Virus record (IMG/VR): IMGVR_UViG_3300032243_001028
Span: 32,001 to 96,000 of that record
Source of the DNA: a virus
Lineage: Duplodnaviria; Caudoviricetes
Length of the DNA: 64,000 bases
Reading direction: 5' to 3' (one strand)
Shown here: positions 1 to 64,000 of the stretch, piece after piece
How the letters are laid out: the number at the start of each line of letters is the position of its first letter
Numbering within the stretch: position 1 is the first letter of the stretch
The notes under the pieces: model-generated
Database searches by the model: none
The model's input: the letters and a program-made list of their open reading frames with translations, nothing else
Told to the model about the DNA's origin: nothing
Made by a program: the position numbers and the translations under genes

Positions 1-3000
1 GGTACTGAAAACCTAGACATGACTAAGCCAGTTATTACTGTTTGGGGTTCAAAGCGTGCTAAGGGAAATAAAAGCCCTATTGGTTTTGCGCAAGACTGGT
101 CCGGCGTACAGAAGATTGCTGGAGATGAAGATGATCGTTTCGGAGATAAAGATAACCAGGATCTAACTCCTGAAGAAAAACCTGCTGTAGAAGCAGTTGT
201 TCCTAGCCAAAACCGCGAAACTCCAGAAGAAGAACCTAAGCCAGAAGTTACTCTACCCGATGCTGACTCTGACCCAGATGGCTCTATGCCAGAGGGCTGG
301 AACAAAATTGGCGAGCACACCTACCTATCTAAAGATCGTAGATTCCGAGTAACTTACGGATATGGTCAATCAGATGTTGCTTTGGTTTATGACCAGAGAA
401 CTGGCGATGTTTCATTCCAACCAATTATGTCTAATGGTGTCTACACCTTAACTGAGCGTGACGGCAATGGTGATTTCACTGTTGATACTCAGGTGCCATT
501 CTTTAACTGGCCGCAAGTAGAAGATCAAATTCATGCTATTAAGCATCTAGAAGCTCTTGATCCGCTATTTAACCCTAATATTGCTAACGTTCCTGAGTAT
601 CAAAGAGAAATGTACTCTAAGTTAGATCCAGCAGAACGTTTCCAGTACGACTATTTTGGTCCTGGATCAGACATGATCAAAAAAGCTGATGCAATCATTG
701 CACAGTTCTTACAGGACACTTATCCTGGAGACTTTACCACTCCAAAATTTAATGACAATGGTTACTGGGCAGGGCGTGGTTCAAGATCTGATACTGCTGC
801 AAGAATTGTTGACTCTGGAGACAATCTGAAAAGCGTTCAAATTGTGACCAAGCTTCTTGGTACAATAAAAACACATCCTATTTTTCCGGGTGAAGATGAG
901 AATGAAGTTCTTGCTGAGGCTCTTAGAGAGTATTTTCCGGTACCAGATAACCTACATAGATTTAGTTTGTACTCAGAGTTTAAAGACTTTGATATCACTA
1001 ATGGTAGAAGTGCAGCAAAAACTCTAGATGCTGTAGGCGAAATTTTGTACGATATGTACACAAGTTCTAAAGATGAATCAGACAATAAAATTCAAGATGA
1101 CGTTTACTACGTTTCTAGACTACAAAAAGGTCTAATGAACTATGTAAATCGTAGAAACGCAAAAGATACAGACCTAGGTCCTTCTCAGAACAGAGTTAAT
1201 GATGACTACGTTCCAAATGAAGCTCAGATTAGACGTCTAGTTGCAATTCTAAACTCTAGGTACGTTCACGACGAGCCAGATCTCTGGGATAAAGTTCGTG
1301 AAATTAAAAAGAATCCTGAAGAGCACACTGTAAAAGAAGTAAATGATCTTGCAGCATATATTGAAAAAAACTTCCGTGAACTAACCTCACCTGAAAAAGG
1401 CATGGCTTCATGGCTTCAAAAGTCTTACCTTAACTGGGCCCTAGACAATAAGAACTGGAATAAACAAGAAGCAGAAGAGATTAGAAAAAAGATCGATGAT
1501 AACACCCTAACCAGGGCAGAGTACGATCAACTTCACGAGAAAGCTTATAAACTACCTTTTAAACCGCCTCAGGCTCCGGCACCTACTCCAGAAGATATAG
1601 AAGAGCTAGAAAAACTTAGAGCAGCTGATAACACTGTAAACGGTAAACCTGATTACTGGCTAGCAGATCAGCCTACTGAAAGTCCTAAGTACCTTAGCAG
1701 CAACGTTCCTCAAGAAGCTATGGGCCCTAGCGATGGTCAACTTGTTGGTATTGAAAGATTCTTAGAGGATAGAGATATTCCTCAAGATTTAGTCCAAGAG
1801 TTTATGGACAACTACAAAGACATGAATGCTCGCGAGATCCGTGAATGGTATTACACATTCAAGGAGCATCCATTCAAAGAGCAGTACAAACCTAAGAACA
1901 AGTACGGGCTAGTTGCTAGAGATTTTGACGGTGCATCTGACAGAATGCTTGCCAGTATTGAACGTATCTTTGACAAGGGATTAGCAAGCGACAGAGAAAT
2001 TGCTGCAATTGTCAAAGCTGTCCCTAGAATGAACAAGTACGAGGTAAGTACTCAGATCATGTCCGAGCTTAAAGCTCGTGAAGATGCTCACGATAGTATT
2101 CTAATAAAGAAAGCTATTGAAGGTGGAGCGTCTATTAATGACCTAAACCTGATGGATCTTATTGGTAGACCTAATGCTCCCGAAGGCTGGGAAGACTACA
2201 AGCCAACCGATGAAGCTCGTAAAGAAATTCTTGCTGATGAAAAGGATCAGGAAGAAGTAAAGCAATATGTTGACAAGCAAGCTCGTAAGAATGCTGCTCG
2301 TAGATCTCGCTACGCTCTGACTCGTCTAGCAGCTTTTGTTGCTAATCACAGAGATCTTGTAAATGCTGATGGTAAAAGAATCATCGACGGAGCAGTCGAC
2401 GACATTAGAGACCTTAAGCGTATGCTTGACCTACGTAGAAAGTACGTAATTAAGCCTGCTAAGGTTATGGAACGTCTAGAGACTATTAAGAAGGGTCTAA
2501 CTGACTCAGATAATGCTCACACCTACGGACGTCTTAAGAATAAAAAGCCTAAGACTGTAGAGACTCTTGAAAAACTTGCAGCTGAAGTCGGATCTGTTAT
2601 GGGCAGAGATGGGTACCACAATAGTCCATTTGAAAATGACTACGACCCGTCTCTAGAAGATGAAGTAGATCACAGCACATCAGCAGAGGTATTTGAGCCA
2701 AATCCTGTTGAATCTCCAGAGATTCCAGTTGACACCGATCCAGTTCCTGGAATCATTGACTACTCTAACCACCCAAATAAACCTAGACCTCCTGCAAGAG
2801 TTAAACCTAAGGCTTTCTGGGGCGTTGTTCGCGATTGGATGGCTGGAGCAAAGAACTGGGATGATGTAACTGAAGCTTTAAGAGATAAAGTTCTACACTT
2901 TATTGATTTTGAAACTACCGGCATCTTTGACCCTTTACAGCCTCATGTTAAAAACGATCCAATTCAGATTGCTATATATAAAGTTGTAAACGGAGAAATC

Positions 3001-6000
3001 GTTGATAAGTTTATAAGCTACATGAATCCTGGATCTCCTTTAAGTTCATGGTCTATGGCAAATATAAAGGATGACAAAGGCAATCGAGTAACTCCTGAGT
3101 GGATTGCAAGTCTTCCAACTAAGAGTGAAGTTATTGCTAAGGCTTTGGAATTCCTAGGCCCGGACGCAATTCTAGCTGGCCACAACGTTGCTGATTATGA
3201 TTTAGAAGTTCTAAATAGAACTCTTAAAGAAGCCGGACTAGCAGAATATTCTCCTGCTGGAATGATTGACACGCTTGGACTAGCTGATCACATTTACAAT
3301 GTATTTAACAAAAAAACTAACCTTGGTGGTCCATATAAAGTAGGAGACTTTGGTATACATGGTTCTACCGCTCTAGAAGCTTTAGGAAGATACGAAGGTA
3401 TTCCTAGTAATTCATTACATAATGCAGCTAATGATCTAGAACTTAACGTCAAACTTCTAGGGCAGATGCTTAAAAGAGCTAAGTCTGGAACCGATTTGAT
3501 TAAAGATAATATCTTTGATCTCGATGCTTCAGATAATGACTATGACGCAAAACTTGCTAAGTATATTCCAGGCTACGAAGCATTTGTCGAACGTGCTTTA
3601 AAATTTATAGCTGATAGAGCTGTTGAAAGAGCTGCTAGAGGAGACGAGCCAGATCCTAAGGATCTAGAGCAAGAAGCAAGAAATGCTCTTAACTCTACAT
3701 CTCCAGAAGGAACTCCTACAAACGATCGTCCTACTTTCTCAAGCCTGTTCCCTCCAAAGCCAGATGATGGTGAACAACCTCTTACTGAAAGCAACGTTAT
3801 TGATGATCCACTAAATAAGATCAGAAAACCAAGCCCTAAGCAGTTGAAGAGCGTTGAAAGACGTCTATTGGATCCCAGAGACATAGTATCTGCGGAACGT
3901 AGAGAAGAGATCTGGAAGTTGCTTCCAAATGTCAACTCTAACGAAATCGGTGATCTAGTTAAGGAAATGGACGGTCTAGAACTTGACTACGCCATTGCTA
4001 ACAACCTAGACGTTGATGGTTTACGAGTTCCTACTGGATATGACCTAGATAAGTTAAATACTTACCTAGATGAGAAATATCCTGACCGTCACAAGAAGAG
4101 TGGCCCTAGTCAACTTCGTGAAGGCGTGAATCAACAGAGCACTTTGTCTCAGCTATCTTATGCTATGACTAACTTGCAAGATGCTTTAAGCTCTACTAGT
4201 AGTCCAGCAGAAAAGCGTGCTATTAACTCTGCTATTAAGAAACTGGAGCAAGCAGCTCAAGATGTAATAGATAGTCCGTCTCAGAACAGAGAGCGTCCTG
4301 CAGATACTAAGAATAAAGCTGAGCTAGCTACAGGAAAACACGATATCGGATTCTTGGATAAAGAGTACACCGATCAGCAGAAAGACGCTATTGAAGCTGG
4401 TATTCGTGGATGGTCAATTGTCATAAAAGCTTTGGCTGGTACAGGTAAAACCACTACTTTGATTGCTCTTGCAAAAGCAGTACTTCACTACTTCCCTAAG
4501 AAGAGAATTCTTGCTATGGCTTTCAACAAAGCTATCGCAGACGAGAACAGACTTAAGTTCCCGGGAAATACTGAAGTTAGAACTATGGACTCTGTAGCTT
4601 TCAAAGCTCCTGTAAACAGCAAACTTTCTAAAAAGTTTACTGCTATGAAGAAACAATCAGACCCAAAAAATAGACCAATCAATGGCTTTTTAGATATAGC
4701 TGACTACTTTAAGATTCCAAACGAAGTAGAGCTTGCTAATGGACAAAGGATTTCTAAGTTCTTAGCAGTAAAACTTGTACTAAAAGGTCTAAATAACTGG
4801 ACTATTAGTGCAGATGACGAGATATCTAGAAAGCATTTCGATGAAGTGTTTGGAGATAAAATCGGTGGACCCGAGGCCTATACCCCATTCTTCTTAGATC
4901 TAGCTCAAAAAATCTGGAAAGAAAAACTGCAACCACACGATGAAAGTGTTCGTCAGATTCCTGTAACTTTCAACGATATGATGAAGAACTTTGCTCTTAG
5001 CCACCCTAACCTAAAAGAAGTTAACTCTAAGGGAGAAAGCGTCCACGGTCTCGGTGCGATTCCGGATATCATTTTGATCGATGAGGCTCAGGACGTTAAC
5101 GGGGTGTTCTTTAGACTAATGGATGAGCAAGAAACTTTGCACAACAATGGTATACAACTTGTTGTTGTTGGAGATCCTCACCAATCTATCTATCAGTTCC
5201 GCGGAGCTGTAAACAGCTTGAACATGTTTAGAAGAATGGTAACCCTACCTTTAACCATGATGTTCCGTGCTGGTCAGGATGTTGCTGATTTCGCTAACCA
5301 AGTTTTGGAGATTAAAGATGAGGACGATGAACGTCTAGTTGGAAATCCTAATAAAACTTCAAGTCTTACAACTCCTGGAAGTATGACAGATGCAGACATG
5401 ATCCTAACTACAACCAACGCTGATGCTCTGTCAGAAATTATGAGTATGGTTGGTAGAGGTCAACGTGCCGGAGTTATTCGAGAGTTTAAAGCTGAAATGA
5501 ATAGTTTCTTGGCTACAGCTAAATGGTTATTGTTTGGTGCTAATCCTAAATACCGTCCAGCAAATGCTCACCAGGACTTAGACTCTTATGATAGTTGGAA
5601 GCAGATGCTTGAACTTCATCAAGAAGATTCTGACCCAGCAGTGTCAAGACTACTAAGCATTATGGATCAGACTGAGGCACGACTAGAAGAGCAAAACAGA
5701 GACAGCGATGGTAAGGCAGTGTTTGCTGAGCTAAAGCGAATAGTCGATGGAGCAAGAATCATTGGTATTCAAGGATTCAAAAAGCCTTCGGATGGCAACT
5801 GGGGCGACGAAGGAGATCTTGGAAACTTCATTAGCTACAAGATTGAAAATGGGGCTATCCGTCTCTACAACACTGGTGATGCAAAGCCTTGGACACCTGA
5901 GCTAAAGAATCCAAATAATGGAACTAAAAATAACTCTGACACTTTATCTTCAATGGGATACACATGGGACACAGGTAAGACCTGGGACTGGACCGTCCCT

Positions 6001-8550
6001 GTTCAAGGAGATGGGTCTGAGCAACTAAATGCTCTTGTGGATGCTTTGAGTGGTGCAGATGTAGATAGCATTGTTCTAACCGCCCACAGAGCTAAAGGAC
6101 TAGAAGCTAAAAACGTTAAACTCTCGGGAACATGGTTTAAACCTAATCCACAAAAAGATGCTGAAGCTATTGAAAAGGGTAATATGCCTCGATCTCTCAC
6201 TGTGGAAGCACTAAACCTTATGTATGTTGCTGCAACTAGAACTATGGACGAGCTAGACCCTGGAATGCTTGACTGGCTTGATGGTAAAACAGACGAGTTT
6301 AAAGCAAAGCGTAAGGACTATATACGTCAACTAGAGGCTAAGTCTAAGAAAGATCCTAACGAACCTACTCCACAAAAAACCGAGAGTTCGGGTCCTCAGA
6401 TTGTAGAAGTAGACCCTAATACTCTTCAAGTAGGCGATATCGTAGCTACTGCTAAAGGTAATAAGAGAATTAAGATGATAAGTCGTCACGATTCCGATGA
6501 AGTTAGCGTATTCTTTGAAGCTATTGATGGCGGTGGCGGTGCATCATATGTCAATGGCCAGCAGGCTAAAAAGGTTATCGGAGGCCCATCTCAAAACCGT
6601 GAAGGTGCTACCAACCCTGATAGTAAGTATGACTATACTGCTGACTGGAATACCGAATATTTAGGTGGACCTGAAGGAAATGACTACAAGCACACTTGGA
6701 ATTCTCCGGATGGCAAGTATGAAGCTACTATCTCTAATGATGCTATCCAAGTTCGTAAAAACGGAACTACTATTTTCCAAGGGGATAATAGTATAGATGC
6801 TAAGTCAGATCCAGAAAACGTCAAAGAGTCTAGCTTAGATATAGTTGCAAAAGCTATTGAATCAGATTCGGATTCTACTCCTAATAGATCTACTCCTGAG
6901 CAGCCAGTAATGTCTCAGGAAGAGATTAATGCAGCCTATGACGAAGCTATTCAAGCCGAGTACGATTACCAGATGTCTCTTGAGCCTATCTCTAGAGATC
7001 CTCAGTATCCTGGCGGAGAACGCGGTCTAAAGGAGCTTACAGAGGCAGTTCACGCTGCTGAAAGAATGACAGCCGAGATCGAGACTCCTGTTCTTGACCC
7101 TATTCCTAATGGACTAGATCCAGAAGAGTACGTGGCTCAACTCAGATCAGCTCTGCCGAACAAGAGAATAGAACTTTACACTGACGAAAATGGTGACAAG
7201 TTCGTGAAGGTCTCTGAAGTGGCAAATAAATCTGGAATCTTTGGAGCTTCCGAGGCAATCTTTGGTTGGAAAGACCTAGAAGACAACGGTCCTTCTCAAA
7301 ACCGCGAGAATAACAAACCTATAAAGAGCAATAAAGATGCTGTAGATCAGGTTATGGCTCAGATTACCGAAGCTATGGATAAGGGAATTATTCCTTGGAA
7401 GAAGCCTTGGACTGGCGGTGGATCTTACCTACCTACATCAGGCGCTACTGGTAAAAACTACAAGGGTGGGAACCTGATCATTCTAGAAGTTCTAAGTCAA
7501 TTTAGAGGCTACAAAGGTACCCGCTGGTACACAAAGAATGCTATTGCTAAGCTTGGTGGCTACGTCGACGAAAACGATGGTGTGCTTATAACCAAGGTTG
7601 TGAAGAGTAAGTACACTGTAAAGCCAGATGAGACCAAAACTATCATTGACCCAAAGACTGGTGACCAGAAGCCGGATGATGGTTCTAGAACCAAGACCAG
7701 ACTTGACATTGATGTTGTTTACAACGAAGATGTGGTTAAGGGTATTACTATTCCGCCACTTCCTAGAAAAGATCCACCTCCTATGCACGAAGTAGAAGAT
7801 ATTATTCTAGATTCTTACACAAATGGACCTAATATCAAATACAGCCCTGGAGACTCGGCTTTCTGGGCACCTGATGTTGACACAATCAGTCTTCCTCTAA
7901 GAGAGCAGTTCAACAGCACTGAAGAACACCTAGACACTCTATTCCATGAACTGGTTCACAGTACTGGTGCCTCGGACAGACTAGATCGTAAGGATCTTCT
8001 AGAAAACTACGGCAAGCACAAGGATGTCCGTGCTCGTGAAGAACTTATTGCAGAAATTGGAGCAGCTATTTTAGCTTCTATGTTTGGGATCAACACCAGT
8101 ATTGAAAACGTGGCTGCTTATGTTCAGTCTTGGAAGAGATTCTTGGAAACAGAGCCAAACGCTTTGTTTGAGGCCGCTTCTATGGCAAGCAAGGCAGTTG
8201 ACTACATCCTAGCTGGCTACTATGAAGATAACCCAGATGAAGAGTATGATCCAACTAATCAGCCTGGAGCTACCTCCATGCCAATTGAGCCAGTAACTGG
8301 TGAAGATGGATCTTCTGGAGGTCTTGGAGGCGGTGTCAACTATCGAATCGAAGGTAATAGAATCTTCCTGATGGGTGATACTATGGCTGCTAAAGATCTA
8401 ATCAAGAGTGTCTCACTAATCCCTAAAGATAAGAAGATCCCATTCTCATTCTTCTGGGATAGAAAAGCAAATAATTGGAGCATTAGCCTAGGTGATCCTG
8501 AGGATAGAGTAAATATTCTTAACCAACTTAAAGCACTTCTTGGTGGTTAA
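1..8550 (+). CDS. Giant polyvalent protein 1 (5'-truncated): helical repeats, DEDDh exonuclease, SF1 (UvrD-like) helicase, ArdC-N + zincin metallopeptidase
   Basis: Frame is open from base 1 (ggt act gaa aac cta gac atg) with no RBS before the ATG at 19, so the gene probably starts upstream of the window. Motifs FIDFETTG/GHNVADYD/LHNAAND; ALAGTGKTT, IDEAQD, VGDPHQSIYQFRGA, TAHRAKGLE, YVAATR; IPWKKPW...YKGGN...HELVH...EELIAE. Confidence 0.9.
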   Translation, partial: GTENLDMTKPVITVWGSKRAKGNKSPIGFAQDWSGVQKIAGDEDDRFGDKDNQDLTPEEKPAVEAVVPSQNRETPEEEPKPEVTLPDADSDPDGSMPEGWNKIGEHTYLSKDRRFRVTYGYGQSDVALVYDQRTGDVSFQPIMSNGVYTLTERDGNGDFTVDTQVPFFNWPQVEDQIHAIKHLEALDPLFNPNIANVPEYQREMYSKLDPAERFQYDYFGPGSDMIKKADAIIAQFLQDTYPGDFTTPKFNDNGYWAGRGSRSDTAARIVDSGDNLKSVQIVTKLLGTIKTHPIFPGEDENEVLAEALREYFPVPDNLHRFSLYSEFKDFDITNGRSAAKTLDAVGEILYDMYTSSKDESDNKIQDDVYYVSRLQKGLMNYVNRRNAKDTDLGPSQNRVNDDYVPNEAQIRRLVAILNSRYVHDEPDLWDKVREIKKNPEEHTVKEVNDLAAYIEKNFRELTSPEKGMASWLQKSYLNWALDNKNWNKQEAEEIRKKIDDNTLTRAEYDQLHEKAYKLPFKPPQAPAPTPEDIEELEKLRAADNTVNGKPDYWLADQPTESPKYLSSNVPQEAMGPSDGQLVGIERFLEDRDIPQDLVQEFMDNYKDMNAREIREWYYTFKEHPFKEQYKPKNKYGLVARDFDGASDRMLASIERIFDKGLASDREIAAIVKAVPRMNKYEVSTQIMSELKAREDAHDSILIKKAIEGGASINDLNLMDLIGRPNAPEGWEDYKPTDEARKEILADEKDQEEVKQYVDKQARKNAARRSRYALTRLAAFVANHRDLVNADGKRIIDGAVDDIRDLKRMLDLRRKYVIKPAKVMERLETIKKGLTDSDNAHTYGRLKNKKPKTVETLEKLAAEVGSVMGRDGYHNSPFENDYDPSLEDEVDHSTSAEVFEPNPVESPEIPVDTDPVPGIIDYSNHPNKPRPPARVKPKAFWGVVRDWMAGAKNWDDVTEALRDKVLHFIDFETTGIFDPLQPHVKNDPIQIAIYKVVNGEIVDKFISYMNPGSPLSSWSMANIKDDKGNRVTPEWIASLPTKSEVIAKALEFLGPDAILAGHNVADYDLEVLNRTLKEAGLAEYSPAGMIDTLGLADHIYNVFNKKTNLGGPYKVGDFGIHGSTALEALGRYEGIPSNSLHNAANDLELNVKLLGQMLKRAKSGTDLIKDNIFDLDASDNDYDAKLAKYIPGYEAFVERALKFIADRAVERAARGDEPDPKDLEQEARNALNSTSPEGTPTNDRPTFSSLFPPKPDDGEQPLTESNVIDDPLNKIRKPSPKQLKSVERRLLDPRDIVSAERREEIWKLLPNVNSNEIGDLVKEMDGLELDYAIANNLDVDGLRVPTGYDLDKLNTYLDEKYPDRHKKSGPSQLREGVNQQSTLSQLSYAMTNLQDALSSTSSPAEKRAINSAIKKLEQAAQDVIDSPSQNRERPADTKNKAELATGKHDIGFLDKEYTDQQKDAIEAGIRGWSIVIKALAGTGKTTTLIALAKAVLHYFPKKRILAMAFNKAIADENRLKFPGNTEVRTMDSVAFKAPVNSKLSKKFTAMKKQSDPKNRPINGFLDIADYFKIPNEVELANGQRISKFLAVKLVLKGLNNWTISADDEISRKHFDEVFGDKIGGPEAYTPFFLDLAQKIWKEKLQPHDESVRQIPVTFNDMMKNFALSHPNLKEVNSKGESVHGLGAIPDIILIDEAQDVNGVFFRLMDEQETLHNNGIQLVVVGDPHQSIYQFRGAVNSLNMFRRMVTLPLTMMFRAGQDVADFANQVLEIKDEDDERLVGNPNKTSSLTTPGSMTDADMILTTTNADALSEIMSMVGRGQRAGVIREFKAEMNSFLATAKWLLFGANPKYRPANAHQDLDSYDSWKQMLELHQEDSDPAVSRLLSIMDQTEARLEEQNRDSDGKAVFAELKRIVDGARIIGIQGFKKPSDGNWGDEGDLGNFISYKIENGAIRLYNTGDAKPWTPELKNPNNGTKNNSDTLSSMGYTWDTGKTWDWTVPVQGDGSEQLNALVDALSGADVDSIVLTAHRAKGLEAKNVKLSGTWFKPNPQKDAEAIEKGNMPRSLTVEALNLMYVAATRTMDELDPGMLDWLDGKTDEFKAKRKDYIRQLEAKSKKDPNEPTPQKTESSGPQIVEVDPNTLQVGDIVATAKGNKRIKMISRHDSDEVSVFFEAIDGGGGASYVNGQQAKKVIGGPSQNREGATNPDSKYDYTADWNTEYLGGPEGNDYKHTWNSPDGKYEATISNDAIQVRKNGTTIFQGDNSIDAKSDPENVKESSLDIVAKAIESDSDSTPNRSTPEQPVMSQEEINAAYDEAIQAEYDYQMSLEPISRDPQYPGGERGLKELTEAVHAAERMTAEIETPVLDPIPNGLDPEEYVAQLRSALPNKRIELYTDENGDKFVKVSEVANKSGIFGASEAIFGWKDLEDNGPSQNRENNKPIKSNKDAVDQVMAQITEAMDKGIIPWKKPWTGGGSYLPTSGATGKNYKGGNLIILEVLSQFRGYKGTRWYTKNAIAKLGGYVDENDGVLITKVVKSKYTVKPDETKTIIDPKTGDQKPDDGSRTKTRLDIDVVYNEDVVKGITIPPLPRKDPPPMHEVEDIILDSYTNGPNIKYSPGDSAFWAPDVDTISLPLREQFNSTEEHLDTLFHELVHSTGASDRLDRKDLLENYGKHKDVRAREELIAEIGAAILASMFGINTSIENVAAYVQSWKRFLETEPNALFEAASMASKAVDYILAGYYEDNPDEEYDPTNQPGATSMPIEPVTGEDGSSGGLGGGVNYRIEGNRIFLMGDTMAAKDLIKSVSLIPKDKKIPFSFFWDRKANNWSISLGDPEDRVNILNQLKALLGG
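2890..3470 (+). other. DEDDh (DnaQ-like) 3'-5' exonuclease domain in giant protein 1
   Basis: ExoI DFETTG, ExoII GHNVADYD, DTLGLA, ExoIII HNAAND. Confidence 0.88.
4366..6255 (+). other. Superfamily 1 (UvrD/Rep-like) helicase domain in giant protein 1
   Basis: Q motif TDQQ, Walker A ALAGTGKTT, Ia AFNKAIA, Walker B IDEAQD, III GDPHQSIYQFRGA, IV MFR, V TAHRAKGLE, VI YVAATR. Confidence 0.92.
7345..8217 (+). other. ardC: ArdC-like module (ArdC-N ssDNA-binding + zincin MPTase) in giant protein 1
   Basis: IIPWKKPW, TGKNYKGGNL, AFWAPDVDTISLP, TLFHELVHSTG..RLDR, EELIAEIGAA, AAYVQSW match the ArdC family pattern. Confidence 0.88.
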
Positions 8551-8572
8551 TTAAATCTTTATCCAGATACTT

Positions 8573-8581
8573 TGGTATACT
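8573..8581 (+). promoter_or_regulatory. Candidate extended -10 promoter (TGgTATACT)
   Basis: Intergenic, ~40 nt upstream of an AAGGAG-preceded small ORF; no convincing -35. Confidence 0.4.
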
Positions 8582-8618
8582 ATTTAAAGACTTATTAACC
8601 ATTTCAAGGAGTATTTAC

Positions 8619-8765
8619 ATGGAAAATTATTTGAACCCCGACCACTATACTCCTGAAGATGAAGAGTATTGGACTGCTATCTCTTTTCCAAACCCAGATC
8701 CAGATTTCCTATATGATAATGAAGGCACAGAAGATACTGAGCTAAAAAACACACCTTCAGAGTAG
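8619..8765 (+). CDS. Small acidic hypothetical protein (48 aa, MENYLNPDHY...), not in ORF track
   Basis: ATG preceded by AAGGAG; fills the gap between giant gene 1 and the next ORF. Confidence 0.65.
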   Translation: MENYLNPDHYTPEDEEYWTAISFPNPDPDFLYDNEGTEDTELKNTPSE

Positions 8766-8782
8766 AGACATAGGATATATAA

Positions 8783-8986
8783 ATGGACGAAAATAAAAAG
8801 TCTGAGGCCGAGCCTATGCTTACCATAGAGTCTTACAGAAATGATGAGCACATTGTTAAGAAAGTGCCGTACTCATCTCTATCGATTGAGCAATTAGTAA
8901 ATCTAACTTTAGAAGGCTCTAAAGCCGCCAACGAAGAGTTGCAACGCTTAATCGGAGTAGACATCCTTAAGGATGGCGGAGAATAG
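8783..8986 (+). CDS. Small hypothetical protein (67 aa)
   Basis: AGGA upstream; stop overlaps the GTG start of the 6251-aa gene (TAGTG). Confidence 0.7.
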   Translation: MDENKKSEAEPMLTIESYRNDEHIVKKVPYSSLSIEQLVNLTLEGSKAANEELQRLIGVDILKDGGE

Positions 8987-11900
8987 TGGATTTTGACTAC
9001 CTAAAACCTATAGTAGCTGACGGCTTCGGAGACGGAGATGGTGAGTATACCTCTGCCGAACGCCGTGCCGAGGTTCTAACTCAGTTTCGTGATAAGTACG
9101 GCCGCTGGGTTGAAATGGGCCGCGGCATTAAAGCTAAGGTTCGTCTAGGTAAAAATAGAGGAAATGATGCAGGTAGAACTGCTCGCGTTATCGGTAAATT
9201 TATTGGTGCAACTCCAGATGGTAAATTTGCAAGAGTTTTAGTTGATCCTAGCGATCCTAATTTTGCTGGCAAAGTTCTATACATTAAATACAATAATGCT
9301 GAAGAAGTACTTGCAACACTAGATCCTGAATATCTTAAAAAGCGTGGAATTCAACTAGGAAAAAACACTGAAGGATATGAAGTTGGCGATGAGGGTATTC
9401 AGGATGAAGACACTCTTAAGATAGAAGATCCGACCCCACAGGATCTTAAGGATGCCGAAGCCGATCTTCCAGATCCAGAAAACTACAAAGAAGAAGCTGC
9501 CAAGAAAACTGCAACCGCGCTTACTGGTAAAGATCTAGCTGCTGGAAATATTGTTTACGATCAAGGTTCTGATCAGTATGGAAAAATTACCAATGTTAAG
9601 ACTTTAGCTGACGGCACTAAGCAAATATTTATTCAGTTCCAAAATGGACGTCGTGCAATTATGAACGTCCCTGCTGATCACCCTATTCAAGCATGGATCG
9701 GCAAAAATGAAGCTAAACCTACTCCTGAAGCTGCGCCTGCTCAAAATAAAGAAGGATCTTCAATTGCTGATTTGGGAATTGATCTGCAATCAGCAACTAT
9801 GGATGCTAACGGTGCACGCCTACCTACCCCCGGTGCTTTCACTGGAGTTTTGCAAAAAATTCTTGCTGGCGCAAAAAACTGGAAACAAATTGCAGAACGT
9901 CTAAAGTCTCAGACTATAACTTATTTTGACTTTGAAACCACAGGTATTTCTGATTATGATGGTCAGGGGATTAAAAATGACCCTATTCAACTTGGAGCAG
10001 TTCAAGTTAAGAATGGAAAAGTTTTAAAACGTTTTAACGTCTACATTAATCCTGGAAGTAAATTATCTCAGTGGTCATCTGAACATCTAAAAAGAGATGT
10101 TATAGATGATAATGGCAATATTGTCAGGGATGAAAATGGTAAACCTGTAAGCACTCTTGTAACTGCAGAGTGGCTTCAGGATCAAATGAGCCCTGAAGAA
10201 GCGCTTAGACAATTTTTAGAGTTTGTAGGTCCTAACCCTATTCTTGGTGGACAGAACGTTCCGTTTGATCTAGAGATCTTACAACGTATGGCTGATGCAG
10301 CTGGAGTTAAGCTAGATATTGCTGGAACGGTAGACTCAAAAGATTTGGGATCTCTTCTTCCTACCTATGATCCTGAAAAGGGTGTTGACGGGCCTAAGCA
10401 ACTTAATACAGCTACAGGTAAATACCGTGCTAGTTCAAGCTTAGGTCCTCTTGCAAACTTTTTAGGTTTTGAACCTGCTAACTGGCACTCAGCTGATGGA
10501 GACGCTGAAGACTCATTTAATCTTGTCAATGCAATTCTTGATCACGCAATTAAAAATGACAATAATGATATGCGTCTAATGAATTTTCCTGAGATGCAAA
10601 AACTATATCAAGAACGTATGGCTGCGTTTAAAAATGCTATTTCTGGAAACAATCCTGTAACTGAAAAACAGCTAGAAGCTCTTCATGGTCTTGCTGAATC
10701 GGACAATCAAGAGATTGCTGCCGAAGCTAAAAAAGCTATAGACGAAGCAACTACCAGAGGTAAAGCTGCAGAGGTTCTAGCTCGACTAAATACTAATAAA
10801 GATAGAACTAACAACACTCCTAACCAGTTTAGAATCGGTGGCGGCGGTGGCGGTGAGCTAGGTGAAGGCAATGGTGTACCTAATAAAAAAGAATTAGAAT
10901 TTTTAGCTAAACTTAAATCTGGAGGGTACTTTTTAAAGAAAAAGTTTACAAAAAAGCCTAAGCAATATATTCCGGTTGGCTACGATCGTATCGATTCTTG
11001 GGAGAGATACCCTTCCTGGTATAAAGATATGTACGAGTCTGCTGGGAACTTAGACGATTTTGTAAAACTATTTTGGAAAGCTCTTAGAGAGTCTCGTAAA
11101 GGTACACGTCTTGAAGATCCAGAAGGCAGAACCGATATAAATGAAAAAGAATATGCTATTGCGGCTGCTACTTATAAGAATTTACAGGGTATTGGTGAAA
11201 AAGTTATACTTCGCTATGGCGAGTTTACTATTGAATTTGACAAGCAGTCTGACATAAATGGTCAACTTCTAGATGAACTTAAAGGATACCTAGATACTGC
11301 AAGAAAGCTTGGATTTAAACTCCCTGTAAGAATTAAAATTGCTAAGCAAGGAGATCCAGCTTTTACTCCGGGTGAAGTCATTGGTTTTGATAAGGATCAC
11401 CCTGAGCTTGGATGCTTAACCGGGGAGGCTCACACCGAACCTGATGGTACTATGCACTTGATTCTTTGGGATCAATTGCATAATCTGGATAAAGCTGACA
11501 AAAGAAGACTCTTCAAAGGGATAAATGAGCAGGGGCAAGAAGAATATTACGGTCAAAATCCTGGAGGATTTGTTCCTGCACTTCAGCACGTATTCTTTCA
11601 CGAGCTAGGTCACCTCTGGAATAGAGAAAAGCATGGAAAAATGGTTAACTCTCCTCTTTGGGGAGACCTTAAAAAGATGTTCTGGGGTACAGATGCTAAA
11701 CCATTCAAGAGATTTGCAGTTACCCCAAATGCAGATTTAGATCCAAAAATAAATCCTAATGCATTTGATGAAAGAATGGCTGAATTATTTGCAGCAGCTC
11801 TTATTGCATTTCACAATAGAGAGCACCCTGTTTTAGCGAATATCGGCCAGTTCTGGAAAGTCGCCATCGAGCCTTACATTAAGGGAGAACCAATCCATTG

Positions 11901-14900
11901 GACTGCAAACTCTGAAAGAGTCAATCCTCCTAAAAAAGAAGGAAAAGGTAAGGGTAAAATCCCCACTACTACTCCACGAGGCGGAAAAGCTAGAACTCCA
12001 GACGTAAAAAAGCCTGAAGATGTTAAACCTGGAGATATTGTTTATGACAAAGACGGAAATCTTCACGGTAAAGTTGTAGTAATACGTCAGGATAGACATG
12101 GTAACTGGCATTACTGGGTAGAGGGTAAAGACTACAAACCTGGAGATGTATTCCCTGTAGGTTTAGACGAGTATGTTGTACATAAAAATGGAATAATTTA
12201 TGTTACTAAAGCAGGAGCTAACTTTGTACCTGATGAAGGCCCGGACTTTATTTATCCTTTGCCAGAGAAACTTGACTCTTCTAATTCTGATGGTGTAAAG
12301 GCTGAAGATCTTAAACCTGGAATGGTTTACGAAAGTCCGGATGGCCCAGCTAACGTTGTAAACGTTTTTGAGCATGGCATCGGCGTTCCTGATGTTAAAA
12401 AGTCTAGTGATCGAGTTGTTGTTTATGTAGGCAAAGATGGTGAAGTTAAACACGAAGTTGTTCCAGTTGGAACTTTCAAAAAAGTACTAACTTCTTCTAA
12501 GTCAAACGTTCCTGCACCTACACCTGAAAATGAGAATCAGGGTGGAGAAGGTAATGGCAATGGTAATGGTAATGACAGAGGCGGAGAAGGTAACGGCGGC
12601 GGTAGAGGTGGACGCGGCGGTAACGCTCCAGAACCTGTATCTGAAGAACCTGAATCTAGATCAGGAGCAAGTAAATCTGATATTGAAAATTTAAAAGCAG
12701 TACTTGAACAAGCAATTGGTATTGGTAAAAGATTTGGTCCCGACGAGGATTTAGAGCAAAGAGCTCAGATGATCTCCGATGAAGCAGATGAACTTGTAAA
12801 AGAAATTATAAAGCTAGACATTAAAGATTATCCAGGACTAATTAAGCACCTAAAAGATAATCTACCTGTAATATCTGAAGGAATGTATTCAGATAAAACA
12901 AAGCAAGTTTTAGATGAAGTAAAAGAATTCTTAGACCCAGGGTACAGGAAAAGACAGTACGATGCTCTTGATCGCATAAAAGAACTTTTAAAAGAAAGAA
13001 TTGAAGCTGTAGATACACGTGGTGAAAAAACTGACGTAGTAAGGGGCCTTATAGATGATATTTTACGTCCATACCTTAATGATAAAGCAGGTCTTAATTA
13101 CGAAGAACTTCTAGATCTTCTAGATAAAAATCTAAAACCTGGTGAAATCAAACATGTTCAAAAACGTGAAGGAATTAGTTTTAGAGGAAACTGGGATGAA
13201 GTTGTTAAAGCTGTACAAGACATTATTGACGCCAATCTTGGTAAAAAAGAATCTGCTAAACCTACCAAGCAAAAAGAATATTTAGACGCCAATGGAAAAC
13301 CTATTAAAGTTGGAGATCTTGTAGATGTAATTGATGAATATGGCCAAAAAAAGACTATCAGAATCTATAAAAAAACTACCTACGGGACTGAGTATGTTGG
13401 CGGAAAGAGAAGACACCCTACAGAATACTCTGAGGGGTATGTAATTGAAGGTGGTGATATTGTAAATGTTGTAACAGGCAAACGATATCGAATTAATGAT
13501 TCGGTACTAAGCCCTAAAAATGGATCTGCAGAAGATAAAAAGTTTAGAGAAAAAGTAAGAGATGAAATACTTGACTCTGTACTAAGTAAAATGTTTAGCG
13601 ATTTCTTTAAAAAGCATCGTAAAGAAAATCCTAATATGGATAAAGAAGACGTGAGAAAACTTGCTAAAAAAGATGTTGCTACTGCTGTAGAAGAATTTAA
13701 AAAACTTGGTATATATGATTACGATATTTTTAATGGCGAACTTAATGATTTTACAAGTCACATGTTTTGGACTAAAGCCGAGGATGGTAGCTACACTGGC
13801 GTTAGAGAATATAACAATGTAGAAGATGCTGTAGCTGCGGCAAAAGAGTACATCGATCAAAAGAATGCTCGACCTACCGAAGAAAAAGAAAAAGAATCTA
13901 CCAAATCCCCAGAACCAGAAGTAACAAGAGAAGACCCTATCGGCAAGGGAAAGATTGACCCTAAGGGTTATGCAGAAAAAGGCTATGTGCCAATGGTACA
14001 TCCTAAGCCAGAATTCCCTGCCGAAACCGATGAGAAAAAGCTTATTGAAAAAGGCTTTGAAATTGAAGAGCAAGATAACCGCGACAAGCCTTCTCAAAAC
14101 CGCGAAGAGGATAGCGAAGAAGGAGAAGAAGGTGCTCTGCCTCCTGAAGATACTTCAAAATTTGCTGCTGGTAAAAAAGTAGTTATTCTTTGGCACAACA
14201 AGGATTTCAGTGCCCCGGGTGCTCGTATAAAAATTACTTTCACAAGAAAAGCTGACGGATCTTTAGATAAAAGATTTACCCAGATCCAATGGAAACACTG
14301 GGATGGAACTCTATCAGGAGATGAATACGGTCCTTCAGAAGTATTGAATATAGGAGATTCTGAATCAGAAATTTTTAGAATGGAGTTTAAACACACTGTA
14401 GGAGCTCTTGCAAGAAGAAATGAAGAATATAACGATGGAGAATTACCCGGAACAGTTCCTCATTACTTTAAAAAAGTAGGAGATGACTACATTTGGAGAG
14501 CTGTAAAAGATCCTAAGACCGGAAAATGGAAAGCAGCTAGAGATCAAAAAATAGATCTAGAAAAGAAGCCTCCATTTGGAGCTGTCATATCTAACAAGGA
14601 TGGTAAGTGGACCGCCACCATTCTAGATCCAAAGGGTAACGTAGTTGCAACTTTTGAAGTTGATGGCGATGAAAATGACAAGTCAGCTCTAGAGAATCTT
14701 ATAAATCAGTCGTACGTTGAACTTGCTAAGAGATATAGAAGCATCAATGCTCCAGCTGCCGCACCTACTCAAACTGCAAGACCTGCCGGTAGAGCAACAG
14801 ACGAGCATAACTTCCCTCTACCGGATGACGTAAAGATTTGGAGAATTAGAGACGACAGCATGACCAGATATGCCATAGGTTTTGAAGAGGGTGTAGATGA

Positions 14901-17900
14901 GCTTGGAGAGCATTACATTAGAATGCCTAAAGATTCGAGGTTTGCTGCAACACTTTCATATATTGAAGGTCAAGGCCATTGGTACGTTAAACTACACGAT
15001 GTAAATCGTTTTTCTGATGACGAAAGAGGTATAAAAATTATACCTCTCCCTGAAACATACAAAACTATTAAAGGTGACATAAATGATCCTAAAGCGTGGG
15101 AAGAAGCTTTAAAAGAAGCTAGAAAATTTATATCTGATGCAATAGCCCGCAATGGCGGTAAAAATGTTCGTTATGGATATGAGCACCGTCCAATAGAATC
15201 TTTAGATGATGTTAGGGTAAATGACTATATAATTTTTAGAACTAGCTATCCGCCTTCCATAAACTATGCTGATACCGATCATCCAGAAGAAAATATTTCA
15301 GGAATTATAGGTAAAGTACTATCTATTGGTAAAGATAAAGATGGCAACCGTGTCTTCAAAATTCAAAAAAGAGACGGTAAGATTAAAAATATTAAAGATA
15401 AAGACCTAGACTATGTCGGCGGTGCAGTAAGATTCTCTGACGATGATCCAAATATTAATGTATCTACAACTGAGATCGTTAAAAAACGACTTGCAAAACG
15501 TCAAATGAGAGAATTACGTTTTTCTATTGGAATGGATATAGAAGAAGATCCTAATAACTCTGAAGATTCTTTGGAAAGAATTTATAAAGCTATAGAAGAT
15601 AAAATTGGACCAGATCTTATTGAAAATCATAAATTTATACCAGGTTTGTCTAAAGCTCTTTCCAAAAAAATGTATGATAAGTCAAATACTAAAGGCTACC
15701 TCACCGAAGAAGAAATCTATGATATAACCGATAACTTTATAAAAAATTATTCTGATGAAAATAAATCTAAAGCAACCCCAGTTCAACCTACTGAAAATCA
15801 GCAGCCTGCTACGGAAGAAACCACTCCTACAACCGAATCAAAAGAAATAACTGGCGAGCATAACTTCCCTCTACCGGATGATGTTCAAATGTTCCCTGCA
15901 GGTGTGGGAGAACCTTACGCTAAATATGTAATAAATGGAGAAGGATTTCAGCACGAAGCCGACTATCCTGACGTTCGTGTAAAAGATGGACTTCGCTATG
16001 GAGTAGAGATTTATTATGAAGAAGCAATTGAGCCTAATAGCTACAACAAAAAGGGAAGAGTTGCTGGTTGGAGAGTAAGCTTATTAAATAACAAATGGCG
16101 AGAAGATATGTCTAGAAGTAGACTTATCGACTATAGAATTTCTGAGATTCCAGGAAATATTAATGATCCAGAAGCTTGGAAGAAAGCTGTAGAAGAAGCC
16201 AGAAAAATGTTGGCTAATGCAATAGCTGAAAATGGTGGAAATAATAATCCTTACACATCCGAATACATTCCTTTAGAATCTTTGGATCAAATTCAATCTG
16301 GCGACTACCTAATGTATGGCGGCCACTTCCCTCCAAATACTAGATGGAAGGGAACTAAGAGCGAAGAAACCAGTCCTAACTTCTATGCACAAGTTGTATC
16401 CGTTAAGACCGATGAAAACGGAAATAGAATTTTTGAAATTAAAGAACCTAACCGTGCACAGGGTGGGTATTACGATAATGTCTTTGTTAATGATGAAGAA
16501 TTTTTAGATAAATTTGGTGGAATAACCGGCCTAGCTCGCTACTCTGACGAGAACTCGAACGTTAAGCCTGCTGCTGAACCTGTAGCCGAAACTAAGGTAG
16601 AAGAAGAACCTAAAGAACTTACCGAGGAAGAACGTCAGGCTAATATAGATGCTTGGACTGAAGTTGGCCAGCTTTACAGAAAGTATCTAGCCGCTAAACG
16701 AGGCAAGAACATGAAGCGCGAAGCTAAGCGTTTGAAGCAAGAGCTTAGCCCGTATCCTGCTGTAATGCTGCATGAAAAACTTAGCGATTATAAAGATATT
16801 TTAAACAACACTAGAAACTCTTCAACAGATGAAAATGAGAAAAAAGCTATTGCTAAGAGAATAGCTGAACTTGTCGACGCAATGAAGCAGCTAAACATAT
16901 TAGTTAATAAGGGTGTAAAAGAAGGTGCCGGCAAACCAACAGATCCTCTAGACTTCAACTTTGACAACCTCTTTAGGGATATAGAAGTAGAAGATGGCAT
17001 CTCTGAGTCTGACGTTGAAGAAGCTGCAGAAGAGCCAGAAGTTGTAGAAGAACCAGCAGCCGAACCTACAGAAGAACCTAAGAAAAACGTCATTGAGACT
17101 GCTGGCGGAGTTCTAGACTTTGAGGGTTTATCTCCAATGCAACTAGGAAAAATTAAAGCCCACCTAGATAAAAAAGTTCGCTGGAATGGCGAAGTAATGA
17201 CCTACCGTGAACTTTATACTAAATTTGCTATCGGTAGACATAAGAGTCAAAACCTTAAAGATGTTAACTATGTAAAGGGCGAGTCAGTTAAGTCTTGGGG
17301 GCCTATTAAGTATTTCCTTTTTGTAGATGAAAATGGTGGCATGATCGATGTCCCTAAAATGATCTATGATGCTTTCAAACCAAATAGCGATGATCCAAAA
17401 TTAGATTCAGATGCCACTGCTCCAGTTCAAGAAGCTAAAATGGCTGAAAGACAAAAAAAGTGGGATGAGGAAGATAAGGCAAAAGCAGAAGCTGAAGCTG
17501 CTAAACCTATTGAAGAAAAGCCAGAGGAACCTGTTGAAGCCGAGCCAGAAAAACCTGCTGCAGTTCCTATTACTCCAGTAGAAACTCCTAAAGATCTTGG
17601 ACCTACTCAAATAACCAAAGATACAGGTAAGCAGTACTTAGCTGAAAAAATTGATGTTGGCTGGACTTTGTATGGTCCAGATGGTTATGCTCTTGGAGTT
17701 GTAGTTAAGAAAGATACTCTAGGTAGAGTTGTTCAGCTAACCGTAAGAGGTCCTAACGGAAAAGAATCTACATATAACTTCAACATGCTTACTAAGCTTT
17801 ACGCTTTTAGTCCTAAAGATAAAAAGGATATCGAGAAAGCTAATAAGACTAAGCCAGCTACTGAACCGGAAGCTAAAGAAAAATCTGAAGAGCAACCTAA

Positions 17901-20900
17901 ATCTGAGCCAGAGGTTGAGGAGCAGCCTGGAGAAGAACTTCCAGATAAAATCTCCCGTGAAGACGGCTACAGACTATTTGAAGCTCTTAAAAAAGTTTAT
18001 GATTTCATTCACAGAAGTAAAAAAACTGAAGACCCTGATGCTGCTAAAAAAGATGCAAATGATAAGGTTAATCAACTAGCAAAGATTCTAAACCCTGAAG
18101 ATGTAGATGATTTTATTCGCTATGTAGATCTAGAAACAGCTTTTAGAAAGATAATGTCTAGTAGAGATTTTCTAGATAATTTTGAAGAATATATAAATAA
18201 TTATTCTTCAGGTAATGGTGCTGAGGTTAACCCTATACACAGGGGTGCCGATGGTAAAATAATCAACAAGGGAGATGATCTAGTTGTTGTTGATAAGGAT
18301 GGAAATCTTAAAAAGATAAGGCTACAAATATTTAAAAAGCCTAACCCTAGGGCTCTAAGCGATAAAACAGATTTTATTGAGTGGGGATATCAACTCAGGC
18401 TTGATGGAAATAAAAATCCTGAAATTGTAAACATCAACGACTCTAAAGAGTCATATTCCTTGGATAATGTATTCCACACTCAGGATGAGTCTGAGATCAG
18501 AAAGATTATTTCTAATAGGGATAAAGTTTCACCTGAAGCTCCGACAGCCCCTGAAGCTGTAGAAAATGCTGCTTACAATGGAAATCTAGAAGATGATCTA
18601 AGTGCTTTTAAAAATGTTCTAGAGAATGCAATTGAAAACTTTAGAAATCAGCCTGGCGCAGACAAGAATGTCTACAAAGCTGCAGCTAAAGAACTTTACA
18701 ATGAACTTAAGAAGCTAAACTCACTTTACGAAGATTCCGCTACAAGTGGCAATGATCTAGAGCAAATCCGTAACGTTTACGACGACAAGATCCGCGATCT
18801 AGGGGACATTCAATCAGCTAAAGAAAAGTCTAATCCTAATCAGAATAGAGAAAACTTTGTAAAAGATCTAAGAGGTCTGCAAGAGGGACTTATAGATGAT
18901 TTTGAAGCCGAGAGAGATCTTGGAATTATGGGAAGCTACTCTCCATACAATGTACTCAGCTATAGTGATGAAGACAAAGCAATTCTGCTTAAGAAAGCTA
19001 CCGCTGCCAGACTTCTTCAATACATGCCAGATGTTAGTTTTGAAGGCCTATTTGATTCAGTAGTGGCAAATTACACTAGAAAAATTTTTCCTTTTGGTGG
19101 TTGTGAAGCAGCTATACATGTTAAGAGTACTGTATACACTAATAACGCTCCATATATAGGTGGAGAGGGGTTGGCGTATAAATTTGACGGCACTGAAGTT
19201 AAAAATAGTGCCGATATGGTCAGACTTTTGGATACAGATATGTCTAATTTGGTAGAGGGTAGCCGAATTATAGGATCATATATTAGATTTTCCTCGGAGC
19301 TACCTGAGGTAGTTGTAACAACTATTACAAAAGAATTATTAGATAGAGTAAAAAATGTTAAAGGATCTAATTCTTCAAGTAATATTTTAGATTTTATGAA
19401 AAATGAAATGAATTTTAAAGTCTACTCCAGCTCCTCTAATCAAGACATGGATGATCTTAAAGAGATATTAATTGCTCACTTGATAAGAAGTTGGGCTATT
19501 ACATCAAATGATAGTGGTTATAAGTCTCACGCATTACAGAGACTTGCTGCAAGAATGTTTGCTATGGATAGCAGTAAAACTGCTGGTTGGCTGTATGCTG
19601 CTGGCCATGATCAAATTGATATTGATAGCCATATTCTTAAAGGAAATATTCCAGCCGATATAAATACTGTAGATAAGCTCGAGCAGTATGCATCTGATCT
19701 TGTGGATGAAGAGATTAGCAGACATTTTGATATCTACTCAAAATTTATAATGGGTATGTACAACTCTACTCAAGACCTGCTAAAAGACATAGGAATTGAT
19801 GGGGTAGTTGTATATAGAGGCTCTCAGGATCAAGAGCTTATCGCTCCAGATGGAACTCCTATAAAGAGGAACACTAGAGTAAATAATCTAATGAGTGCTA
19901 GGGCAAAGCAGCGTCCTATGTCTTCATGGTCTACATCTATTAGAACAGCATCTCAGTTTGCTGGAGGTCTATCTCCTATTATTATGGGTAAAATAGTACC
20001 TGCTGAAAAAGTTATAGCTATGCCTGGTACTGGTTTTGGATGTTTTGAAGAGAATGAGGTAGTACTACTAGGGGGGGATCTAGATGAAGTACTTTATGGT
20101 GTACCAGGAAATATAGATCTAAACGCATTTAAAAATAGCAGTGCTATGAATCCTCCTAAGCAGATTCAAGCCCTAGACCCTTCTACTGGACTTGCCGGTA
20201 TTTTACCGCCAAAGCCAACCTTCCCTACGTCTCAAAATAGGGAACGCGATCTACCAATTGTTGAGGTAGATAACAGCGAAGAGAACTCAGATTGGATTAA
20301 ACAGAGCGGCTGGGATCTTACTACCAACGTTGATGATTTCCTAAAAATGTTTACCAGCAGAGATCAACTTTCAGACTTTATGACTAAGCCTACTGCTCAA
20401 GGTATGCCTGAAGAAATGCTACGTAATCTATGGCCAGCTGCTGACAAGCACTTTGAGAAAATAGAGTCTGCTCCTAAGGAAGAAGAGTCTAAGTACCTTC
20501 CAGAGCCTTTTGATCCTAGAGATAAAAAAGCGGATTTAGATGAGTATTACAATTATGACTATACTAAGATGCCTGATGGCACTCCTTTTAATAGTGACCA
20601 GCAGCAGCAGATGGATGCAATAGCTAAAAGATTAGAGAACATTCTTAAAAATAATGATGAAGATGCTAACTCTTTTGCTGTAAAGAATTTAAAAAACTTT
20701 AGAAGAACTTTATATCAGCAAATAATTGCTAAGCCTACCAAAGGCTCTTCTACTACAAGAGATAGCATTCTTAAACAGGTAGAGTTTAGCGATAAACCAG
20801 CTGTAAAGTATTTTGATGAAGCTCGTGGACTAACTTACACAAGATATGTGGATAAGTTTACCGATAAATATGGTAGAAAATACTACATAGTTACTAACAT

Positions 20901-23900
20901 AGACGAAAGCTCTGGACGTCAGACTGTAGTAGCCTACGACCAAAAAAACTTTGAAGGTATGCCTCTACCTGAAGATTATGTAAGAAAAGACCAGCCTGTG
21001 TCTGGAATTAATGATGTCGGAGGACTCGATTCCTACATATTTAGAGATCCATCTGTGTCTGAAATCCAAAGTGTAATGGTTACTGATAGATACCAAAGAA
21101 GAGGTATAGCAACAGCCCTCGTTGCTGTTCTAGAGAAGAGATTAGGACTTCCGGTAGTTCACTCAGATAACTTATCAAGCATGGGATTTGCTTTCTCTAA
21201 CAGCATGGACCCTGGAAAGCCTGACCTTCACACCAATGAAAAGTCTATTGAACTTCAGAGTGACAATGCACCATCTCAAAACCGTGAAGGATTCTTCAAG
21301 AGAAACAAAGCCAAGAAAGAACCTTTTGATCCTACAGATCCTACCATCGATCTAGAAAAGTTCTATAACTACGACTACACTCAGATGCCCGATGGTACCC
21401 CATTCAATATTTATCAGCAGCAGCAAATGGATATTCTTAAAGATGCGATTGACAATGAACCTGATGATTTTGAAAGAAAACTGCGTATTGCTGAAAGAAG
21501 ACGTATCTATCAGGGATACACCGCTAAACCAAACTTAAAGTCTGGCACTAATCTTGAAAGTATTAAAGATCAGGTGAGACTTCTAGATGACAATACTTCT
21601 AGAATGAACTACAGCGGTGCTGGTAAACCTTATGCAGATCTACCATCAGAGTACAAGCAGAGTACTCAGTATATTGATGAGTTTACTGACAAGTACGGCA
21701 GACAGTACTGGGTAGTTACCAAGGTAGTAAACGGCCTAGGCATGTCAAACGTAAAGCTTTACGATAAGAGTAAGAACTCCCTACAAGATCTTCAAGATAA
21801 TTCAGAAGATAGAACTCCTGTGTCTTCATTAGATGTCTTTAATAACAAAATTAGCATGGTCTACACTTCAGATAGATATGTAAGAAGAGGTCTAGCTACT
21901 GCAGCTCTTCACTTAGCAAGAGAGCGTTCTGGAAAAGAAGTTCAACACTCAGAAATGTTAACCTCTTTTGGTAGAGCATTCTCCCTTTCAGTTGACCCTA
22001 ATCCTGATCTTCATAGAAATGATGAATCAAAAGTTACTCTGTCTAACAATCAACCTTCTCAGAACCGTGAGAACCAGTATCCGCCTGAGCCTTTTGATCC
22101 TAATGATCGTACTCTCGATCTAGATACTATCTATAACTATGATTACACCAAGCTTCCTGACGGAACTCCGTTCAATGCTAAGCAACAAAAAGCAATGGAT
22201 CACGAGAATAAAATTCTTGAAGAAGCCATAGCTTCTGGGGACGAAGCAAAAATACGTGCAGCTAAAATTGCTAGAAGATATACATATAATACATTTATAA
22301 CTGTAGCTAACCCCGACTCCAAAACAACCACTGAAACTATAGCCGATCAGATTACTCCTGGTAAAGCTAAACCTAAAAAGTTTACTGGGTTTGTTCGTTA
22401 CACAGATAACTTTACAGATAAATACGGTAGAAAATACGTGATTTTCACTGATATAAGAACTGATGATAAGGGGGACAATTCTGCAATGGTAACAGTGCAT
22501 GATATGAAGAGTATGTTCCTTGAGAAAATTTTTGTCCCTGAGGGTATGGAAAATGTTGATCAATTTGGAGGAAAAAGTCTTCACATAGCTTCATTAAAAG
22601 TTAACGATGATGATAGAAAAGATCCAAATGCTGCTGCTTATATTGGTATGGTACTTACTGATGATGCGTATAGACGCCGTGGTCTTGCAACAGCAATGCT
22701 GTACTTAGCTCGTAAACATTACAGCAAGCCTGTTAACCACTCAAGCACTCTTACCATGTACGGTAAAGCTTTTTCTAACTCTGTAGATGCTGGAAAACCA
22801 GACGTACACGATTCTCTAGAATCTAAGCAACTACAGATTGATCTCCTTAAAGAGAAGGGTCTTCCTGTAAAAGAGTCTGAACTTGATGGCGATGAAATTG
22901 ACTATGGACCTAATCAAAATAGAGAAAATATTGAAGAGCCTACTATTCTTAATGAATATCGTGAAGTAATTCCTCTTAATAATTCCTATAGAGATAAGAA
23001 TGACCCAGATCTTGACCTTACACAGTGGGTGACTGGGGGCACTAAAATATATGGAATAGGTAATGGCGGTAACCCACTGGGATACGTCAGAACTGAAAAG
23101 CTTGCCACAATGAAAGGCAATCTTGCAGATATGGAGAGCAGTACATCTTCTATAGCCCATGACCTCGAAGACGGAACTGGCTACTTAGAGCCGGTACTAG
23201 TTTGGTACAACCCTCTTACTGGAAGAGCTTTTATTGCAGAAGGAAATCATAGGGTTGAAGCTGCACGTATAGCTGGAAGAGAGTATGTGCCTGTTGTAGT
23301 TGGCGTTAGCACTGTGGACTTTAAAAATCCAACTACAATGGAAAGATCCGGAGGAGTCGGAGATGTAGTTTTAAATAAGGATGGAAGTCTAGAAAACTTC
23401 AAGAATGCTAAAGATGGATCACTTATAAATCCATACCACCTATTTAATGACGAGGATCTTTTATACCCTAGAATCAATTTGGATCCAAAAGATGTACCTG
23501 GATTTACAGACGTACTTAAAATACAGTCTGATCTTTTAAATGAGCTTATGGCTGAGAATGAAGAGACTGGACTTAATGAGATTGCTACGTGGTACGATCC
23601 GGATGCTTTTGACATAGATAGTTCAATTGGACATATGGGCGGAGCCTCTGAGCAATTAAAAGAGATTACCGCTAAAAATATAGGTAGTAATATGTTATCT
23701 TCTCCTAAAGATATTTTGGGAGCATTAGATCATGCCATATCTATCAGTCAGGTAGTCAGATCTAGGTTGAGTTATCTAGATAGTCAAAAGATGGCTCTAA
23801 AAGCTTTAGATAGTAAATCGGATAATTTAAATGAAAATTCTATTATATTATTTATTGATGACTCTGAGCACTCTCCATATGAAGGATTACATATAGAAAC

Positions 23901-26900
23901 TCTAAGAGAAGTACTAGATTCCATGGATCCTTACGATGAAGAACTGTACGGAAACCCTTACGATGAAGAAACTATTGACTATAAAACTCTTTTTGACGAT
24001 TACTATGCAAATAAAAATAAAAAACCAATTTTCTTTGACAATCCGGAAGACATAGAGGCATTTAAAGAAAAAGCCGCTTCAATACTTGTTGCGCAGTGGG
24101 CAGAGACATCTAATGGTAGTGATATGCTATCTCACGCTTTACAGATTGCTGCTGCTGAGACATTTAAAATGCCTGCTGGTTCGTGGTCACCGTGGAAAGT
24201 TCAAAGTAAAAACGCCCAATATACAAAAGATATTTTAGAAAATGCAGAATACTACTATGGAATTCACAGTTCTGTTCTTAAAGATTTCTTAAAAACTATG
24301 TACGATCTTACCCAGGATCGATTTAAAAATTATGGAATAAAATACTTAACTCTTTACAGAGGTACTGGAGTAGACGAAGAAGCTTTAAAAATAGACACCG
24401 GTATTGAATACAATGGCATAGGAGATGTTGAAATATTGCAAAGACCTATGTCAGCTTGGGCTTGGCTTCACGGTGATGCTTTCAACTTTGCTACTAGTAG
24501 GTTGCAAGAAAGAGCCGGAATGTTTATGGGAACTATTATTCCTGTTGAGCAGGTACTTTCTATTCCCGGCACAGGTTTTGGTTGCTTTGAAGAAGCTGAA
24601 GTAGTTCTACTGGCAGGAAAAAATAGACTAGTAAGGGCTGTTACTAGTGATTTTTCTAACCCTACTCTTGATCAAAAAACTTTTATTGCTGAGAATGCAA
24701 GTAAAGTAATTTCTTACTTACTGGACCAGCTCCCTAAAGATAAAAACGCTTTTGATAATCTTATTGAATTTAACAAGGGTACTCCTAATACTGCTGGCCC
24801 ATCACAAAATAGAGAGATTCCGTCTATCAACGTCGATGATAGCGTAGAAAACTCTGACTGGGTTATCTCCGAGTTTGCAAAAAAGAAAAAACTAGATGCT
24901 AAAGAAAATGAACTTCCTGAAGGATCTGGTCAAACTAATCCAGTTGAGGAACCTATTTCCTTAAATGAGCTACACAGAACATTTATTACAGCACTTCTAG
25001 CTGGTGCCGGAGATCAGAGAACTAGACCCCTTCCTGATGCAAAGCCAGAGTGGTTGGCAGCAGATGTAGAAACTGATAATTTAACAATGGCTGAAAAAAA
25101 TGCTATTTATACGTGGTACATGAACGTTGTTAAGGGAGATGGAGCTAGTAGTGACAATCTATCTATTAATGCTCAGGTATATCTTACTAAGCATATAATT
25201 CCTTTAATTAATAGACATGCTGAGGATGATATGTTGCTTCCTCACCACGATATCTATATAAATAAAGATAATAATGTGACTATTAAAGTTGTTAGATTTA
25301 TAATTAATCCAACTAAGAAAAATGGTAAAACAAATGTAAATACCGAATACAGAGCTGCTACAGCTGCTGGAGTGGCTAAATTTGCAAATAAACTTTCGGA
25401 TGTATTATCTAGAGTTAAATTTAAGTTCCCTGTAAAAGAGCTTCAAGTAATTATTAGTCACCCTAGTATAGAAGATTACTTCAAGCCATTTACTAGAGAT
25501 GATGGTACTCGTGGCCGAAACTTAGCTGGGTTGTCTTTCCCTCACATGTTTGTTAATGGTCAAATTTTGAACGAAGAAGATGTTAAGCCTAATCCTAAAC
25601 TCACTGAAAATCCTAGGGCAGATGCTACAGAACTAGAGTCTACAATTGCTCACGAAATAGGCCACGTTCTTCAACAAAAAGGCATCATTAATTTTAACGA
25701 TCAGGCTACAAAAGATACGCTTCGTAGATTTATGACTGAATATCCTCTAAGTGACTATGCAGCTACTGATGAAGCAGAATATCTAGCGGAAGCATATGCT
25801 GGAATGATGATATCCGAAGATGGTATTGGAAGGCATAAAGAAGTTGCTGACTGGATCAATGATCAAATTGCTACTGTTGATGAAAGAAAAGAAAAAGCTG
25901 CCATTGATCTTCTAAAGGGTATGCTAGAAAAACTTGGTATTCCAAATAATAGTAAACCTAGCCAAAACAGGGAAGGTTCTAGAGAACAGATTATTGCATC
26001 TGCGGCTAAGGACATTGCTTCTAGCGGTATCGGATTTACTCCTGGAAAAATTAAAAATGACATAAGCATAGCAATTGATGGTCCTGTAGTACAGATTGAA
26101 GGATTTCCTAAAAAAGATGCAGTAGCCCCATCTGATCAGGCTACCGCCATTAAAAATGAAATAATCGGCCTAGGACATATGATTCTAGATGATGCTAGAA
26201 CTATCTCAGATGAGCAAGCTAGAGCTGAGGGTCTTATTCCTGAAGGATTTGATGCTGAAGAATATAGAAAAAAACTAGAAAATGATGCTAGAGCTTTAGA
26301 ATTAGAAATATCTAAAGGAGATAGTAAATTTAGAGCTATGGCCCAAGACCTTATGAGGAATGCTTTTAACAGGCTTTCTTATGAAGATAAAGAAGAGGTA
26401 TTCCAAAGTTTAAAACAAGAGGCTGCTAAAGAATTATCTGGTAAAGATGTAAATGTTTTTAGTGCAGAAGAAACTTTCAATATGCTTCTAGTTGAGTACG
26501 GGGATGACCTTTCCCATAAACTTGCTTATGATTATGCTACCCCACATTCAGAGTTTATTTTTGATACTGGTAAAACTGTGCTACAAAGAGTTAGAAGTAA
26601 AAAAACTTTAAGATTAACTAAAGATGTAGAAGAAGTAAGAGCTTTAATAGATGTTACGGGAGCACACGAGGGCGGAGAAACTATCCTAAGTCTGCTTACC
26701 AAATGGGCTATTCGAACAGGTAAAATTGACACATCAGACCTTGCTAAGAAAGCAGCTGAAATAAAGGAAGTAAGAGATCGGCTTAGAGCTTCTCCAAAAG
26801 CAGAAGATTTTACTAATAAATATCATTCTATAATTGGTAAAAATATTAAATCTCAGATGGAAAAGTCTGGAGTTGAATTTGACTCGATTCCTGCACATCA

Positions 26901-27741
26901 GTTCTTTAATCAGTATAAAGACTACAAATATGTTAATAGTAATGAAAAATTTCAGGATATTAGAATAGATAGAAATAAGAAACTTATTAAAAATCTAGAA
27001 GAAACTCTTAGTTTTGTTCCTAAGGATATTATTCTAGCTGGAATGGAATATCTAGCTCATACTGGTGGAAAACTTGGAGTTCAAATTTCCGATGCACGTG
27101 CGCAATTTAAACAACACTGGAAAAATAAAAATTTAATAAATTCATTGAGATGGAAAAAAGAGCAGGGTGACGGAGGATTCTTCCGTGGAGACTCGACTGA
27201 TGACTACTTACACGAAGTTTGGCATTTCTTCCAGATGATCAACCATGACATTGCAGCTTTAGAACACGCTTTTTCTTATGACAGAATAAAAACAGCTGAT
27301 AGCAGCAACATTATTCCTTCAATGGAAGTTTATGAAAATTGGATGGAAGAATCTTTTTCTGGAGCAAAAGTGGCAGATCCTTATACTGTGAAAGTATACC
27401 CTCGTGCTACCAGTAAGTTTGCTACTTTTAGTCCTAATAACCACAGTGCTGAAGTTATAACTACTACGATGCAAGATCTATTTACCGATCCCGGTAGATT
27501 CTCTACTCCAAATGGTGTAACCGTGAAAACTGGAAAAGGCAAAAAAACTACTAGATTCAGCGATGCTCGCATGGACATAGCAACTGGCGTTTGGTACACT
27601 GATGCCACTATGACAACTAAAATTGATCCTAAGCTGATCACTGGAATTGAAGGACTAGATCCTTCCAATGACACCGACTGGGATCTAAAAGCTTTTGGAA
27701 TCGGTCTGCTGATGTCACTATTGAACTGGGAGAATAAATAA
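8986..27741 (+). CDS. Giant polyvalent protein 2 (6251 aa): DEDDh exonuclease, 3 HExxH zincins, 2 ART-like, 3 GNAT, ParB-like, SH3/KOW-like repeats
   Basis: Uninterrupted 18.7-kb ORF, GGAG upstream of GTG, multiple recognisable catalytic motifs; lies just upstream of the head genes. Confidence 0.92.
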   Translation: MDFDYLKPIVADGFGDGDGEYTSAERRAEVLTQFRDKYGRWVEMGRGIKAKVRLGKNRGNDAGRTARVIGKFIGATPDGKFARVLVDPSDPNFAGKVLYIKYNNAEEVLATLDPEYLKKRGIQLGKNTEGYEVGDEGIQDEDTLKIEDPTPQDLKDAEADLPDPENYKEEAAKKTATALTGKDLAAGNIVYDQGSDQYGKITNVKTLADGTKQIFIQFQNGRRAIMNVPADHPIQAWIGKNEAKPTPEAAPAQNKEGSSIADLGIDLQSATMDANGARLPTPGAFTGVLQKILAGAKNWKQIAERLKSQTITYFDFETTGISDYDGQGIKNDPIQLGAVQVKNGKVLKRFNVYINPGSKLSQWSSEHLKRDVIDDNGNIVRDENGKPVSTLVTAEWLQDQMSPEEALRQFLEFVGPNPILGGQNVPFDLEILQRMADAAGVKLDIAGTVDSKDLGSLLPTYDPEKGVDGPKQLNTATGKYRASSSLGPLANFLGFEPANWHSADGDAEDSFNLVNAILDHAIKNDNNDMRLMNFPEMQKLYQERMAAFKNAISGNNPVTEKQLEALHGLAESDNQEIAAEAKKAIDEATTRGKAAEVLARLNTNKDRTNNTPNQFRIGGGGGGELGEGNGVPNKKELEFLAKLKSGGYFLKKKFTKKPKQYIPVGYDRIDSWERYPSWYKDMYESAGNLDDFVKLFWKALRESRKGTRLEDPEGRTDINEKEYAIAAATYKNLQGIGEKVILRYGEFTIEFDKQSDINGQLLDELKGYLDTARKLGFKLPVRIKIAKQGDPAFTPGEVIGFDKDHPELGCLTGEAHTEPDGTMHLILWDQLHNLDKADKRRLFKGINEQGQEEYYGQNPGGFVPALQHVFFHELGHLWNREKHGKMVNSPLWGDLKKMFWGTDAKPFKRFAVTPNADLDPKINPNAFDERMAELFAAALIAFHNREHPVLANIGQFWKVAIEPYIKGEPIHWTANSERVNPPKKEGKGKGKIPTTTPRGGKARTPDVKKPEDVKPGDIVYDKDGNLHGKVVVIRQDRHGNWHYWVEGKDYKPGDVFPVGLDEYVVHKNGIIYVTKAGANFVPDEGPDFIYPLPEKLDSSNSDGVKAEDLKPGMVYESPDGPANVVNVFEHGIGVPDVKKSSDRVVVYVGKDGEVKHEVVPVGTFKKVLTSSKSNVPAPTPENENQGGEGNGNGNGNDRGGEGNGGGRGGRGGNAPEPVSEEPESRSGASKSDIENLKAVLEQAIGIGKRFGPDEDLEQRAQMISDEADELVKEIIKLDIKDYPGLIKHLKDNLPVISEGMYSDKTKQVLDEVKEFLDPGYRKRQYDALDRIKELLKERIEAVDTRGEKTDVVRGLIDDILRPYLNDKAGLNYEELLDLLDKNLKPGEIKHVQKREGISFRGNWDEVVKAVQDIIDANLGKKESAKPTKQKEYLDANGKPIKVGDLVDVIDEYGQKKTIRIYKKTTYGTEYVGGKRRHPTEYSEGYVIEGGDIVNVVTGKRYRINDSVLSPKNGSAEDKKFREKVRDEILDSVLSKMFSDFFKKHRKENPNMDKEDVRKLAKKDVATAVEEFKKLGIYDYDIFNGELNDFTSHMFWTKAEDGSYTGVREYNNVEDAVAAAKEYIDQKNARPTEEKEKESTKSPEPEVTREDPIGKGKIDPKGYAEKGYVPMVHPKPEFPAETDEKKLIEKGFEIEEQDNRDKPSQNREEDSEEGEEGALPPEDTSKFAAGKKVVILWHNKDFSAPGARIKITFTRKADGSLDKRFTQIQWKHWDGTLSGDEYGPSEVLNIGDSESEIFRMEFKHTVGALARRNEEYNDGELPGTVPHYFKKVGDDYIWRAVKDPKTGKWKAARDQKIDLEKKPPFGAVISNKDGKWTATILDPKGNVVATFEVDGDENDKSALENLINQSYVELAKRYRSINAPAAAPTQTARPAGRATDEHNFPLPDDVKIWRIRDDSMTRYAIGFEEGVDELGEHYIRMPKDSRFAATLSYIEGQGHWYVKLHDVNRFSDDERGIKIIPLPETYKTIKGDINDPKAWEEALKEARKFISDAIARNGGKNVRYGYEHRPIESLDDVRVNDYIIFRTSYPPSINYADTDHPEENISGIIGKVLSIGKDKDGNRVFKIQKRDGKIKNIKDKDLDYVGGAVRFSDDDPNINVSTTEIVKKRLAKRQMRELRFSIGMDIEEDPNNSEDSLERIYKAIEDKIGPDLIENHKFIPGLSKALSKKMYDKSNTKGYLTEEEIYDITDNFIKNYSDENKSKATPVQPTENQQPATEETTPTTESKEITGEHNFPLPDDVQMFPAGVGEPYAKYVINGEGFQHEADYPDVRVKDGLRYGVEIYYEEAIEPNSYNKKGRVAGWRVSLLNNKWREDMSRSRLIDYRISEIPGNINDPEAWKKAVEEARKMLANAIAENGGNNNPYTSEYIPLESLDQIQSGDYLMYGGHFPPNTRWKGTKSEETSPNFYAQVVSVKTDENGNRIFEIKEPNRAQGGYYDNVFVNDEEFLDKFGGITGLARYSDENSNVKPAAEPVAETKVEEEPKELTEEERQANIDAWTEVGQLYRKYLAAKRGKNMKREAKRLKQELSPYPAVMLHEKLSDYKDILNNTRNSSTDENEKKAIAKRIAELVDAMKQLNILVNKGVKEGAGKPTDPLDFNFDNLFRDIEVEDGISESDVEEAAEEPEVVEEPAAEPTEEPKKNVIETAGGVLDFEGLSPMQLGKIKAHLDKKVRWNGEVMTYRELYTKFAIGRHKSQNLKDVNYVKGESVKSWGPIKYFLFVDENGGMIDVPKMIYDAFKPNSDDPKLDSDATAPVQEAKMAERQKKWDEEDKAKAEAEAAKPIEEKPEEPVEAEPEKPAAVPITPVETPKDLGPTQITKDTGKQYLAEKIDVGWTLYGPDGYALGVVVKKDTLGRVVQLTVRGPNGKESTYNFNMLTKLYAFSPKDKKDIEKANKTKPATEPEAKEKSEEQPKSEPEVEEQPGEELPDKISREDGYRLFEALKKVYDFIHRSKKTEDPDAAKKDANDKVNQLAKILNPEDVDDFIRYVDLETAFRKIMSSRDFLDNFEEYINNYSSGNGAEVNPIHRGADGKIINKGDDLVVVDKDGNLKKIRLQIFKKPNPRALSDKTDFIEWGYQLRLDGNKNPEIVNINDSKESYSLDNVFHTQDESEIRKIISNRDKVSPEAPTAPEAVENAAYNGNLEDDLSAFKNVLENAIENFRNQPGADKNVYKAAAKELYNELKKLNSLYEDSATSGNDLEQIRNVYDDKIRDLGDIQSAKEKSNPNQNRENFVKDLRGLQEGLIDDFEAERDLGIMGSYSPYNVLSYSDEDKAILLKKATAARLLQYMPDVSFEGLFDSVVANYTRKIFPFGGCEAAIHVKSTVYTNNAPYIGGEGLAYKFDGTEVKNSADMVRLLDTDMSNLVEGSRIIGSYIRFSSELPEVVVTTITKELLDRVKNVKGSNSSSNILDFMKNEMNFKVYSSSSNQDMDDLKEILIAHLIRSWAITSNDSGYKSHALQRLAARMFAMDSSKTAGWLYAAGHDQIDIDSHILKGNIPADINTVDKLEQYASDLVDEEISRHFDIYSKFIMGMYNSTQDLLKDIGIDGVVVYRGSQDQELIAPDGTPIKRNTRVNNLMSARAKQRPMSSWSTSIRTASQFAGGLSPIIMGKIVPAEKVIAMPGTGFGCFEENEVVLLGGDLDEVLYGVPGNIDLNAFKNSSAMNPPKQIQALDPSTGLAGILPPKPTFPTSQNRERDLPIVEVDNSEENSDWIKQSGWDLTTNVDDFLKMFTSRDQLSDFMTKPTAQGMPEEMLRNLWPAADKHFEKIESAPKEEESKYLPEPFDPRDKKADLDEYYNYDYTKMPDGTPFNSDQQQQMDAIAKRLENILKNNDEDANSFAVKNLKNFRRTLYQQIIAKPTKGSSTTRDSILKQVEFSDKPAVKYFDEARGLTYTRYVDKFTDKYGRKYYIVTNIDESSGRQTVVAYDQKNFEGMPLPEDYVRKDQPVSGINDVGGLDSYIFRDPSVSEIQSVMVTDRYQRRGIATALVAVLEKRLGLPVVHSDNLSSMGFAFSNSMDPGKPDLHTNEKSIELQSDNAPSQNREGFFKRNKAKKEPFDPTDPTIDLEKFYNYDYTQMPDGTPFNIYQQQQMDILKDAIDNEPDDFERKLRIAERRRIYQGYTAKPNLKSGTNLESIKDQVRLLDDNTSRMNYSGAGKPYADLPSEYKQSTQYIDEFTDKYGRQYWVVTKVVNGLGMSNVKLYDKSKNSLQDLQDNSEDRTPVSSLDVFNNKISMVYTSDRYVRRGLATAALHLARERSGKEVQHSEMLTSFGRAFSLSVDPNPDLHRNDESKVTLSNNQPSQNRENQYPPEPFDPNDRTLDLDTIYNYDYTKLPDGTPFNAKQQKAMDHENKILEEAIASGDEAKIRAAKIARRYTYNTFITVANPDSKTTTETIADQITPGKAKPKKFTGFVRYTDNFTDKYGRKYVIFTDIRTDDKGDNSAMVTVHDMKSMFLEKIFVPEGMENVDQFGGKSLHIASLKVNDDDRKDPNAAAYIGMVLTDDAYRRRGLATAMLYLARKHYSKPVNHSSTLTMYGKAFSNSVDAGKPDVHDSLESKQLQIDLLKEKGLPVKESELDGDEIDYGPNQNRENIEEPTILNEYREVIPLNNSYRDKNDPDLDLTQWVTGGTKIYGIGNGGNPLGYVRTEKLATMKGNLADMESSTSSIAHDLEDGTGYLEPVLVWYNPLTGRAFIAEGNHRVEAARIAGREYVPVVVGVSTVDFKNPTTMERSGGVGDVVLNKDGSLENFKNAKDGSLINPYHLFNDEDLLYPRINLDPKDVPGFTDVLKIQSDLLNELMAENEETGLNEIATWYDPDAFDIDSSIGHMGGASEQLKEITAKNIGSNMLSSPKDILGALDHAISISQVVRSRLSYLDSQKMALKALDSKSDNLNENSIILFIDDSEHSPYEGLHIETLREVLDSMDPYDEELYGNPYDEETIDYKTLFDDYYANKNKKPIFFDNPEDIEAFKEKAASILVAQWAETSNGSDMLSHALQIAAAETFKMPAGSWSPWKVQSKNAQYTKDILENAEYYYGIHSSVLKDFLKTMYDLTQDRFKNYGIKYLTLYRGTGVDEEALKIDTGIEYNGIGDVEILQRPMSAWAWLHGDAFNFATSRLQERAGMFMGTIIPVEQVLSIPGTGFGCFEEAEVVLLAGKNRLVRAVTSDFSNPTLDQKTFIAENASKVISYLLDQLPKDKNAFDNLIEFNKGTPNTAGPSQNREIPSINVDDSVENSDWVISEFAKKKKLDAKENELPEGSGQTNPVEEPISLNELHRTFITALLAGAGDQRTRPLPDAKPEWLAADVETDNLTMAEKNAIYTWYMNVVKGDGASSDNLSINAQVYLTKHIIPLINRHAEDDMLLPHHDIYINKDNNVTIKVVRFIINPTKKNGKTNVNTEYRAATAAGVAKFANKLSDVLSRVKFKFPVKELQVIISHPSIEDYFKPFTRDDGTRGRNLAGLSFPHMFVNGQILNEEDVKPNPKLTENPRADATELESTIAHEIGHVLQQKGIINFNDQATKDTLRRFMTEYPLSDYAATDEAEYLAEAYAGMMISEDGIGRHKEVADWINDQIATVDERKEKAAIDLLKGMLEKLGIPNNSKPSQNREGSREQIIASAAKDIASSGIGFTPGKIKNDISIAIDGPVVQIEGFPKKDAVAPSDQATAIKNEIIGLGHMILDDARTISDEQARAEGLIPEGFDAEEYRKKLENDARALELEISKGDSKFRAMAQDLMRNAFNRLSYEDKEEVFQSLKQEAAKELSGKDVNVFSAEETFNMLLVEYGDDLSHKLAYDYATPHSEFIFDTGKTVLQRVRSKKTLRLTKDVEEVRALIDVTGAHEGGETILSLLTKWAIRTGKIDTSDLAKKAAEIKEVRDRLRASPKAEDFTNKYHSIIGKNIKSQMEKSGVEFDSIPAHQFFNQYKDYKYVNSNEKFQDIRIDRNKKLIKNLEETLSFVPKDIILAGMEYLAHTGGKLGVQISDARAQFKQHWKNKNLINSLRWKKEQGDGGFFRGDSTDDYLHEVWHFFQMINHDIAALEHAFSYDRIKTADSSNIIPSMEVYENWMEESFSGAKVADPYTVKVYPRATSKFATFSPNNHSAEVITTTMQDLFTDPGRFSTPNGVTVKTGKGKKTTRFSDARMDIATGVWYTDATMTTKIDPKLITGIEGLDPSNDTDWDLKAFGIGLLMSLLNWENK
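9913..10540 (+). other. Second DEDDh exonuclease domain (paralog of the one in giant protein 1)
   Basis: YFDFETTG, KNDPIQ, NPGSKLS, GQNVPFD, WHSADGD; shares an upstream AF.G...AGAKNW segment with protein 1. Confidence 0.87.
11200..11880 (+). other. Zincin-like metallopeptidase domain 1 of giant protein 2
   Basis: HVFFHELGH at 11599 followed by ERMAELFA (third-ligand Glu helix). Confidence 0.7.
14802..16550 (+). repeat. Duplicated ~220-aa module beginning EHNFPLPDDV (27-bp identical DNA at 14802-14828 and 15855-15881)
   Basis: cgagcataacttccctctaccggatga occurs twice; shared G.INDP.AW..A..EARK...AIA.NGG, P.ESLD, G.R.F.I and R[FY]SD motifs. Confidence 0.85.
19450..20090 (+). other. ADP-ribosyltransferase-like domain 1 (R-S-E type)
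   Basis: VYRG ... MSSWSTS ... A.QF ... EENEVVL. Confidence 0.75.
20500..22830 (+). repeat. Three tandem GNAT acetyltransferase-like modules (~250-280 aa each)
   Basis: Each has EPFDP.D...YNYDYT..PDGTPFN, FTDKYGR.Y, acetyl-CoA motif A Y.RRG[IL]ATA and HS..L[ST]..G.AFS; starts ~20500, ~21319, ~22084. Confidence 0.85.
23070..23310 (+). other. ParB/Srx-like domain
   Basis: EPVLV...FIAEGNHRVEAARIAG...VPVVV. Confidence 0.75.
24070..24620 (+). other. ADP-ribosyltransferase-like domain 2
   Basis: LYRG ... RPMSAW ... PGTGFGCFEEAEVVL; clear paralog of domain 1, but the S-T-S motif is altered to SAWAW. Confidence 0.7.
25270..25870 (+). other. Zincin-like metallopeptidase domain 2 of giant protein 2
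   Basis: TIAHEIGH at 25651 with downstream S.YA.T...EYLAEAYA. Confidence 0.78.
26990..27738 (+). other. C-terminal zincin-like domain 3 of giant protein 2
   Basis: YLHEVWH at 27211, later YT.K.Y and EVIT..MQ.LF. Confidence 0.65.
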
Positions 27742-27743
27742 TA

Positions 27744-28118
27744 ATGGATGAAGAACTAGAATATCCGTATGATGACTGGTCTGAGATTTGGAATTTTATT
27801 ATAGAAGGAGTAGAACTTACTTGGATTCCTAGATCTCCCTACCTTAAAGGGGATGGGTCAGATGATGGGTATCACATAATTTCTCAAATAGAGCAGTTTA
27901 TAGACTCTATAAGATCTAAGCCAGATGGAACTTTTCTTATTCCCCCCTCCGGACCAGCCTTACTTAAAAGTATAAGTTCAGCTTACACAGTTCTTTTTGC
28001 TATAGCTTCTATATATGGATTAGATCCAAAAATAGTATCTTTTTCTGATAATGCCCCTAAGTGGTCGGATCTAGATCCAAAAGATAGTGAAGATGAAAAA
28101 GACTCTTCAGTCAATTAA
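27744..28118 (+). CDS. Acidic hypothetical protein (124 aa)
   Basis: GGGAG upstream; directly follows giant gene 2. Confidence 0.8.
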   Translation: MDEELEYPYDDWSEIWNFIIEGVELTWIPRSPYLKGDGSDDGYHIISQIEQFIDSIRSKPDGTFLIPPSGPALLKSISSAYTVLFAIASIYGLDPKIVSFSDNAPKWSDLDPKDSEDEKDSSVN

Positions 28119-28153
28119 TAGATTATAATAATATTTGGAATAGAAGGTAACTA

Positions 28154-28348
28154 ATGAGTATTGATAATATTGTGCAGATATCTGTGGATACATTTGATCC
28201 TAAAGATAAACCTAAGACTATCTACATCAATTTAAATACGGCAACCCTAGAGGAGCTTAAGCCTTACATTGGGATAGATGATCGAATTAGAGATGCTTAT
28301 GGCAAAAAGTTCATTGAAGAAATGAACAGGAAAAAAGACACTAAATAA
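28154..28348 (+). CDS. Small hypothetical protein (64 aa)
   Basis: GAAGG RBS; TATAAT at 28124-28129. Confidence 0.7.
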   Translation: MSIDNIVQISVDTFDPKDKPKTIYINLNTATLEELKPYIGIDDRIRDAYGKKFIEEMNRKKDTK

Positions 28349-28354
28349 TAGTAC

Positions 28355-28363
28355 TGATAGAAT
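28355..28363 (+). promoter_or_regulatory. Candidate extended -10 promoter (TGaTAGAAT) for the head operon
   Basis: Intergenic, upstream of GGAGG RBS of the protease gene; similar TAGAAT/TAAAAT hexamers at 32992 and 50986. Confidence 0.4.
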
Positions 28364-28431
28364 AGTACTGCGTATAAGCGTTATATTTGCCTACGCTGAC
28401 GTTACCATCCATTATGGAGGATTTTACTTAG

Positions 28432-31400
28432 ATGTTTGAATCGGAAAACACCCCCACATTCTCTGGTAGGGACGGGTCATTGGCTCTATTTACCTACGAG
28501 AACCGCGGTGTTGTAATTGATACAGATGTCAATCTCGTAGTACAAACTGGCTCCTCGGATAGCATTTCATCTTTTAAAGACTGGCAGCTATCTTCTGAAG
28601 AATTTTCTTCAAATGTCCTAGAGCTAGTGAGCGGAGCTTTTTCTGATCTTAATATGAAGATCTTGGCTTCTGCTAACAGACTTTATACTATCCCTAAAGG
28701 TGCTCAGGCTGAAGCTAAAAAAGCTCTTGACTGGCATAAAGAACATCACCGTGGCGGAACTCCAGTTGGTTTAAATACTGCTCGAATCCTAGCTAGAGGT
28801 GGACAGATAGGCCTACATAAGGTTCGTCATATTGCAAAATACTTTCCCCGTCACGAAGTGGATAAAAGGGGTAAAGGCTGGAAGCCAGGCGAAGATAACT
28901 TTCCAAGCAACGGAAGAATTGCGTGGGCCCTGTGGGGTGGAGACACTGCTTGGAGCTGGGCACGAGCTATTGTTGAGCGTGAAAATAAAGCCTTAACTGC
29001 TGATGGCTACACCGAGTCTGAATATACTTCATATCTTCCAGAACGTGATTATGACGCAGATCTAGAAGATTTTACTAAATCAGTTTATCTAGATCCATCT
29101 ACAGCTCCAGACTTTATTGCCAGAGTTCGAATGGATGGCTCGGGAATTGATCGTTTGTATAAGATTGACTCTAATGGAGATGTCTATGTCTGGGATGATG
29201 GCCAATGGGATGATCTTGGAAATGTAAATGGACTTATCTGGGACTACGATGCAGAACTTGATGCTGATTATGATGAAACAAGTAAAACCCACATCTCTAT
29301 TGACCCCGACTCAGCTATTATTATATCAGCTAGATTGCAGCAAAATCCATATAAATGCGTATCTGTCTCTGACATTGATGCCGATGAAGCAATGCTTGCA
29401 TCAGAGGCTTACCAAGAACTTGATTTAGTTACAATTGACAGATCTCTAACGGCTGCCGGTGAAGATCCTATTGGATCTGATGGGTATACTCCAGACGAAC
29501 GTGCCCAAAATGCCGAACGTCAATCCAGAGATTATGGAGGCAAATTTGCTCCTCAGGGAGGAAATGCTCCAACCGCAACTGCCCAGGGAGCTAAGGCTAT
29601 TGCAGATAGAGGTAAATACAAAACTCCACCTCTAGGAGATTTTTCTCATCCTCTAGATACTTCAGGTATTCTTGGACGTCCACGCTCGCCAATCGATAAG
29701 CCTCAAGCTCACATCAAGGGTGATCTTCCTGCAATGACCTCTAATGATTTACACAATCTACTCTACGATTGGTCTGGCTGGGTGGACTCTCAGCGTGCTG
29801 CAGCTGGCGAAGGCCCTGCTCACGGTATTCAAAGCTCTGCTGCCGAGCCAGAAGAGACTAGTGATGTAGAGTCTTATGATCACCCACTTCTACAAAAGTG
29901 GATTAAATCTGTAAATGAACCTAAAAAAACTCAATCGGAAAACGAAGATAATTCCTGGGCTAAACCTGTAGTTGCTGCTACTGAAGTTGCACCTAAGGAA
30001 AAAGGCGTAGAGATGACTCCAAAGACATCTGACGTCAAGCCTATTTATCTTGCTGTAGTAGCTCAGGATGACCCGCGTGCAGTTTTAAATCTAGTAGCTA
30101 TTGTTCCAGAAAGCTCTACATCACCTAAGCCTATGACTTACATTCGTAAAGAAGGTAAATGGGTTCGTGATCCTAGTGTTCTAAATGATTTTAAATCAGC
30201 AACTCCTCCTCCTGTAGTTCCTTTAGACAAGTCAACTTTAAATGATGTCTTACTTCAAGTAGATGAATCATCTAAACCAGTGACTGCTTCACTACTTTTT
30301 GATGTTGATCTCCTACTTACTGTTCTTTGGGGACCTAACCCTATAGTATCTGCTGGTGGACTAGATCGTAATAAAGGCAAAGCTGAAGAGCTTCGTCACT
30401 ATTGGACCCGCGGTAAAGGCGGTCTAAAAATTCGCTGGGGTACAGCAGGAGACTGGACTCGTTGCGTACGTCATTTAGGTAAGTATCTAGGTCCACGTGC
30501 TAAAGGTTATTGCGCTCTACGTCACAAGGAAATGACCGGCATGTGGACAGGCGATAAAAAGCATCGTCAAATGTACGGTCATAAGCGTGGCGGAAGAAAC
30601 GTTTTTAGTACAGAACTTATTGAATCTACTGACAATATTATTGTTAAATCGGAAGTTGCAGCTAGAGCAGCTGATGCAAAGTTTAGGGTTGGACTTGTTG
30701 CCGCTTCCGGACTCATTACCGAAGGTTTTAAGTTTAAGATTCCTCTAGTTATTCCAGAGGAGCTTGAGTCTGGCGATGGTAGATGCTTTGTTAAAGGTGC
30801 TTTGACTATTCGTGAACTACCTCTCCCACTATTATGGCAAATGAAAACCGCTGAAGGTCACATGGGGTCCGTAGTTGTTGGTCGTATCGATCACATGGAA
30901 CGTACCTCTCAAGGTATTGGAAATGCCTATGGTGTTTTTGATACTGGTGAGTTTGGTAAAGAAGCTCAAAGGCTTGTTGAAAATGGATTTATAAAAGGTG
31001 TATCAGCTGATCTAGATCAGTTTGAAGCAAAAGAGATCAAACCTGAAGCCTCTGAAGGTGAAGAAGATCTAGGAAAGAGCAAACTTTCTATAAATAAAGC
31101 ACGCGTAATGGCTGTTACAATTGTACCTAAGCCAGCATTTCAAGAATGCAAAATACTCGTTGAAACCCCAACAAACATCCAACAGGAGGATACTATGATT
31201 GCCGACGGCATCTATCAGGATGACTCGGACGCTGCAAATGTTCAAGCACTAATTGCTTGCGGCATTATTGCCGGTGCGATCCCAGTCGTTCCGCCTACTG
31301 AATGGTTTAACAACCCGAATCTAACTAAGGCTACTCCTATTACTGTTGATGACAATGGTAGAGTGTTTGGCCATATTGCGGCTTGGAATGTTGATCACAT

Positions 31401-32967
31401 CGGTCTGGCATTTGGAACAAAACCACCCCGCAGCAAGAGTGGATATGCTTACTTCCACACTGGAGTAGTCAGAACCGATTCAGGCAAAGATGTTCCAGTT
31501 GGACAGCTTACCCTTGCTGGCGGACATGCTTCTCTAGAAGCAAGTGCATCTGAAGCAGTTAAACACTATGACGATACCGCATCTGCAATCGCAGATGTAC
31601 ACGCTGGCGAAGATGCTTATGGCATCTGGGTAGCTGGTGGGTTACGTCCTAGCGCACAGCCAGAACAGATTCGTGCACTTCGTGCTTCAGCTCCTTCAGG
31701 TGACTGGAGACCTATTCGTGGTGCCCTAGAGCTTGTTGCTGTTTGTCAAGTAAACGTACCGGGATTCCCTATTGCTCGTGCTCGTGTAGCTTCCGGTGCT
31801 GTTATGGCTTTGGTTGCAGCAGGTGCTTTGCCTTTGGCTAGAATGAAAGCAGATCCAACTGCTGACCTTAGTGCTCGCATCGAGAGACTACAGAATCTAA
31901 ACTTCATTCAATCAACTAAATCAGCGTCTACTTCTAATGAAGATTTTGCAGCAAAGATTGCAGAACTTTCAGCTAGAGTTCGTGATGGTGAGCTAACCTA
32001 TATTTCTCGTGATGAACGTCAAAAATTAGCTAAAGAAGGTAAAGCTCTTCCAGACGGTTCATTCCCTATTCAGAACGTTGAAGATATCCGTGCAGCTATC
32101 CACGCCTATGGTCGCGCAAAAGACAGTCACAAGTCTGATGTTCGTAAGCACATTATCAAGATGGCTGGAAAACTAAACGTTCGCCACCTTATTCCAGAAA
32201 ACTGGAAGCATCAATCGGAAGACGCAGTAACTGCTAGTGCAGAAGAACTACGTAATCGAATTGCTGCTAGGACTCTTTTAGCTAGTGCCAACGAGCTACA
32301 GTCTCGTGTACTTGCTATTAAGGAGAGCCTGGGAAAAGCATTAGCGGCTGATGGATCTGCGCCGGAGGAAGCTCCGGCCCCAGTAAGTGAAGATAACGTA
32401 CCTGTACCTAGTGAAGGTTCAAAAGAAGTTATTGGAAACCCTGAAGAAGAGGGTTTTAAATTCACACCTGGAATCAATCAGCCGCGTGACTACACCGGAC
32501 GTTTTCAAGATGTTTTAGCTCGACTAAAACAAGATCTTGGAACATCCGGTCTTCAAAATGTAGTTAACGAAGTAAGCAAAGTAGAGAAGGTATATAAGAC
32601 TGGAGATTATTCTGAAGCAGCTAAAGCTGGTCAGGGTCTTTTGAACTTGCTTGATCGAATTGATAATAAATCTCTGACCGGACCTTCTTTAGAAAATGTT
32701 CGTGCAGCGTCAAAGGAGTTGGGAGAGGTTATTGGAAATCTACCTCTTCCTTTTGGAGACGAAAACGCCAAACTTAGGTTTAGCGACTTACCTCCTGCCC
32801 TAAAAAACCTTATGACAAATATGGTTGATAGAGTAGGTAAAAAATTAGGTGAAAAAGATGGCAAGCAAGCTACCTCTGACATTGCAGAATTTATGCGTGG
32901 TGGAGACTTGTTTAGTCAGGCAGATATCTCGTCTGTCATGGCTAGAATGCTCAGACTACTAACTTAA
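28432..32967 (+). CDS. Multidomain capsid maturation (prohead) protease
   Basis: Immediately upstream of the major capsid gene. Protease-like region ESGDGR...LPLPLLWQ...GH.GSVVVG...GVSADLD, followed by GRVFGH...HYD...SGDWR...VNVPGFP domain. Accessory head domains RHEVDK..RIAWALWGG, RWG..GDWTRC..HLGKY and ALPDGSFPI. Confidence 0.75.
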   Translation: MFESENTPTFSGRDGSLALFTYENRGVVIDTDVNLVVQTGSSDSISSFKDWQLSSEEFSSNVLELVSGAFSDLNMKILASANRLYTIPKGAQAEAKKALDWHKEHHRGGTPVGLNTARILARGGQIGLHKVRHIAKYFPRHEVDKRGKGWKPGEDNFPSNGRIAWALWGGDTAWSWARAIVERENKALTADGYTESEYTSYLPERDYDADLEDFTKSVYLDPSTAPDFIARVRMDGSGIDRLYKIDSNGDVYVWDDGQWDDLGNVNGLIWDYDAELDADYDETSKTHISIDPDSAIIISARLQQNPYKCVSVSDIDADEAMLASEAYQELDLVTIDRSLTAAGEDPIGSDGYTPDERAQNAERQSRDYGGKFAPQGGNAPTATAQGAKAIADRGKYKTPPLGDFSHPLDTSGILGRPRSPIDKPQAHIKGDLPAMTSNDLHNLLYDWSGWVDSQRAAAGEGPAHGIQSSAAEPEETSDVESYDHPLLQKWIKSVNEPKKTQSENEDNSWAKPVVAATEVAPKEKGVEMTPKTSDVKPIYLAVVAQDDPRAVLNLVAIVPESSTSPKPMTYIRKEGKWVRDPSVLNDFKSATPPPVVPLDKSTLNDVLLQVDESSKPVTASLLFDVDLLLTVLWGPNPIVSAGGLDRNKGKAEELRHYWTRGKGGLKIRWGTAGDWTRCVRHLGKYLGPRAKGYCALRHKEMTGMWTGDKKHRQMYGHKRGGRNVFSTELIESTDNIIVKSEVAARAADAKFRVGLVAASGLITEGFKFKIPLVIPEELESGDGRCFVKGALTIRELPLPLLWQMKTAEGHMGSVVVGRIDHMERTSQGIGNAYGVFDTGEFGKEAQRLVENGFIKGVSADLDQFEAKEIKPEASEGEEDLGKSKLSINKARVMAVTIVPKPAFQECKILVETPTNIQQEDTMIADGIYQDDSDAANVQALIACGIIAGAIPVVPPTEWFNNPNLTKATPITVDDNGRVFGHIAAWNVDHIGLAFGTKPPRSKSGYAYFHTGVVRTDSGKDVPVGQLTLAGGHASLEASASEAVKHYDDTASAIADVHAGEDAYGIWVAGGLRPSAQPEQIRALRASAPSGDWRPIRGALELVAVCQVNVPGFPIARARVASGAVMALVAAGALPLARMKADPTADLSARIERLQNLNFIQSTKSASTSNEDFAAKIAELSARVRDGELTYISRDERQKLAKEGKALPDGSFPIQNVEDIRAAIHAYGRAKDSHKSDVRKHIIKMAGKLNVRHLIPENWKHQSEDAVTASAEELRNRIAARTLLASANELQSRVLAIKESLGKALAADGSAPEEAPAPVSEDNVPVPSEGSKEVIGNPEEEGFKFTPGINQPRDYTGRFQDVLARLKQDLGTSGLQNVVNEVSKVEKVYKTGDYSEAAKAGQGLLNLLDRIDNKSLTGPSLENVRAASKELGEVIGNLPLPFGDENAKLRFSDLPPALKNLMTNMVDRVGKKLGEKDGKQATSDIAEFMRGGDLFSQADISSVMARMLRLLT

Positions 32968-33004
32968 ATAATAAACAAGTAAAAACTAATGTAAAATAAT
33001 AACT

Positions 33005-33112
33005 AGGTGGAGTGCCTTTACGTTTCTATGCGTAATAGTCCCTTTACCTTGAACCGATTAGCATGATGTTCAAAATATGACATCATCAACTGTCCTATTA
33101 AGGAGGAACAGT
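33005..33112 (+). promoter_or_regulatory. Structured 5' leader of the major capsid gene
   Basis: Stems AGGTGGAG/CTTTACCT (inner TTACG/CGTAA), ATGATGT/ACATCAT, and ACTGTCCT/AGGAACAGT covering the RBS and start. Confidence 0.45.
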
Positions 33113-35159
33113 GGACCACATTAAATCACAGGTAGATCGCCTGTCTGAGCTGAACGATGAACAATTGTCAGCTCTTCAGGGTCAGATCATTGGTGAATTT
33201 GAGACGGTCGAAGGCCAAGAGCCTACCGCTGAATCAGTTGACGCTATGACGTCACTTGCCGATATGCTTGATGCCTGCAGAGGCGAATCAAAGCGTCGCG
33301 AGATGGCCGCCCAGGAGCTTGCACAGCAAGCTGCCGAAGCTGCTATGCGCGTTAAGGGCAGTGACGAGGAGAATATGGATGGTGCAATGCCAGCTGAGGA
33401 TACACCTGTAGAGGAAACCCCAGTTGAGGAAGTTCCTGCAGAGGAAGTTCCAGCAACTCCAGAAGAAGCCCCCGTAGAAGGAGAACCTGTAGAAGGTACT
33501 CCTGAAGAAGAAAAGGGCGAGACTCCTGAGGAAGAGGATGACGAGAAGAAGAAGAAGGCAACTGAATCTACTTACTCCACCGAATCTGTCGATGCGTCTG
33601 CTAGTGCGGTAGAAGGTTCTGAACTTTCAACCGATGAAAATCCAACCGTTGAGGTCGTCAAAGACGTCCCAGCAACAGAATCAGAAGAGGCTCCAGTTGA
33701 GGTCGTCGAAGACGTCCCGGCAGAAGTCCCAGCAGAAAACACAGCGTTTTCTACTGAAGAACCACAAACAAAAACTATTGCTCCAGAAGAGCAGGAAGGG
33801 CAGGCCCCAGTGACCGCCACAGCAGAACAGCCTTTCGAGGCTCCAGCTGACCGTCAGCCTGTAGTTCAGGTTTCAGAGCCAGCGCCGGTAACAATTACCG
33901 CTGGTGCTGACATTCCTGGCTACACCGCCGGCAGCGAAATTAAAACCATGCACGAGGTAGCAGTAGCTATGGAGAAGAGACTACACTCTCTTCGTCGTGT
34001 AAATGGAGGAGACGGAGAACAGCACATTGTTGCTTCATTCGCAACTTCATTCCCAGAATCAAGAGTACTAACTACTGATGCAGAGTCAAACATGCTGAAA
34101 ATTTCAGCTGTTGCAGGCCCTGAGGCACTTGTTGCTTCTGGTGGTCACGCAGCACCTTTTGAGGTTAAGTATGACATCTACAGCATCGGTTCTACCAACA
34201 TGCGCCCAGTTCGTGACTCTTTGCCACGTTTCCAGGCTGACCGCGGTGGTATTCGATTCATCACTCCACCAAGCTTGGCTTACGGTTTCAGCAACAACAC
34301 TACAATTGCTACCTCAAGACTAGCTTATGACAACGCTGTTGGCCAGTGGACTGCTGCTACAGACCTAACTCCAGGATCTAACTCAAAGACTAGCTTGACC
34401 GTGACCTCATCTTATGAGAACACTGTAGCTACCTATGCTCAGACCTTGCAGATTAAGTTTGGTAACTTGATGACTCGTGCTTACCCAGAGTTGATTGCTC
34501 GTCACAACGAACTTGCTCTAGTACAGCACGCTCGTGAAGCTGAACAGAACCTTGTTTCAGCTATTGGAACTGCTTCTCTAGCAGTAACCACTAGCAGCGT
34601 TCTTGGTTTTGGCCGTGACTTCTTGCTACAGGCTCGCCGTGCAGCTGTTGGTTACCGCCAGCGTCACCGTCTAGCACCTGACACTCAGCTACAAGCTATT
34701 GTACCTGTTTGGTTCTATGATGCAATGATCGCTGACTTGACTCTAGCTATGCCAGGTGATGGTACTCTAGATTTGTCAAAGTCTGAGATCGATGGTTACT
34801 TGGCAAATGTTAACGTAACAATCACTCCTTACATGGATTCAGATACTAGCTCAAGCAACCTGATCGGTGCTCAGGCTGATGCTAGCGCTGTTAACGCATT
34901 CCCAAACAGTCTAGTTTGGTACCTATTCGCTGAAGGTACATTTATCTTCCTTGATGGCGGTACTCTAGACCTAGGTATCGTTCGTGACAGCACCCTTGTT
35001 GGCACAAACGACTACTTGATGTTCCTAGAAACATTTGAGAACGTCGCAAAGGTTGGTGTTGAGTCTCTCAAGATCACTTCAACCATCAACGTCAACGGTG
35101 CTGCTTCTGCACTCCGTGACACACTTGCTGGTACTGCATCAGCTAACATCGAGTTCTAA
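33111..35159 (+). CDS. Major capsid (hexamer-type) protein with N-terminal acidic scaffold region
   Basis: Strong AAGGAGG RBS, GTG start, biased codon usage. Coiled-coil plus E/P-rich N-terminus, then capsid domain (LVASGG..AP....YD, RPVRDSLP.FQA.RGG, GGTLDLGIVRDSTL..TNDY..F.ETFE) resembling actinobacteriophage cluster-B-like capsids. Confidence 0.88.
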   Translation: MDHIKSQVDRLSELNDEQLSALQGQIIGEFETVEGQEPTAESVDAMTSLADMLDACRGESKRREMAAQELAQQAAEAAMRVKGSDEENMDGAMPAEDTPVEETPVEEVPAEEVPATPEEAPVEGEPVEGTPEEEKGETPEEEDDEKKKKATESTYSTESVDASASAVEGSELSTDENPTVEVVKDVPATESEEAPVEVVEDVPAEVPAENTAFSTEEPQTKTIAPEEQEGQAPVTATAEQPFEAPADRQPVVQVSEPAPVTITAGADIPGYTAGSEIKTMHEVAVAMEKRLHSLRRVNGGDGEQHIVASFATSFPESRVLTTDAESNMLKISAVAGPEALVASGGHAAPFEVKYDIYSIGSTNMRPVRDSLPRFQADRGGIRFITPPSLAYGFSNNTTIATSRLAYDNAVGQWTAATDLTPGSNSKTSLTVTSSYENTVATYAQTLQIKFGNLMTRAYPELIARHNELALVQHAREAEQNLVSAIGTASLAVTTSSVLGFGRDFLLQARRAAVGYRQRHRLAPDTQLQAIVPVWFYDAMIADLTLAMPGDGTLDLSKSEIDGYLANVNVTITPYMDSDTSSSNLIGAQADASAVNAFPNSLVWYLFAEGTFIFLDGGTLDLGIVRDSTLVGTNDYLMFLETFENVAKVGVESLKITSTINVNGAASALRDTLAGTASANIEF

Positions 35160-35167
35160 ACTTGATA

Positions 35168-35208
35168 AGGGGGTGCTCGGAGCTTCGGCTCCGGGCACTC
35201 CACCCCCT
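35168..35208 (+). terminator. GC-rich hairpin with cUUCGg loop after the major capsid gene (no U-tract)
   Basis: GTGCTCGGAGC-TTCG-GCTCCGGGCAC. Confidence 0.65.
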
Positions 35209-35234
35209 AAACTTATAGACTTTAAGGAAAATAA

Positions 35235-36383
35235 ATGGCTTTTGATGGAGCTTTCGGGGCCCCCGCTATTGTACCCTCTGCGTTCGGCCTATTTTCTATA
35301 TTCCCCCCAACTAACCCTACTTCAGGAGAAAAATGGGTTAGAGGATTTGATCAGTGGTGGGACACTACTCCTAGTTACGTTAGAGTACTAGATGCTAACT
35401 ACTCGACTTATACAACTGCTGTAGTTGACTCGAATCCTTCTGTAGCTCTATACAGTCACCATATTCCGTTTTTTATTGAAGTACAGGATGACAGATCTAC
35501 TTTAGGTCTTCTTGGTGAAGAGCGTATGGCCCGTGTTCTACGTCAATTAGAAGGTGTATCTCAGAAAGCTTGTGAACTAGAGCTCTGGGATGGAGCTGTT
35601 GCTTTGCAGGGAACTGGAACAGATCTTGTAAACCCCTATCTTGCAAAAGGATCTAGCGTAACTATTCTTGCTGGAAGAAAATCAGATGGTTCTGTAGCTG
35701 ACCCAGTTGCAGATGGAGCTGCTATTTCTGTTAAGCATGGTGTTGGTGTCCTTGAGTACCAAATCGGTCAGTATTCTTCTGCTGGAGAGCAGGGATGGTT
35801 GCACATGACTCGCGATACCGCAGCAATTTTAAGCTCATACAACCAGATGGTGTTCCACCAACCTGGAGATCTTGGCAGTCAACACTTGCAAACATTTGGT
35901 GGTACCCCCCTAGTGTGTGGTTCCGGTTACTCAGGTAACGGTCCTGTTGTAAACGTAACTAATAAGGCTCTAACAACTAACGTAGCTACTTTAACTACAG
36001 CAAGTAACCACGGTCTAGCTGTAGGAGATACAGTAACAGTTACTGGTGTTGATGCCACATTCAATGGTACCTACACAACAACAACTGGTACCGCTGGAAA
36101 AACTATTAATTATGCTAAAACTGCAACAGATGTTACTTCAGTTGCTACTACAGGCGGAACTGCACAAATGCAGGCTAATAGCCGCTACAAATGGATTTAC
36201 GCATCAGGTGAAGTACGAGTTTATCTCGGCGAAGCTGATCTTGTAAACGATAGTTTAGCCCAGGGCTATGCTGTTGCATCAAATCAAAATGACATGAGAA
36301 TCAAGGCTACCCGCCCTGCTGCGGTTTACTTTGATACATCCATCCACCTAGGTGTCAAGGTTGACTTGACTCTAACTAACTAA
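35235..36383 (+). CDS. Second capsid protein (pentamer-type/minor capsid) with an inserted beta-rich accessory domain
   Basis: Directly follows the major capsid gene. Motifs P..FGL, E.ELW.G, LE, G.LH, T..G..LV.G.GY, WIYASG.V recall the pentamer protein of dual-capsid actinophages. Insert ~35946-36173. Confidence 0.6.
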   Translation: MAFDGAFGAPAIVPSAFGLFSIFPPTNPTSGEKWVRGFDQWWDTTPSYVRVLDANYSTYTTAVVDSNPSVALYSHHIPFFIEVQDDRSTLGLLGEERMARVLRQLEGVSQKACELELWDGAVALQGTGTDLVNPYLAKGSSVTILAGRKSDGSVADPVADGAAISVKHGVGVLEYQIGQYSSAGEQGWLHMTRDTAAILSSYNQMVFHQPGDLGSQHLQTFGGTPLVCGSGYSGNGPVVNVTNKALTTNVATLTTASNHGLAVGDTVTVTGVDATFNGTYTTTTGTAGKTINYAKTATDVTSVATTGGTAQMQANSRYKWIYASGEVRVYLGEADLVNDSLAQGYAVASNQNDMRIKATRPAAVYFDTSIHLGVKVDLTLTN

Positions 36384-36399
36384 CTAAGGAGAATAGCTA

Positions 36400-38265
36400 A
36401 TGGCTACTCAAGAATATGCAGCCAGCATCCAAGGTGTGTCGATCCGTGTCACTCGCTTGGACGCCGCTGGCAAGCTACAAACAGGTCCGGGTGATAGCTA
36501 CACTACGTCAGCTTTCATGCGTCTGTCATTTACCCCAGAGTACGAAGAAGGCGACGAGATCACCGAAAAGGGTGCTAACGGAGCTGTTTGTGTGACTTTT
36601 AAGTCTCCAGACACTTTGAAGCGTATCACCATGGAACTTGCAATTTGTGAGCCAGACCCTGAACTTTCTGCACTTCTTTCAGGTGGTCTATTGCTTCGCA
36701 AGAACGTAGGAACCTTTGCTTCAGCCAACAACCTATCAGTAGGTTGGGCTTCACCTGCAGTTGGCGATGACCCAGCTGGTTTCGGTGTTGCTATCGAAGC
36801 TTGGTCATGGGCCGTCAAGGATGGTAAGCGTGCTGGTACACGTCCTTACTTCCACTGGGTATTCCCATTCGTTAAGCTACGTCAGTCAGGCGACCGTGTA
36901 ATTGAGAATGGTGTTCTTGCTAACACATTCCAGGGTTACGGTCTAGGAAACACTAACTTCCAGTCTGGTATTGATGGTCGTTGGGAGTTCCCAACTGCTG
37001 CTGAACGTCCATATGCATACTCACGTGCTATCTGGGCTCCAGTTGGTCTAAATGGTTTCTACACCTGGAACTACACTGGTGAAGGTGCTTCAGAACTTGG
37101 TACTCCAGAGTACGCAGCTGTTAACTCACTTGATGGTCTTAACTACACAATTAAAGACTATGCAATTACAACAGCAGGTGCAATCACTCTAAACACTGGT
37201 TCTGCCTCAACTAACACTACAGCAAGCCACACTTATAGCGTTGGTGACACTATTACAGTTGCAAATACAGATCTAACGTATGCAGTTACAAACAAGGCTA
37301 TTGCCGTTACAACTACTACTGCATCAAGCAGATCGTATGCAACTGGAACCTCGTTTACAACTATCACTACAGCTGCGGCTCATGGTCTTGTTTCTGGAGA
37401 CAGATTCACGATTAGCGGTTCTAGCAACACGGCGTATAACGGTACTTGGGTAGCAACAACTGGAACTGGTACAACTAGCCTTATCTTTGTAACTGGTAAG
37501 GACCTTGGTGCTATCTCAGATGGAACTGTGACTAACTCTATCGTCACCCTTACAACCAGCGCATCTCACTTGGTTGCTATAGGCGATAAGGTCATTGTTT
37601 CAATTGGTGACCCTGCATTTGATGGTACATACGGTACAGAAAACGGTACTACAGGAACTACTATTAAGTACTTTAAGTCTACTGCTACTGCAGTAACTTC
37701 TGTAGCTGTAAACAGTACTTCTGCTGTAGTAACTAGATCTATCTTCAATGGAACATCTACAGCTCTTACAGGTACTACTGGATCTGCCATTGTTTATGCA
37801 AAGGTAGTTTCAGTAACTAACGGAACTGCTAAAAGTACCACTACAACCCTACCTGCAGTTATTAACTACACTGCAACCGCACATGGTTTGGTTGATGGTC
37901 AGTTAGTTACCACTGCTGGGTTTGCTACAAACACTGCATATAACGTAACTTCCGCACCTGTTACTGTCGTTGATGTTAACACTTTTAGGTTGGTAACAGG
38001 TAACGTTACAGTTACTGATGGTACTTCTGAAACCCTTACAGCTGGTAGCGTTTCAGGTGGTAGCTGGACTGGTGGTCGTGCTCAAGTAGCTCGTGTTTCT
38101 GCAATCACTACTATCAACGTTCCTACTACCTCGGGTGCTTCTGCTTCATCAGCTGCTGCAGGTACTTCAAGTACAACTGGATACAACGTTCCTGGTAGCC
38201 TAACGTTCAACGCTGATCAGCCAGTTGACCGCGTAATCAAGTCAAACGAGGACCCAACCTCTTAA
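36400..38265 (+). CDS. Major tail tube protein with C-terminal accessory beta domains
   Basis: AAGGAG RBS; IRVTRLD..G, YEEGDEIT.K.ANG..CV, C.PDPEL, Y..W.FP motifs; Thr-rich extension; followed by a strong hairpin. Confidence 0.82.
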   Translation: MATQEYAASIQGVSIRVTRLDAAGKLQTGPGDSYTTSAFMRLSFTPEYEEGDEITEKGANGAVCVTFKSPDTLKRITMELAICEPDPELSALLSGGLLLRKNVGTFASANNLSVGWASPAVGDDPAGFGVAIEAWSWAVKDGKRAGTRPYFHWVFPFVKLRQSGDRVIENGVLANTFQGYGLGNTNFQSGIDGRWEFPTAAERPYAYSRAIWAPVGLNGFYTWNYTGEGASELGTPEYAAVNSLDGLNYTIKDYAITTAGAITLNTGSASTNTTASHTYSVGDTITVANTDLTYAVTNKAIAVTTTTASSRSYATGTSFTTITTAAAHGLVSGDRFTISGSSNTAYNGTWVATTGTGTTSLIFVTGKDLGAISDGTVTNSIVTLTTSASHLVAIGDKVIVSIGDPAFDGTYGTENGTTGTTIKYFKSTATAVTSVAVNSTSAVVTRSIFNGTSTALTGTTGSAIVYAKVVSVTNGTAKSTTTTLPAVINYTATAHGLVDGQLVTTAGFATNTAYNVTSAPVTVVDVNTFRLVTGNVTVTDGTSETLTAGSVSGGSWTGGRAQVARVSAITTINVPTTSGASASSAAAGTSSTTGYNVPGSLTFNADQPVDRVIKSNEDPTS

Positions 38266-38278
38266 TAACCACTAAATG

Positions 38279-38332
38279 ATGAAGGCGGCGTGCCTTGGTG
38301 TGCGAGACATGCCAGCACGCCGCTTGATTCAT
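38279..38332 (+). terminator. Long GC-rich hairpin after the tail tube gene
   Basis: AGGCGGCGTGC...GCACGCCGCTT outer stem, TGGTGTG/CATGCCA inner stem; no U-tract. Confidence 0.6.
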
Positions 38333-38348
38333 ATCTAGGAGAAAAACT

Positions 38349-39461
38349 ATGGGAACTTCATTATGGGTTCAGCCAGAAGAGCTTGGATCGTATGCAAATA
38401 CTGAATATGCTCAGGAGGCTTGCCAAACTGCATCATACTTAATGTGGACTATGTCTGGCCGTAAGTTTACTGGTGAAACAACCGTAACTGAGCGTTACGT
38501 TTGTGCTAAACGAGCTTATCGCCTTGGCCCATCTTCTAGAAACTATTATGGAACTTTAATTACTGGTCAGCTTTACAATATCCCTGTAGCTGACTTTAAT
38601 GAATATACAGAACTTGTATCCGACGGTCTTTCTCCCGAATCAAGAATAAAACTACGCGGACGTCCTGTAACCAAAATCCACACCGTTAGAAATATGAATG
38701 GCGAGATTATTAGTCCAGATCTTTACTACCTTGTAGATCACTCTACAATTCAAGCAGCCGCTGGTATTCCGTGGACTCCATGTAACGTTGAAGTAACCTA
38801 CACCTATGGCTCACCAATTCCTATGGCCGGTAAAATGGCTGCTCGCACTCTAGCTATGGAATTTGCTAAACTTTGGGCTGGAGACGATGACTGTATGCTT
38901 CCACAGCGTATTACATCTATTTCTCGTCAAGGTGTTTCTTACACACTTCTAGATTCTCAAGACTTTATTGACGATCTACGTACCGGTGTGTACGTCATTG
39001 ACTTGTTTCTAAAGTCTGTTAACCCAGATAAGGCCCGCGCTCGTGCTCGTGTATTTAGCCCTGATGCTCCAAGAGCCAGACGTTACACTCCAAAAGCAGT
39101 TGTCCTAACTGCAAACACTAACTTTGATATTGCTGTAGTTCAAAATACTCCAGCTACTTGGACATCTGTTGGAAAAACTGGAGCAGATGTATCGGTGTTT
39201 TTTACTGATACAGGTTGGACTCCAGTAGTCACTATACGTAGCGGTGGATCTACCAAAAGTTTAGATATTGCATCTAGCAATATAGTTGTAAATAATACAA
39301 ACAGTTCTGTATCTTTTACAGTTACATACAATGATGCAAGATCGGTACTGGGTTTTATTGACCCAGGTACATGGACTCTGTACGCAACTAAGACCGTAGC
39401 CGGTATTACGACCGTATCTGAGCTTGAAACTGGAAACCTCCAGATCAAGTTAAATAGCTAA
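38349..39461 (+). CDS. Head-to-tail adaptor protein with C-terminal extension
   Basis: AS.LMW..SGRKF.G, VTYTYG.P.P, LA.EFAK, C.LP.R.TS.SRQGVS, TG...IDL....NP; position in neck cluster. Confidence 0.75.
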   Translation: MGTSLWVQPEELGSYANTEYAQEACQTASYLMWTMSGRKFTGETTVTERYVCAKRAYRLGPSSRNYYGTLITGQLYNIPVADFNEYTELVSDGLSPESRIKLRGRPVTKIHTVRNMNGEIISPDLYYLVDHSTIQAAAGIPWTPCNVEVTYTYGSPIPMAGKMAARTLAMEFAKLWAGDDDCMLPQRITSISRQGVSYTLLDSQDFIDDLRTGVYVIDLFLKSVNPDKARARARVFSPDAPRARRYTPKAVVLTANTNFDIAVVQNTPATWTSVGKTGADVSVFFTDTGWTPVVTIRSGGSTKSLDIASSNIVVNNTNSSVSFTVTYNDARSVLGFIDPGTWTLYATKTVAGITTVSELETGNLQIKLNS

Positions 39462-39475
39462 GAAAGAAGGTAAGA

Positions 39476-39682
39476 ATGTCAGCTCAGACTAACTTTACCG
39501 CTGCCGATATGATCGGTGGCATTTCAGCCGTAGCGCCTGTTGCCGAAGTGGTAGCAGAGCCTAAGGTTGCTGCAAAACCAGTTGCAAAGAAGGTAGAAGC
39601 TAAGGTTGAAGAAGTTCAGCCTGAAGTTGTTGTCGAACCTGTAGCTGAAGTTGTTGCAGAAGAAGTTCCAGAGGTTAAGTAA
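39476..39682 (+). CDS. Small low-complexity (A/E/V/P/K) protein
   Basis: GAAGG RBS; fills gap in operon. Confidence 0.7.
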   Translation: MSAQTNFTAADMIGGISAVAPVAEVVAEPKVAAKPVAKKVEAKVEEVQPEVVVEPVAEVVAEEVPEVK

Positions 39683-39684
39683 TT

Positions 39685-40188
39685 ATGTCTGTGGCAGGGA
39701 ATATTGGTGACTTTTCTGAGGATGCTTTAAACCTTAAAGATATGATGGACGGAATACTTGAAAAAGTAGAAACCGTTTTTCAGTCATACAATGTTCCTCT
39801 GCCTCAGCGTAGGTATTGGACAATGGGTACCCCAGCTATCGATTGTGATCAAGTTGTAGTTTCCTTCAGTCAAATGTATTTAGGAACTCCAGGGGATCAG
39901 GTAAATATGCCTCAACGATGCAACGTTCCTCGCACAGCTATTGTCAATATCAGTATTGCTCGTGAGGTCCCCACCGTTGGAATGAATGGACGCCCGCCTA
40001 CAGGAGAAAAGATTCAGCAAGGGGCTGCTTTATCGGCAGTGGATGCTTGGGTACTTATGGCTTCTATGAAATCTTTTGACATGTGGGACGGAATATTTGG
40101 TCTAGGAGTTATGGCTACTATTGAAGCTGCAGACATGGAGGGTGGCTTTCAAGTTGTAACTATGGAGTTAACTTTGGCGGTTCCATAA
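39685..40188 (+). CDS. Putative neck/tail terminator protein
   Basis: GAGG RBS, position between adaptor and tail chaperones; PA.DC.Q..V, ..GG...ELT pattern. Confidence 0.55.
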   Translation: MSVAGNIGDFSEDALNLKDMMDGILEKVETVFQSYNVPLPQRRYWTMGTPAIDCDQVVVSFSQMYLGTPGDQVNMPQRCNVPRTAIVNISIAREVPTVGMNGRPPTGEKIQQGAALSAVDAWVLMASMKSFDMWDGIFGLGVMATIEAADMEGGFQVVTMELTLAVP

Positions 40189-40586
40189 TGGCTGCAAAAA
40201 TAAAAATTACTTTATACCACGAAAAAATACAAAATCTTTTAAATTCTCCTAGGGGAGATGTTGGCAGAGAACTTTCAAGAAGGGCTAAAAAAGTTCAAGT
40301 TGCAGCTAAAAGGCAGGTGGGAGTTAGGACCGGAAGACTTAGAAACTCTATAAGAGTTTACGGCCATAGCAGAACTGCCAACGGTCAACACATGTATATA
40401 GGATCGTCTGTTCCTTATGCTCTTATGCACCATGAGGGTACTAGAAAACATACTATTACTCCAAAAAGAAAATCTTACTTGAAATTCAGGCAAGGTGCGG
40501 TCTTTATTTATAGAAAGAAAGTCAATCATCCTGGTACCAAAGCAAATAGGTATTTAACAGATAATTTATACTTATTCTATAGCTAA
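40188..40586 (+). CDS. HK97 gp10-like neck/tail completion protein
   Basis: Basic protein with VRTGRLRNSI, YA..HHEGT, V.HPGT..N.YL. Confidence 0.75.
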   Translation: MAAKIKITLYHEKIQNLLNSPRGDVGRELSRRAKKVQVAAKRQVGVRTGRLRNSIRVYGHSRTANGQHMYIGSSVPYALMHHEGTRKHTITPKRKSYLKFRQGAVFIYRKKVNHPGTKANRYLTDNLYLFYS

Positions 40587-40631
40587 ATAGCTATAAATAC
40601 GCAAGTATTCAATACAAATTAAGGATAACAA

Positions 40632-40970
40632 ATGACTCGATTTAAAGACTTTGGTACTGGTGATCAGGACCCAAATGCTGAGCCAATCTCATTTAAACTA
40701 CACGGCCAAGAATTTCAATGCGTAAAGCAGATTCAAGGTAAAACCATGCTGGAGCTTATTTCGGCTAGCTCGTCTGATGACGCTACTCGAAATGCAGATG
40801 CAGTTACTCTATTTTTCGCTAAAGTTCTTTTGAAGGACAGCTACGAAAAGTTTGTAGCTCTACAAGAAGATCCAGAAAAAATTGTTTCAGTTGAAACTCT
40901 ATCCGAGATCACTTCGTGGCTCATCGAGGAGTATTCAAGCCGCCCTACAGAGCGGCCATCAGTCTCCTAA
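40632..40970 (+). CDS. Tail assembly chaperone (G-like)
   Basis: AAGGA RBS; ~110 aa, two genes before tape measure; overlaps next ORF in the -1 frame. Confidence 0.75.
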   Translation: MTRFKDFGTGDQDPNAEPISFKLHGQEFQCVKQIQGKTMLELISASSSDDATRNADAVTLFFAKVLLKDSYEKFVALQEDPEKIVSVETLSEITSWLIEEYSSRPTERPSVS

Positions 40971-41374
40971 GTTGGGGGATTGATCTCTGGCCGTACGTCA
41001 ACGGAAAGGCATTAGTGAGCGGTCTACAACTTGCAAGTATGGAAGCATGTGACATGCTTGACGTCCTTCACTATTTCCTCGAAGAAGACTTCAGATACTC
41101 TGGCGAATATGAGCCAATTTACAAGGATAACTTTAGAAAGAATATTTATGATTCTTTGTATGGATCTGAGTATAAGTATCTAAGTCAAGATGAAATTAGT
41201 CCTGATTTCGATGACATAAGTACATTAGGAGCTCCAGAAGAACCTCTAGAGCCCGAAGAGATTATTGAGCCTTTCAATCCAAGACAGGCCTCAGTAAAAC
41301 CATATATTGAACCTACCCCGGTTTTTGATGGAATGCTACCTTTCGGTGGAATTCTAGATCAACCGATGGGTTAA
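40916..41374 (+). CDS. Tail assembly chaperone second ORF (T-like), probably reached by -1 frameshift
   Basis: Overlaps the previous gene in the -1 frame; GTG lacks an obvious RBS; directly precedes tape measure. Confidence 0.65.
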   Translation: MAHRGVFKPPYRAAISLLSWGIDLWPYVNGKALVSGLQLASMEACDMLDVLHYFLEEDFRYSGEYEPIYKDNFRKNIYDSLYGSEYKYLSQDEISPDFDDISTLGAPEEPLEPEEIIEPFNPRQASVKPYIEPTPVFDGMLPFGGILDQPMG

Positions 41375-41400
41375 TTGTAAGAAGGAGGTGAGTCATACCC

Positions 41401-44400
41401 ATGGCTGGTATAAATGAAGTTGGTAAAGCCAATGTTGTTGTAGGAGCTGATACTAAAAAAGCTGAAATCGATATTGAGAGATTTAGAAAAAGGCTAGAGC
41501 AAACTGGTCGTGGTTATGACAAACTTTTTAAAGAAGACATAACTAGAAAATTTTCTGAAAACTTTAGAAAAGGTTTTGAACAAGGAGTTCTTCGTGGAGT
41601 TCAAAAAGGTGAGAATCAGTTTTATCAACTTAACCGAGCCATAAACGTTGCTGCCACCTCTCTGCAAAAAATTAAAGGTCCTGCTGAAATGGCAGCAGAT
41701 CGTTTTATGAAATTGCAGCGCACCGGGCTTAAAATGCAAGCAGCTTTTGGAACTATAGCCGGAACCATTGGAGATCTAGCTGGAGGAATTTTAGGTCTTG
41801 TAGGAGTTCTTGGGGCAGCGGCTCCTGCAGCTGTAGCACTCGGTGGAGCTATGGCATCAGTTGGGGTTGGATTTGTTGGCGTAAAAGTTGCTATGTCAGG
41901 TGTGTCAAACGCTATTGGTGCAGTTTGGCAATCTCAAACTGCTTTAAATGATACATTTAGAGCTGCTACTCAAGAATATATTGGATTAAAGTTTGCTGCT
42001 GAGGAAGCCGCTCTATCCCAAGAAGATGCTGCACTTAAACTTGAAGTTGCTCGTGAAGCACTGGCACGCGTTCAAGATCTTCCACCGGATAACCGACTAC
42101 GTCGTCAGACAGAACTTGCTTTTAAAAATGCAGAATTAAATCTTCGTGAAACTAAGCACAAAAGTGAAGAAGCTTTTCGAGCCGTTAAAAAGGGTATTAC
42201 TGCTACAAGTGCGTATCAACCCTTGGCCGCTCTATCTGATGTACAACTACAGTTTGTAAAGTTTGTAGTTGCGCTTAGACCTCAAATGCAGACACTTAAA
42301 AAAGAAGTTGCTGCAGGGTTTATACCTAAACTTACAGAGTCAATAAATACTATTATGAAGCATGGCTTTCCTATATTTAAAACTGGACTAAAACAAGTTG
42401 CATCTGCAATGGGGGATGCTACTAAGACTTTTGCAAGTGCATTTAAAAATCCTCAAAATCTACAGCAACTAGCTGGTTTCTTTAAAAGCTCTACTGGAAT
42501 TATTCATAGTTTTGGAAGTGCTACTAAATCTTCATTTGGTATTTTAATAACTCTTCTTCATGCTGCTGAACCTATTACAAAACGTTTTGCTGATTGGGTA
42601 GATAAATATCTTGCAGGTCTTGATAAAAAAGTTAAAGTAGGTAGTTTTACCGGTAGCCTTCAGAGAATGTTTGCTCTTGCTGGAGACGTATCTGCACGTC
42701 TTGGAAAAGCATTTAGCACGGTATTTGATGGAATAAAAAATATTATTAAAGCAACTTTTCCTAGCGGTCCCAAGAGTGGTGCTGGTGGAGTTTTACTTGA
42801 TTTTATTGATAAGGTAACACAGGGGTTTGAAAAATTTACTGGAAGTAAATCATTTGCTTCGTGGCTTGAAAATTCTACTAAAGGTGCTGTAGCTGCTTTA
42901 ACTACTATTGGTAAATTTCTTGGTATTTTTGTTGATCTAGCTGGAAGTAAAGATACAAAAGCATTTTGGGACACTATACAACAAGCAATTCCTTACGTAA
43001 AAACTATACTTGAAAACGGTCAAGCAGTAGGTGTGCAAATTGCAGGTATTTTAGTTGACGTGGCTAAGATTTTAGCTGCTTTTGCAGATCAAGGTACGCT
43101 TGTTACATTCTTCAACTCTCTTAGAGTAATTTTTGATGCATTTGCTAATTTTGTAAATTCACCTATTGTAAAAACAATATTAGGATTCCTTGGAGCTTTG
43201 CATGGACCTATGCTTGCTCTTGGTGCAGTTTTTATATTAGGTAAAAAAGCTCTTGAAATATTTCTAGGTTATTTAGCTAAAGCTGCTAATATAATGGGGA
43301 CTACCACTATGAAGGCTAGGGCTGCCCAGCAAGCTCATCAAGCATTTGGTAGAGAAATGAAACTTGCTGGACTAGCAGGAGAGACATTCTGGCAAAAACT
43401 TAGAAGAGCTTCTGCAACAGCTAATAATCAAAAGCTTTTGGCAATGGGTAGAGAAGCTGGTTTTGCTAAAGATCGTCTAGCTCAACTAGAACTTCAAATG
43501 ATTTCTAACTCTAGAACTGCAACCCTATTTGATGAAACCACCCAAAAAAGCACTAACCTAATGGAGATGGATGCTAATCAAGCATTAGAGTTGGCTTTAA
43601 GAATTGAACAACTTGCAAAAGCTCAGGGCATGGATTCCGTTGCATTAAATAAATTAAATACGCAAATGTTAGAAAATATTACACTTGCTGGACAAGAAAA
43701 TATAACCAATCAAGGACTACTTAGGGGTACCGAGCTTGCAAATGGTGCGTATAAAGCTCCATTTGTAAACGCCAATGAAGCTGCTTACTATGGTCAACCT
43801 GGTACTAAAGGAGGTAATCCTAATTTAGTTCTTACCGGGGGTAGAGCCGGTTTTAAAGCCGTGGGAGCCGGTATAAAAGGTATGTTCGGTGGCATGGGTG
43901 GTGGAGGTGTTGCTGGTGGCTTAGGTATGGGAGCCATGGCAGTGAGCGGTTTAGTTGGCATGGGTACTGGTACCATGGGTCCAATTGGTATGGCTACTCA
44001 GGCTATTGGTGGAATTGCTTCCATGTTTGGGCCTGGCGGTATGGTTGTTGGTGGTCTGCTATCTGTTGGTGGAACTATTGTTGATGGAATTATAGCTGCG
44101 GAAAATGAACGTCAAAAAGGTATTAAAGAATTTAGAATTGCCGTTGCAAATATGTCGGTTGAAAGCTTAAATCAAGTTCAAGGATTTGCTGAAAAAGCTG
44201 TAGCTGCTGGATATGTAGGAACTAAAGCAGAGGGATCTGCTCTAGCTTCAAAATATGATGCAACTGCAAGTAGGGTTATTCCAAGCACTACCCACGAAAT
44301 TAGAGCAACGTATAGTAAAGATGCAACTAAGCAAGCTGCAGCTATGGACGAGGCATTGGCAGCATTTGCTTTATCTAATAAAAGAGCTTTTCAACTATCT

Positions 44401-45627
44401 CAAAGAAATGTAAATCAAGAAAACATTTTAAATTCAGTTGGAAGTATTGCGCAACATAGTACTTTAAGTACTACTGACATTGCAGGAGCTTTAGGGTCTC
44501 TATCCAGCATAACCGAAGATACTAAGGACGGTGTTCTACAAGGATTAGTTGGTGCTGGACTAGTTGGTAAAGGTAATCTTACAGATCTTAAAAAAGATCT
44601 TGGATATACTGATAAAGGTGTATTGACTAATGAATCATTTAATAAACTTTTAACAGATATAAAAAATATTAACAAATCTACGCCTACTACGCCTGGAGTA
44701 ACTCCTCCCCCTGGCAGTCTCCCTACTGCAGTTGCTCCAAATAAATTTATACCTTTAGGGTCAGTTCAACCTAATCCAAATATTTATGATTATAAAACTA
44801 TATATGGAACAAATGGGTATACTGCGGCTCAGTCTCAAGCGGCTAGAAACTTTAAATTAGCTCCAGCTACTTCAGGACTATTGCCTGACGCCATTGGAGA
44901 TTTGTCTACTCAAAGCTTCTTTAAACTAGATGCTAATAAAAATGTTACTGGTTTTAAGAGTCAAGAAGGACAGAATCAAGTTACAAATGCTATTTCTGAC
45001 TTATCTTATGCTCTTTCTGGAATAAGAGGCAGTATAACTAATGAATCAAGGGGTTATTATAAGTATGCTGGAAATATTTATAGTCCGTCTGAATTAGAAA
45101 AATTAAAAACAAAAAATCCAACAAGATACAACGCTATAAAAAAAGATCCTGATGCATTTCAACAAGAGCAGGGGTATAACGTATCCGGTAAGTTTTTCTC
45201 AACAGAATTATTTAATAGTGCTTTAAAGTCAATTAAAGTTAAAATCAATGGAAAAGATCTAAATGCTTATGATGCATTAGCTGGAACTACTACCCTAGCT
45301 AATATCGGTAAAATTGGAGAATTGACTAGCACCGGGAAAACTGGAAATCCTATCCTTGACGCGGCAAATAAAACGGATTCAGAGCAATTAAAAACTTTTA
45401 CAACAGCTAGTGATACGATGAAGACTAGTGCTGAAAGTTGGGGTAAGGCTGCTGCCAAATTTGAAGGCTATGGAGATCTTATTAAAGGTGAGACAAATAA
45501 AGCAATAGCGTTTGCTGTAGTTGCTGCTTCCACTGAAGGAAAGAAAGCAATAGCTGCTGGCGATACTGGAGCAATAAATAATCTAATACTGACTGAAATT
45601 AAAAAACTAAGGCTGAGTACTAAATAA
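41401..45627 (+). CDS. Tape measure protein
   Basis: AAGGAGGTGA RBS; 1408 aa, helical, Ala/Gly-rich with hydrophobic segments; position after chaperones. Confidence 0.9.
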   Translation: MAGINEVGKANVVVGADTKKAEIDIERFRKRLEQTGRGYDKLFKEDITRKFSENFRKGFEQGVLRGVQKGENQFYQLNRAINVAATSLQKIKGPAEMAADRFMKLQRTGLKMQAAFGTIAGTIGDLAGGILGLVGVLGAAAPAAVALGGAMASVGVGFVGVKVAMSGVSNAIGAVWQSQTALNDTFRAATQEYIGLKFAAEEAALSQEDAALKLEVAREALARVQDLPPDNRLRRQTELAFKNAELNLRETKHKSEEAFRAVKKGITATSAYQPLAALSDVQLQFVKFVVALRPQMQTLKKEVAAGFIPKLTESINTIMKHGFPIFKTGLKQVASAMGDATKTFASAFKNPQNLQQLAGFFKSSTGIIHSFGSATKSSFGILITLLHAAEPITKRFADWVDKYLAGLDKKVKVGSFTGSLQRMFALAGDVSARLGKAFSTVFDGIKNIIKATFPSGPKSGAGGVLLDFIDKVTQGFEKFTGSKSFASWLENSTKGAVAALTTIGKFLGIFVDLAGSKDTKAFWDTIQQAIPYVKTILENGQAVGVQIAGILVDVAKILAAFADQGTLVTFFNSLRVIFDAFANFVNSPIVKTILGFLGALHGPMLALGAVFILGKKALEIFLGYLAKAANIMGTTTMKARAAQQAHQAFGREMKLAGLAGETFWQKLRRASATANNQKLLAMGREAGFAKDRLAQLELQMISNSRTATLFDETTQKSTNLMEMDANQALELALRIEQLAKAQGMDSVALNKLNTQMLENITLAGQENITNQGLLRGTELANGAYKAPFVNANEAAYYGQPGTKGGNPNLVLTGGRAGFKAVGAGIKGMFGGMGGGGVAGGLGMGAMAVSGLVGMGTGTMGPIGMATQAIGGIASMFGPGGMVVGGLLSVGGTIVDGIIAAENERQKGIKEFRIAVANMSVESLNQVQGFAEKAVAAGYVGTKAEGSALASKYDATASRVIPSTTHEIRATYSKDATKQAAAMDEALAAFALSNKRAFQLSQRNVNQENILNSVGSIAQHSTLSTTDIAGALGSLSSITEDTKDGVLQGLVGAGLVGKGNLTDLKKDLGYTDKGVLTNESFNKLLTDIKNINKSTPTTPGVTPPPGSLPTAVAPNKFIPLGSVQPNPNIYDYKTIYGTNGYTAAQSQAARNFKLAPATSGLLPDAIGDLSTQSFFKLDANKNVTGFKSQEGQNQVTNAISDLSYALSGIRGSITNESRGYYKYAGNIYSPSELEKLKTKNPTRYNAIKKDPDAFQQEQGYNVSGKFFSTELFNSALKSIKVKINGKDLNAYDALAGTTTLANIGKIGELTSTGKTGNPILDAANKTDSEQLKTFTTASDTMKTSAESWGKAAAKFEGYGDLIKGETNKAIAFAVVAASTEGKKAIAAGDTGAINNLILTEIKKLRLSTK

Positions 45628-45689
45628 TGACACGTACAAACTTAATTCCTAAGGAGATCGCGAATGAATCGCGTAAATCTTGTAACTAA
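45627..45689 (+). pseudogene. Possible gene relic / mini-ORF MTRTNLIP... (20 aa)
   Basis: ATG overlaps the tape-measure stop (TAATG); first codons match the RTNL head motif of the next gene but are out of frame with it. Confidence 0.35.
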
Positions 45690-48600
45690 TCCGTCATTTA
45701 AGACGGACACCTCAGGCTGGACTACTGTCGGCACTGGAACATCATTTGTTCGTTCTACTACCGATGGATTTTACGGTAGCACATGCTTAGAAGTAACTAA
45801 GCCTGCTTTAAATTCAACTGGCGTGTCATGGACATCAGCTGCTACTCCTAACCTAGTTAGCAACTCAAGTTTTGAATCAGCTCCTAGCGATACTGTGAGT
45901 AGGACTAACTTACTAACAAACCCAAGTTTTGAAGCAGAAGCTAGTACGGTTGTTACTGCCAGAACTAACTTAGTGACTAATCCTGGTTTTGAAACATCAT
46001 CTAGCACAGCTACTATTCGTACTAATAGAATTCTTAATCCAAGATTTGAAGCAGCTCCTACTGTAACTACTAGCCGAATTAATTTACTTATAAATTCAAG
46101 TTTTGAAGCAACAACTGTTGAAACAACTGCTAGAACTAACTTATGTACAAACCCGAGTTTTGAGCACGCTACTACTCCCATTTCTGGATGGGCTGCTGTA
46201 AATGGTGCTAGTAGGGCAGCTTCAACTGCACAAAAAAACATTGGTGCTCAAAGTTTGCTTGTAACTTATGGTGCTGCAGCTGGAGCAACGTACACTGGAG
46301 TAGGTTATGCATTAACCCTTGCAGCATCTACTACATATACTTTTTCTGCATACGTATATACTCCAAGTGGATCTGTTTTTCCTCAGCTTAGCGTTCAATC
46401 ATCAGTGACTCCCGCATTTACAGCTGTTATTTCTTCAAATGCAACGTCAACAGGTGCTTGGCAGAGACTTTCAGTTACATTTACCACAACTGCTGCCGGT
46501 TCTTATACGTGTTATGTACTAAACAGTGCTGCAGTTACTGGAACAAAAACTTTCTATCTAGACAATGTTTTAATAGAACAGACAAGTATTCTTAAACCAT
46601 ATTTTGATGGTGCTACATCAGGAACTGGAACTGAATTTACTTACAACTGGACAAGTACTGCTCATCTAAGCACCAGTGAGCAAAAATATTTTAAAAATCC
46701 TACTTGGGGCTATATTAGGGCGTTATCTGGAATTGCCTCAACTGCACAATGCCTGTATGGAACTAAATCAGCTTTGCTTACTGCTGACGGCTCTCCTGGA
46801 GCTTTTGGTATGTATAACTCTGGTATCGGGAGTGCTCGTACTGCGGTCACTGCTGGATCAACTTACACTTCTTCTATCTATGTTCGTGATATAAATACTG
46901 CAGTTTCTTATTATGCGGCTATTGAATGGTATAACAGCAGTGGTGGTAGCGCTGGTGCTACTTCAACTGGAACAGTGACAGCAGTTAATTCTTCAGGCTG
47001 GACCCGCATAAGTGTTTCAGCAGCTGCACCTACCGAAGCTGTTACGGCAGTACCTACTTTCTACTCAAATACTGCCCCAGCAAGCGGTACACAGGTATAT
47101 TTTGATGGTGCTCTTTTTGATTTTTCTGCTGAAGTTAGGCCATATTTTGACGGAGATACCGCCGCTGCTAATGAATTTACCTACTCCTGGTCTGGCACTG
47201 CTCATGCAAGTACTAGCCTTCAAAAGTTTAATGCTGCACCTAGCTACTCATTCGATTCATTAAAAGGCGTTGTTGCTAGAAGCTCTGCAACATCTCCTTT
47301 TGTAGGTACTTATAGCGGTTTAGTAACAAGCCTCAGCAGCTTTGGTACTCTTGGTACTTATTCTTCAAACTCAACTGTTACTGCTGGAACTACTTATGTT
47401 GGTTCTATTTATGTTAAAGATTTGAGCCTTGGTAGAACTATCCAAGTAAACATAGATTGGCGTGGCAGTGGGGGCTATATAAGTAGTAGTAGTGGTACTG
47501 CAACAGCTATTTCTACCGGTTCATGGACAAGAATTAGCGTTACTGGAGTTGCTCCATCGGGAGCAACAGGTGCTTCACTTGTATTAGCTGTTCCTTCAAC
47601 CGCCCCATATGGTTCACAATTTTACATAGATGCTGCCTTACTTGAAGCAGGCTCTTACGTCAATACTTACTTTGATGGATCAACTACTGCTACAGGTGAT
47701 TTTACTCACGCTTGGACTGGAACTGCTGACGCTTCATCTAGTAATCAAGTTGCAAATATGGTTGATGGTTGGAGCAATGTATATAATCCAGAAGGGTTGT
47801 CATACGGATTTTATCGAACTAATGCAGATAAACAAAATGGCTCTTACTCAATGGCTTTGGCTATGTATCAAGGAACAGGTGCTAATCCAATTAATCTTGG
47901 TACACCAATCCTTAGTGCAATTACGGCTAGCAAGACCTATACATCTTCCATTTATGTCTACACTAATCGAACACAAAACATTAACTTTGTGTTTACAGTT
48001 ACTACTGCTGCTGGTTCTACTTACCCAGGTGTAGTGACTTCTGTACCGGGTGGAACTTGGACTAGAATAAATTATACGTACACTATGCCTTCCAATTTGG
48101 TTAGTTCTACTGTACAAATTCAACCAAGTGCTCCAAAAAGCGGTGACTATTTCTACTTTGATCAATTTTTGTTAGAAGAATCTAGTATTTTAAAATCTTA
48201 TTTTGATGGCAGTACAGCAGCAGCAGGTGAATTTACTTATTCCTGGTCCGGCACTGCTAATGCTTCAACTAGCATCCAACAATATTCTATTAGCTCTACT
48301 TGGGGATCTATTGGATCATTATCTGCTATCACCTCAACTGCACAGTATTTATATGGGGCTAAATCTACACTAGCTACTGCCGATGGTTCTGGAACTTTTG
48401 GTATCTATAACTCGGGTGTGTCTTCTGCTCGTACTGCAGTCACTGCTGGTAAATCCTACACTTCTTCTATTTATGTTAAAGACATCGATACTGGAGTTTC
48501 ATACTATGCAGGTATTGAATGGAAAGATAGCGGTGGTAGTAGCGCGGGCGCTACTTCAACCGGAACAGTCACGGCAGTTAATTCTTCAGGCTGGACCCGC

Positions 48601-50988
48601 ATAAGTGTAACTGCTACCGCACCTACCGGAGCCGTTACAGCAATTCCTACTTTTTATTCTGGGACTACCCCCGCAAGCGGAAAACAAGTGTATTTTGATG
48701 GTGCTCTTTTTGAACAAGCAAGTGAGATTAAACCATATTTTGATGGGAATATTGCTAGTGCTAATGAATTTACTTATGCTTGGTCCGGTACTGCTCATAT
48801 AAGTACAAGCTTAGAAAAATATTCTAAGGTTCCAAGCTGGGCAGGAGATGTGAACTCTGTAATTGCTAGAAGTTCTGTAACAAGTTATATTGGTACATAC
48901 AGTGGTTTAGTTACTAGCACTAATAGCTCTAGTAAATTAGGTTTATTCATTATTACTGGTACTTCGGTAACTCCTGGAAAAGCTTATAGTGCATCTATTT
49001 ATGCTAAAGATTTAAATCTTGGAATGACAGTTAGAGTTGAAATTCATTGGTATAACGGAAGTTCTTATATAACTAACTCGACTAGCGCTTATACAAGTAT
49101 TTCAACCACTGATTGGACAAAGTTAAGTGTAACTGGGACAGCTCCTACAAATGCAACTCTTGGCTATATAGTTGTAAATAGTTCATCAAATGCTCCATTT
49201 GGAAAACAAATCTATGTTGACGCTGCTGTACTTGAACAAAGTTCTGTACCTACTTCTTATTTTAACGGAACAGCTGTAGCAACTAAAGCTGGAACAACTT
49301 ATGCTGCATCTTTATACGTAAAAATTCCAGTCGGGCAAGAAACTTCTTCATTTAAAATATATCTTTATTGGTATGATTTTACTGGTACTCAGATCTCGTT
49401 TACTTCCAGCGCGTTAGTAACTGTAACTAGTGACGATGGTTGGGTTCGTTTAGGTGTGGCTAGTACTGCTCCTACAAATGCTGTTATTGGAGAAGTTAGA
49501 TTAGATCAACCTACCGCTGGAACTAGTGGGAAAAAATTCTTAGTTGATGCTGTATTGCTAGAAGAATCTAGCTATTATGGTCAGTATTTTGATGATTTTA
49601 CTCAAGATCAAGAGACCACTAAAGTCAATAATGCATTGCGTCGTGTCCCGCCCCCTCACCTTACAGGTATGCAGCTCAATGCGGATATTAATATTAATGG
49701 GCTAATACTTAACACTATTGATGAAAATAACGTTGTTTGGGTCTGCACTGATATTAAAAATTGGTGGGCTCTACCTGAACCTGAAGTTCCAGATATTGGA
49801 CGTGGATTGGATGATGGTTCATACGATGTTCGTGGACGTTGGAAAGCTAGAGCCATAACTCTTGAAGGATCTATTCTTCCTCCAGATGTAGGTTCTATGG
49901 TTGCTGCAAGATCTAAACTGATCGCTGCTCTTTCTCCTCTAGTATATTCAGGTGGAATTTTAGCTGTAGATGAGGGACCTATAAAAGTTTCTAAAGTATT
50001 TATGGTTGGGCAGCCTAACATGGAAGTAAAAAATGCACGTGGACGTATAGATTTCAGTGTTCAACTTAGATCTGGAGATCCTGTTAAATATGAATGGAAC
50101 TATCAAGCTACTGATGGTTACTTTTCTGTTACGCCTTTTTCATATAAAACTTCTGGATCTATCTCAAACGTCTCCCAAGGACTTGGAATTCGTAGGTATT
50201 ACGCAACTAATACTTTTGTTGTGGGGGATTACGTAACTATTTCAGGAGTAAGTCCATCAGGATATAATACAGAATCTACTTCTCCATTAGCTATTACTGC
50301 AGTGGATCCTAATGGAGCTTGGTTCGAAGTGTCTGGAACTTCTTCCGGTGCTTACGTTTCTGAAACGAATAGTTCTGCAAAATTAGCTTACTCAAATACA
50401 AGCATAACTAACTCAGGTAATACTTCTGTTCCTACTATTATAACTATTACTGGACCTATATCTAGTGGTAGCTACATAAAAAATACAACTAATAATACTT
50501 CTATGAAATTAGTTAAACAAATGAGAGCGGCTTCATATTTTGTAAATATTGGATATGTTTCTAGGTATGGAAATGTAGCTACTCTAACTACTACAAACTC
50601 TACTGGCCATGGATTATTTGTGGGGGATGTTGTTAATATATCTATTTCTAGCGATCCTGGATCTTTTAGCGCTAGTTCTGTAACTATTACTTCAACTACT
50701 ACAAATACTTTTACTTATGATTCAGCTGGATCTGATGTATCACTTACCTCTGTTGCTGGTTCTACCACTACTTTGGTATCTGCCGATATTGCTGTAATAG
50801 ATACATATAATCAAACTGTAAAATATCGCGGTATAGCTGATGCTGGACGTTCTATTTTAGATGCAAATATAGATTGGTTGAAACTAGTTCCGGGATCTAA
50901 TAATATTCAAGTTCAAACGGGAGATAGTTCAGTATTAGCATCTGATAGCAAAGTAGTAGTCCAATACCGTTCCGGCTGGATCGGTTAG
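45664..50988 (+). CDS. Distal tail (Dit-like) protein with seven N-terminal carbohydrate-binding-like domains
   Basis: First large gene after tape measure. NL.TNPSFE and [FY].D...LE motifs of CBM4/9-like galactose-binding folds. C-terminal Dit-like core (W....W...P, R.ITLEG, F.VQL...DP.KY, N.GN...P, W..L.PG.N, YRSGW). Confidence 0.8.
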   Translation: MNRVNLVTNPSFKTDTSGWTTVGTGTSFVRSTTDGFYGSTCLEVTKPALNSTGVSWTSAATPNLVSNSSFESAPSDTVSRTNLLTNPSFEAEASTVVTARTNLVTNPGFETSSSTATIRTNRILNPRFEAAPTVTTSRINLLINSSFEATTVETTARTNLCTNPSFEHATTPISGWAAVNGASRAASTAQKNIGAQSLLVTYGAAAGATYTGVGYALTLAASTTYTFSAYVYTPSGSVFPQLSVQSSVTPAFTAVISSNATSTGAWQRLSVTFTTTAAGSYTCYVLNSAAVTGTKTFYLDNVLIEQTSILKPYFDGATSGTGTEFTYNWTSTAHLSTSEQKYFKNPTWGYIRALSGIASTAQCLYGTKSALLTADGSPGAFGMYNSGIGSARTAVTAGSTYTSSIYVRDINTAVSYYAAIEWYNSSGGSAGATSTGTVTAVNSSGWTRISVSAAAPTEAVTAVPTFYSNTAPASGTQVYFDGALFDFSAEVRPYFDGDTAAANEFTYSWSGTAHASTSLQKFNAAPSYSFDSLKGVVARSSATSPFVGTYSGLVTSLSSFGTLGTYSSNSTVTAGTTYVGSIYVKDLSLGRTIQVNIDWRGSGGYISSSSGTATAISTGSWTRISVTGVAPSGATGASLVLAVPSTAPYGSQFYIDAALLEAGSYVNTYFDGSTTATGDFTHAWTGTADASSSNQVANMVDGWSNVYNPEGLSYGFYRTNADKQNGSYSMALAMYQGTGANPINLGTPILSAITASKTYTSSIYVYTNRTQNINFVFTVTTAAGSTYPGVVTSVPGGTWTRINYTYTMPSNLVSSTVQIQPSAPKSGDYFYFDQFLLEESSILKSYFDGSTAAAGEFTYSWSGTANASTSIQQYSISSTWGSIGSLSAITSTAQYLYGAKSTLATADGSGTFGIYNSGVSSARTAVTAGKSYTSSIYVKDIDTGVSYYAGIEWKDSGGSSAGATSTGTVTAVNSSGWTRISVTATAPTGAVTAIPTFYSGTTPASGKQVYFDGALFEQASEIKPYFDGNIASANEFTYAWSGTAHISTSLEKYSKVPSWAGDVNSVIARSSVTSYIGTYSGLVTSTNSSSKLGLFIITGTSVTPGKAYSASIYAKDLNLGMTVRVEIHWYNGSSYITNSTSAYTSISTTDWTKLSVTGTAPTNATLGYIVVNSSSNAPFGKQIYVDAAVLEQSSVPTSYFNGTAVATKAGTTYAASLYVKIPVGQETSSFKIYLYWYDFTGTQISFTSSALVTVTSDDGWVRLGVASTAPTNAVIGEVRLDQPTAGTSGKKFLVDAVLLEESSYYGQYFDDFTQDQETTKVNNALRRVPPPHLTGMQLNADININGLILNTIDENNVVWVCTDIKNWWALPEPEVPDIGRGLDDGSYDVRGRWKARAITLEGSILPPDVGSMVAARSKLIAALSPLVYSGGILAVDEGPIKVSKVFMVGQPNMEVKNARGRIDFSVQLRSGDPVKYEWNYQATDGYFSVTPFSYKTSGSISNVSQGLGIRRYYATNTFVVGDYVTISGVSPSGYNTESTSPLAITAVDPNGAWFEVSGTSSGAYVSETNSSAKLAYSNTSITNSGNTSVPTIITITGPISSGSYIKNTTNNTSMKLVKQMRAASYFVNIGYVSRYGNVATLTTTNSTGHGLFVGDVVNISISSDPGSFSASSVTITSTTTNTFTYDSAGSDVSLTSVAGSTTTLVSADIAVIDTYNQTVKYRGIADAGRSILDANIDWLKLVPGSNNIQVQTGDSSVLASDSKVVVQYRSGWIG
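46981..48608 (+). repeat. Internal duplication within the Dit-like gene (35-bp identical stretch at 46981-47015 and 48574-48608)
   Basis: gcagttaattcttcaggctggacccgcataagtgt occurs twice, within two near-identical ~180-aa domain bodies. Confidence 0.85.
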
Positions 50989-51020
50989 AATAGATACAAC
51001 GACAATTACGTGAGGTCTAG

Positions 51021-54000
51021 ATGACAGAAGCATATCCAATAGGTACGTCTGCTACAGCAGCTAAGTACACCTACTACGCTGTTGATATTGTATCTAACAA
51101 AATTCTTGCTCAAATCCCTTTTGAAGACGTTATTTATGAAAGAACTTTAAAGGGTGCTGGTTCATTTGATGGCAAAATTTCTATTAACAAGCAGACTAAA
51201 GATCTTGATTTATACAACTCCACTCTCCCTGGAAAATGCGCTCTATACGTTGTTCGTAATGGCGTTTGTATGTGGGGCGGTATTATTTGGGGTAGAACCT
51301 ATGATCTTTTTGGAAGGTCTTTAAACGTCACTGCTTCGGAGTTTACTAGCTATTTAAAACATCGTATTATTTGGAAAACATATTCATATCAATTTACAGC
51401 TGTAGTAAATAAAACTTCAAAAAAACTACCAGCTAAAGTTGTTTTACAAAATACTAGTAATATAAATTTAAAAATACCTATTAAAGTTTTAGATGATTAC
51501 GGAAATTTAAATCGAGTATATGTTAGCTTTACTAGATCTGATTTAATTAAATATAATGGGTACTACCCACTGTCTCCGTCTGTCACTCCTACAACAACTG
51601 TATTTTATATAACTATTCCAGATCTTCCAGCAGAAAAATATACTGATGTAAGTATTTCTATACGAGTGGATACTTATGAATACTTAAAAGAATTAATGAA
51701 AGAAGCTGCTCAGGATTTTGTAGATAGTAAATTTGCTAATGAGGTTATCACTCCAGGAATAAGGATTCCGTATCAAATTACAAATAAATCTGCTGATGGA
51801 GGTATTGTAACTCTTACCACATCTACTACGCATGATCTGGTTCCAGGGCAAAATGTAGAAATACGAAATGTAGATGAAAATGTTGACGGCGTACGTTTAG
51901 TTTCAGAAACTCCTAGTAGTAATACTTTTAGGGTAATTGTTCCTGCTTACAATATAAAAACTCTATCTGCTAGCGCAAATACTGCAACAGTTACCGTTGA
52001 TGTAGGCGATACAAACGACATATTTAAACTTACTGTAGGTAGTAGAGTAACAATTGCTGATGCTCCAACCTTTGGTGGATATAACTATTTTAATTTTTCA
52101 AACGTTAAAATACTTAGTGTATCAAATAACAATACTTTTACCTATGAAATAGTTAATCCTAGAGGAACCATAGCTATTTCAAATGCTACATCAACTGATT
52201 CTTTAATCACATACACTGCAACAAATACTTTATCCGTTGGAGACTATGTAACCGTAAAAAATTCAAACAACTCGAGCTACAATGTGGTAAATAAAATTGT
52301 AACTTATGCAGATAGTACTAAATTTATAATAGCTAATCCTCTTAATTCAGCAATTTCTGGAAAATATTCTCCTTATACAGCCACTGCGTATGCTGGAATA
52401 AATACTATTTCTGGGGTTCCTGGAGTTGTTTCTCAGATATCTATTCCGCCAACTAACATATACACTAATAAATATGAGGTAGCTACTAGAGCTTTAAAAC
52501 CTACTAAACCATATGGAGTAGTTTCAGCTAAACGATCTTATAATTCTGATAAAAGTCTTTTTATAGTAACTCTTCAACTAGGTAAATCTAGCTCTAAAAC
52601 TTTTACTTTTCTTAAAGGAGATACTATAACTACAAGTTTGGCTGGAGATACTACTAAAGATGCTAATAAAAATCTTATGTACACTGCCTTAACTAATGGT
52701 GATGGGGGAGGAGTTGTTCTTACAGCAGTAGACAAAGTGAAAAAAACTGTTTCATATGAACTTACTGGAGTAGCTACTAAAAAAGATGACGATACTTACA
52801 TATCAGAGCAAACAACTTTTACTACATTATCTGGCACAAATACCATAAACTATGCAACTGCAACAACTGAAGTTGAAATTGGTATTTCAGAAGAAGCTCC
52901 TCTTAGAAAAGATATGTATGTTTATGTTACCGGTGTAGATGGGGTTAGTTGGAGTCAACCACTCTATAACGGTTTTCAACAGATAACTGATACCTCTGTT
53001 ATAGACTCGGAAACTGGATCTATTAGTACAAAAATTACAAAATATGCTACAGAGGCTGGAGTAGCTACTTTATACACTAGTAAAAATAATAGTTTTGTTA
53101 ATGATCAGATGGTTACTATTGCTGGATTTGCTGGATCTTTGAGTTATTTAAACGGAGTATTTAAAATAATAGATTCAATACAAGGATCTTTAGATGGAGA
53201 AAGTTATTTTACTTATTATATAGATGATAATGCTTCTATAGCTAGAACGGTTGCGGATAATGGAGTAACGGGCAGAGTTAAAGGTCAAAACGTATTTAGA
53301 TACAAACTACCAGAATATGGTCCTATAAATGAACCGGATGGTAAATATGCTGTAACTTCATATAGAATAGGTGGCTACGCTAGCGATGCAACTGATAAAA
53401 GATCAACGGTTAGAATAAAAACTCAAGAAAAAATTAAGTTTAATCCTGGAGATTCTGTAGATATAGCTATTGGAGTAGATGCAACCGATGGATCTTATAA
53501 AGTTGGATCTGTTTCTCCGTCAAGAGATTCTTTTACATATAAAATTCCAGCAAGCAAATCTTCCGTGTCTAAATCTACAGATAGTACATACAAAACTATC
53601 ACCGGTACTGTATCTAGAACTTCTGCTCAATTAGATCAACAAAGTTTAAAGTACCAACCTACAATTTCTGCTATGAGCTGCGAAAGCAATGTAGTTACAG
53701 TTAGAAGTGTTAATCATCAATTTAATGCCGATGATTCTATTAGTTTAATATTTCCATCAGCTTTTCAAGATTATGATAATAATGGATTTAAAGTTATTAT
53801 TCAATCTGCAGATAAAGATACTTTTACATATTCTTTAACTAATTTTAGAGATGGAGTTACAACTGCAGCAGATGCAGGAGTTGTTTCAATATCTAAATAT
53901 AAATTTACAAAAAATACTGCAAATAATACATCTGGAACTATAAGATATACAACAACTGACGAACACTACTACACGGTTGGATCTAAGGTTACAGTTACAA

Positions 54001-55916
54001 AAATAAATAAAAATCCTACTGGAACTGCTTTTGCACAAAGTCTTACTTGGAGTAGTGTGTATGTAATCACTGAAGTAAATGATTTAGCAGATTCAGTTAA
54101 ATATTTTGAAGTATCTGTGACAAATTTAACTAATGCAGCGGACATAACCGAGCAGACTTTAGCTTCTAATTTATACGGTAAAGCAGTTTCTACTGCAATG
54201 ATGATTTCAAAAGCTAAAGCTCTTACTAGTGGATCTGCTTCTTCGACTCAAATAACTTACACTGGAACTAACTTACCTTTTGTAGCTGATGAAACGCTTA
54301 CTGTTGTTGGATTTACTGGTACTGGATCTACTAGAATAAATAGTAAAGGTAAAATAACTTCTACAGCTGGTACTCCCACTACTTCAGTAAAAATTGACGT
54401 AGCAGGGACTGTTGTATCTCCTGCTATCACTTCTGGAAAACCTTTTGGGTATGTTAGATCATATGCTAGTGCTCTTTTGGATTACTCAGAGTCTATTACT
54501 GCACAAACTGTTTATGGCATTTCTGCTGTTGCTAGTACAAAAACTATAACTTTATATTGTCCAGACCATGGATTTGTTGATCAGGATGTAATAAAATTAG
54601 TACTTCCAAATAACTATAAAAATTATTATCCATCTGATGATAAACCAGTTACAATTTCAAAAATAGATAATTCTACTTTTAGCTATAAAGTTACTAATAC
54701 CATAAGTAACATTGCTATGTCAGAAACTATTACAGATATAGGTACTAACTCTGGAACTGTTAGATTTACAGCTAATAATAGTTTTTCTGCAGGTCAAAAA
54801 ATAACTATAAAAGGTGTGATCCCTGACGTTTATAACTTTACGTCAGCCACTGTAACTAATGCTACTGCAACATATTTTGAAATTGCTAGTACGGAAACAG
54901 CGAGTTATGAAGCATCTAATGGTGTAGCTATGCAAGCACTAAGCCCTACTGGAACAGCAGTAGAAGCTCCTTATGTAGCTATTACTCCAGTTGTACTCTC
55001 TAGAACTTACGGAGAGTTTCCAAAAAATACTAATATTGGTGGGCTTGATTTCGATGGCACTACATATAGCGGTAATTTCTATCCAAATACTATTGTTCGT
55101 GGTAGTGATATGGTAACTCTTGATGCTCATATGGAACAGTATAGTAATTCCGTAAATGGGTTTAATTATAGGATAGACTGTACTTTAAATAATTCCGGGG
55201 GGGAAAGTATGTTTAAACGTAAATTTGTTTTAGTTCCTATTACTCCTGCTACGCTTAAAGAATATTTAAATACTCAGCCAGGGGGAGTTCTTCCTGTAGG
55301 TAAAGTAGCTCCACCATATGCTTTTGGTGCAGATAAAATTACATTTGAGCATCCTGGAAATGTGGAAAATGTAAGTTTTAGTGAAAGTGCTGAAAATGCT
55401 GCCACAAGAATGTTTGTATCTGGTAATAATGGTGCAGGAGATCCAAACTCTGTAGCAAGATTCTCTGGAGCTGCCGATAATGATCTTCTTGAAGCTGGAT
55501 GGCCTATTTTAGATAGGGCAGAGAAAATTGATTGGCCTACTCAGTACAATCCTCTAGTTATAACTGTTAATAGGGATAATTGGGGTAACTATGATGCCGA
55601 GGCAGATTTTTATGCAACAGCTAAAAGATTTTTATATCAGTCTAGGCCCCCTCAAGGAGACTTTGTAATTAGAGTTAATGGCTCTTTACCGCCTGTAATT
55701 GGATCTTATAATCCCGGAGATTGGTGCCAATTAATAGTTGATGATGAAGCTGGATTTATTAATAGTAGATTAGCTAGTGTATTAGAACCTAGAAAAGACG
55801 TTATTCTTAGAAGGATTGATAACATTAAAATATCTGTTCCAAATAGCCCTGCATTCCCGGAAGAGATTGATTTAACTCTAGTGACAGACTGGGAGGTGGA
55901 CAGAATTGGCAAATAG
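51021..55916 (+). CDS. Minor tail / baseplate hub (Tal-like) protein with about a dozen inserted beta domains
   Basis: GAGG RBS. N-terminal hub motifs (Y...D......A.IP, L..AG.F.G, RNG...WGGIIW.R) and C-terminal F..PGN, GWP.LD, P.IGSY.PGD flank repeated T.TT...H....G..V.I....NG units. Confidence 0.75.
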   Translation: MTEAYPIGTSATAAKYTYYAVDIVSNKILAQIPFEDVIYERTLKGAGSFDGKISINKQTKDLDLYNSTLPGKCALYVVRNGVCMWGGIIWGRTYDLFGRSLNVTASEFTSYLKHRIIWKTYSYQFTAVVNKTSKKLPAKVVLQNTSNINLKIPIKVLDDYGNLNRVYVSFTRSDLIKYNGYYPLSPSVTPTTTVFYITIPDLPAEKYTDVSISIRVDTYEYLKELMKEAAQDFVDSKFANEVITPGIRIPYQITNKSADGGIVTLTTSTTHDLVPGQNVEIRNVDENVDGVRLVSETPSSNTFRVIVPAYNIKTLSASANTATVTVDVGDTNDIFKLTVGSRVTIADAPTFGGYNYFNFSNVKILSVSNNNTFTYEIVNPRGTIAISNATSTDSLITYTATNTLSVGDYVTVKNSNNSSYNVVNKIVTYADSTKFIIANPLNSAISGKYSPYTATAYAGINTISGVPGVVSQISIPPTNIYTNKYEVATRALKPTKPYGVVSAKRSYNSDKSLFIVTLQLGKSSSKTFTFLKGDTITTSLAGDTTKDANKNLMYTALTNGDGGGVVLTAVDKVKKTVSYELTGVATKKDDDTYISEQTTFTTLSGTNTINYATATTEVEIGISEEAPLRKDMYVYVTGVDGVSWSQPLYNGFQQITDTSVIDSETGSISTKITKYATEAGVATLYTSKNNSFVNDQMVTIAGFAGSLSYLNGVFKIIDSIQGSLDGESYFTYYIDDNASIARTVADNGVTGRVKGQNVFRYKLPEYGPINEPDGKYAVTSYRIGGYASDATDKRSTVRIKTQEKIKFNPGDSVDIAIGVDATDGSYKVGSVSPSRDSFTYKIPASKSSVSKSTDSTYKTITGTVSRTSAQLDQQSLKYQPTISAMSCESNVVTVRSVNHQFNADDSISLIFPSAFQDYDNNGFKVIIQSADKDTFTYSLTNFRDGVTTAADAGVVSISKYKFTKNTANNTSGTIRYTTTDEHYYTVGSKVTVTKINKNPTGTAFAQSLTWSSVYVITEVNDLADSVKYFEVSVTNLTNAADITEQTLASNLYGKAVSTAMMISKAKALTSGSASSTQITYTGTNLPFVADETLTVVGFTGTGSTRINSKGKITSTAGTPTTSVKIDVAGTVVSPAITSGKPFGYVRSYASALLDYSESITAQTVYGISAVASTKTITLYCPDHGFVDQDVIKLVLPNNYKNYYPSDDKPVTISKIDNSTFSYKVTNTISNIAMSETITDIGTNSGTVRFTANNSFSAGQKITIKGVIPDVYNFTSATVTNATATYFEIASTETASYEASNGVAMQALSPTGTAVEAPYVAITPVVLSRTYGEFPKNTNIGGLDFDGTTYSGNFYPNTIVRGSDMVTLDAHMEQYSNSVNGFNYRIDCTLNNSGGESMFKRKFVLVPITPATLKEYLNTQPGGVLPVGKVAPPYAFGADKITFEHPGNVENVSFSESAENAATRMFVSGNNGAGDPNSVARFSGAADNDLLEAGWPILDRAEKIDWPTQYNPLVITVNRDNWGNYDAEADFYATAKRFLYQSRPPQGDFVIRVNGSLPPVIGSYNPGDWCQLIVDDEAGFINSRLASVLEPRKDVILRRIDNIKISVPNSPAFPEEIDLTLVTDWEVDRIGK

Positions 55917-58900
55917 ACGTATACAAAGAGGTAAAGAGCTCTCTGACTATTTAAGAGCTATGAGTGAAGATGTTACTAAATTAAATAATAGAAATCACGT
56001 TACTTCTATTGCTGCAAATGCAATTGGATCTAATGAAATTGGTGAAGATATAGTTTTAGATAATAAATCTATATCTAGTTTAAATTATCTTCCGGGGGTA
56101 TCTGGTTGGAGAATTGACGGATATGGGAACTCAGAATTTGCTAACGTGTACGTTCGTGGAAATATTAATGCTTACTCCGGAACTATTGGTTATTGGAATA
56201 TTAGTCAACCTCTAGTTAAAAGAACTTTTGGAGACTATGTAATTCAAGGAACTCTTATAGAAAGTTCCAATATAGGTTTGACAGACGATAATGTAACTTC
56301 TGGAACATATGTTGGTCTTTTTAAATCATACATAGATGATCAAATTGATATTATATCTATATCCAGAGATTCTGAAATTGCTGAGGTCACTGTTGCTGAT
56401 CATAATTATTCAATTGGTGACTATGTTAAAGTTAGAGTTTATGAAGACTCTACTTTTAATACCGATTCTTCTGTAATTATTGATATAAGTGGTAATACAT
56501 ATAAGTACCACAGTGTTGGACCTGACACGGTAATTCCTGAAGTAAACGGTTTTTCAATTCTAGCCATTAGAGATATTGCTGGTCTATATCTACGTGATTA
56601 TTCAAAATCTGAATTTGATTATGGGTACTTTTCAAACACTGGTGTTGCTTATGTTTCAGCTGAAGATGTTAACTTAGTTAAAAATCCTAGTTTTGAATAT
56701 CTTACTTTATATGCTAGTAGAATTAGCAGTGACTTATCATGGACAACTAGTAGTGGGTACACTTTTGCTTTAGAACAATTTAATGATGGCACTAATCCTC
56801 AATACCAATATGACAGCTCTTATGGTGCAAGTATTACTTGGGATAGCCCTGCTCCTTCTACTTACATTTCTGGAACTTTAGACTACGCTGTAGGTTCCAC
56901 ATACAATCTTTATAGATCTGGACGAATTTTATATCTGGGAATGAACATATTTCCTAAATACAATGCCTATGCTTCTACTCCTACATCAGTGGCTAGGCAA
57001 ATTGTAACTGGAACATTTACATCAGCTTCATCAACCACTACTCAGATCACATATACCGGAACTGGATTGAACTTTGTAGTTGGCCAACGTCTAAAAGTTA
57101 CTGGATTTGGTGATTCTGCCCACAATATAACTAACGTAAAGATTACTAGTGCTAGCTCTACTACAGTTGTTGTGACTAGAAATGGTGCAGCTGTTGCAAC
57201 TTCTACCGGTACTGGATCTGCATCCGTATTGGTGTGGAAAGTTACAACGTCTACTGATCATTATTTAGATGCTTATGACACTGCACTTTTAGACTTTGAA
57301 GGTAATAAGTACGATTCTCTATACGGAGAGTATTTTGATTATGTACCTAGAATGATAAGTACTGGAGTATATGTACGAACTTATTCAGTTCTTGCATACC
57401 CAAGTAGAACTAGATCTTCTGGAAACTATACTTTTTATGTAAGTTCGGATAACTACGTAGATGAAGTAAATGGTGCTGGAAGTCCTGTGTCCATGACAAG
57501 TCTTGATCCAATTGGAACTAACCCAGATGTTGCTACCGATCCCTATGGATTTACTAGACCTGTTCAAGTTTATAAAGTAGTAAATGCTGCATATGACATT
57601 TCTCAAGTTAGATTTAGATTTGGTAATGGTTCTACTGTAGCTATTTCTGATGTTGCATCTATAGCCACTAAATCCCAGTGGAATTCCGGAATAAATAAAT
57701 ACTATATTTCTGACTCAACTTTATATGCTAATGGCTATAGAGATGCTACCCGTGGTCTACCCTACATGTATAAGTCAGACGCAATTATTATTGACTCTAA
57801 TCTACTTGATTATAGCTACTCAATACTTGATGAAACTAACCATGCTTTGGGTACAGACATATCTATAGACATTCCTGCCTGGTTCTACACTCACGATGGA
57901 GCTGGAACTGTAGTAGATTCAACAACTAAATTTGAAATGAATGCAATATCAAATGGTATTGGATTTATTTTAGATAATGTTTATTTATCTACATCGAACA
58001 AGATATTTTATGGAGATGTTCTTAGTACAAATAGATGGTACTCAGACACAGTTGAAATTCCTACTTATAATCCTTCTCAAGCTTCAATCGAAGGAACTAA
58101 AAAATGGTTAAATATAGATCTCGACACTCAAACTGCTTATTTAAATTATTTTAATTACATTGGGTTCAAACCAAGTAATTTTTCTAAAACTATGTTTTTA
58201 AATCCAAGTTTAGGAACTTCTGGAACAAATGCTCTAAAAATATTAAAACCTACTGACTACGAAACTACTGCACTATCAAGCGGTGAATACCAGTATGTGG
58301 ATAATGCTGAAAATTATCAAAATTTAAGTGCATATCTAAATTTAACTTCTGGTGATAGAGAAGCTGGATTTGAACTTGTTTCAAGTAAAAAAGAACACCT
58401 TATTACCACATCAACAGTACTATTTGAAAACTACGCTCTAATTGCTGGATACTACGATAAATATAATTTAAGATCTGTAATTCAAGCTAGCGCAGATAGG
58501 TTTGCTATTTCAGCAAATGGTCTTGAAGGTAAATTTGATCGTTTCTGGGTAGATAATTTAGGTATTGGTGGAAGTCTTAAAAATTCTTTAACTCTCACTG
58601 CTGATAGCGGTACCAATGATGGTACTGATAGATATAAATTTAATAACTATTCGAGTCAATCTTTAAACTTTGTTGGTAGTTCAACTATAACAATTACTAA
58701 AACCGCTGGAACTTGGACATTTTCGGCGTCTGGTGCCGTTAGCGGGTATATCGGTACTACTGCTGTACAAGCAAGTAGCGCAGCTCAAGGTATGACTGGA
58801 ATATCTTCTATTTCAAGTTTAAGTGCTATAACTATAACGTCTGCTGGTGGAAGTGCTACTTCTCTATATAGCGGTAGCAGTTCCTCTGTATCAGGAAATA

Positions 58901-61179
58901 CTGGAAATATAAATATTACAACTGGAGGCCTAACCAATACTAATGCTAGCGGAACAACTGGAAGCATTTATATAAATGCTGGGGATCTTACTGGAGCATT
59001 TGCTACTGGAACTCCAGGATCTATAAATATAGGAAATACCACTCTAAATATAAATATTGGATATACGGGTGGAGCAAGTACTATTAATATTCCTGGAACA
59101 GTGAATATTGGTACTTCAAGTATTACTACAACAATAAATGGAAATTTAAATCTAGCTTCTGGCTCGGTTTTGAGATTAAATGGCGCAACAATTTTAGATA
59201 CTAATGCTCCAAAAAGCATAGCAAGGTTGATGGGGTACACATCAACAGTTACATCTGGAACAGCATATGTACTATCAAATACAAGCTCTTATTATCAGCA
59301 ATTTACTGGAAGCACTGCTCAAACAATTACTCTTCCAGTTACAAGTACTTTAATAACTGGTTGGACATTCCATCTTGTAAATAATAATAGTGCTGGAAAC
59401 TTGACAGTTAACTCTTCTGGTGGAAACTTAGTGATCACCGTTCCTCCTAACACTACTGCAATGGTAACTTGTATCGGGACTACTTTAACTACTGCCGCAG
59501 ATTGGGAATCTGGTATCACAGATTTCAGTACTTACACCGGTACTGGAAACGTAGTTATGTCTTCTTCTCCAACACTATCTTCTCCAGTTATATCTACAAT
59601 TACAAATACTGGAACTCTTACGCTTCCGACTGCAACTGGAACTTTAGCATTAAATCCTACAACTGCTAAGGGTGATTTGATCTATGCTTCGGCTACAGGA
59701 ACTCCTGGAACTTTAGCTGCCTTAGCTGTTCCGGGCACAAATGGTTATGTGCTTACCTATAACTCTACTTCTGGTCTTCCAGAATGGGCAGCCGCAGCTT
59801 CTGGTGGATCTCTTGGGTACGTTGGTCAGACTCAAACTACATCTTCTGGTACAAACATGGCTATTACTGGTATTACGTCAATTACCGGTCCTACTGGAAC
59901 TACAGCCATTGCTTTAAACAGTGCAGCTGTTACTGGGGCTGCTTCAGGTGCAATAAACGTTATTACTGGTGCTACTACTACCTCTGGTACAACCGGTGCT
60001 GTAACACTTCGATCTGGAAACTCGGCTGCCGCGTCTGGTGCAGTAACTATTTCTACTGGAACTGCTACAGCACCAGCTAACGGTGGAGCTTTGACATTAA
60101 GCACTGGTAATGGTTCGGGAATTGGAAGTACATCCGGAGCAATTTCTATTCTAACTGGTAATGCTGGCTCTACAGGTAACTCTGGTGCCATAACCATTGA
60201 CGTTGGAACATTTAGTACTGGATCTGCTGGAACAATTGGTATTGGTACCACTAACGAAGCTGCGTCTATAACTATCGGTAAGGCATCTTCTACTAAAGTA
60301 ATAACTTTAAATGGGACAGTTAATTATGCAGGTACAACAAGTTCAATACAGTTAAATGGTTCCGCTGGAACTTCAGGTCAAGTTCTAACTTCTGCTGGTG
60401 CAGGTGCAACCCCTACTTGGACTACAGTATCTGGCGGTTCATTTACTGGTGGAGTACTTACATCTTCTCTAACGTTGCGTTTAGGTGGTGTAGGAACCGC
60501 TGGAACTGGACCACTCTACTTTGACAGCACATCTGGTGCAACTAATATTCTTACTACTCCAGTTGCTGGTGCAGTAGAGTATGACGGAACAGCATTTTAC
60601 AAAACCCCTAATGCCACTACAGGTAGAGCAGTTGATGTTGCTTCTTACTACTATGTTTCTGATGGTTCTTATGCTGCTGATTTTTCAATCACTGCTACTG
60701 CTAAAAGCATTTTTGGAAGCGCCACGACTGGTCTAGTGCTTGTTGCTGGAACAACTTATGAGTTTGAACTAAACGTAACTACCTCCGTAACTGCTGTTGG
60801 TTCAGCCTCAACAGCAAAAAGCCACTCATTTTTACTAACTACCGTGTCTGGGTCACCTACTACAACTATCTACCAGCAAATCTCAATAGCAACTAACACA
60901 ACAAGTTTGGCAACTGCATCAACACCAACCACTCGCACAATCACCAGCAACGCCACTGTTACAGTGATTGCCGCTGCTACTGCTGGAACTTCTAGGTATT
61001 CAATCTATAACGTAAAAGGCATTATTCGTGTAACTGGCACAGGTAGCGTAAAGATTTCACCAGCAGCCACAGCCACTGGCGTTGACCCTGATTACTCTTT
61101 CCTTGTTGGTGCTGGTTCTTACATAAAAATAACCCCTATCGGTAACGGAACTGTTGCTGGTGTCGGTACATGGGCATAA
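55906..61179 (+). CDS. Tail fibre / receptor-binding protein
   Basis: TTG start with GGAGG RBS. S.NY.PG.SGWRID..GN.EF..V.VRG.I.A.SG motif, CBM-like region, long Gly/Thr/Ser beta-repeat shaft (SGA[IV].I.TG), C-terminal tip domain. Confidence 0.78.
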   Translation: MANRRIQRGKELSDYLRAMSEDVTKLNNRNHVTSIAANAIGSNEIGEDIVLDNKSISSLNYLPGVSGWRIDGYGNSEFANVYVRGNINAYSGTIGYWNISQPLVKRTFGDYVIQGTLIESSNIGLTDDNVTSGTYVGLFKSYIDDQIDIISISRDSEIAEVTVADHNYSIGDYVKVRVYEDSTFNTDSSVIIDISGNTYKYHSVGPDTVIPEVNGFSILAIRDIAGLYLRDYSKSEFDYGYFSNTGVAYVSAEDVNLVKNPSFEYLTLYASRISSDLSWTTSSGYTFALEQFNDGTNPQYQYDSSYGASITWDSPAPSTYISGTLDYAVGSTYNLYRSGRILYLGMNIFPKYNAYASTPTSVARQIVTGTFTSASSTTTQITYTGTGLNFVVGQRLKVTGFGDSAHNITNVKITSASSTTVVVTRNGAAVATSTGTGSASVLVWKVTTSTDHYLDAYDTALLDFEGNKYDSLYGEYFDYVPRMISTGVYVRTYSVLAYPSRTRSSGNYTFYVSSDNYVDEVNGAGSPVSMTSLDPIGTNPDVATDPYGFTRPVQVYKVVNAAYDISQVRFRFGNGSTVAISDVASIATKSQWNSGINKYYISDSTLYANGYRDATRGLPYMYKSDAIIIDSNLLDYSYSILDETNHALGTDISIDIPAWFYTHDGAGTVVDSTTKFEMNAISNGIGFILDNVYLSTSNKIFYGDVLSTNRWYSDTVEIPTYNPSQASIEGTKKWLNIDLDTQTAYLNYFNYIGFKPSNFSKTMFLNPSLGTSGTNALKILKPTDYETTALSSGEYQYVDNAENYQNLSAYLNLTSGDREAGFELVSSKKEHLITTSTVLFENYALIAGYYDKYNLRSVIQASADRFAISANGLEGKFDRFWVDNLGIGGSLKNSLTLTADSGTNDGTDRYKFNNYSSQSLNFVGSSTITITKTAGTWTFSASGAVSGYIGTTAVQASSAAQGMTGISSISSLSAITITSAGGSATSLYSGSSSSVSGNTGNINITTGGLTNTNASGTTGSIYINAGDLTGAFATGTPGSINIGNTTLNINIGYTGGASTINIPGTVNIGTSSITTTINGNLNLASGSVLRLNGATILDTNAPKSIARLMGYTSTVTSGTAYVLSNTSSYYQQFTGSTAQTITLPVTSTLITGWTFHLVNNNSAGNLTVNSSGGNLVITVPPNTTAMVTCIGTTLTTAADWESGITDFSTYTGTGNVVMSSSPTLSSPVISTITNTGTLTLPTATGTLALNPTTAKGDLIYASATGTPGTLAALAVPGTNGYVLTYNSTSGLPEWAAAASGGSLGYVGQTQTTSSGTNMAITGITSITGPTGTTAIALNSAAVTGAASGAINVITGATTTSGTTGAVTLRSGNSAAASGAVTISTGTATAPANGGALTLSTGNGSGIGSTSGAISILTGNAGSTGNSGAITIDVGTFSTGSAGTIGIGTTNEAASITIGKASSTKVITLNGTVNYAGTTSSIQLNGSAGTSGQVLTSAGAGATPTWTTVSGGSFTGGVLTSSLTLRLGGVGTAGTGPLYFDSTSGATNILTTPVAGAVEYDGTAFYKTPNATTGRAVDVASYYYVSDGSYAADFSITATAKSIFGSATTGLVLVAGTTYEFELNVTTSVTAVGSASTAKSHSFLLTTVSGSPTTTIYQQISIATNTTSLATASTPTTRTITSNATVTVIAAATAGTSRYSIYNVKGIIRVTGTGSVKISPAATATGVDPDYSFLVGAGSYIKITPIGNGTVAGVGTWA

Positions 61180-61188
61180 GGATAACTA

Positions 61189-61332
61189 ATGGATGAGATA
61201 AACGAACTACTGGCTTACTGGGAGACTGAAGGTCTAGTAAATCCTCAAGCATTGAAAGCCGCCCATGATGCTATTATCCTACTAGTGGCTAAAGTAGAAG
61301 AATTAGAAGAGCAAATTAAGAATCTTTCTTAG
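61189..61332 (+). CDS. Small coiled-coil protein (47 aa, MDEINELLAYW...), possible fibre chaperone; not in ORF track
   Basis: AAGGA RBS 9 nt after fibre stop; LLVAKVEELEEQIKNL heptad. Confidence 0.65.
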   Translation: MDEINELLAYWETEGLVNPQALKAAHDAIILLVAKVEELEEQIKNLS

Positions 61333-61471
61333 GTCTAGGCTCTTGCTCTGGACGTCGAACAAATACTATTCCCTGATGTTTTAGTTCGCAGCACTCTGCT
61401 AGTTTTCTAACAACAAATACTTGTTTGCACTCGCTGCACTGATATGGATCTTTTCCATTATTCTGTTTCAC
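61316..61471 (-). CDS. Small Cys/His (zinc-finger-like) protein, 51 aa; not in ORF track
   Basis: GTG start after AAGG; MKQNNGKDPYQCSECKQVFVVRKLAECCELKHQG..., CxxC-x12-C-x3-H spacing. Confidence 0.55.
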   Translation of the reverse strand: MKQNNGKDPYQCSECKQVFVVRKLAECCELKHQGIVFVRRPEQEPRPKKDS

Positions 61472-61577
61472 TCGGGGCCTTACGGTCTGCGATCATTACT
61501 AGTTTATTATCTCATGCGTGTCAGACTGTATTGTGCTAGTGTCTTTGTATAAAGTTACTATATAGATAGGAGACAAA

Positions 61578-62120
61578 ATGACTAAATTTATTGGAATATC
61601 TGGACTGGCTAGATCTGGAAAAGATACTGCCGCTGAGTATTTGGTTAAGAATCATGGATTTACGCGGGTATCTTTTGCTGATCCAATGAGAGAAGCACTA
61701 CTTGCATTAGATCCAAGCGTAGCGTTTGGCATATCCTCCATAAAATTATCAACATTGGTCAGGCTTGGTGGCTGGGATAGAGCTAAAGAAGATAATCCTG
61801 AAGTAAGAGAGCTTATCCAAAAAATGGGTACTGAAGTAGGACGTAATATTTTTGGTAGCAATTTTTGGGTAGATCAAGCTTTTAAAAAAGCTGAGCAATA
61901 CGACAAAGTTGTATTTTCAGACTGTAGATTTATTAATGAAGCAGATGCTGTGGCATCTCGTGGGGGATCTATTTGGAGAATAAATAGACCTGGGCTTCTT
62001 GCTCCAAATAATCATATATCTGAAAAAGAATTAAATAATTACAATTTTAATGCTGTTCTAAGTAATGACAGCACTATAGAAAATTTTTATGGCAAAATTG
62101 AAAAACTTTTGGAGCTTTAA
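61578..62120 (+). CDS. Deoxynucleoside monophosphate kinase (T4 gp1-like)
   Basis: IGISGLARSGKDT, SFADP, R.L.Q..GTE.GR, SDCRF.NE, H.SE. Confidence 0.9.
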   Translation: MTKFIGISGLARSGKDTAAEYLVKNHGFTRVSFADPMREALLALDPSVAFGISSIKLSTLVRLGGWDRAKEDNPEVRELIQKMGTEVGRNIFGSNFWVDQAFKKAEQYDKVVFSDCRFINEADAVASRGGSIWRINRPGLLAPNNHISEKELNNYNFNAVLSNDSTIENFYGKIEKLLEL

Positions 62121-62776
62121 TGTCTGATCAAGGAATAGCACTTTTATATGCTCGTGTGTCTACCCAGCTCCAGGTAAGTGATGGAGTTTCATTAGATGTT
62201 CAAGAACGTCAGCTACGTCAAGCTGCTGAACTAGCTGGATATACAGAGTTTGAACTTGTCCGTGAGGAGGGTCGCTCAGGTAAGTCAATTACGGGCCGTC
62301 CGGCTCTTACAGCCGCTTTAAAGCGTTTAGATACTGGGACTGCTTCAGCCCTATTTGTGACGCGTATCGACCGCTTAGCCCGTTCTACGAAGGATTTCTT
62401 GAGCATCATTGACCGAGCCAATGCTAATAAATGGCGTCTAGTCATGCTTGATCTAAATTTGGATACAGCTAGTTATCAAGGACGCTTTGTGGTTACAATT
62501 ATGTCTGCTTTGGCAGAGATGGAACGTGGGATTATTGCTGAACGTCAAAAGGATGTTCACAAAGATCGACGGGCCCGAGGTATTAAATGGGGTGTTGATA
62601 TGGGCCCTAAAAATAAAACTTCTAATGAAGTAAAAGATCTCATTAGAAAACAGAAAGATTCTGGTCTTTCATTTCACGAAATAGCTAGACGATTAAATAA
62701 TAATGGCGTACCAACCCAAAATGGAGGGAAATGGTACGCCACTACAGTTAAAAATATTTACGATTCTTTAGATTAA
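62120..62776 (+). CDS. Serine recombinase (resolvase-type catalytic domain + short C-terminal DNA-binding domain)
   Basis: YARVST, SL..Q, SGK...RP.L, RIDRLAR, AEMER..I.ER, IA..LN..G.PT..GGKW. Confidence 0.92.
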   Translation: MSDQGIALLYARVSTQLQVSDGVSLDVQERQLRQAAELAGYTEFELVREEGRSGKSITGRPALTAALKRLDTGTASALFVTRIDRLARSTKDFLSIIDRANANKWRLVMLDLNLDTASYQGRFVVTIMSALAEMERGIIAERQKDVHKDRRARGIKWGVDMGPKNKTSNEVKDLIRKQKDSGLSFHEIARRLNNNGVPTQNGGKWYATTVKNIYDSLD

Positions 62777-63501
62777 TCTCTCTTCATAATTGTTTGAGCA
62801 AAACTGCCAGCAAAACCGTAATTTCCATAGTGAACTGTGTCAATCCACGGGGCAGCATAAATCTTCCCGCCAATAGACTTCCATCTTTCACAGAAATAGT
62901 AATCTTCCCCGAGAAGTTGACCGTGCTCGTCAAATTGCATATCAAAAAATTGTGTAAGTTCGCGCTCAACTTGTTTTCCGTTGTGTTGAGTTATATCTTT
63001 ATACGTTTTACAACTTGGAGCTAGCTCTTCAAAAACTCTTCGACTTATATAGACAAGTCCAGTTCCAATTCTTTCAACTTCAAGTGGTTCCGTAATTTTA
63101 ATTTCAGTACCGCTAGGAATTACTCCGGTAAAAAATCCTGCATATTTTTCAAGATCTTCTTCACCGTTTAATGCAGCTTGTCTTACTTGCTCCCAGTTAA
63201 TAGCTTTTTTAGGGTAAATAGCTCCAATAAAATCTTTCCCAGAGTGCACCATGTCTGCTACTCCAATTGGATCAAATCCAGTGTCTGCGTCAATAAATAA
63301 AATTCCATCAGCTTCTTTATTTTGAAGCATGTCGTGGACTAGAGCGTCTCTACCTCTACTAATAATGCTCTCATTACTAATTACTGGATAAAACATTGAG
63401 TCTCCCATACCAGCTAACGTAAAAGATAGCGGAAGAACGCTGTGCATATATCCCCCATGACACATACCACCGTACATAGGGGTAGCAATTGCAATTAACA
63501 T
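62773..63501 (-). CDS. Glycosyltransferase-like (GT-A fold) protein
   Basis: IATPMYGG, ES.I.R.R, LFIDAD (DxD), GTG...I.R.VFE, GEDYYFC.RW; AAGGAG RBS. Confidence 0.75.
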   Translation of the reverse strand: MLIAIATPMYGGMCHGGYMHSVLPLSFTLAGMGDSMFYPVISNESIISRGRDALVHDMLQNKEADGILFIDADTGFDPIGVADMVHSGKDFIGAIYPKKAINWEQVRQAALNGEEDLEKYAGFFTGVIPSGTEIKITEPLEVERIGTGLVYISRRVFEELAPSCKTYKDITQHNGKQVERELTQFFDMQFDEHGQLLGEDYYFCERWKSIGGKIYAAPWIDTVHYGNYGFAGSFAQTIMKRD

Positions 63502-63521
63502 AAAACTCCTTAATTATTAGA

Positions 63522-63547
63522 GGAAGGGGTCTTTTCAGACCCCCTCC
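63522..63547. terminator. Intergenic hairpin between primase and glycosyltransferase-like genes
   Basis: GGGGTCT-TTTC-AGACCCC, extendable with a mismatch. Confidence 0.5.
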
Positions 63548-63595
63548 ATGTCTTTCTCCCGAATAGATCCCAAGACACAATTAAATCCTATACCA

Positions 63596-64000
63596 CTAGT
63601 GCGCTAGGCGTACTGCAACATTCCAATCAATTTCTTTGGATTCTACTGCTCTAGGAGCTAACGTTCTATTCTTAATTTCAGCTTTAGATCCTTGGCCTAT
63701 AATCTGTAGACCTCTGTCTGAAAGCTTTCTATGGAATGCGATCTGAGTAAGTGGACGCTCACCACGTTCATCAGACCACATTCTATAAATTGAGTACATT
63801 TGCTTAACTAAAACCGAAGCACCATCGTTTTCACGAGTTTCTTCATTCAAAAACATGCCAATGCGATCTTCATTCTTACGATAGATCTCGGCTGCCTCAG
63901 AAACGGCCATACACCACCCTAAAGGGTCTCTAGCAGACGATCCTAGGTATTTTATAGCTCCCTCTACAGCCCAAGCTAAAACAGCCGGTAGACCGCCTTC
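63596..64000 (-). CDS. C-terminal part of a P4/D5-family primase-helicase (runs off the window)
   Basis: Frame is open to base 64000 (EGGLPAVLAWAVEGA...). [VI]LAWAVEG, Y....D.IG.FL.E and Y..Y..W....GE..L...AF...L are typical of the D5-type C-terminal region. Confidence 0.8.
   Translation of the reverse strand, partial: EGGLPAVLAWAVEGAIKYLGSSARDPLGWCMAVSEAAEIYRKNEDRIGMFLNEETRENDGASVLVKQMYSIYRMWSDERGERPLTQIAFHRKLSDRGLQIIGQGSKAEIKNRTLAPRAVESKEIDWNVAVRLAH

Follow-up and report, generated by a model that had tools for sequence, protein, structure and literature searches.

In an uncultured tailed phage, two giant proteins encoded in the head module consist of enzyme units in series, with one short peptide, G-P-S-Q-N-R-E, at the joints. 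We propose that they are polyvalent cargo proteins that are cut at these joints, most likely by the ArdC-type zincin of the first giant. To this explanation as a whole we assign a probability of about 0.5. The window analyzed comprises 64,000 nucleotides of a 135,096-bp genome with 237 stop-to-stop frames of at least 80 residues (53,087 residues in total). The phage is siphophage-like and probably a freshwater actinophage.

Overall architecture of the giant proteins

Both giant genes are located on the plus strand, flanked by the genes for the portal and for the capsid maturation protease. Giant protein 1 (positions 1–8550 for the part within the window) has 3240 residues. A first-pass annotation had placed its start at position 19; this is wrong, as the frame extends past the window edge, beginning 1177 nucleotides upstream of it (genome position 30825). 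The protein is composed of seven units: a targeting-like N-terminal unit of 465 residues, a 326-residue unit, an RNase_T exonuclease, a 57-residue unit, a UvrD helicase, a 235-residue unit and an ArdC unit. Giant protein 2 (8986–27741, GTG start, 6251 residues) comprises eleven: an N-terminal unit, an RNase_T exonuclease, a 1090-residue zincin-bearing unit, a 1582-residue unit, an ART-like unit, three GNAT units (tandem paralogues, each with the junction motif), a ParB-like plus ART-like unit, an M78-like zincin and a terminal HExxH unit. The genes are followed on the same strand by those of a 1511-residue capsid maturation protease fusion protein (28432–32967, S78-like protease region at approximately 30649–31851) and of the major capsid protein (33111–35159).

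The total of 18 units (7 + 11) replaces an initial estimate of roughly 17 effectors. Unit sizes given at that stage agree with ours except for a 611-residue segment described as N-terminal part plus exonuclease. Owing to a degenerate site at 9736, this segment is in fact two units of 256 and 361 residues. Several MPTase/zincin domains had also been postulated. Only the ArdC unit corresponds to Pfam MPTase-PolyVal, while the other three HExxH units, which carry HELGH, HEIGH and HEVWH in giant 2, are lineage-restricted zincins missing from other punctuated lineages. The HEIGH unit reaches the 22-bit Pfam cut-off for M78 when searched alone (E = 1.5e-4). The ART and ParB labels of the window's own units found no confirmation by HMM search; for the ART-like label there is only a language-model lead together with a conserved R/S/ExE-like pattern.

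The junction peptide

A scan of the six-frame translation of the window with the pattern [PT][SN]Q[NLF]R[EVI] yielded 15 matches, all on the plus strand and in one frame, at exactly the positions reported in the first-pass annotation. In giant 1 the peptide reads PSQNRE at 202–219, 4276–4293, 6586–6603 (after the helicase unit) and 7291–7308 (directly ahead of the ArdC unit), PSQNRV at 1180–1197 and PSQLRE at 4105–4122; the 57-residue unit separates the copies at 4105 and 4276. Giant 2 contains PSQNRE at 14089–14106, 21271–21288, 22054–22071, 24799–24816 and 25957–25974 (ahead of the last unit), PNQNRE at 18835–18852 and 22909–22926, TSQNRE at 20227–20244 and a degenerate PNQFRI at 10819–10836. 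A degenerate 16th copy, PAQNKE (9736–9753, plus strand), was found by aligning orthologues. This joint reads PAQNRE, PTQNRE, PSQSRE or GPSPK[EQ]E in relatives, and the 10819 joint is GPSPKEE in G002, GPSPKQE in P0011 and GPSPKKE in G003.

Across the whole genome the loose pattern occurs solely in the giant frames (6 copies in giant 1 and 9 in giant 2), as do the four letters QNRE (4 + 8), and none of the other ORFs among the 237 frames contains the motif. The chance level was determined by shuffling the residues of the two giants 5000 times. The 15 loose matches compare with a shuffle mean of 0.0068 (maximum 1), the 11 strict P[SN]QNRE matches with a mean of 0.0004. Both codon families are used for serine (TCT/TCA and AGC/AGT) and for arginine (CGC/CGT and AGA/AGG), and the coding 18-mers have a mean pairwise identity of 12 of 18 nucleotides. 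As had been claimed, the constraint is on the peptide and not on the DNA. The copies lie in linkers: a domain search of the giants placed none inside a Pfam envelope, and they occur strictly between units, none of them close to a free end of either giant. The sequence flanking them is polar, with few hydrophobic residues (0.233 vs 0.29).

Joints and units in related phages

The first-pass annotation had set the test of whether homologous giants keep this or a lineage-specific boundary motif, and the orthologues do. P[SN]QNRE is retained in the giant-2 orthologues P0005–P0009. Giant 2 of P0010, P0011 and G003 carries GPSPK[EQK]E at 11/11 aligned joints, and giant 1 of G002 and G003 has switched to a GPSPKEE-type peptide at 6–7 joints, including GPSPKEE at the equivalent of the 1180 joint. 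A further relative, L008, has a mixture of GPSQKEE and GPSPKEE and is therefore intermediate between these dialects. The more distant G001 contains 23 copies of GF[AS]QxPG, G038 has [IL]D[KR]MA[PA]K (~12 true copies among 14 D.MA matches), and G007 and G034 have a weaker [KR]PQ[LF]M[AR]F (~5 copies). At a single joint, the one between the N-terminal and exonuclease units of giant 2, five lineages read PAQNKE, GPSPKEE, GPSPKQE, LDKMAAR and LQLMAFK. In sister lineages ~17–20 joints have been replaced in concert by a new peptide. The five dialects have no obvious scissile pair in common, and all punctuated lineages, i.e. those with a recurring peptide at the joints, fall within one 20-row clade.

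The units delimited by the motif behave as cassettes. They align end to end across lineages (e.g. 771/771 vs 770/770), and extra or missing units in relatives start directly after a motif. P0010 and P0011 have a ~900-residue block of extra units directly after the 21271 joint, and a ParB-like unit is added in G003 directly after the 24799 joint. This is consistent with the earlier suggestion that a new domain could be incorporated once the motif flanks it. Some units are very short (57 residues in the window phage, 31 in G002 and 11 in G003). Taken together, the concerted switch of dialects and the gain and loss of whole units imply that the junction peptides are recognized by one putative, co-evolving reader.

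The ArdC unit as candidate reader

The ArdC unit (7309–8547, plus strand) consists of an ArdC-N ssDNA-binding domain, an MPTase-PolyVal zincin (HELVH and Glu helix) and a C-terminal extension of ~100 residues. It matches ArdC along its whole length (profile E = 2.3e-94) with HExxH and Glu helix intact and is a complete ArdC. The junction peptide at 7291 is located ~10 residues ahead of the first ArdC residue aligned to PDB entry 6SNA; a cut at this joint would therefore yield a protein spanning the same region as free-standing ArdC.

A phyletic profile was calculated for 160 queries, namely 142 ORFs and the 18 units of the giants. The ArdC unit is the only query found in 6/6 punctuated genomes and missing from seven genomes without punctuation (G006, G008, G024, G011, G009, G012 and G017), where the punctuated genomes besides the window's are fragments and the profile of G002, G003 and G038 covers genes of the head/tail module. 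Pfam PF18818 was detected in 5/5, 4/35 and 4/38 records, and all positive records are punctuated except G029, which has an ArdC-type zincin and no junction motif. G006 and G008 lie inside the punctuated clade and have both giants complete, with neither ArdC nor punctuation; G006 retains ~3 vestigial copies of [VI]EEMA[SA], which resemble the IDKMAPK of its sister. The association of ArdC with punctuation mostly reflects one origin. Among four independent contrasts three point in the same direction, none in the opposite one and one shows no difference (p = 0.25, not significant).

ArdC is not sufficient for punctuation, since two lineages have the zincin without it. One is G029; the other was found among viral contigs, where 6/9 giant ORFs with an ArdC-like domain are unpunctuated (L162–L167, one related lineage). 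Of the ArdC hits, 71/80 are free-standing proteins of ~300 residues, for which no polyprotein is needed. ArdC units of the QNRE and PKEE dialects have 87% identity; a change of specificity would therefore rest on few residues.

In the parts considered here, the study of polyvalent proteins of phages and conjugative elements by Iyer, Burroughs, Anand, de Souza and Aravind (2017, PMC5512222) predicts their processing by zincin-like MPTase domains and gives no site. It also reports plasmid ArdC and N4 vRNAP with MPTase domains as transferred or packaged uncut. Likewise in part, work on R388 ArdC (PMC7213743) describes the substrate of its protease as unknown and the activity as dispensable for the conjugation phenotype, and a preprint (bioRxiv 10.64898/2026.04.10.717836) describes a 2811-residue polyvalent protein in phi24B virions. 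On balance, we moderately favor the reading of the junction peptide as a polyprotein cleavage signal and only tentatively name the ArdC zincin as the protease that would read it.

Alternative explanations

The peptide might remain uncut and provide, at each joint, a short linear docking site for a co-evolving phage or host partner such as a chaperone, a packaging adaptor, the capsid interior or an ejection or unfolding factor. The concerted, lineage-specific change establishes a common reader but does not prove proteolysis, the polar flanks are those of accessible linear motifs, and the MPTase-bearing proteins reported uncut in virions or transfer point the same way. However, no candidate for a binding partner has the right phyletic distribution, which only a peptidase unit fits. 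Moreover, copies placed strictly between units and away from free ends are not what docking suggests, and the units of 57, 31 and 11 residues look like doubled cut sites rather than cargo tags. We regard docking as unlikely.

If the motif is a cleavage site, it could be read by the S78 protease of the adjoining 1511-residue protein, with the giants being cut inside the prohead. T4 gp21 and phiKZ gp175 cut internal head proteins in this way. The gene of this S78-type protease is directly downstream of the giants, 25/39 family members match Pfam Peptidase_S78, and a homologue is labeled capsid maturation protease in 860 actinophage records. The giants and the 1511-residue protein have RDxxG[RK][WF] in common (four copies in the genome, two of them in the latter), which suggests an encounter in the prohead. 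A terminal Glu is found in most dialects of the window clade, and prohead proteases of the T4 and phiKZ types as a rule have Glu at P1 of their sites; the motif of the SPN3US enzyme is given as AXE in the part of the literature considered. Yet the junction motif is absent from the capsid protein, from the maturation protease protein itself and from all other ORFs, and GF[AS]QxPG, IDKMAPK and PQLMAF have no terminal Glu. Across five unrelated dialects and lineages lacking the motif, the S78 region is 59–94% identical, and the ALVAAG at its edge is invariant. Such near-invariance argues against S78 as the reader, and relatives without the motif possess this protease and the giants yet are unpunctuated. 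A prohead protease, which the first-pass annotation had considered as a possible reader, is thus improbable.

Still less probable is cleavage by another protease, be it an HExxH unit of giant 2, an enzyme from another locus of the genome or a host protease acting after ejection. The three zincin units of giant 2 are candidates, and genes beyond the head/tail module of the fragmentary G002, G003 and G038 lie outside the profile. Against this, the three units have no BLAST match in the punctuated G001, G038, G007 and G034, and, among the genomes scored, none of the other ORFs of the window phage has a distribution that follows punctuation. If a host protease read the motif after ejection, the dialects would track host range.

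It is very unlikely that the motif has no reader and is a relic of cassette joining by recombination or of tandem unit duplication: the GNAT paralogues do carry it along and unit exchange does take place at it, but synonymous codons vary freely, 12 of 18 identical nucleotides are too little for recombination, unrelated units have the motif in common, and neutral relics would not switch in concert at ~17–20 joints.

Comparison with known systems

The giants resemble the polyvalent proteins of PMC5512222 in stringing together ArdC-N, MPTase, exonuclease, helicase, GNAT, ParB-like and ART-like units and in belonging to a head module. They differ in the explicit peptide of 6–7 residues at each joint, which is replaced in concert in sisters; the portion of that paper considered gives no cleavage or junction motif, and the word 'linker' does not occur in it. 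A literature search found no description in print of a junction motif. Similarity to ArdC of plasmid R388 (PDB entries 6SNA and 6I89; PMC7213743, in part) extends over the full length and includes HExxH and the Glu helix. Here, in contrast, ArdC is a unit within a 3240-residue protein, with a junction peptide before it and the extension after it. As in T4 gp21, phiKZ gp175 and SPN3US gp245 systems (PMC10052503 and PMC5694885, in part), where maturation includes the cutting of internal head and ejection proteins at such sites, a short motif recurs in predicted head cargo. The motifs of prohead proteases, however, have three residues and are common to capsid proteins, scaffold proteins and the protease, whereas that of the giants is longer, restricted to them and variable next to a nearly constant maturation protease.

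Many-enzyme polyproteins with a short site per joint, an encoded protease and lineage-specific, co-evolving sites are found in potyviruses (NIa) and picornaviruses (3C). The giants have the same features, the protease being a candidate. Unlike these eukaryotic RNA viruses with chymotrypsin-like proteases, the present case is a dsDNA tailed phage with a candidate zincin and predicted cleavage. MARTX toxins are secreted bacterial multi-effector proteins, in which an internal autoprocessing cysteine protease cuts inter-domain linkers after Leu with little further sequence requirement. In the proposed reading the giants would likewise be carriers of several unrelated effector domains released by an internal protease; the repeat-based translocation region of MARTX is not shared.

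Proposed processing of the giants

Based on these results we propose the following scheme. Two features suggest that the giants, polyvalent cargo proteins of 7 and 11 units with (G)-P-[SN]-Q-N-R-E at each joint, are packaged in the head: the location of their genes in the head module and an N-terminal RDxxG[RK]W in common with the maturation protease. The peptide would be the recognition signal of one phage-encoded, co-evolving reader. We infer that the giants are cut, as well as by which enzyme, at which bond and when. The leading candidate for the enzyme is the ArdC-type zincin at the end of giant 1, which would act in cis and in trans, either inside the head or after ejection. Cutting at the peptides would release ~18 separate proteins, among them exonucleases, the UvrD helicase, ArdC, GNATs, ART-like and ParB-like units and zincins. 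In its logic, this phage cargo would resemble a viral polyprotein, such as that cut by the potyvirus NIa protease at heptapeptide sites, or a MARTX toxin.

Genome organization and composition of the giant proteins

The 135,096-bp virus record carries direct terminal repeats and is complete according to the completeness estimate. Its genes are arranged in the order terminase large subunit, portal (604 aa, genome 27835–29649; phrog_776, E = 1e-100), a 390-aa protein, giant 1 and giant 2, followed by a 1511-aa capsid maturation protease fusion protein (window 28432–32967, + strand), major capsid, major tail, adaptor, tape measure and distal tail proteins. The giant genes are located between the portal gene and the maturation protease gene. 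The 390-aa protein preceding giant 1 matches phrog_3636, a PHROG named DNA-binding protein, with its N-terminus. An assignment of the 1511-aa protein as a portal fusion, based on phrog_859 (named 'portal'), was ruled out, because the true portal is the 604-aa protein and the homologues in Actinomycetia phage DSL-LC01 are annotated as capsid maturation protease. DSL-LC01, obtained from lake water, is the closest named phage (72% identity in the maturation protease region), so an actinobacterial host is likely. It has the same order of portal, giant, protease and capsid genes. A megablast search of window positions 1–25000 against the phage collection resulted in no DNA-level match to known phages.

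Giant 1 (3240 aa) starts 1177 nt upstream of the window and not at window position 19. It comprises RNase_T, UvrD helicase, ArdC-N and MPTase-PolyVal domains (Pfam); the last of these (PF18818) scored 97.9 bits against a cut-off of 27.5 and spans residues 2604–2721 of the protein (P0001). Giant 2 (6251 aa, window 8986–27741, + strand) contains RNase_T, GNAT domains and an M78-like zincin. Several unrelated enzyme or effector domains on one viral polypeptide are the hallmark of polyvalent proteins, and both giants have this composition; they are members of the class of Iyer et al. (2017). The labels ART and ParB previously attached to some units could not be reproduced: Pfam searches of the units at E ≤ 1 gave nothing relevant, and a profile search of the PDB gave only a chance-level match. 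ART-family leads came solely from a language-model search (DUF4765, 0.93; DRAT, 0.92).

The junction peptide

The units of both giants are separated by a short peptide, (G)P[SN]QNRE. The pattern [PT][SN]Q[NLF]R[EVI] was found 15 times, all in one frame and at exactly the places listed in the first-pass annotation. Both this pattern and the word QNRE were confined to the two giants among 237 frames of at least 80 aa in the whole genome, in agreement with the initial view that the motif is limited to them. In 5000 residue shuffles of the giants the mean count was 0.0068 for the loose and 0.0004 for the strict pattern, compared to 15 and 11 observed. Both codon families are used for Ser as well as for Arg, and copies have on average 12 of 18 nucleotides in common. 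Since the codons vary freely, the constraint acts on the peptide, as proposed before.

An alignment of orthologues revealed a 16th, degenerate site, PAQNKE at window position 9736. With it, the motif divides the giants into 7 + 11 = 18 units instead of the roughly 17 effectors first counted. None of the 16 sites lies within a Pfam envelope, consistent with the earlier statement that no copy is inside a catalytic domain, and the flanks of the motif have a hydrophobic fraction of 0.233 (0.29 for the whole giants). A polyprotein should have one short site at the joints of its functional units; here, 16 such sites delimit units that align end to end with those of relatives.

Behind both ART-like units the junction peptide is followed by an element [IV]xVD[ND]SxEN[SA]DW[IV] (window ~20263–20310 and ~24826–24870). 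It forms a separate 82-aa unit in the related genome G003 and precedes a junction peptide in the related protein P0011.

Junction peptides of related phages

A search with giant 2 among 909 candidates yielded eight proteins at E ≤ 0.001, including the window's own, and thus seven orthologues. P[SN]QNRE is kept in five of these, and GPSPK[EQ]E occupies the same places in the other two. In an alignment of nine sequences, P[SN]QNRE gives way to GPSPK[EQK]E jointly at all 11 joints of giant 2, and the flanks are variable with insertions and deletions. Units bounded by the motif in the window can be aligned over their full length with motif-bounded units of the relatives G002 and G003. Differences between lineages amount to whole units, namely an extra GNAT, an ART-like-only or a ParB-like-only unit, or a lost zincin unit; G003 has an additional C-terminal unit behind ArdC. 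Inserted units begin directly after a motif.

We collected 79 related loci via the neighbouring protease gene (43–96% identity), all of them with giant ORFs upstream. The 69 loci with enough upstream ORF were scanned by de novo word counts and BLOSUM 7-mer self-similarity. A recurring junction peptide was present in 12, with 5–12 similar 7-mers each. One further locus (L058) also gave five similar 7-mers, but its word DAPEGY looks like the start of a domain rather than a junction peptide. The other 56 had at most four, and shuffled controls at most three. GPSQNRE is the peptide of the window clade. GPS[PQ]KEE occurs in G002 (20 copies) and at locus L008, where Q and P are mixed at the fourth position. 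GPSPK[QEK]E belongs to G003 (19 copies), GF[AS]QxPG to genome G001 (23 copies) and [IL]D[KR]MA[PA]K to genome G038 (about 12 true copies among 14 D.MA matches), while a weaker [KR]PQ[LF]M[AR]F is found in genomes G007 and G034 (about 5 copies). The expectation that homologous giants carry this or a lineage-specific boundary motif was thus borne out by five dialects at the joints of relatives. A further dialect, an [LP]SLSSG-type peptide present 11 times, was observed in an unrelated 3629-aa ORF with an ArdC-like domain on a viral contig (L239).

Polyprotein sites are expected to differ by lineage and to change in concert, which is the behavior seen in the five dialects and at the 11 aligned joints. 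Dozens of parallel substitutions at about 17–20 joints are incompatible with neutrality and call for a single reader whose specificity has shifted.

Several peculiarities were observed in individual lineages. Protein P0012 is a fragment that shares 88% identity with the ArdC unit; its residues ~218–226 read TGPSQSFKK in place of GPSQNRE, a decayed site or else a further dialect. Compared with L017 (6933–7100), a locus of the GFAQ lineage, L031 (7060–7200) has lost about 125 nt, starting within a twin GFAQ junction site. As a result the giant of 1779 aa is split into two ORFs (863 and 879 aa), a natural fission exactly at a joint unless it is an assembly variant. In L017 (4400–4470) a perfect hairpin, CCCCCGAAAAGGGGG, comes immediately after the stop codon of giant 1. 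The frame of giant 2 is already open 22 nt before this stop, a nearby GTG is out of frame, and no start codon was seen before the first junction peptide in the short stretch read. Stop codon and hairpin could reflect a frameshift or recoding event that fuses both giants, or a terminator.

Giants without the motif, upstream of the protease gene at L058, L033, L046, L059 and L071, contain 3–5 words of the type D[AL]PEG[WFY], and the window has MPEGW just behind its first junction peptide (~270–285). These words resemble domain starts, probably of a small repeated domain, and were rejected as junction peptides. The same holds for the repeated DL[QL]PGD of G029, a genome with ArdC but without punctuation; it was the only candidate there and seemingly is part of a repeated domain. 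A sixth dialect was sought in the unpunctuated, ArdC-containing loci L162–L167, where the peptide ahead of ArdC, DPxPVT[PA]EE, does not recur.

The ArdC zincin as candidate reader

The last unit of giant 1 (window 7309–8547, + strand) contains both ArdC-N (PF08401) and the gluzincin domain PF18818. A profile of 60 homologues of this unit matches PDB entries 6SNA and 6I89 at E = 2e-94 over chain residues 3–300 (2.3e-94 for 6SNA). In an alignment whose first row is the window's unit, His213, Glu214, His217, Glu244, Glu245 and Glu249 are invariant, so that the HExxH motif and the Glu helix are intact. Judged by these matches, the unit is a complete ArdC. The junction peptide is located about 10 residues ahead of its first structured residue.

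All punctuated lineages fall into a single clade of 20 rows (support 97) in a FastTree phylogeny of the protease protein with 77 rows. We searched 78 related records for MPTase-PolyVal in three batches of 5, 35 and 38. The domain was found in all five punctuated records of the first batch. It was present in four of the next 35, namely G007, G034 and G038, later found to be punctuated, and the unpunctuated G029, and in four of the last 38, every one of the QNRE or GFAQ type. Among nine records at least 90% complete, all unpunctuated, eight are devoid of it. Two genomes, G006 and G008, belong to the punctuated clade and encode both giants in full, but lack ArdC as well as punctuation. G006 (L102/L103) keeps about three [VI]EEMA[SA] words (giant 1 residues ~564 and ~1809, giant 2 residue ~3197), which look like decaying junction peptides akin to the IDKMAPK of its sister. 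We profiled 14 genomes by tblastn, with 142 ORFs and the 18 units as queries. Only the ArdC unit matched all six punctuated genomes and was missing from seven unpunctuated ones; it was also found in G029.

The association of ArdC with punctuation largely goes back to one origin and two joint losses. A test of independent contrasts comprised four contrasts, three in the same direction, none opposite and one without a difference (p = 0.25). ArdC alone is not sufficient for punctuation, because G029 and six ArdC-containing giant ORFs are unpunctuated. These six belong to a single related lineage. They come from the 80 top-scoring ArdC-like matches on viral contigs, 71 of which are in ORFs below 1200 aa, nearly all free-standing proteins of ~300 aa. 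Nine are in giant ORFs, and the three punctuated ones carry QNRE, GFAQ (16 copies) and [LP]SLSSG (11 copies). The ArdC units of the QNRE and PKEE dialects are 87% identical, which counts against ArdC as the reader. A predicted complex of the ArdC unit (60-row alignment) with a 40-aa GPSQNRE linker and Zn reached a best score of 0.25 against a mark of 0.32, without controls, and weighs neither way.

Alternative readings of the junction peptide

Taking position, concerted change and distribution together, we regard the junction peptide as probably a cleavage signal. That this putative signal is read by the ArdC zincin is a tentative proposal, overall somewhat short of an even chance. The peptide could also be a docking peptide which is never cut. 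Iyer et al. report cases of MPTase-bearing proteins that stay uncut (PMC5512222), which also weakens the proposal of ArdC as reader. We consider docking unlikely.

A second alternative assigns cleavage to the S78-like maturation protease (region ~30649–31851 of the window), and a protease is indeed present in the head module, as prohead substrates demand. Of 39 homologues in the alignment, 25 match Pfam Peptidase_S78 (best E = 1.9e-6); the copy in the window scores below threshold (16.9 bits, cut-off 21), and the protein has homologues among actinophage proteins annotated as capsid maturation proteases. Peptidase_S77 (T4 gp21 type) and Phage_Mu_F gave no Pfam match at E ≤ 1 in the window's genome, and searching PDB sequences with a protease-region profile was equally negative at E ≤ 1. 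However, the junction peptide is absent from the capsid, scaffold-like and protease proteins, and in the whole genome QNRE, too, occurs only in the giants. The S78 region is 59–94% identical across the five dialects and the motif-less lineages, does not vary with the motif and is bordered by an ALVAAG that never changes. The constancy of this region and the absence of the motif from the capsid, scaffold-like and protease proteins speak against the maturation protease as reader, a role we consider quite improbable. Cleavage by another protease seems slightly less probable still; the three other HExxH units of giant 2 were found only in the window's own supergroup. A junction peptide without any reader is hardly credible in view of the parallel substitutions.

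The S78 region itself is bounded by a G-L-V-A-A-S-like peptide (window 30691–30708) and by A-L-V-A-A-G-A (31804–31824), in which A, L, A, A and G are invariant and V nearly so among 39 homologues (59–94% identity). Both may mark where the maturation protease itself cuts, which would be a second code apart from the junction peptide. The N-terminal 739 aa of the protein (window 28432–30648) match only phrog_6439 and phrog_2859, both PHROGs of unknown function, and gave no Pfam match; they are perhaps MuF-like.

Proposed mechanism

The genome contains exactly four copies of a motif RDxxG[RK][WF]: each giant has one in its N-terminal unit, and the maturation protease protein has two. Three copies are at window positions 9088–9108, 29527–29547 and 32485–32505, and the fourth is at genome position 31497, 504 nt before the window. 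The copies of the giants read RDSKGRWIEMGGG and RDKYGRWVEMGRG; the DSL-LC01 giant has RDRYGKFAFMGGG. The motif may be a capsid-targeting or scaffold-binding peptide. Its presence in the protease protein as well and the position of the giant genes in the head module suggest that the giants are packaged in the virion.

Based on these sequence comparisons we propose the following scheme. The giants would be produced late and would enter the procapsid by way of their N-terminal units. Cutting at the junction peptides would then fall to the ArdC-type zincin of giant 1, either in the head or after ejection. One may speculate that DNA binding by ArdC-N times its activity, by analogy with Spartan and IrrE, which are named as DNA-dependent relatives of ArdC in PMC7213743. 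The freed units, i.e. exonucleases, helicase, ArdC, acetyltransferases and ART-like or ParB-like enzymes, would act on the host. In this scheme the ArdC-type MPTase would be a sequence-specific polyprotein protease, with a heptapeptide in each lineage that co-evolves with the zincin, and the giants would be cut into about 18 anti-defence and takeover enzymes. We assign it a probability of roughly 0.35.

Implications

Iyer et al. predicted in 2017 that MPTases process polyvalent proteins, but that paper names no site (PMC5512222). Our literature search, covering main texts, found no junction or cleavage motif described for these proteins. The present locus adds a clean replacement of the peptide in concert at 11 orthologous joints, for which an intermediate exists, the sister lineages in which ArdC and punctuation were lost together, and the argument against the maturation protease as reader.

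In its logic the system is similar to the polyproteins of potyviruses and picornaviruses and to MARTX toxins. The prohead proteases of T4 and phiKZ, in contrast, use three-residue motifs, unlike the junction peptide of the giants.

Polyvalent proteins occur widely among phages and conjugative elements, and the idea that these proteins are cut into separate effectors has been around since 2017 without one defined site. The locus offers exact sites (16 joints, with five dialects in relatives) and a specific enzyme candidate. Natural controls exist in sister phages lacking both ArdC and punctuation and in lineages with ArdC that are unpunctuated. If the junction peptide is a docking signal instead, it would still represent a new co-evolving recognition system for phage cargo. 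If ArdC does read it, the domain would gain a long-missing substrate for its protease activity, and the dialects would constitute natural, mutually orthogonal pairs of protease and site. Tailed dsDNA phages would then employ a potyvirus-like polyprotein expression strategy, which would explain how proteins of 3000–6000 aa are delivered as working enzymes.

Follow-up and report, generated by a model that had tools for sequence, protein, structure and literature searches.

The open reading frame at positions 45664..50988 on the + strand of the window (the whole stretch of 64,000 nucleotides that was analysed) very probably encodes a distal tail protein (Dit) with an N-terminal arm of seven recursively nested CBM_4_9/CBM22-like domains. 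Domain 1 would be interrupted after its first strands by aa 63-1202, and domains 2 to 6 would each be interrupted just after the first strand by the next domain, leaving only domain 7 contiguous. On its way out the chain would form a ladder whose first strands (NLxxNPxFE) are linked by connectors of 10-11 residues; it would then turn in domain 7 and return through six bodies, with a 'YFDG...FTYxWxGTAxxSxS' return linker crossing each of the five junctions between returning bodies. Serial insertion, with the chain going out and back, had been proposed in a first-pass annotation; it is supported at level 1 by relatives and at levels 4 to 7 by predicted structures.

Identification of the Dit gene

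The genome of this siphophage is complete (135,096 bp). The 1774-aa ORF, referred to below as P0001, directly follows a 1408-aa tape-measure-like ORF (41401..45627), which is the position of a Dit gene, and precedes a 1631-aa ORF (51021..55916). Genes for the portal, major head, major tail, adaptor and tail completion proteins lie further upstream. The order of tape measure, Dit and next gene is common to this locus, the loci L023 to L026 and phage A3Wally. PHROG phrog_33 ('distal tail protein Dit') matched the protein with an E-value of 7.9e-24, the best stretch being aa 1332-1640, and the Pfam SPP1_Dit C-terminal domain was located at aa 1682-1771 with 22.4 bits, under its cut-off of 25. The Dit part had no match at E <= 0.1 among solved-structure (PDB) sequences. 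The G+C content of the gene is low (about 38-41%). Judged from these sequence matches, the ORF is a siphophage Dit, with the C-terminal third as its putative ring-forming part. Dit proteins normally assemble into a hexameric ring at the end of the tail, between tail tube and tail tip, and by analogy with the family the arm-bearing Dit is presumably a hexamer as well. The gene and its parts are as follows.

45664..50988, + strand: whole gene, 1774-aa distal tail protein with N-terminal nested domain array (ORF call)
45664..45849, + strand: domain 1, N-terminal half (aa 1-62), head 1 and following strands (alignment to L023 and L025)
45850..46137, + strand: five orphan heads, h2 to h6 (aa 63-158; head motif)
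46138..46611, + strand: domain 7 (aa 159-316), innermost, sole contiguous head and body (Pfam CBM_4_9; CBM22 1h6x match)
46612..46695, + strand: return linker R7-6 (aa 317-344), FTYNWTSTAHLSTS (motif; two modelled strands)
46696..47154, + strand: headless body 6 (aa 345-497; body HMM; VIA rows joining h6)
47155..47235, + strand: return linker R6-5 (aa 498-524; motif, model)
47236..47679, + strand: headless body 5 (aa 525-672; CBM_4_9; VIA rows joining h5)
47680..47760, + strand: return linker R5-4 (aa 673-699; motif, model)
47761..48210, + strand: headless body 4 (aa 700-849; CBM_4_9; VIA rows joining h4)
48211..48291, + strand: return linker R4-3 (aa 850-876; motif)
48292..48747, + strand: headless body 3 (aa 877-1028; body HMM, 75% identity to body 6; putative pairing with h3)
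48748..48828, + strand: return linker R3-2 (aa 1029-1055; motif)
48829..49269, + strand: headless body 2 (aa 1056-1202; CBM_4_9, 49% identity to body 5; putative pairing with h2)
49270..49596, + strand: domain 1, C-terminal half (aa 1203-1311; body HMM positions 43-145; A3Wally, L023 and L025 alignments)
49597..50985, + strand: Dit proper (aa 1312-1774; phrog_33; SPP1_Dit below cut-off; ~70% identical to L023)

Heads, bodies and return linkers

The head pattern occurs seven times in the protein, with the first N at nt 45676, 45850, 45907, 45967, 46024, 46081 and 46138 (aa 5, 63, 82, 102, 121, 140 and 159), and the heads are thus spaced 58, 19, 20, 19, 19 and 19 aa apart. Across 2000 shuffles of its residues, the pattern appeared 0.0005 times on average and at most once. 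The seven stacked heads of the first-pass annotation are therefore real in number, far above the shuffle expectation, whereas heads 3 to 7 had been placed 6 nt upstream (with the preceding 'RT' included) and 45664 is the ORF start. Each of h2 to h6 consists of NLxxNxxFE and a 10-11-aa connector ending in (T/S)R(T/I). A six-frame translation of the whole window revealed a single extra head at 56671, in the next-but-one ORF, with no Pfam match within the surrounding 220 aa.

An iterated body HMM located seven bodies, exactly as claimed, at aa 174-316, 353-497, 536-672, 711-849, 879-1028, 1058-1202 and 1204-1310, the last being partial and covering only HMM positions 43-145. The body profile hit seven places in the whole 135-kb genome, all of them within this gene. 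Domain-closing YFD/YFN motifs were found at aa 313, 494, 669, 846, 1025, 1199 and 1308, and YF[DN][GD] occurs 9 times compared to 0.04 in shuffles. The body-end expression proposed earlier fits five of the seven bodies; the first has I in place of L/F, and the last reads FLVD. The return linker 'FTYxWxGTAxxSxS', which had been folded into the body types, is present in five copies (aa 325, 505, 680, 857 and 1036; none in shuffles). In total, aa 1-1311 contain seven heads, as many CBM_4_9-like bodies and five return linkers.

We scanned the domains singly with Pfam CBM_4_9 (PF02018; gathering cut-off 25.9 bits). Domain 7 (E 3.7e-12, 47.2 bits, profile 2-120 from residue 1), body 2 (E 4e-8, 34.1 bits, residues 3-119 on profile 16-132) and body 4 (E 1.4e-7, 32.3 bits, residues 23-122 on profile 29-131) scored above the cut-off and are members by this measure. 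Body 5 (E 1e-4, 23.1 bits, residues 15-120 on profile 27-132) and body 3 (16.8 bits, alignment from profile position 35) fell below it; body 6 and the two halves of domain 1 gave no match when scanned alone, and the whole protein gave none at E <= 0.01. Relatives carry precomputed PF02018 annotation. The body profile also found the CBM22 chain of C. thermocellum Xyn10B (2w5f, E 0.0011), and phmmer of domain 7 against PDB sequences returned nothing at E <= 1. Five bodies start at about profile position 14-35 and thus are without the first strand, and it is because this strand is displaced that domain finders partly miss the nested layout. In CBM_4_9 modules, aromatic and polar residues line a cleft in which carbohydrate is bound, and by analogy the arm domains may bind it in this way too.

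Block repeats

The heads and bodies had been typed a, b and c with a period of three. This typing is borne out by bodies 6 and 3 (75% identity) and bodies 5 and 2 (49%), but not by domain 7 and body 4, whose 31% identity falls inside the background of the other 18 body pairs (23-39%). The likeness of the latter two is confined to the final ~30 residues and the linker; block similarity sets in no earlier than about aa 285/819, within the last strands of domain 7 and body 4. The DNA repeats in the gene are 1593-1599 nt apart. Nesting depth seems to have grown at least partly through duplication of a head block and a body block.

Such a highly repetitive region in a metagenome-derived virus genome record could in principle be an artefact of assembly or gene calling, i.e., a collapsed or chimeric repeat region. 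We consider this extremely unlikely, as the frame is open across 1774 codons, the repeats have diverged (49-75% protein identity) rather than being identical copies, stacked heads also follow a likewise split N-terminal half in an independent relative with 51% identity (P0010), and cultured phages such as Arthrobacter phage Mimi (gp188) share the grammar.

Domain 1 is uninterrupted in relatives

The last body had been predicted to complete the half-domain begun at the N-terminus, and the same domain is indeed uninterrupted in relatives (L023, L025 and A3Wally gp98). The N-terminal domain is unbroken in four metagenome loci with the same order of tape measure, Dit and next gene; where the gene is complete (two loci), it encodes a Dit of about 650 aa, and two of the four are ~70% identical to P0001 in the Dit part. 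In L023 and L025, the opening stretch of the uninterrupted domain shares 47% and 44% identity, respectively, with the N-terminal half of domain 1, and the second half of that domain shares 32-33% with the C-terminal half. The same Dit occurs in Microbacterium phage A3Wally (gp98), where its single CBM-like domain is unbroken. Residues 2-53 of gp98 aligned with aa 3-54 of P0001 and its residues 59-200 with aa 1205-1344 (38% identity, E 3e-28), placing the break exactly at aa 54/1205. These alignments were made with BLASTP because global MAFFT scattered the single domain of short relatives over paralogous bodies. Since the N-terminal domain of the closest relatives is uninterrupted, aa 63-1202 represent an insertion into domain 1.

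When the two halves of domain 1 were folded as separate chains, they gave an ipSAE of 0.60 (best of three controls, 0.00), with partner pLDDT of at least 73 and contact agreement of at least 88%. Of 80 solved complexes, 58 attained the ipSAE mark, as did 2 of 110 mismatched pairs; only 7 of the 80 solved complexes, but both mismatches that reached the mark, stood at 0.60 or less, and the two-chain fold weakly suggests that the halves pair. A passing ipSAE for halves of one fold may stem from likeness to solved structures.

Predicted structures and pairing of heads with bodies

Two AlphaFold2 models were obtained, model 1 for aa 111-699 (mean pLDDT 85.7, pTM 0.73, head blocks 88-90) and model 2 for aa 63-1202 (mean pLDDT 74.6). 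Heads h3 to h6 were modelled with pLDDT of 79-90 and the connectors as strands. DSSP assigned the strand in model 1 to the connector before each head, and NLxxNPxFE itself is not a strand; the return linker R7-6 contains two strands in this model (E216-219 and E228-234). In model 2, body 3 has a pLDDT of about 73-89 and level 3 is confidently modelled, and level 2 (h2 and b2) falls below a pLDDT of 50 for a large part of its length. The input alignments were filtered by hand for colinearity: rows of '(DD)' proteins, which aligned head 6 with body 5, and mis-registered rows were dropped, and the final sets held 14 (A6) and 17 (A8) rows. Alignments with whole multi-domain relatives were often mis-registered. 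Filtering for colinearity might favour a colinear solution.

Pairing was read solely from the first and last aligned residues of VIA-align matches to PDB chains. Solved single CBM chains of 137-167 residues aligned over nested model ranges, with Z of 13-16.5, rmsd of 2.0-3.0 and 136-153 aligned residues. In model 1, three rows spanned 8-10..553, joining h5 with b5 (4bj0_A, Z 15.4, rmsd 2.6, 153/166 aligned), four spanned 26-29..376-379, joining h6 with b6 (e.g., 1wky, Z 14.2), and forty covered domain 7 at about 44-54..196-236, including CBM22 1h6x (Z 16.5, rmsd 2.4, 148/159 aligned, model range 45..202). The other 3 of the 50 rows were two multi-domain matches with rmsd above 13 and one with rmsd 4.4 that spanned the whole model (1..589). 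Model 2 gave 21, 10, 2 and 14 rows for levels 4, 5, 6 and 7 in a first search and 11, 12, 4 and 19 in a second, plus three and four multi-domain rows with high rmsd, respectively. Here h4 was joined with b4 (35-40..777-801, e.g., 1h6x, Z 16.3, rmsd 2.4, 151 aligned), h5 with b5 (55-61..599-604) and h6 with b6 (74..427). Level 3 had no row in either search of model 2.

Between them, the two models therefore pair head n with body n in reverse order at levels 4, 5, 6 and 7, as the first-pass annotation had anticipated. At levels 2 and 3 the same pairing is suggested by layout and paralogy in the sequence. The modelled domains superpose on solved CBM22, CBM4 and CBM16 modules, which is consistent, for predicted models, with a CBM_4_9 beta-sandwich. 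Insertion of one domain into another of the same fold is thus indicated at level 1 by the uninterrupted relatives and at levels 4 to 7 by the nested aligned ranges.

The counts and the period-3 typing would fit equally well if heads complemented bodies in forward order, or if strands were swapped with neighbouring Dit subunits, to which monomer predictions are blind; relatives with unbalanced numbers of heads and bodies also hint at strands donated in trans. However, forward-order pairing, named beforehand as an outcome that would speak against nesting, appeared in none of the 47, 47 and 46 single-domain VIA rows (the first 47 including the whole-model row 1..589). Furthermore, the heads are only 19-20 aa apart, so head 6 must adjoin domain 7, as body 6 does, while forward order would put it at body 2, five domains off. 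We regard forward or swapped complementation as highly improbable.

Layouts among relatives

Relatives with a different nesting depth were found, the bracket-like layouts reaching depths of six to eight heads. Heads were scored with a position weight matrix (733 at a score of at least 7, compared to 10 in shuffles); a looser regular expression was rejected for its many false heads. Among the best 150 of 2024 matches, 125 had orphan heads or headless bodies, and 307 of 340 intervals between orphan heads measured 19 or 20 aa. In 57 of the 125 layouts there were as many orphan heads as headless bodies, and all 57 formed well-formed bracket strings, as against 19.2 expected in random order; 10,000 permutations of the counts reached 34 at most and never 57. 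Bracket order was violated in 18 of the 125, ten of which begin with a truncated body, and 11 had surplus heads. Two candidate tests were discarded: the count of return linkers against orphan heads, since the linker also precedes head-bearing domains (bodies were classed as headed or headless instead), and pairing order in P0010, which lacks an h6-like head and a b6-like body and fits forward order too.

Searches for DNA loci returned 12 and 8 loci in viral contigs, 4 in metagenomes and 4 in genomes, and none of the 4 genome loci found had the nested layout. Matches by tblastn came from 86 phage records, with actinobacterial hosts throughout, and the top BFVD fold matches were 'minor tail proteins' of actinobacteriophages. 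Mimi gp188 has five orphan heads, an innermost domain and five headless bodies.

Some layouts are clearly unbalanced. P0068 and P0141 have at least six orphan heads and zero headless bodies, and P0078, P0080 and P0086 have two to five headless bodies, zero orphan heads and N-termini that look genuine; pairing is therefore not obligatory in the family, and a body is possible without a head. Such proteins would be expected if heads were an independent beta-rich spacer repeat and 'headless' bodies were complete, taking their first strand from the S.S.Q... piece of the preceding return linker. The occurrence of this linker before head-bearing domains in many relatives and the location of the DSSP strand in the connector point the same way. 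However, single solved CBMs align across a head and its distant body in both models, the heads are modelled at pLDDT 79-90, the bodies begin at Pfam profile position 16-35, and 57 of 125 relatives combine equal counts with correct bracket order, compared to a permutation maximum of 34. An independent spacer repeat is thus very unlikely, and nesting remains the preferred reading.

The unbalanced layouts also allow a broader proposal, which we consider unlikely: head and body could form a general grammar of strand complementation, acting in cis here and by donation in trans, between ring subunits or tail proteins, in relatives with surplus heads or surplus bodies. Assembly of this donor-strand-complementation type is not known in phage tails. 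A strand swap between neighbouring Dit subunits is compatible with the monomer models even for P0001.

Possible function and comparison with known systems

Because each junction between neighbouring domains would be crossed by an outgoing strand and a returning hairpin, the arm may be stiffer than beads on a single string, and 'rigid' and 'stalk' are plausible descriptions of it. Six copies of Dit would place 42 lectin-like modules around the tail tip. By analogy with CBM-bearing 'evolved' Dits, these could bind host cell-wall glycans with high avidity in initial adsorption.

If true, this is a second natural case of deep recursive same-fold nesting, viral and in a different fold, comprising seven domains through six levels of insertion; only one further case was found in print, the six-level nesting of RNA polymerase Si3 (PMC13114784). 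Nor would it stand alone, as bracket-like layouts are seen in numerous actinobacteriophage tail proteins whose sole annotation is 'minor tail protein', and with the grammar in hand these can be parsed, counted and modelled correctly. It would suggest that duplication of head blocks and of body blocks is how phages lengthen or stiffen their receptor-binding arms, with bearing on host-range evolution and on the design of rigid multi-domain scaffolds. The open-access literature searched held no description of nested CBMs in phage tail or adhesion proteins; tail proteins of related phages commonly have this layout, which seems to be undescribed.

The actinobacteriophage homologues, annotated only as minor tail or hypothetical proteins, are 26-38% identical to P0001. 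Mimi gp188 shares its nested layout and A3Wally gp98 is the same Dit, whereas P0001 has low G+C and comes from an uncultured virus. The evoDit of siphophages of Gram-positive bacteria is likewise a Dit decorated with CBMs that are taken to aid adsorption. According to PMC11741397, an evoDit has its CBM inserted within the C-terminal galectin-like domain. In P0001, however, seven modules, all from a single family, occupy aa 1-1311, N-terminal to the Dit match (aa 1332-1771) and outside the galectin domain, and the insertions are of one module into another and not into the Dit fold. P0001 may therefore work like an evoDit while lying outside that definition.

The modelled domains match the folds of CBM22 (1h6x, 1dyo), CBM4-2 (4bj0, 2y6j) and CBM16 (2zew) with Z of 15-16.5. 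The CBMs of known enzymes are contiguous and in tandem, as in 4xup (CBM22-1-CBM22-2), which aligned to the P0001 model only at an rmsd above 13; six of the seven domains of P0001 are discontinuous. The closest parallel in architecture is Si3 of the cyanobacterial RNA polymerase beta' subunit, in which nested SBHM domains form 'six-level nested structures' (PMC13114784). Si3 shares with P0001 the recursive same-fold insertion and an elongated multi-domain arm, but the fold (SBHM as opposed to CBM jelly roll), the protein and the biology differ. In P0001, moreover, the insertion point is constant (after strand 1), the head unit is fixed at 19-20 aa and the return linker is conserved, so that the layout reads as a bracket grammar.

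Genomic setting of the P0001 gene

The virus record (135,096 bp, with direct terminal repeats) is rated 100% complete and contributes its bases 32001-96000 to the window. This region is a siphophage structural module, with the following genes.

28432-32967: portal-containing ORF, 1511 aa; aa 776-1187 match a portal-protein PHROG
33111-35159: major head protein, 682 aa
36400-38265: major tail protein, 621 aa; only aa 7-180 match a PHROG
Same module, before the ORF in the tape measure position: head-tail adaptor and tail completion protein
41401..45627: ORF in the tape measure position, 1408 aa
45664..50988 (+): P0001 gene, 1774 aa, after the ORF in the tape measure position
Downstream of the P0001 gene: two more large ORFs, 1631 aa and 1757 aa

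The 28432-32967 ORF is a portal-containing fusion of unusual length, and its aa 776-1187 also hit families annotated as head maturation protease and as virion structural protein. The major head and major tail proteins lie far above the usual length, which suggests decoration domains. Two giant ORFs were also seen, one at 1-8550 (2849 aa or more, running off the window start) with RNase_T exonuclease, UvrD helicase, ArdC N-terminal and MPTase-PolyVal zincin domains in Pfam, and one at 8986-27741 (6251 aa) with RNase_T and GNAT acetyltransferase matches; presumably both resemble the "polyvalent proteins" of phages and conjugative elements.

In P0001, aa 1332-1640 matched the distal tail protein (Dit) in PHROGs (E 7.9e-24), and the SPP1_Dit C-terminal domain was found at aa 1682-1771 with a sub-threshold Pfam score. 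The nested array thus comprises the 1311 residues N-terminal to Dit.

Heads, bodies and return linkers

The first-pass annotation had read the array as seven first-strand heads (NLxxNPxFE) followed by seven bodies, the remainders of the domains, and this anatomy was confirmed. The head pattern occurs at aa 5, 63, 82, 102, 121, 140 and 159, and the domain ends (YFD or YFN) lie at aa 313, 494, 669, 846, 1025, 1199 and 1308. Residue shuffles gave a mean of 0.0005 head patterns against the 7 observed, and 0.04 end motifs of the YFD/YFN type against 9. An element that had not been separated before, the return linker FTYxWxGTAxxSxS, is present in five copies between successive bodies and in none of the shuffles of P0001. 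An iterated body HMM recovered six full bodies and one partial body at aa 1204-1310, which covers HMM positions 43-145 only. In a profile search of the whole 135,096-bp genome, the seven body sites were all in the P0001 gene. A lone head motif (NLVKNPSFE) was seen at 56671, aa 256 of the 1757-aa ORF (55906-61179) two genes downstream, with no body by the body HMM and no Pfam match in the surrounding 220 aa.

All five bodies after the first start at a "GW" that follows the head in the complete domain. The contiguous innermost domain (D7), scanned alone, aligned with Pfam CBM_4_9 from profile position 2 (47.2 bits), and the alignments of headless bodies scanned alone started at position 16 to 35; what these bodies lack is therefore the family profile's first strand. 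Of the six full-length domains, five gave a CBM_4_9 match when scanned alone (D7 and the headless bodies b5, b4, b3 and b2), three of them above the cut-off, with b4 and b2 each above the gathering score. The whole of P0001 gave no CBM_4_9 match at E 0.01 or better, and domains in nested layouts can escape routine annotation.

Most of the array is inserted into domain 1

The last body had been proposed to complete the half-domain at the N-terminus, and relatives with an uninterrupted domain bear this out. Four metagenome loci share the gene order of P0001, and each has an uninterrupted N-terminal domain (~aa 6-170); Dit has ~650 aa in the two that contain the complete gene, and two of the four are ~70% identical to P0001 over the Dit part. 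Gp98 of Microbacterium phage A3Wally has the same build, its residues 2-53 matching P0001 3-54 and its residues 59-200 matching P0001 1205-1344 by BLASTP (38% identity, E 3e-28 for the latter). Relative to the corresponding halves in loci L023 and L025, the first half of domain 1 is 44-47% and the second 32-33% identical. Since the domain is whole in these relatives and both P0001 halves match it, domain 1 is interrupted here by an insertion, aa 63-1202.

The two halves of domain 1 were also folded as separate chains. The ipSAE was 0.60 (best of three controls 0.00). Of 80 solved complexes, 58 reached the mark set for this score, as did 2 of 110 mismatched pairs, although among those reaching it just 7 of the 80 solved complexes, plus both mismatches, had values of 0.60 or below. 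The partner chains had a pLDDT of 73 or more, and contacts agreed to 88% or more. Halves of a common fold may pass such a test through resemblance to solved structures, and the two-chain prediction lends weak support to the pairing of the domain-1 halves.

Relatives show bracket-like layouts

When the full library was searched with aa 63-520, 2024 matches reached E 0.001 or better, and the best 150 were written in a code where "(" is an orphan head, "D" a head with its body, and ")" a headless body after a return linker. Among these best 150 of 2024, 125 contained "(" or ")". The two counts were equal in 57 proteins of this set, and all 57 were well-formed bracket strings, compared with 19.2 expected from random order; when counts were permuted among proteins, 57 or more equalities arose in none of 10,000 trials (maximum 34). 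Equal-count layouts included (DD) in 11 proteins, (D) in 4, ((D)) in 3 and ((((D)))) in 3, as well as complex ones such as ((((D)D)D)). Still among the best 150, a further 39 had a head surplus no larger than their own number of ambiguous bodies, 11 had surplus heads without explanation, and 18 violated the bracket order, 10 of which start with a truncated body. The distance from an orphan head to the next head was 19 or 20 aa in 307 of 340 cases in the same 150 proteins.

Relatives with other nesting depths, a search for which had been proposed, were found. Runs of 6-8 open heads occurred in 18 and a run of 10 in one of the best 150 proteins, so P0001 is not the deepest. P0010, a protein 51% identical to P0001 that ends at a contig edge, has the same split first domain and only three orphan heads compared to five in P0001; nesting depth thus differs between close relatives. 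Gp188 of the cultured Arthrobacter phage Mimi has five orphan heads; the head of its innermost domain is degenerate, and two complete domains are scattered among the five headless bodies of its return part. After its first body, Mimi gp188 (L001 3959-9277) carries a ~140-aa segment that separates the YFDG end from the return linker, showing that other modules can enter the return path of the nest.

Some relatives were unbalanced. P0068 and P0141 are strings of "(D" units that include no headless body, and P0078, P0080 and P0086 have 2-5 headless bodies each and zero orphan heads, with N-termini (M, 11 residues, NL) that appear genuine. Heads and bodies can therefore occur unpaired. These layouts may be evolutionary intermediates, because duplication of a head only would give "(D" and duplication of a body with its linker "D)". 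Alternatively, the first strand may be dispensable; complementation in trans is a third possibility.

Predicted structures pair heads and bodies in reverse order

Two AlphaFold2 models were calculated, and pairing was deduced from the model residue ranges covered by solved single-domain CBMs (VIA-align). The input alignments were hand-filtered for colinearity, and an identical alignment would also be right under forward pairing; still, a small bias might come from the "(D)" proteins whose rows were placed at the inner level. Model 1 (aa 111-699; heads 5, 6, 7 and bodies 7, 6, 5) used the register-checked 14-row alignment A6 and reached a mean pLDDT of 85.7 (heads 88-90) and a pTM of 0.73. In 40 of its 50 VIA rows the range was ~44-54..196-236, the contiguous D7, as with the CBM22 structure 1h6x (Z 16.5, rmsd 2.4, 148/159 residues). 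Three rows (4bj0_A, 2y6j and 5w6h_A) spanned 8-10..553, i.e., head 5 with body 5, among them CBM4-2 (4bj0_A; Z 15.4, rmsd 2.6, 153/166). A chain of ~166 residues aligning 153 within residues 10-553 must use both the head and the distant body. Four rows spanned 26-29..376-379, head 6 with body 6 (1wky, Z 14.2; 8iqe_A, 8iq9_A and 8iq5_D, Z 13.1-14.0). The other three comprised two multi-domain rows (rmsd >13) and 9b45_1, whose range 1..589 is the entire model (172 aligned, rmsd 4.4).

Model 2 (aa 63-1202; checked 17-row alignment A8) had a mean pLDDT of 74.6 and a pTM of 0.54, with pLDDT below 50 at residues 1-15 (head 2) and much of 993-1140 (body 2). Two VIA searches matched head 4 with body 4 (35-40..777-801; e.g., 1h6x, Z 16.3, rmsd 2.4, 151 aligned), head 5 with body 5 (55-61..599-635), head 6 with body 6 (74-76..427-464) and D7. 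Rows for levels 4/5/6/7 numbered 21/10/2/14 and 11/12/4/19, besides 3 and 4 multi-domain rows (rmsd >14). Level 3 gave no VIA row in model 2, though head 3 and body 3 had pLDDT ~73-89.

In none of the three VIA tables did a row span a forward-order pair (head 5 and body 6, for example). The expected reverse pairing of head n with body n was thus found for levels 5-7 in both models and for level 4 in model 2. Head spacing agrees with the nested order as well, since heads 19-20 aa apart require head 6 to adjoin D7, as body 6 does. The core of the nesting reading is therefore supported, at level 1 by comparison with relatives and at levels 4-7 by two predicted models; for levels 2-3 in P0001 we infer the same pairing.

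In both models, DSSP assigned a strand to the connector directly before each head (TVxVRT) and a pair of strands to every return linker (TYxW and S.Q....). In these predictions, one outgoing and two returning strands would span each inter-domain junction. A nested arm, with stiffness, hexamer context and glycan binding as putative parts, is probably the explanation.

Probable block duplication within the array

The domains had been assigned to three alternating types. This holds for bodies b6/b3 (75% identity) and b5/b2 (49%) but not for D7/b4 (31%, background level), and in the heads the period of three is present but weaker. Duplication of an entire three-domain nest, as had been proposed, does not fit, because likeness begins only within the last strands of D7 and b4 (~aa 285/819) and continues from there through linker, body, linker and body. 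DNA repeats within the gene are spaced 1593-1599 nt apart. The repeat pattern fits a duplicated head block plus a duplicated body block.

Comparison with known systems

Full-text searches of openly available main texts turned up no account of nested CBMs in the tail proteins of phages. In the available portions of mycobacteriophage cryo-EM papers, the word "nested" is absent and nested CBMs are not described. Evolved Dits are reported to carry CBMs inserted in the galectin domain of Dit (PMC11741397), whereas the modules of P0001 precede Dit and are inserted into one another. Recursive nesting of one fold also occurs in the Si3 insertion of cyanobacterial RNA polymerase, where a solved structure shows SBHM-2 to -5 each assembled from chain segments that lie far apart (PMC10895346). 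A survey of 48,551 insertion events names "six-level nested structures" as the extreme (PMC13114784). Recursive domain insertion is thus already known, and what appears to be new here is its occurrence in a CBM-bearing Dit.
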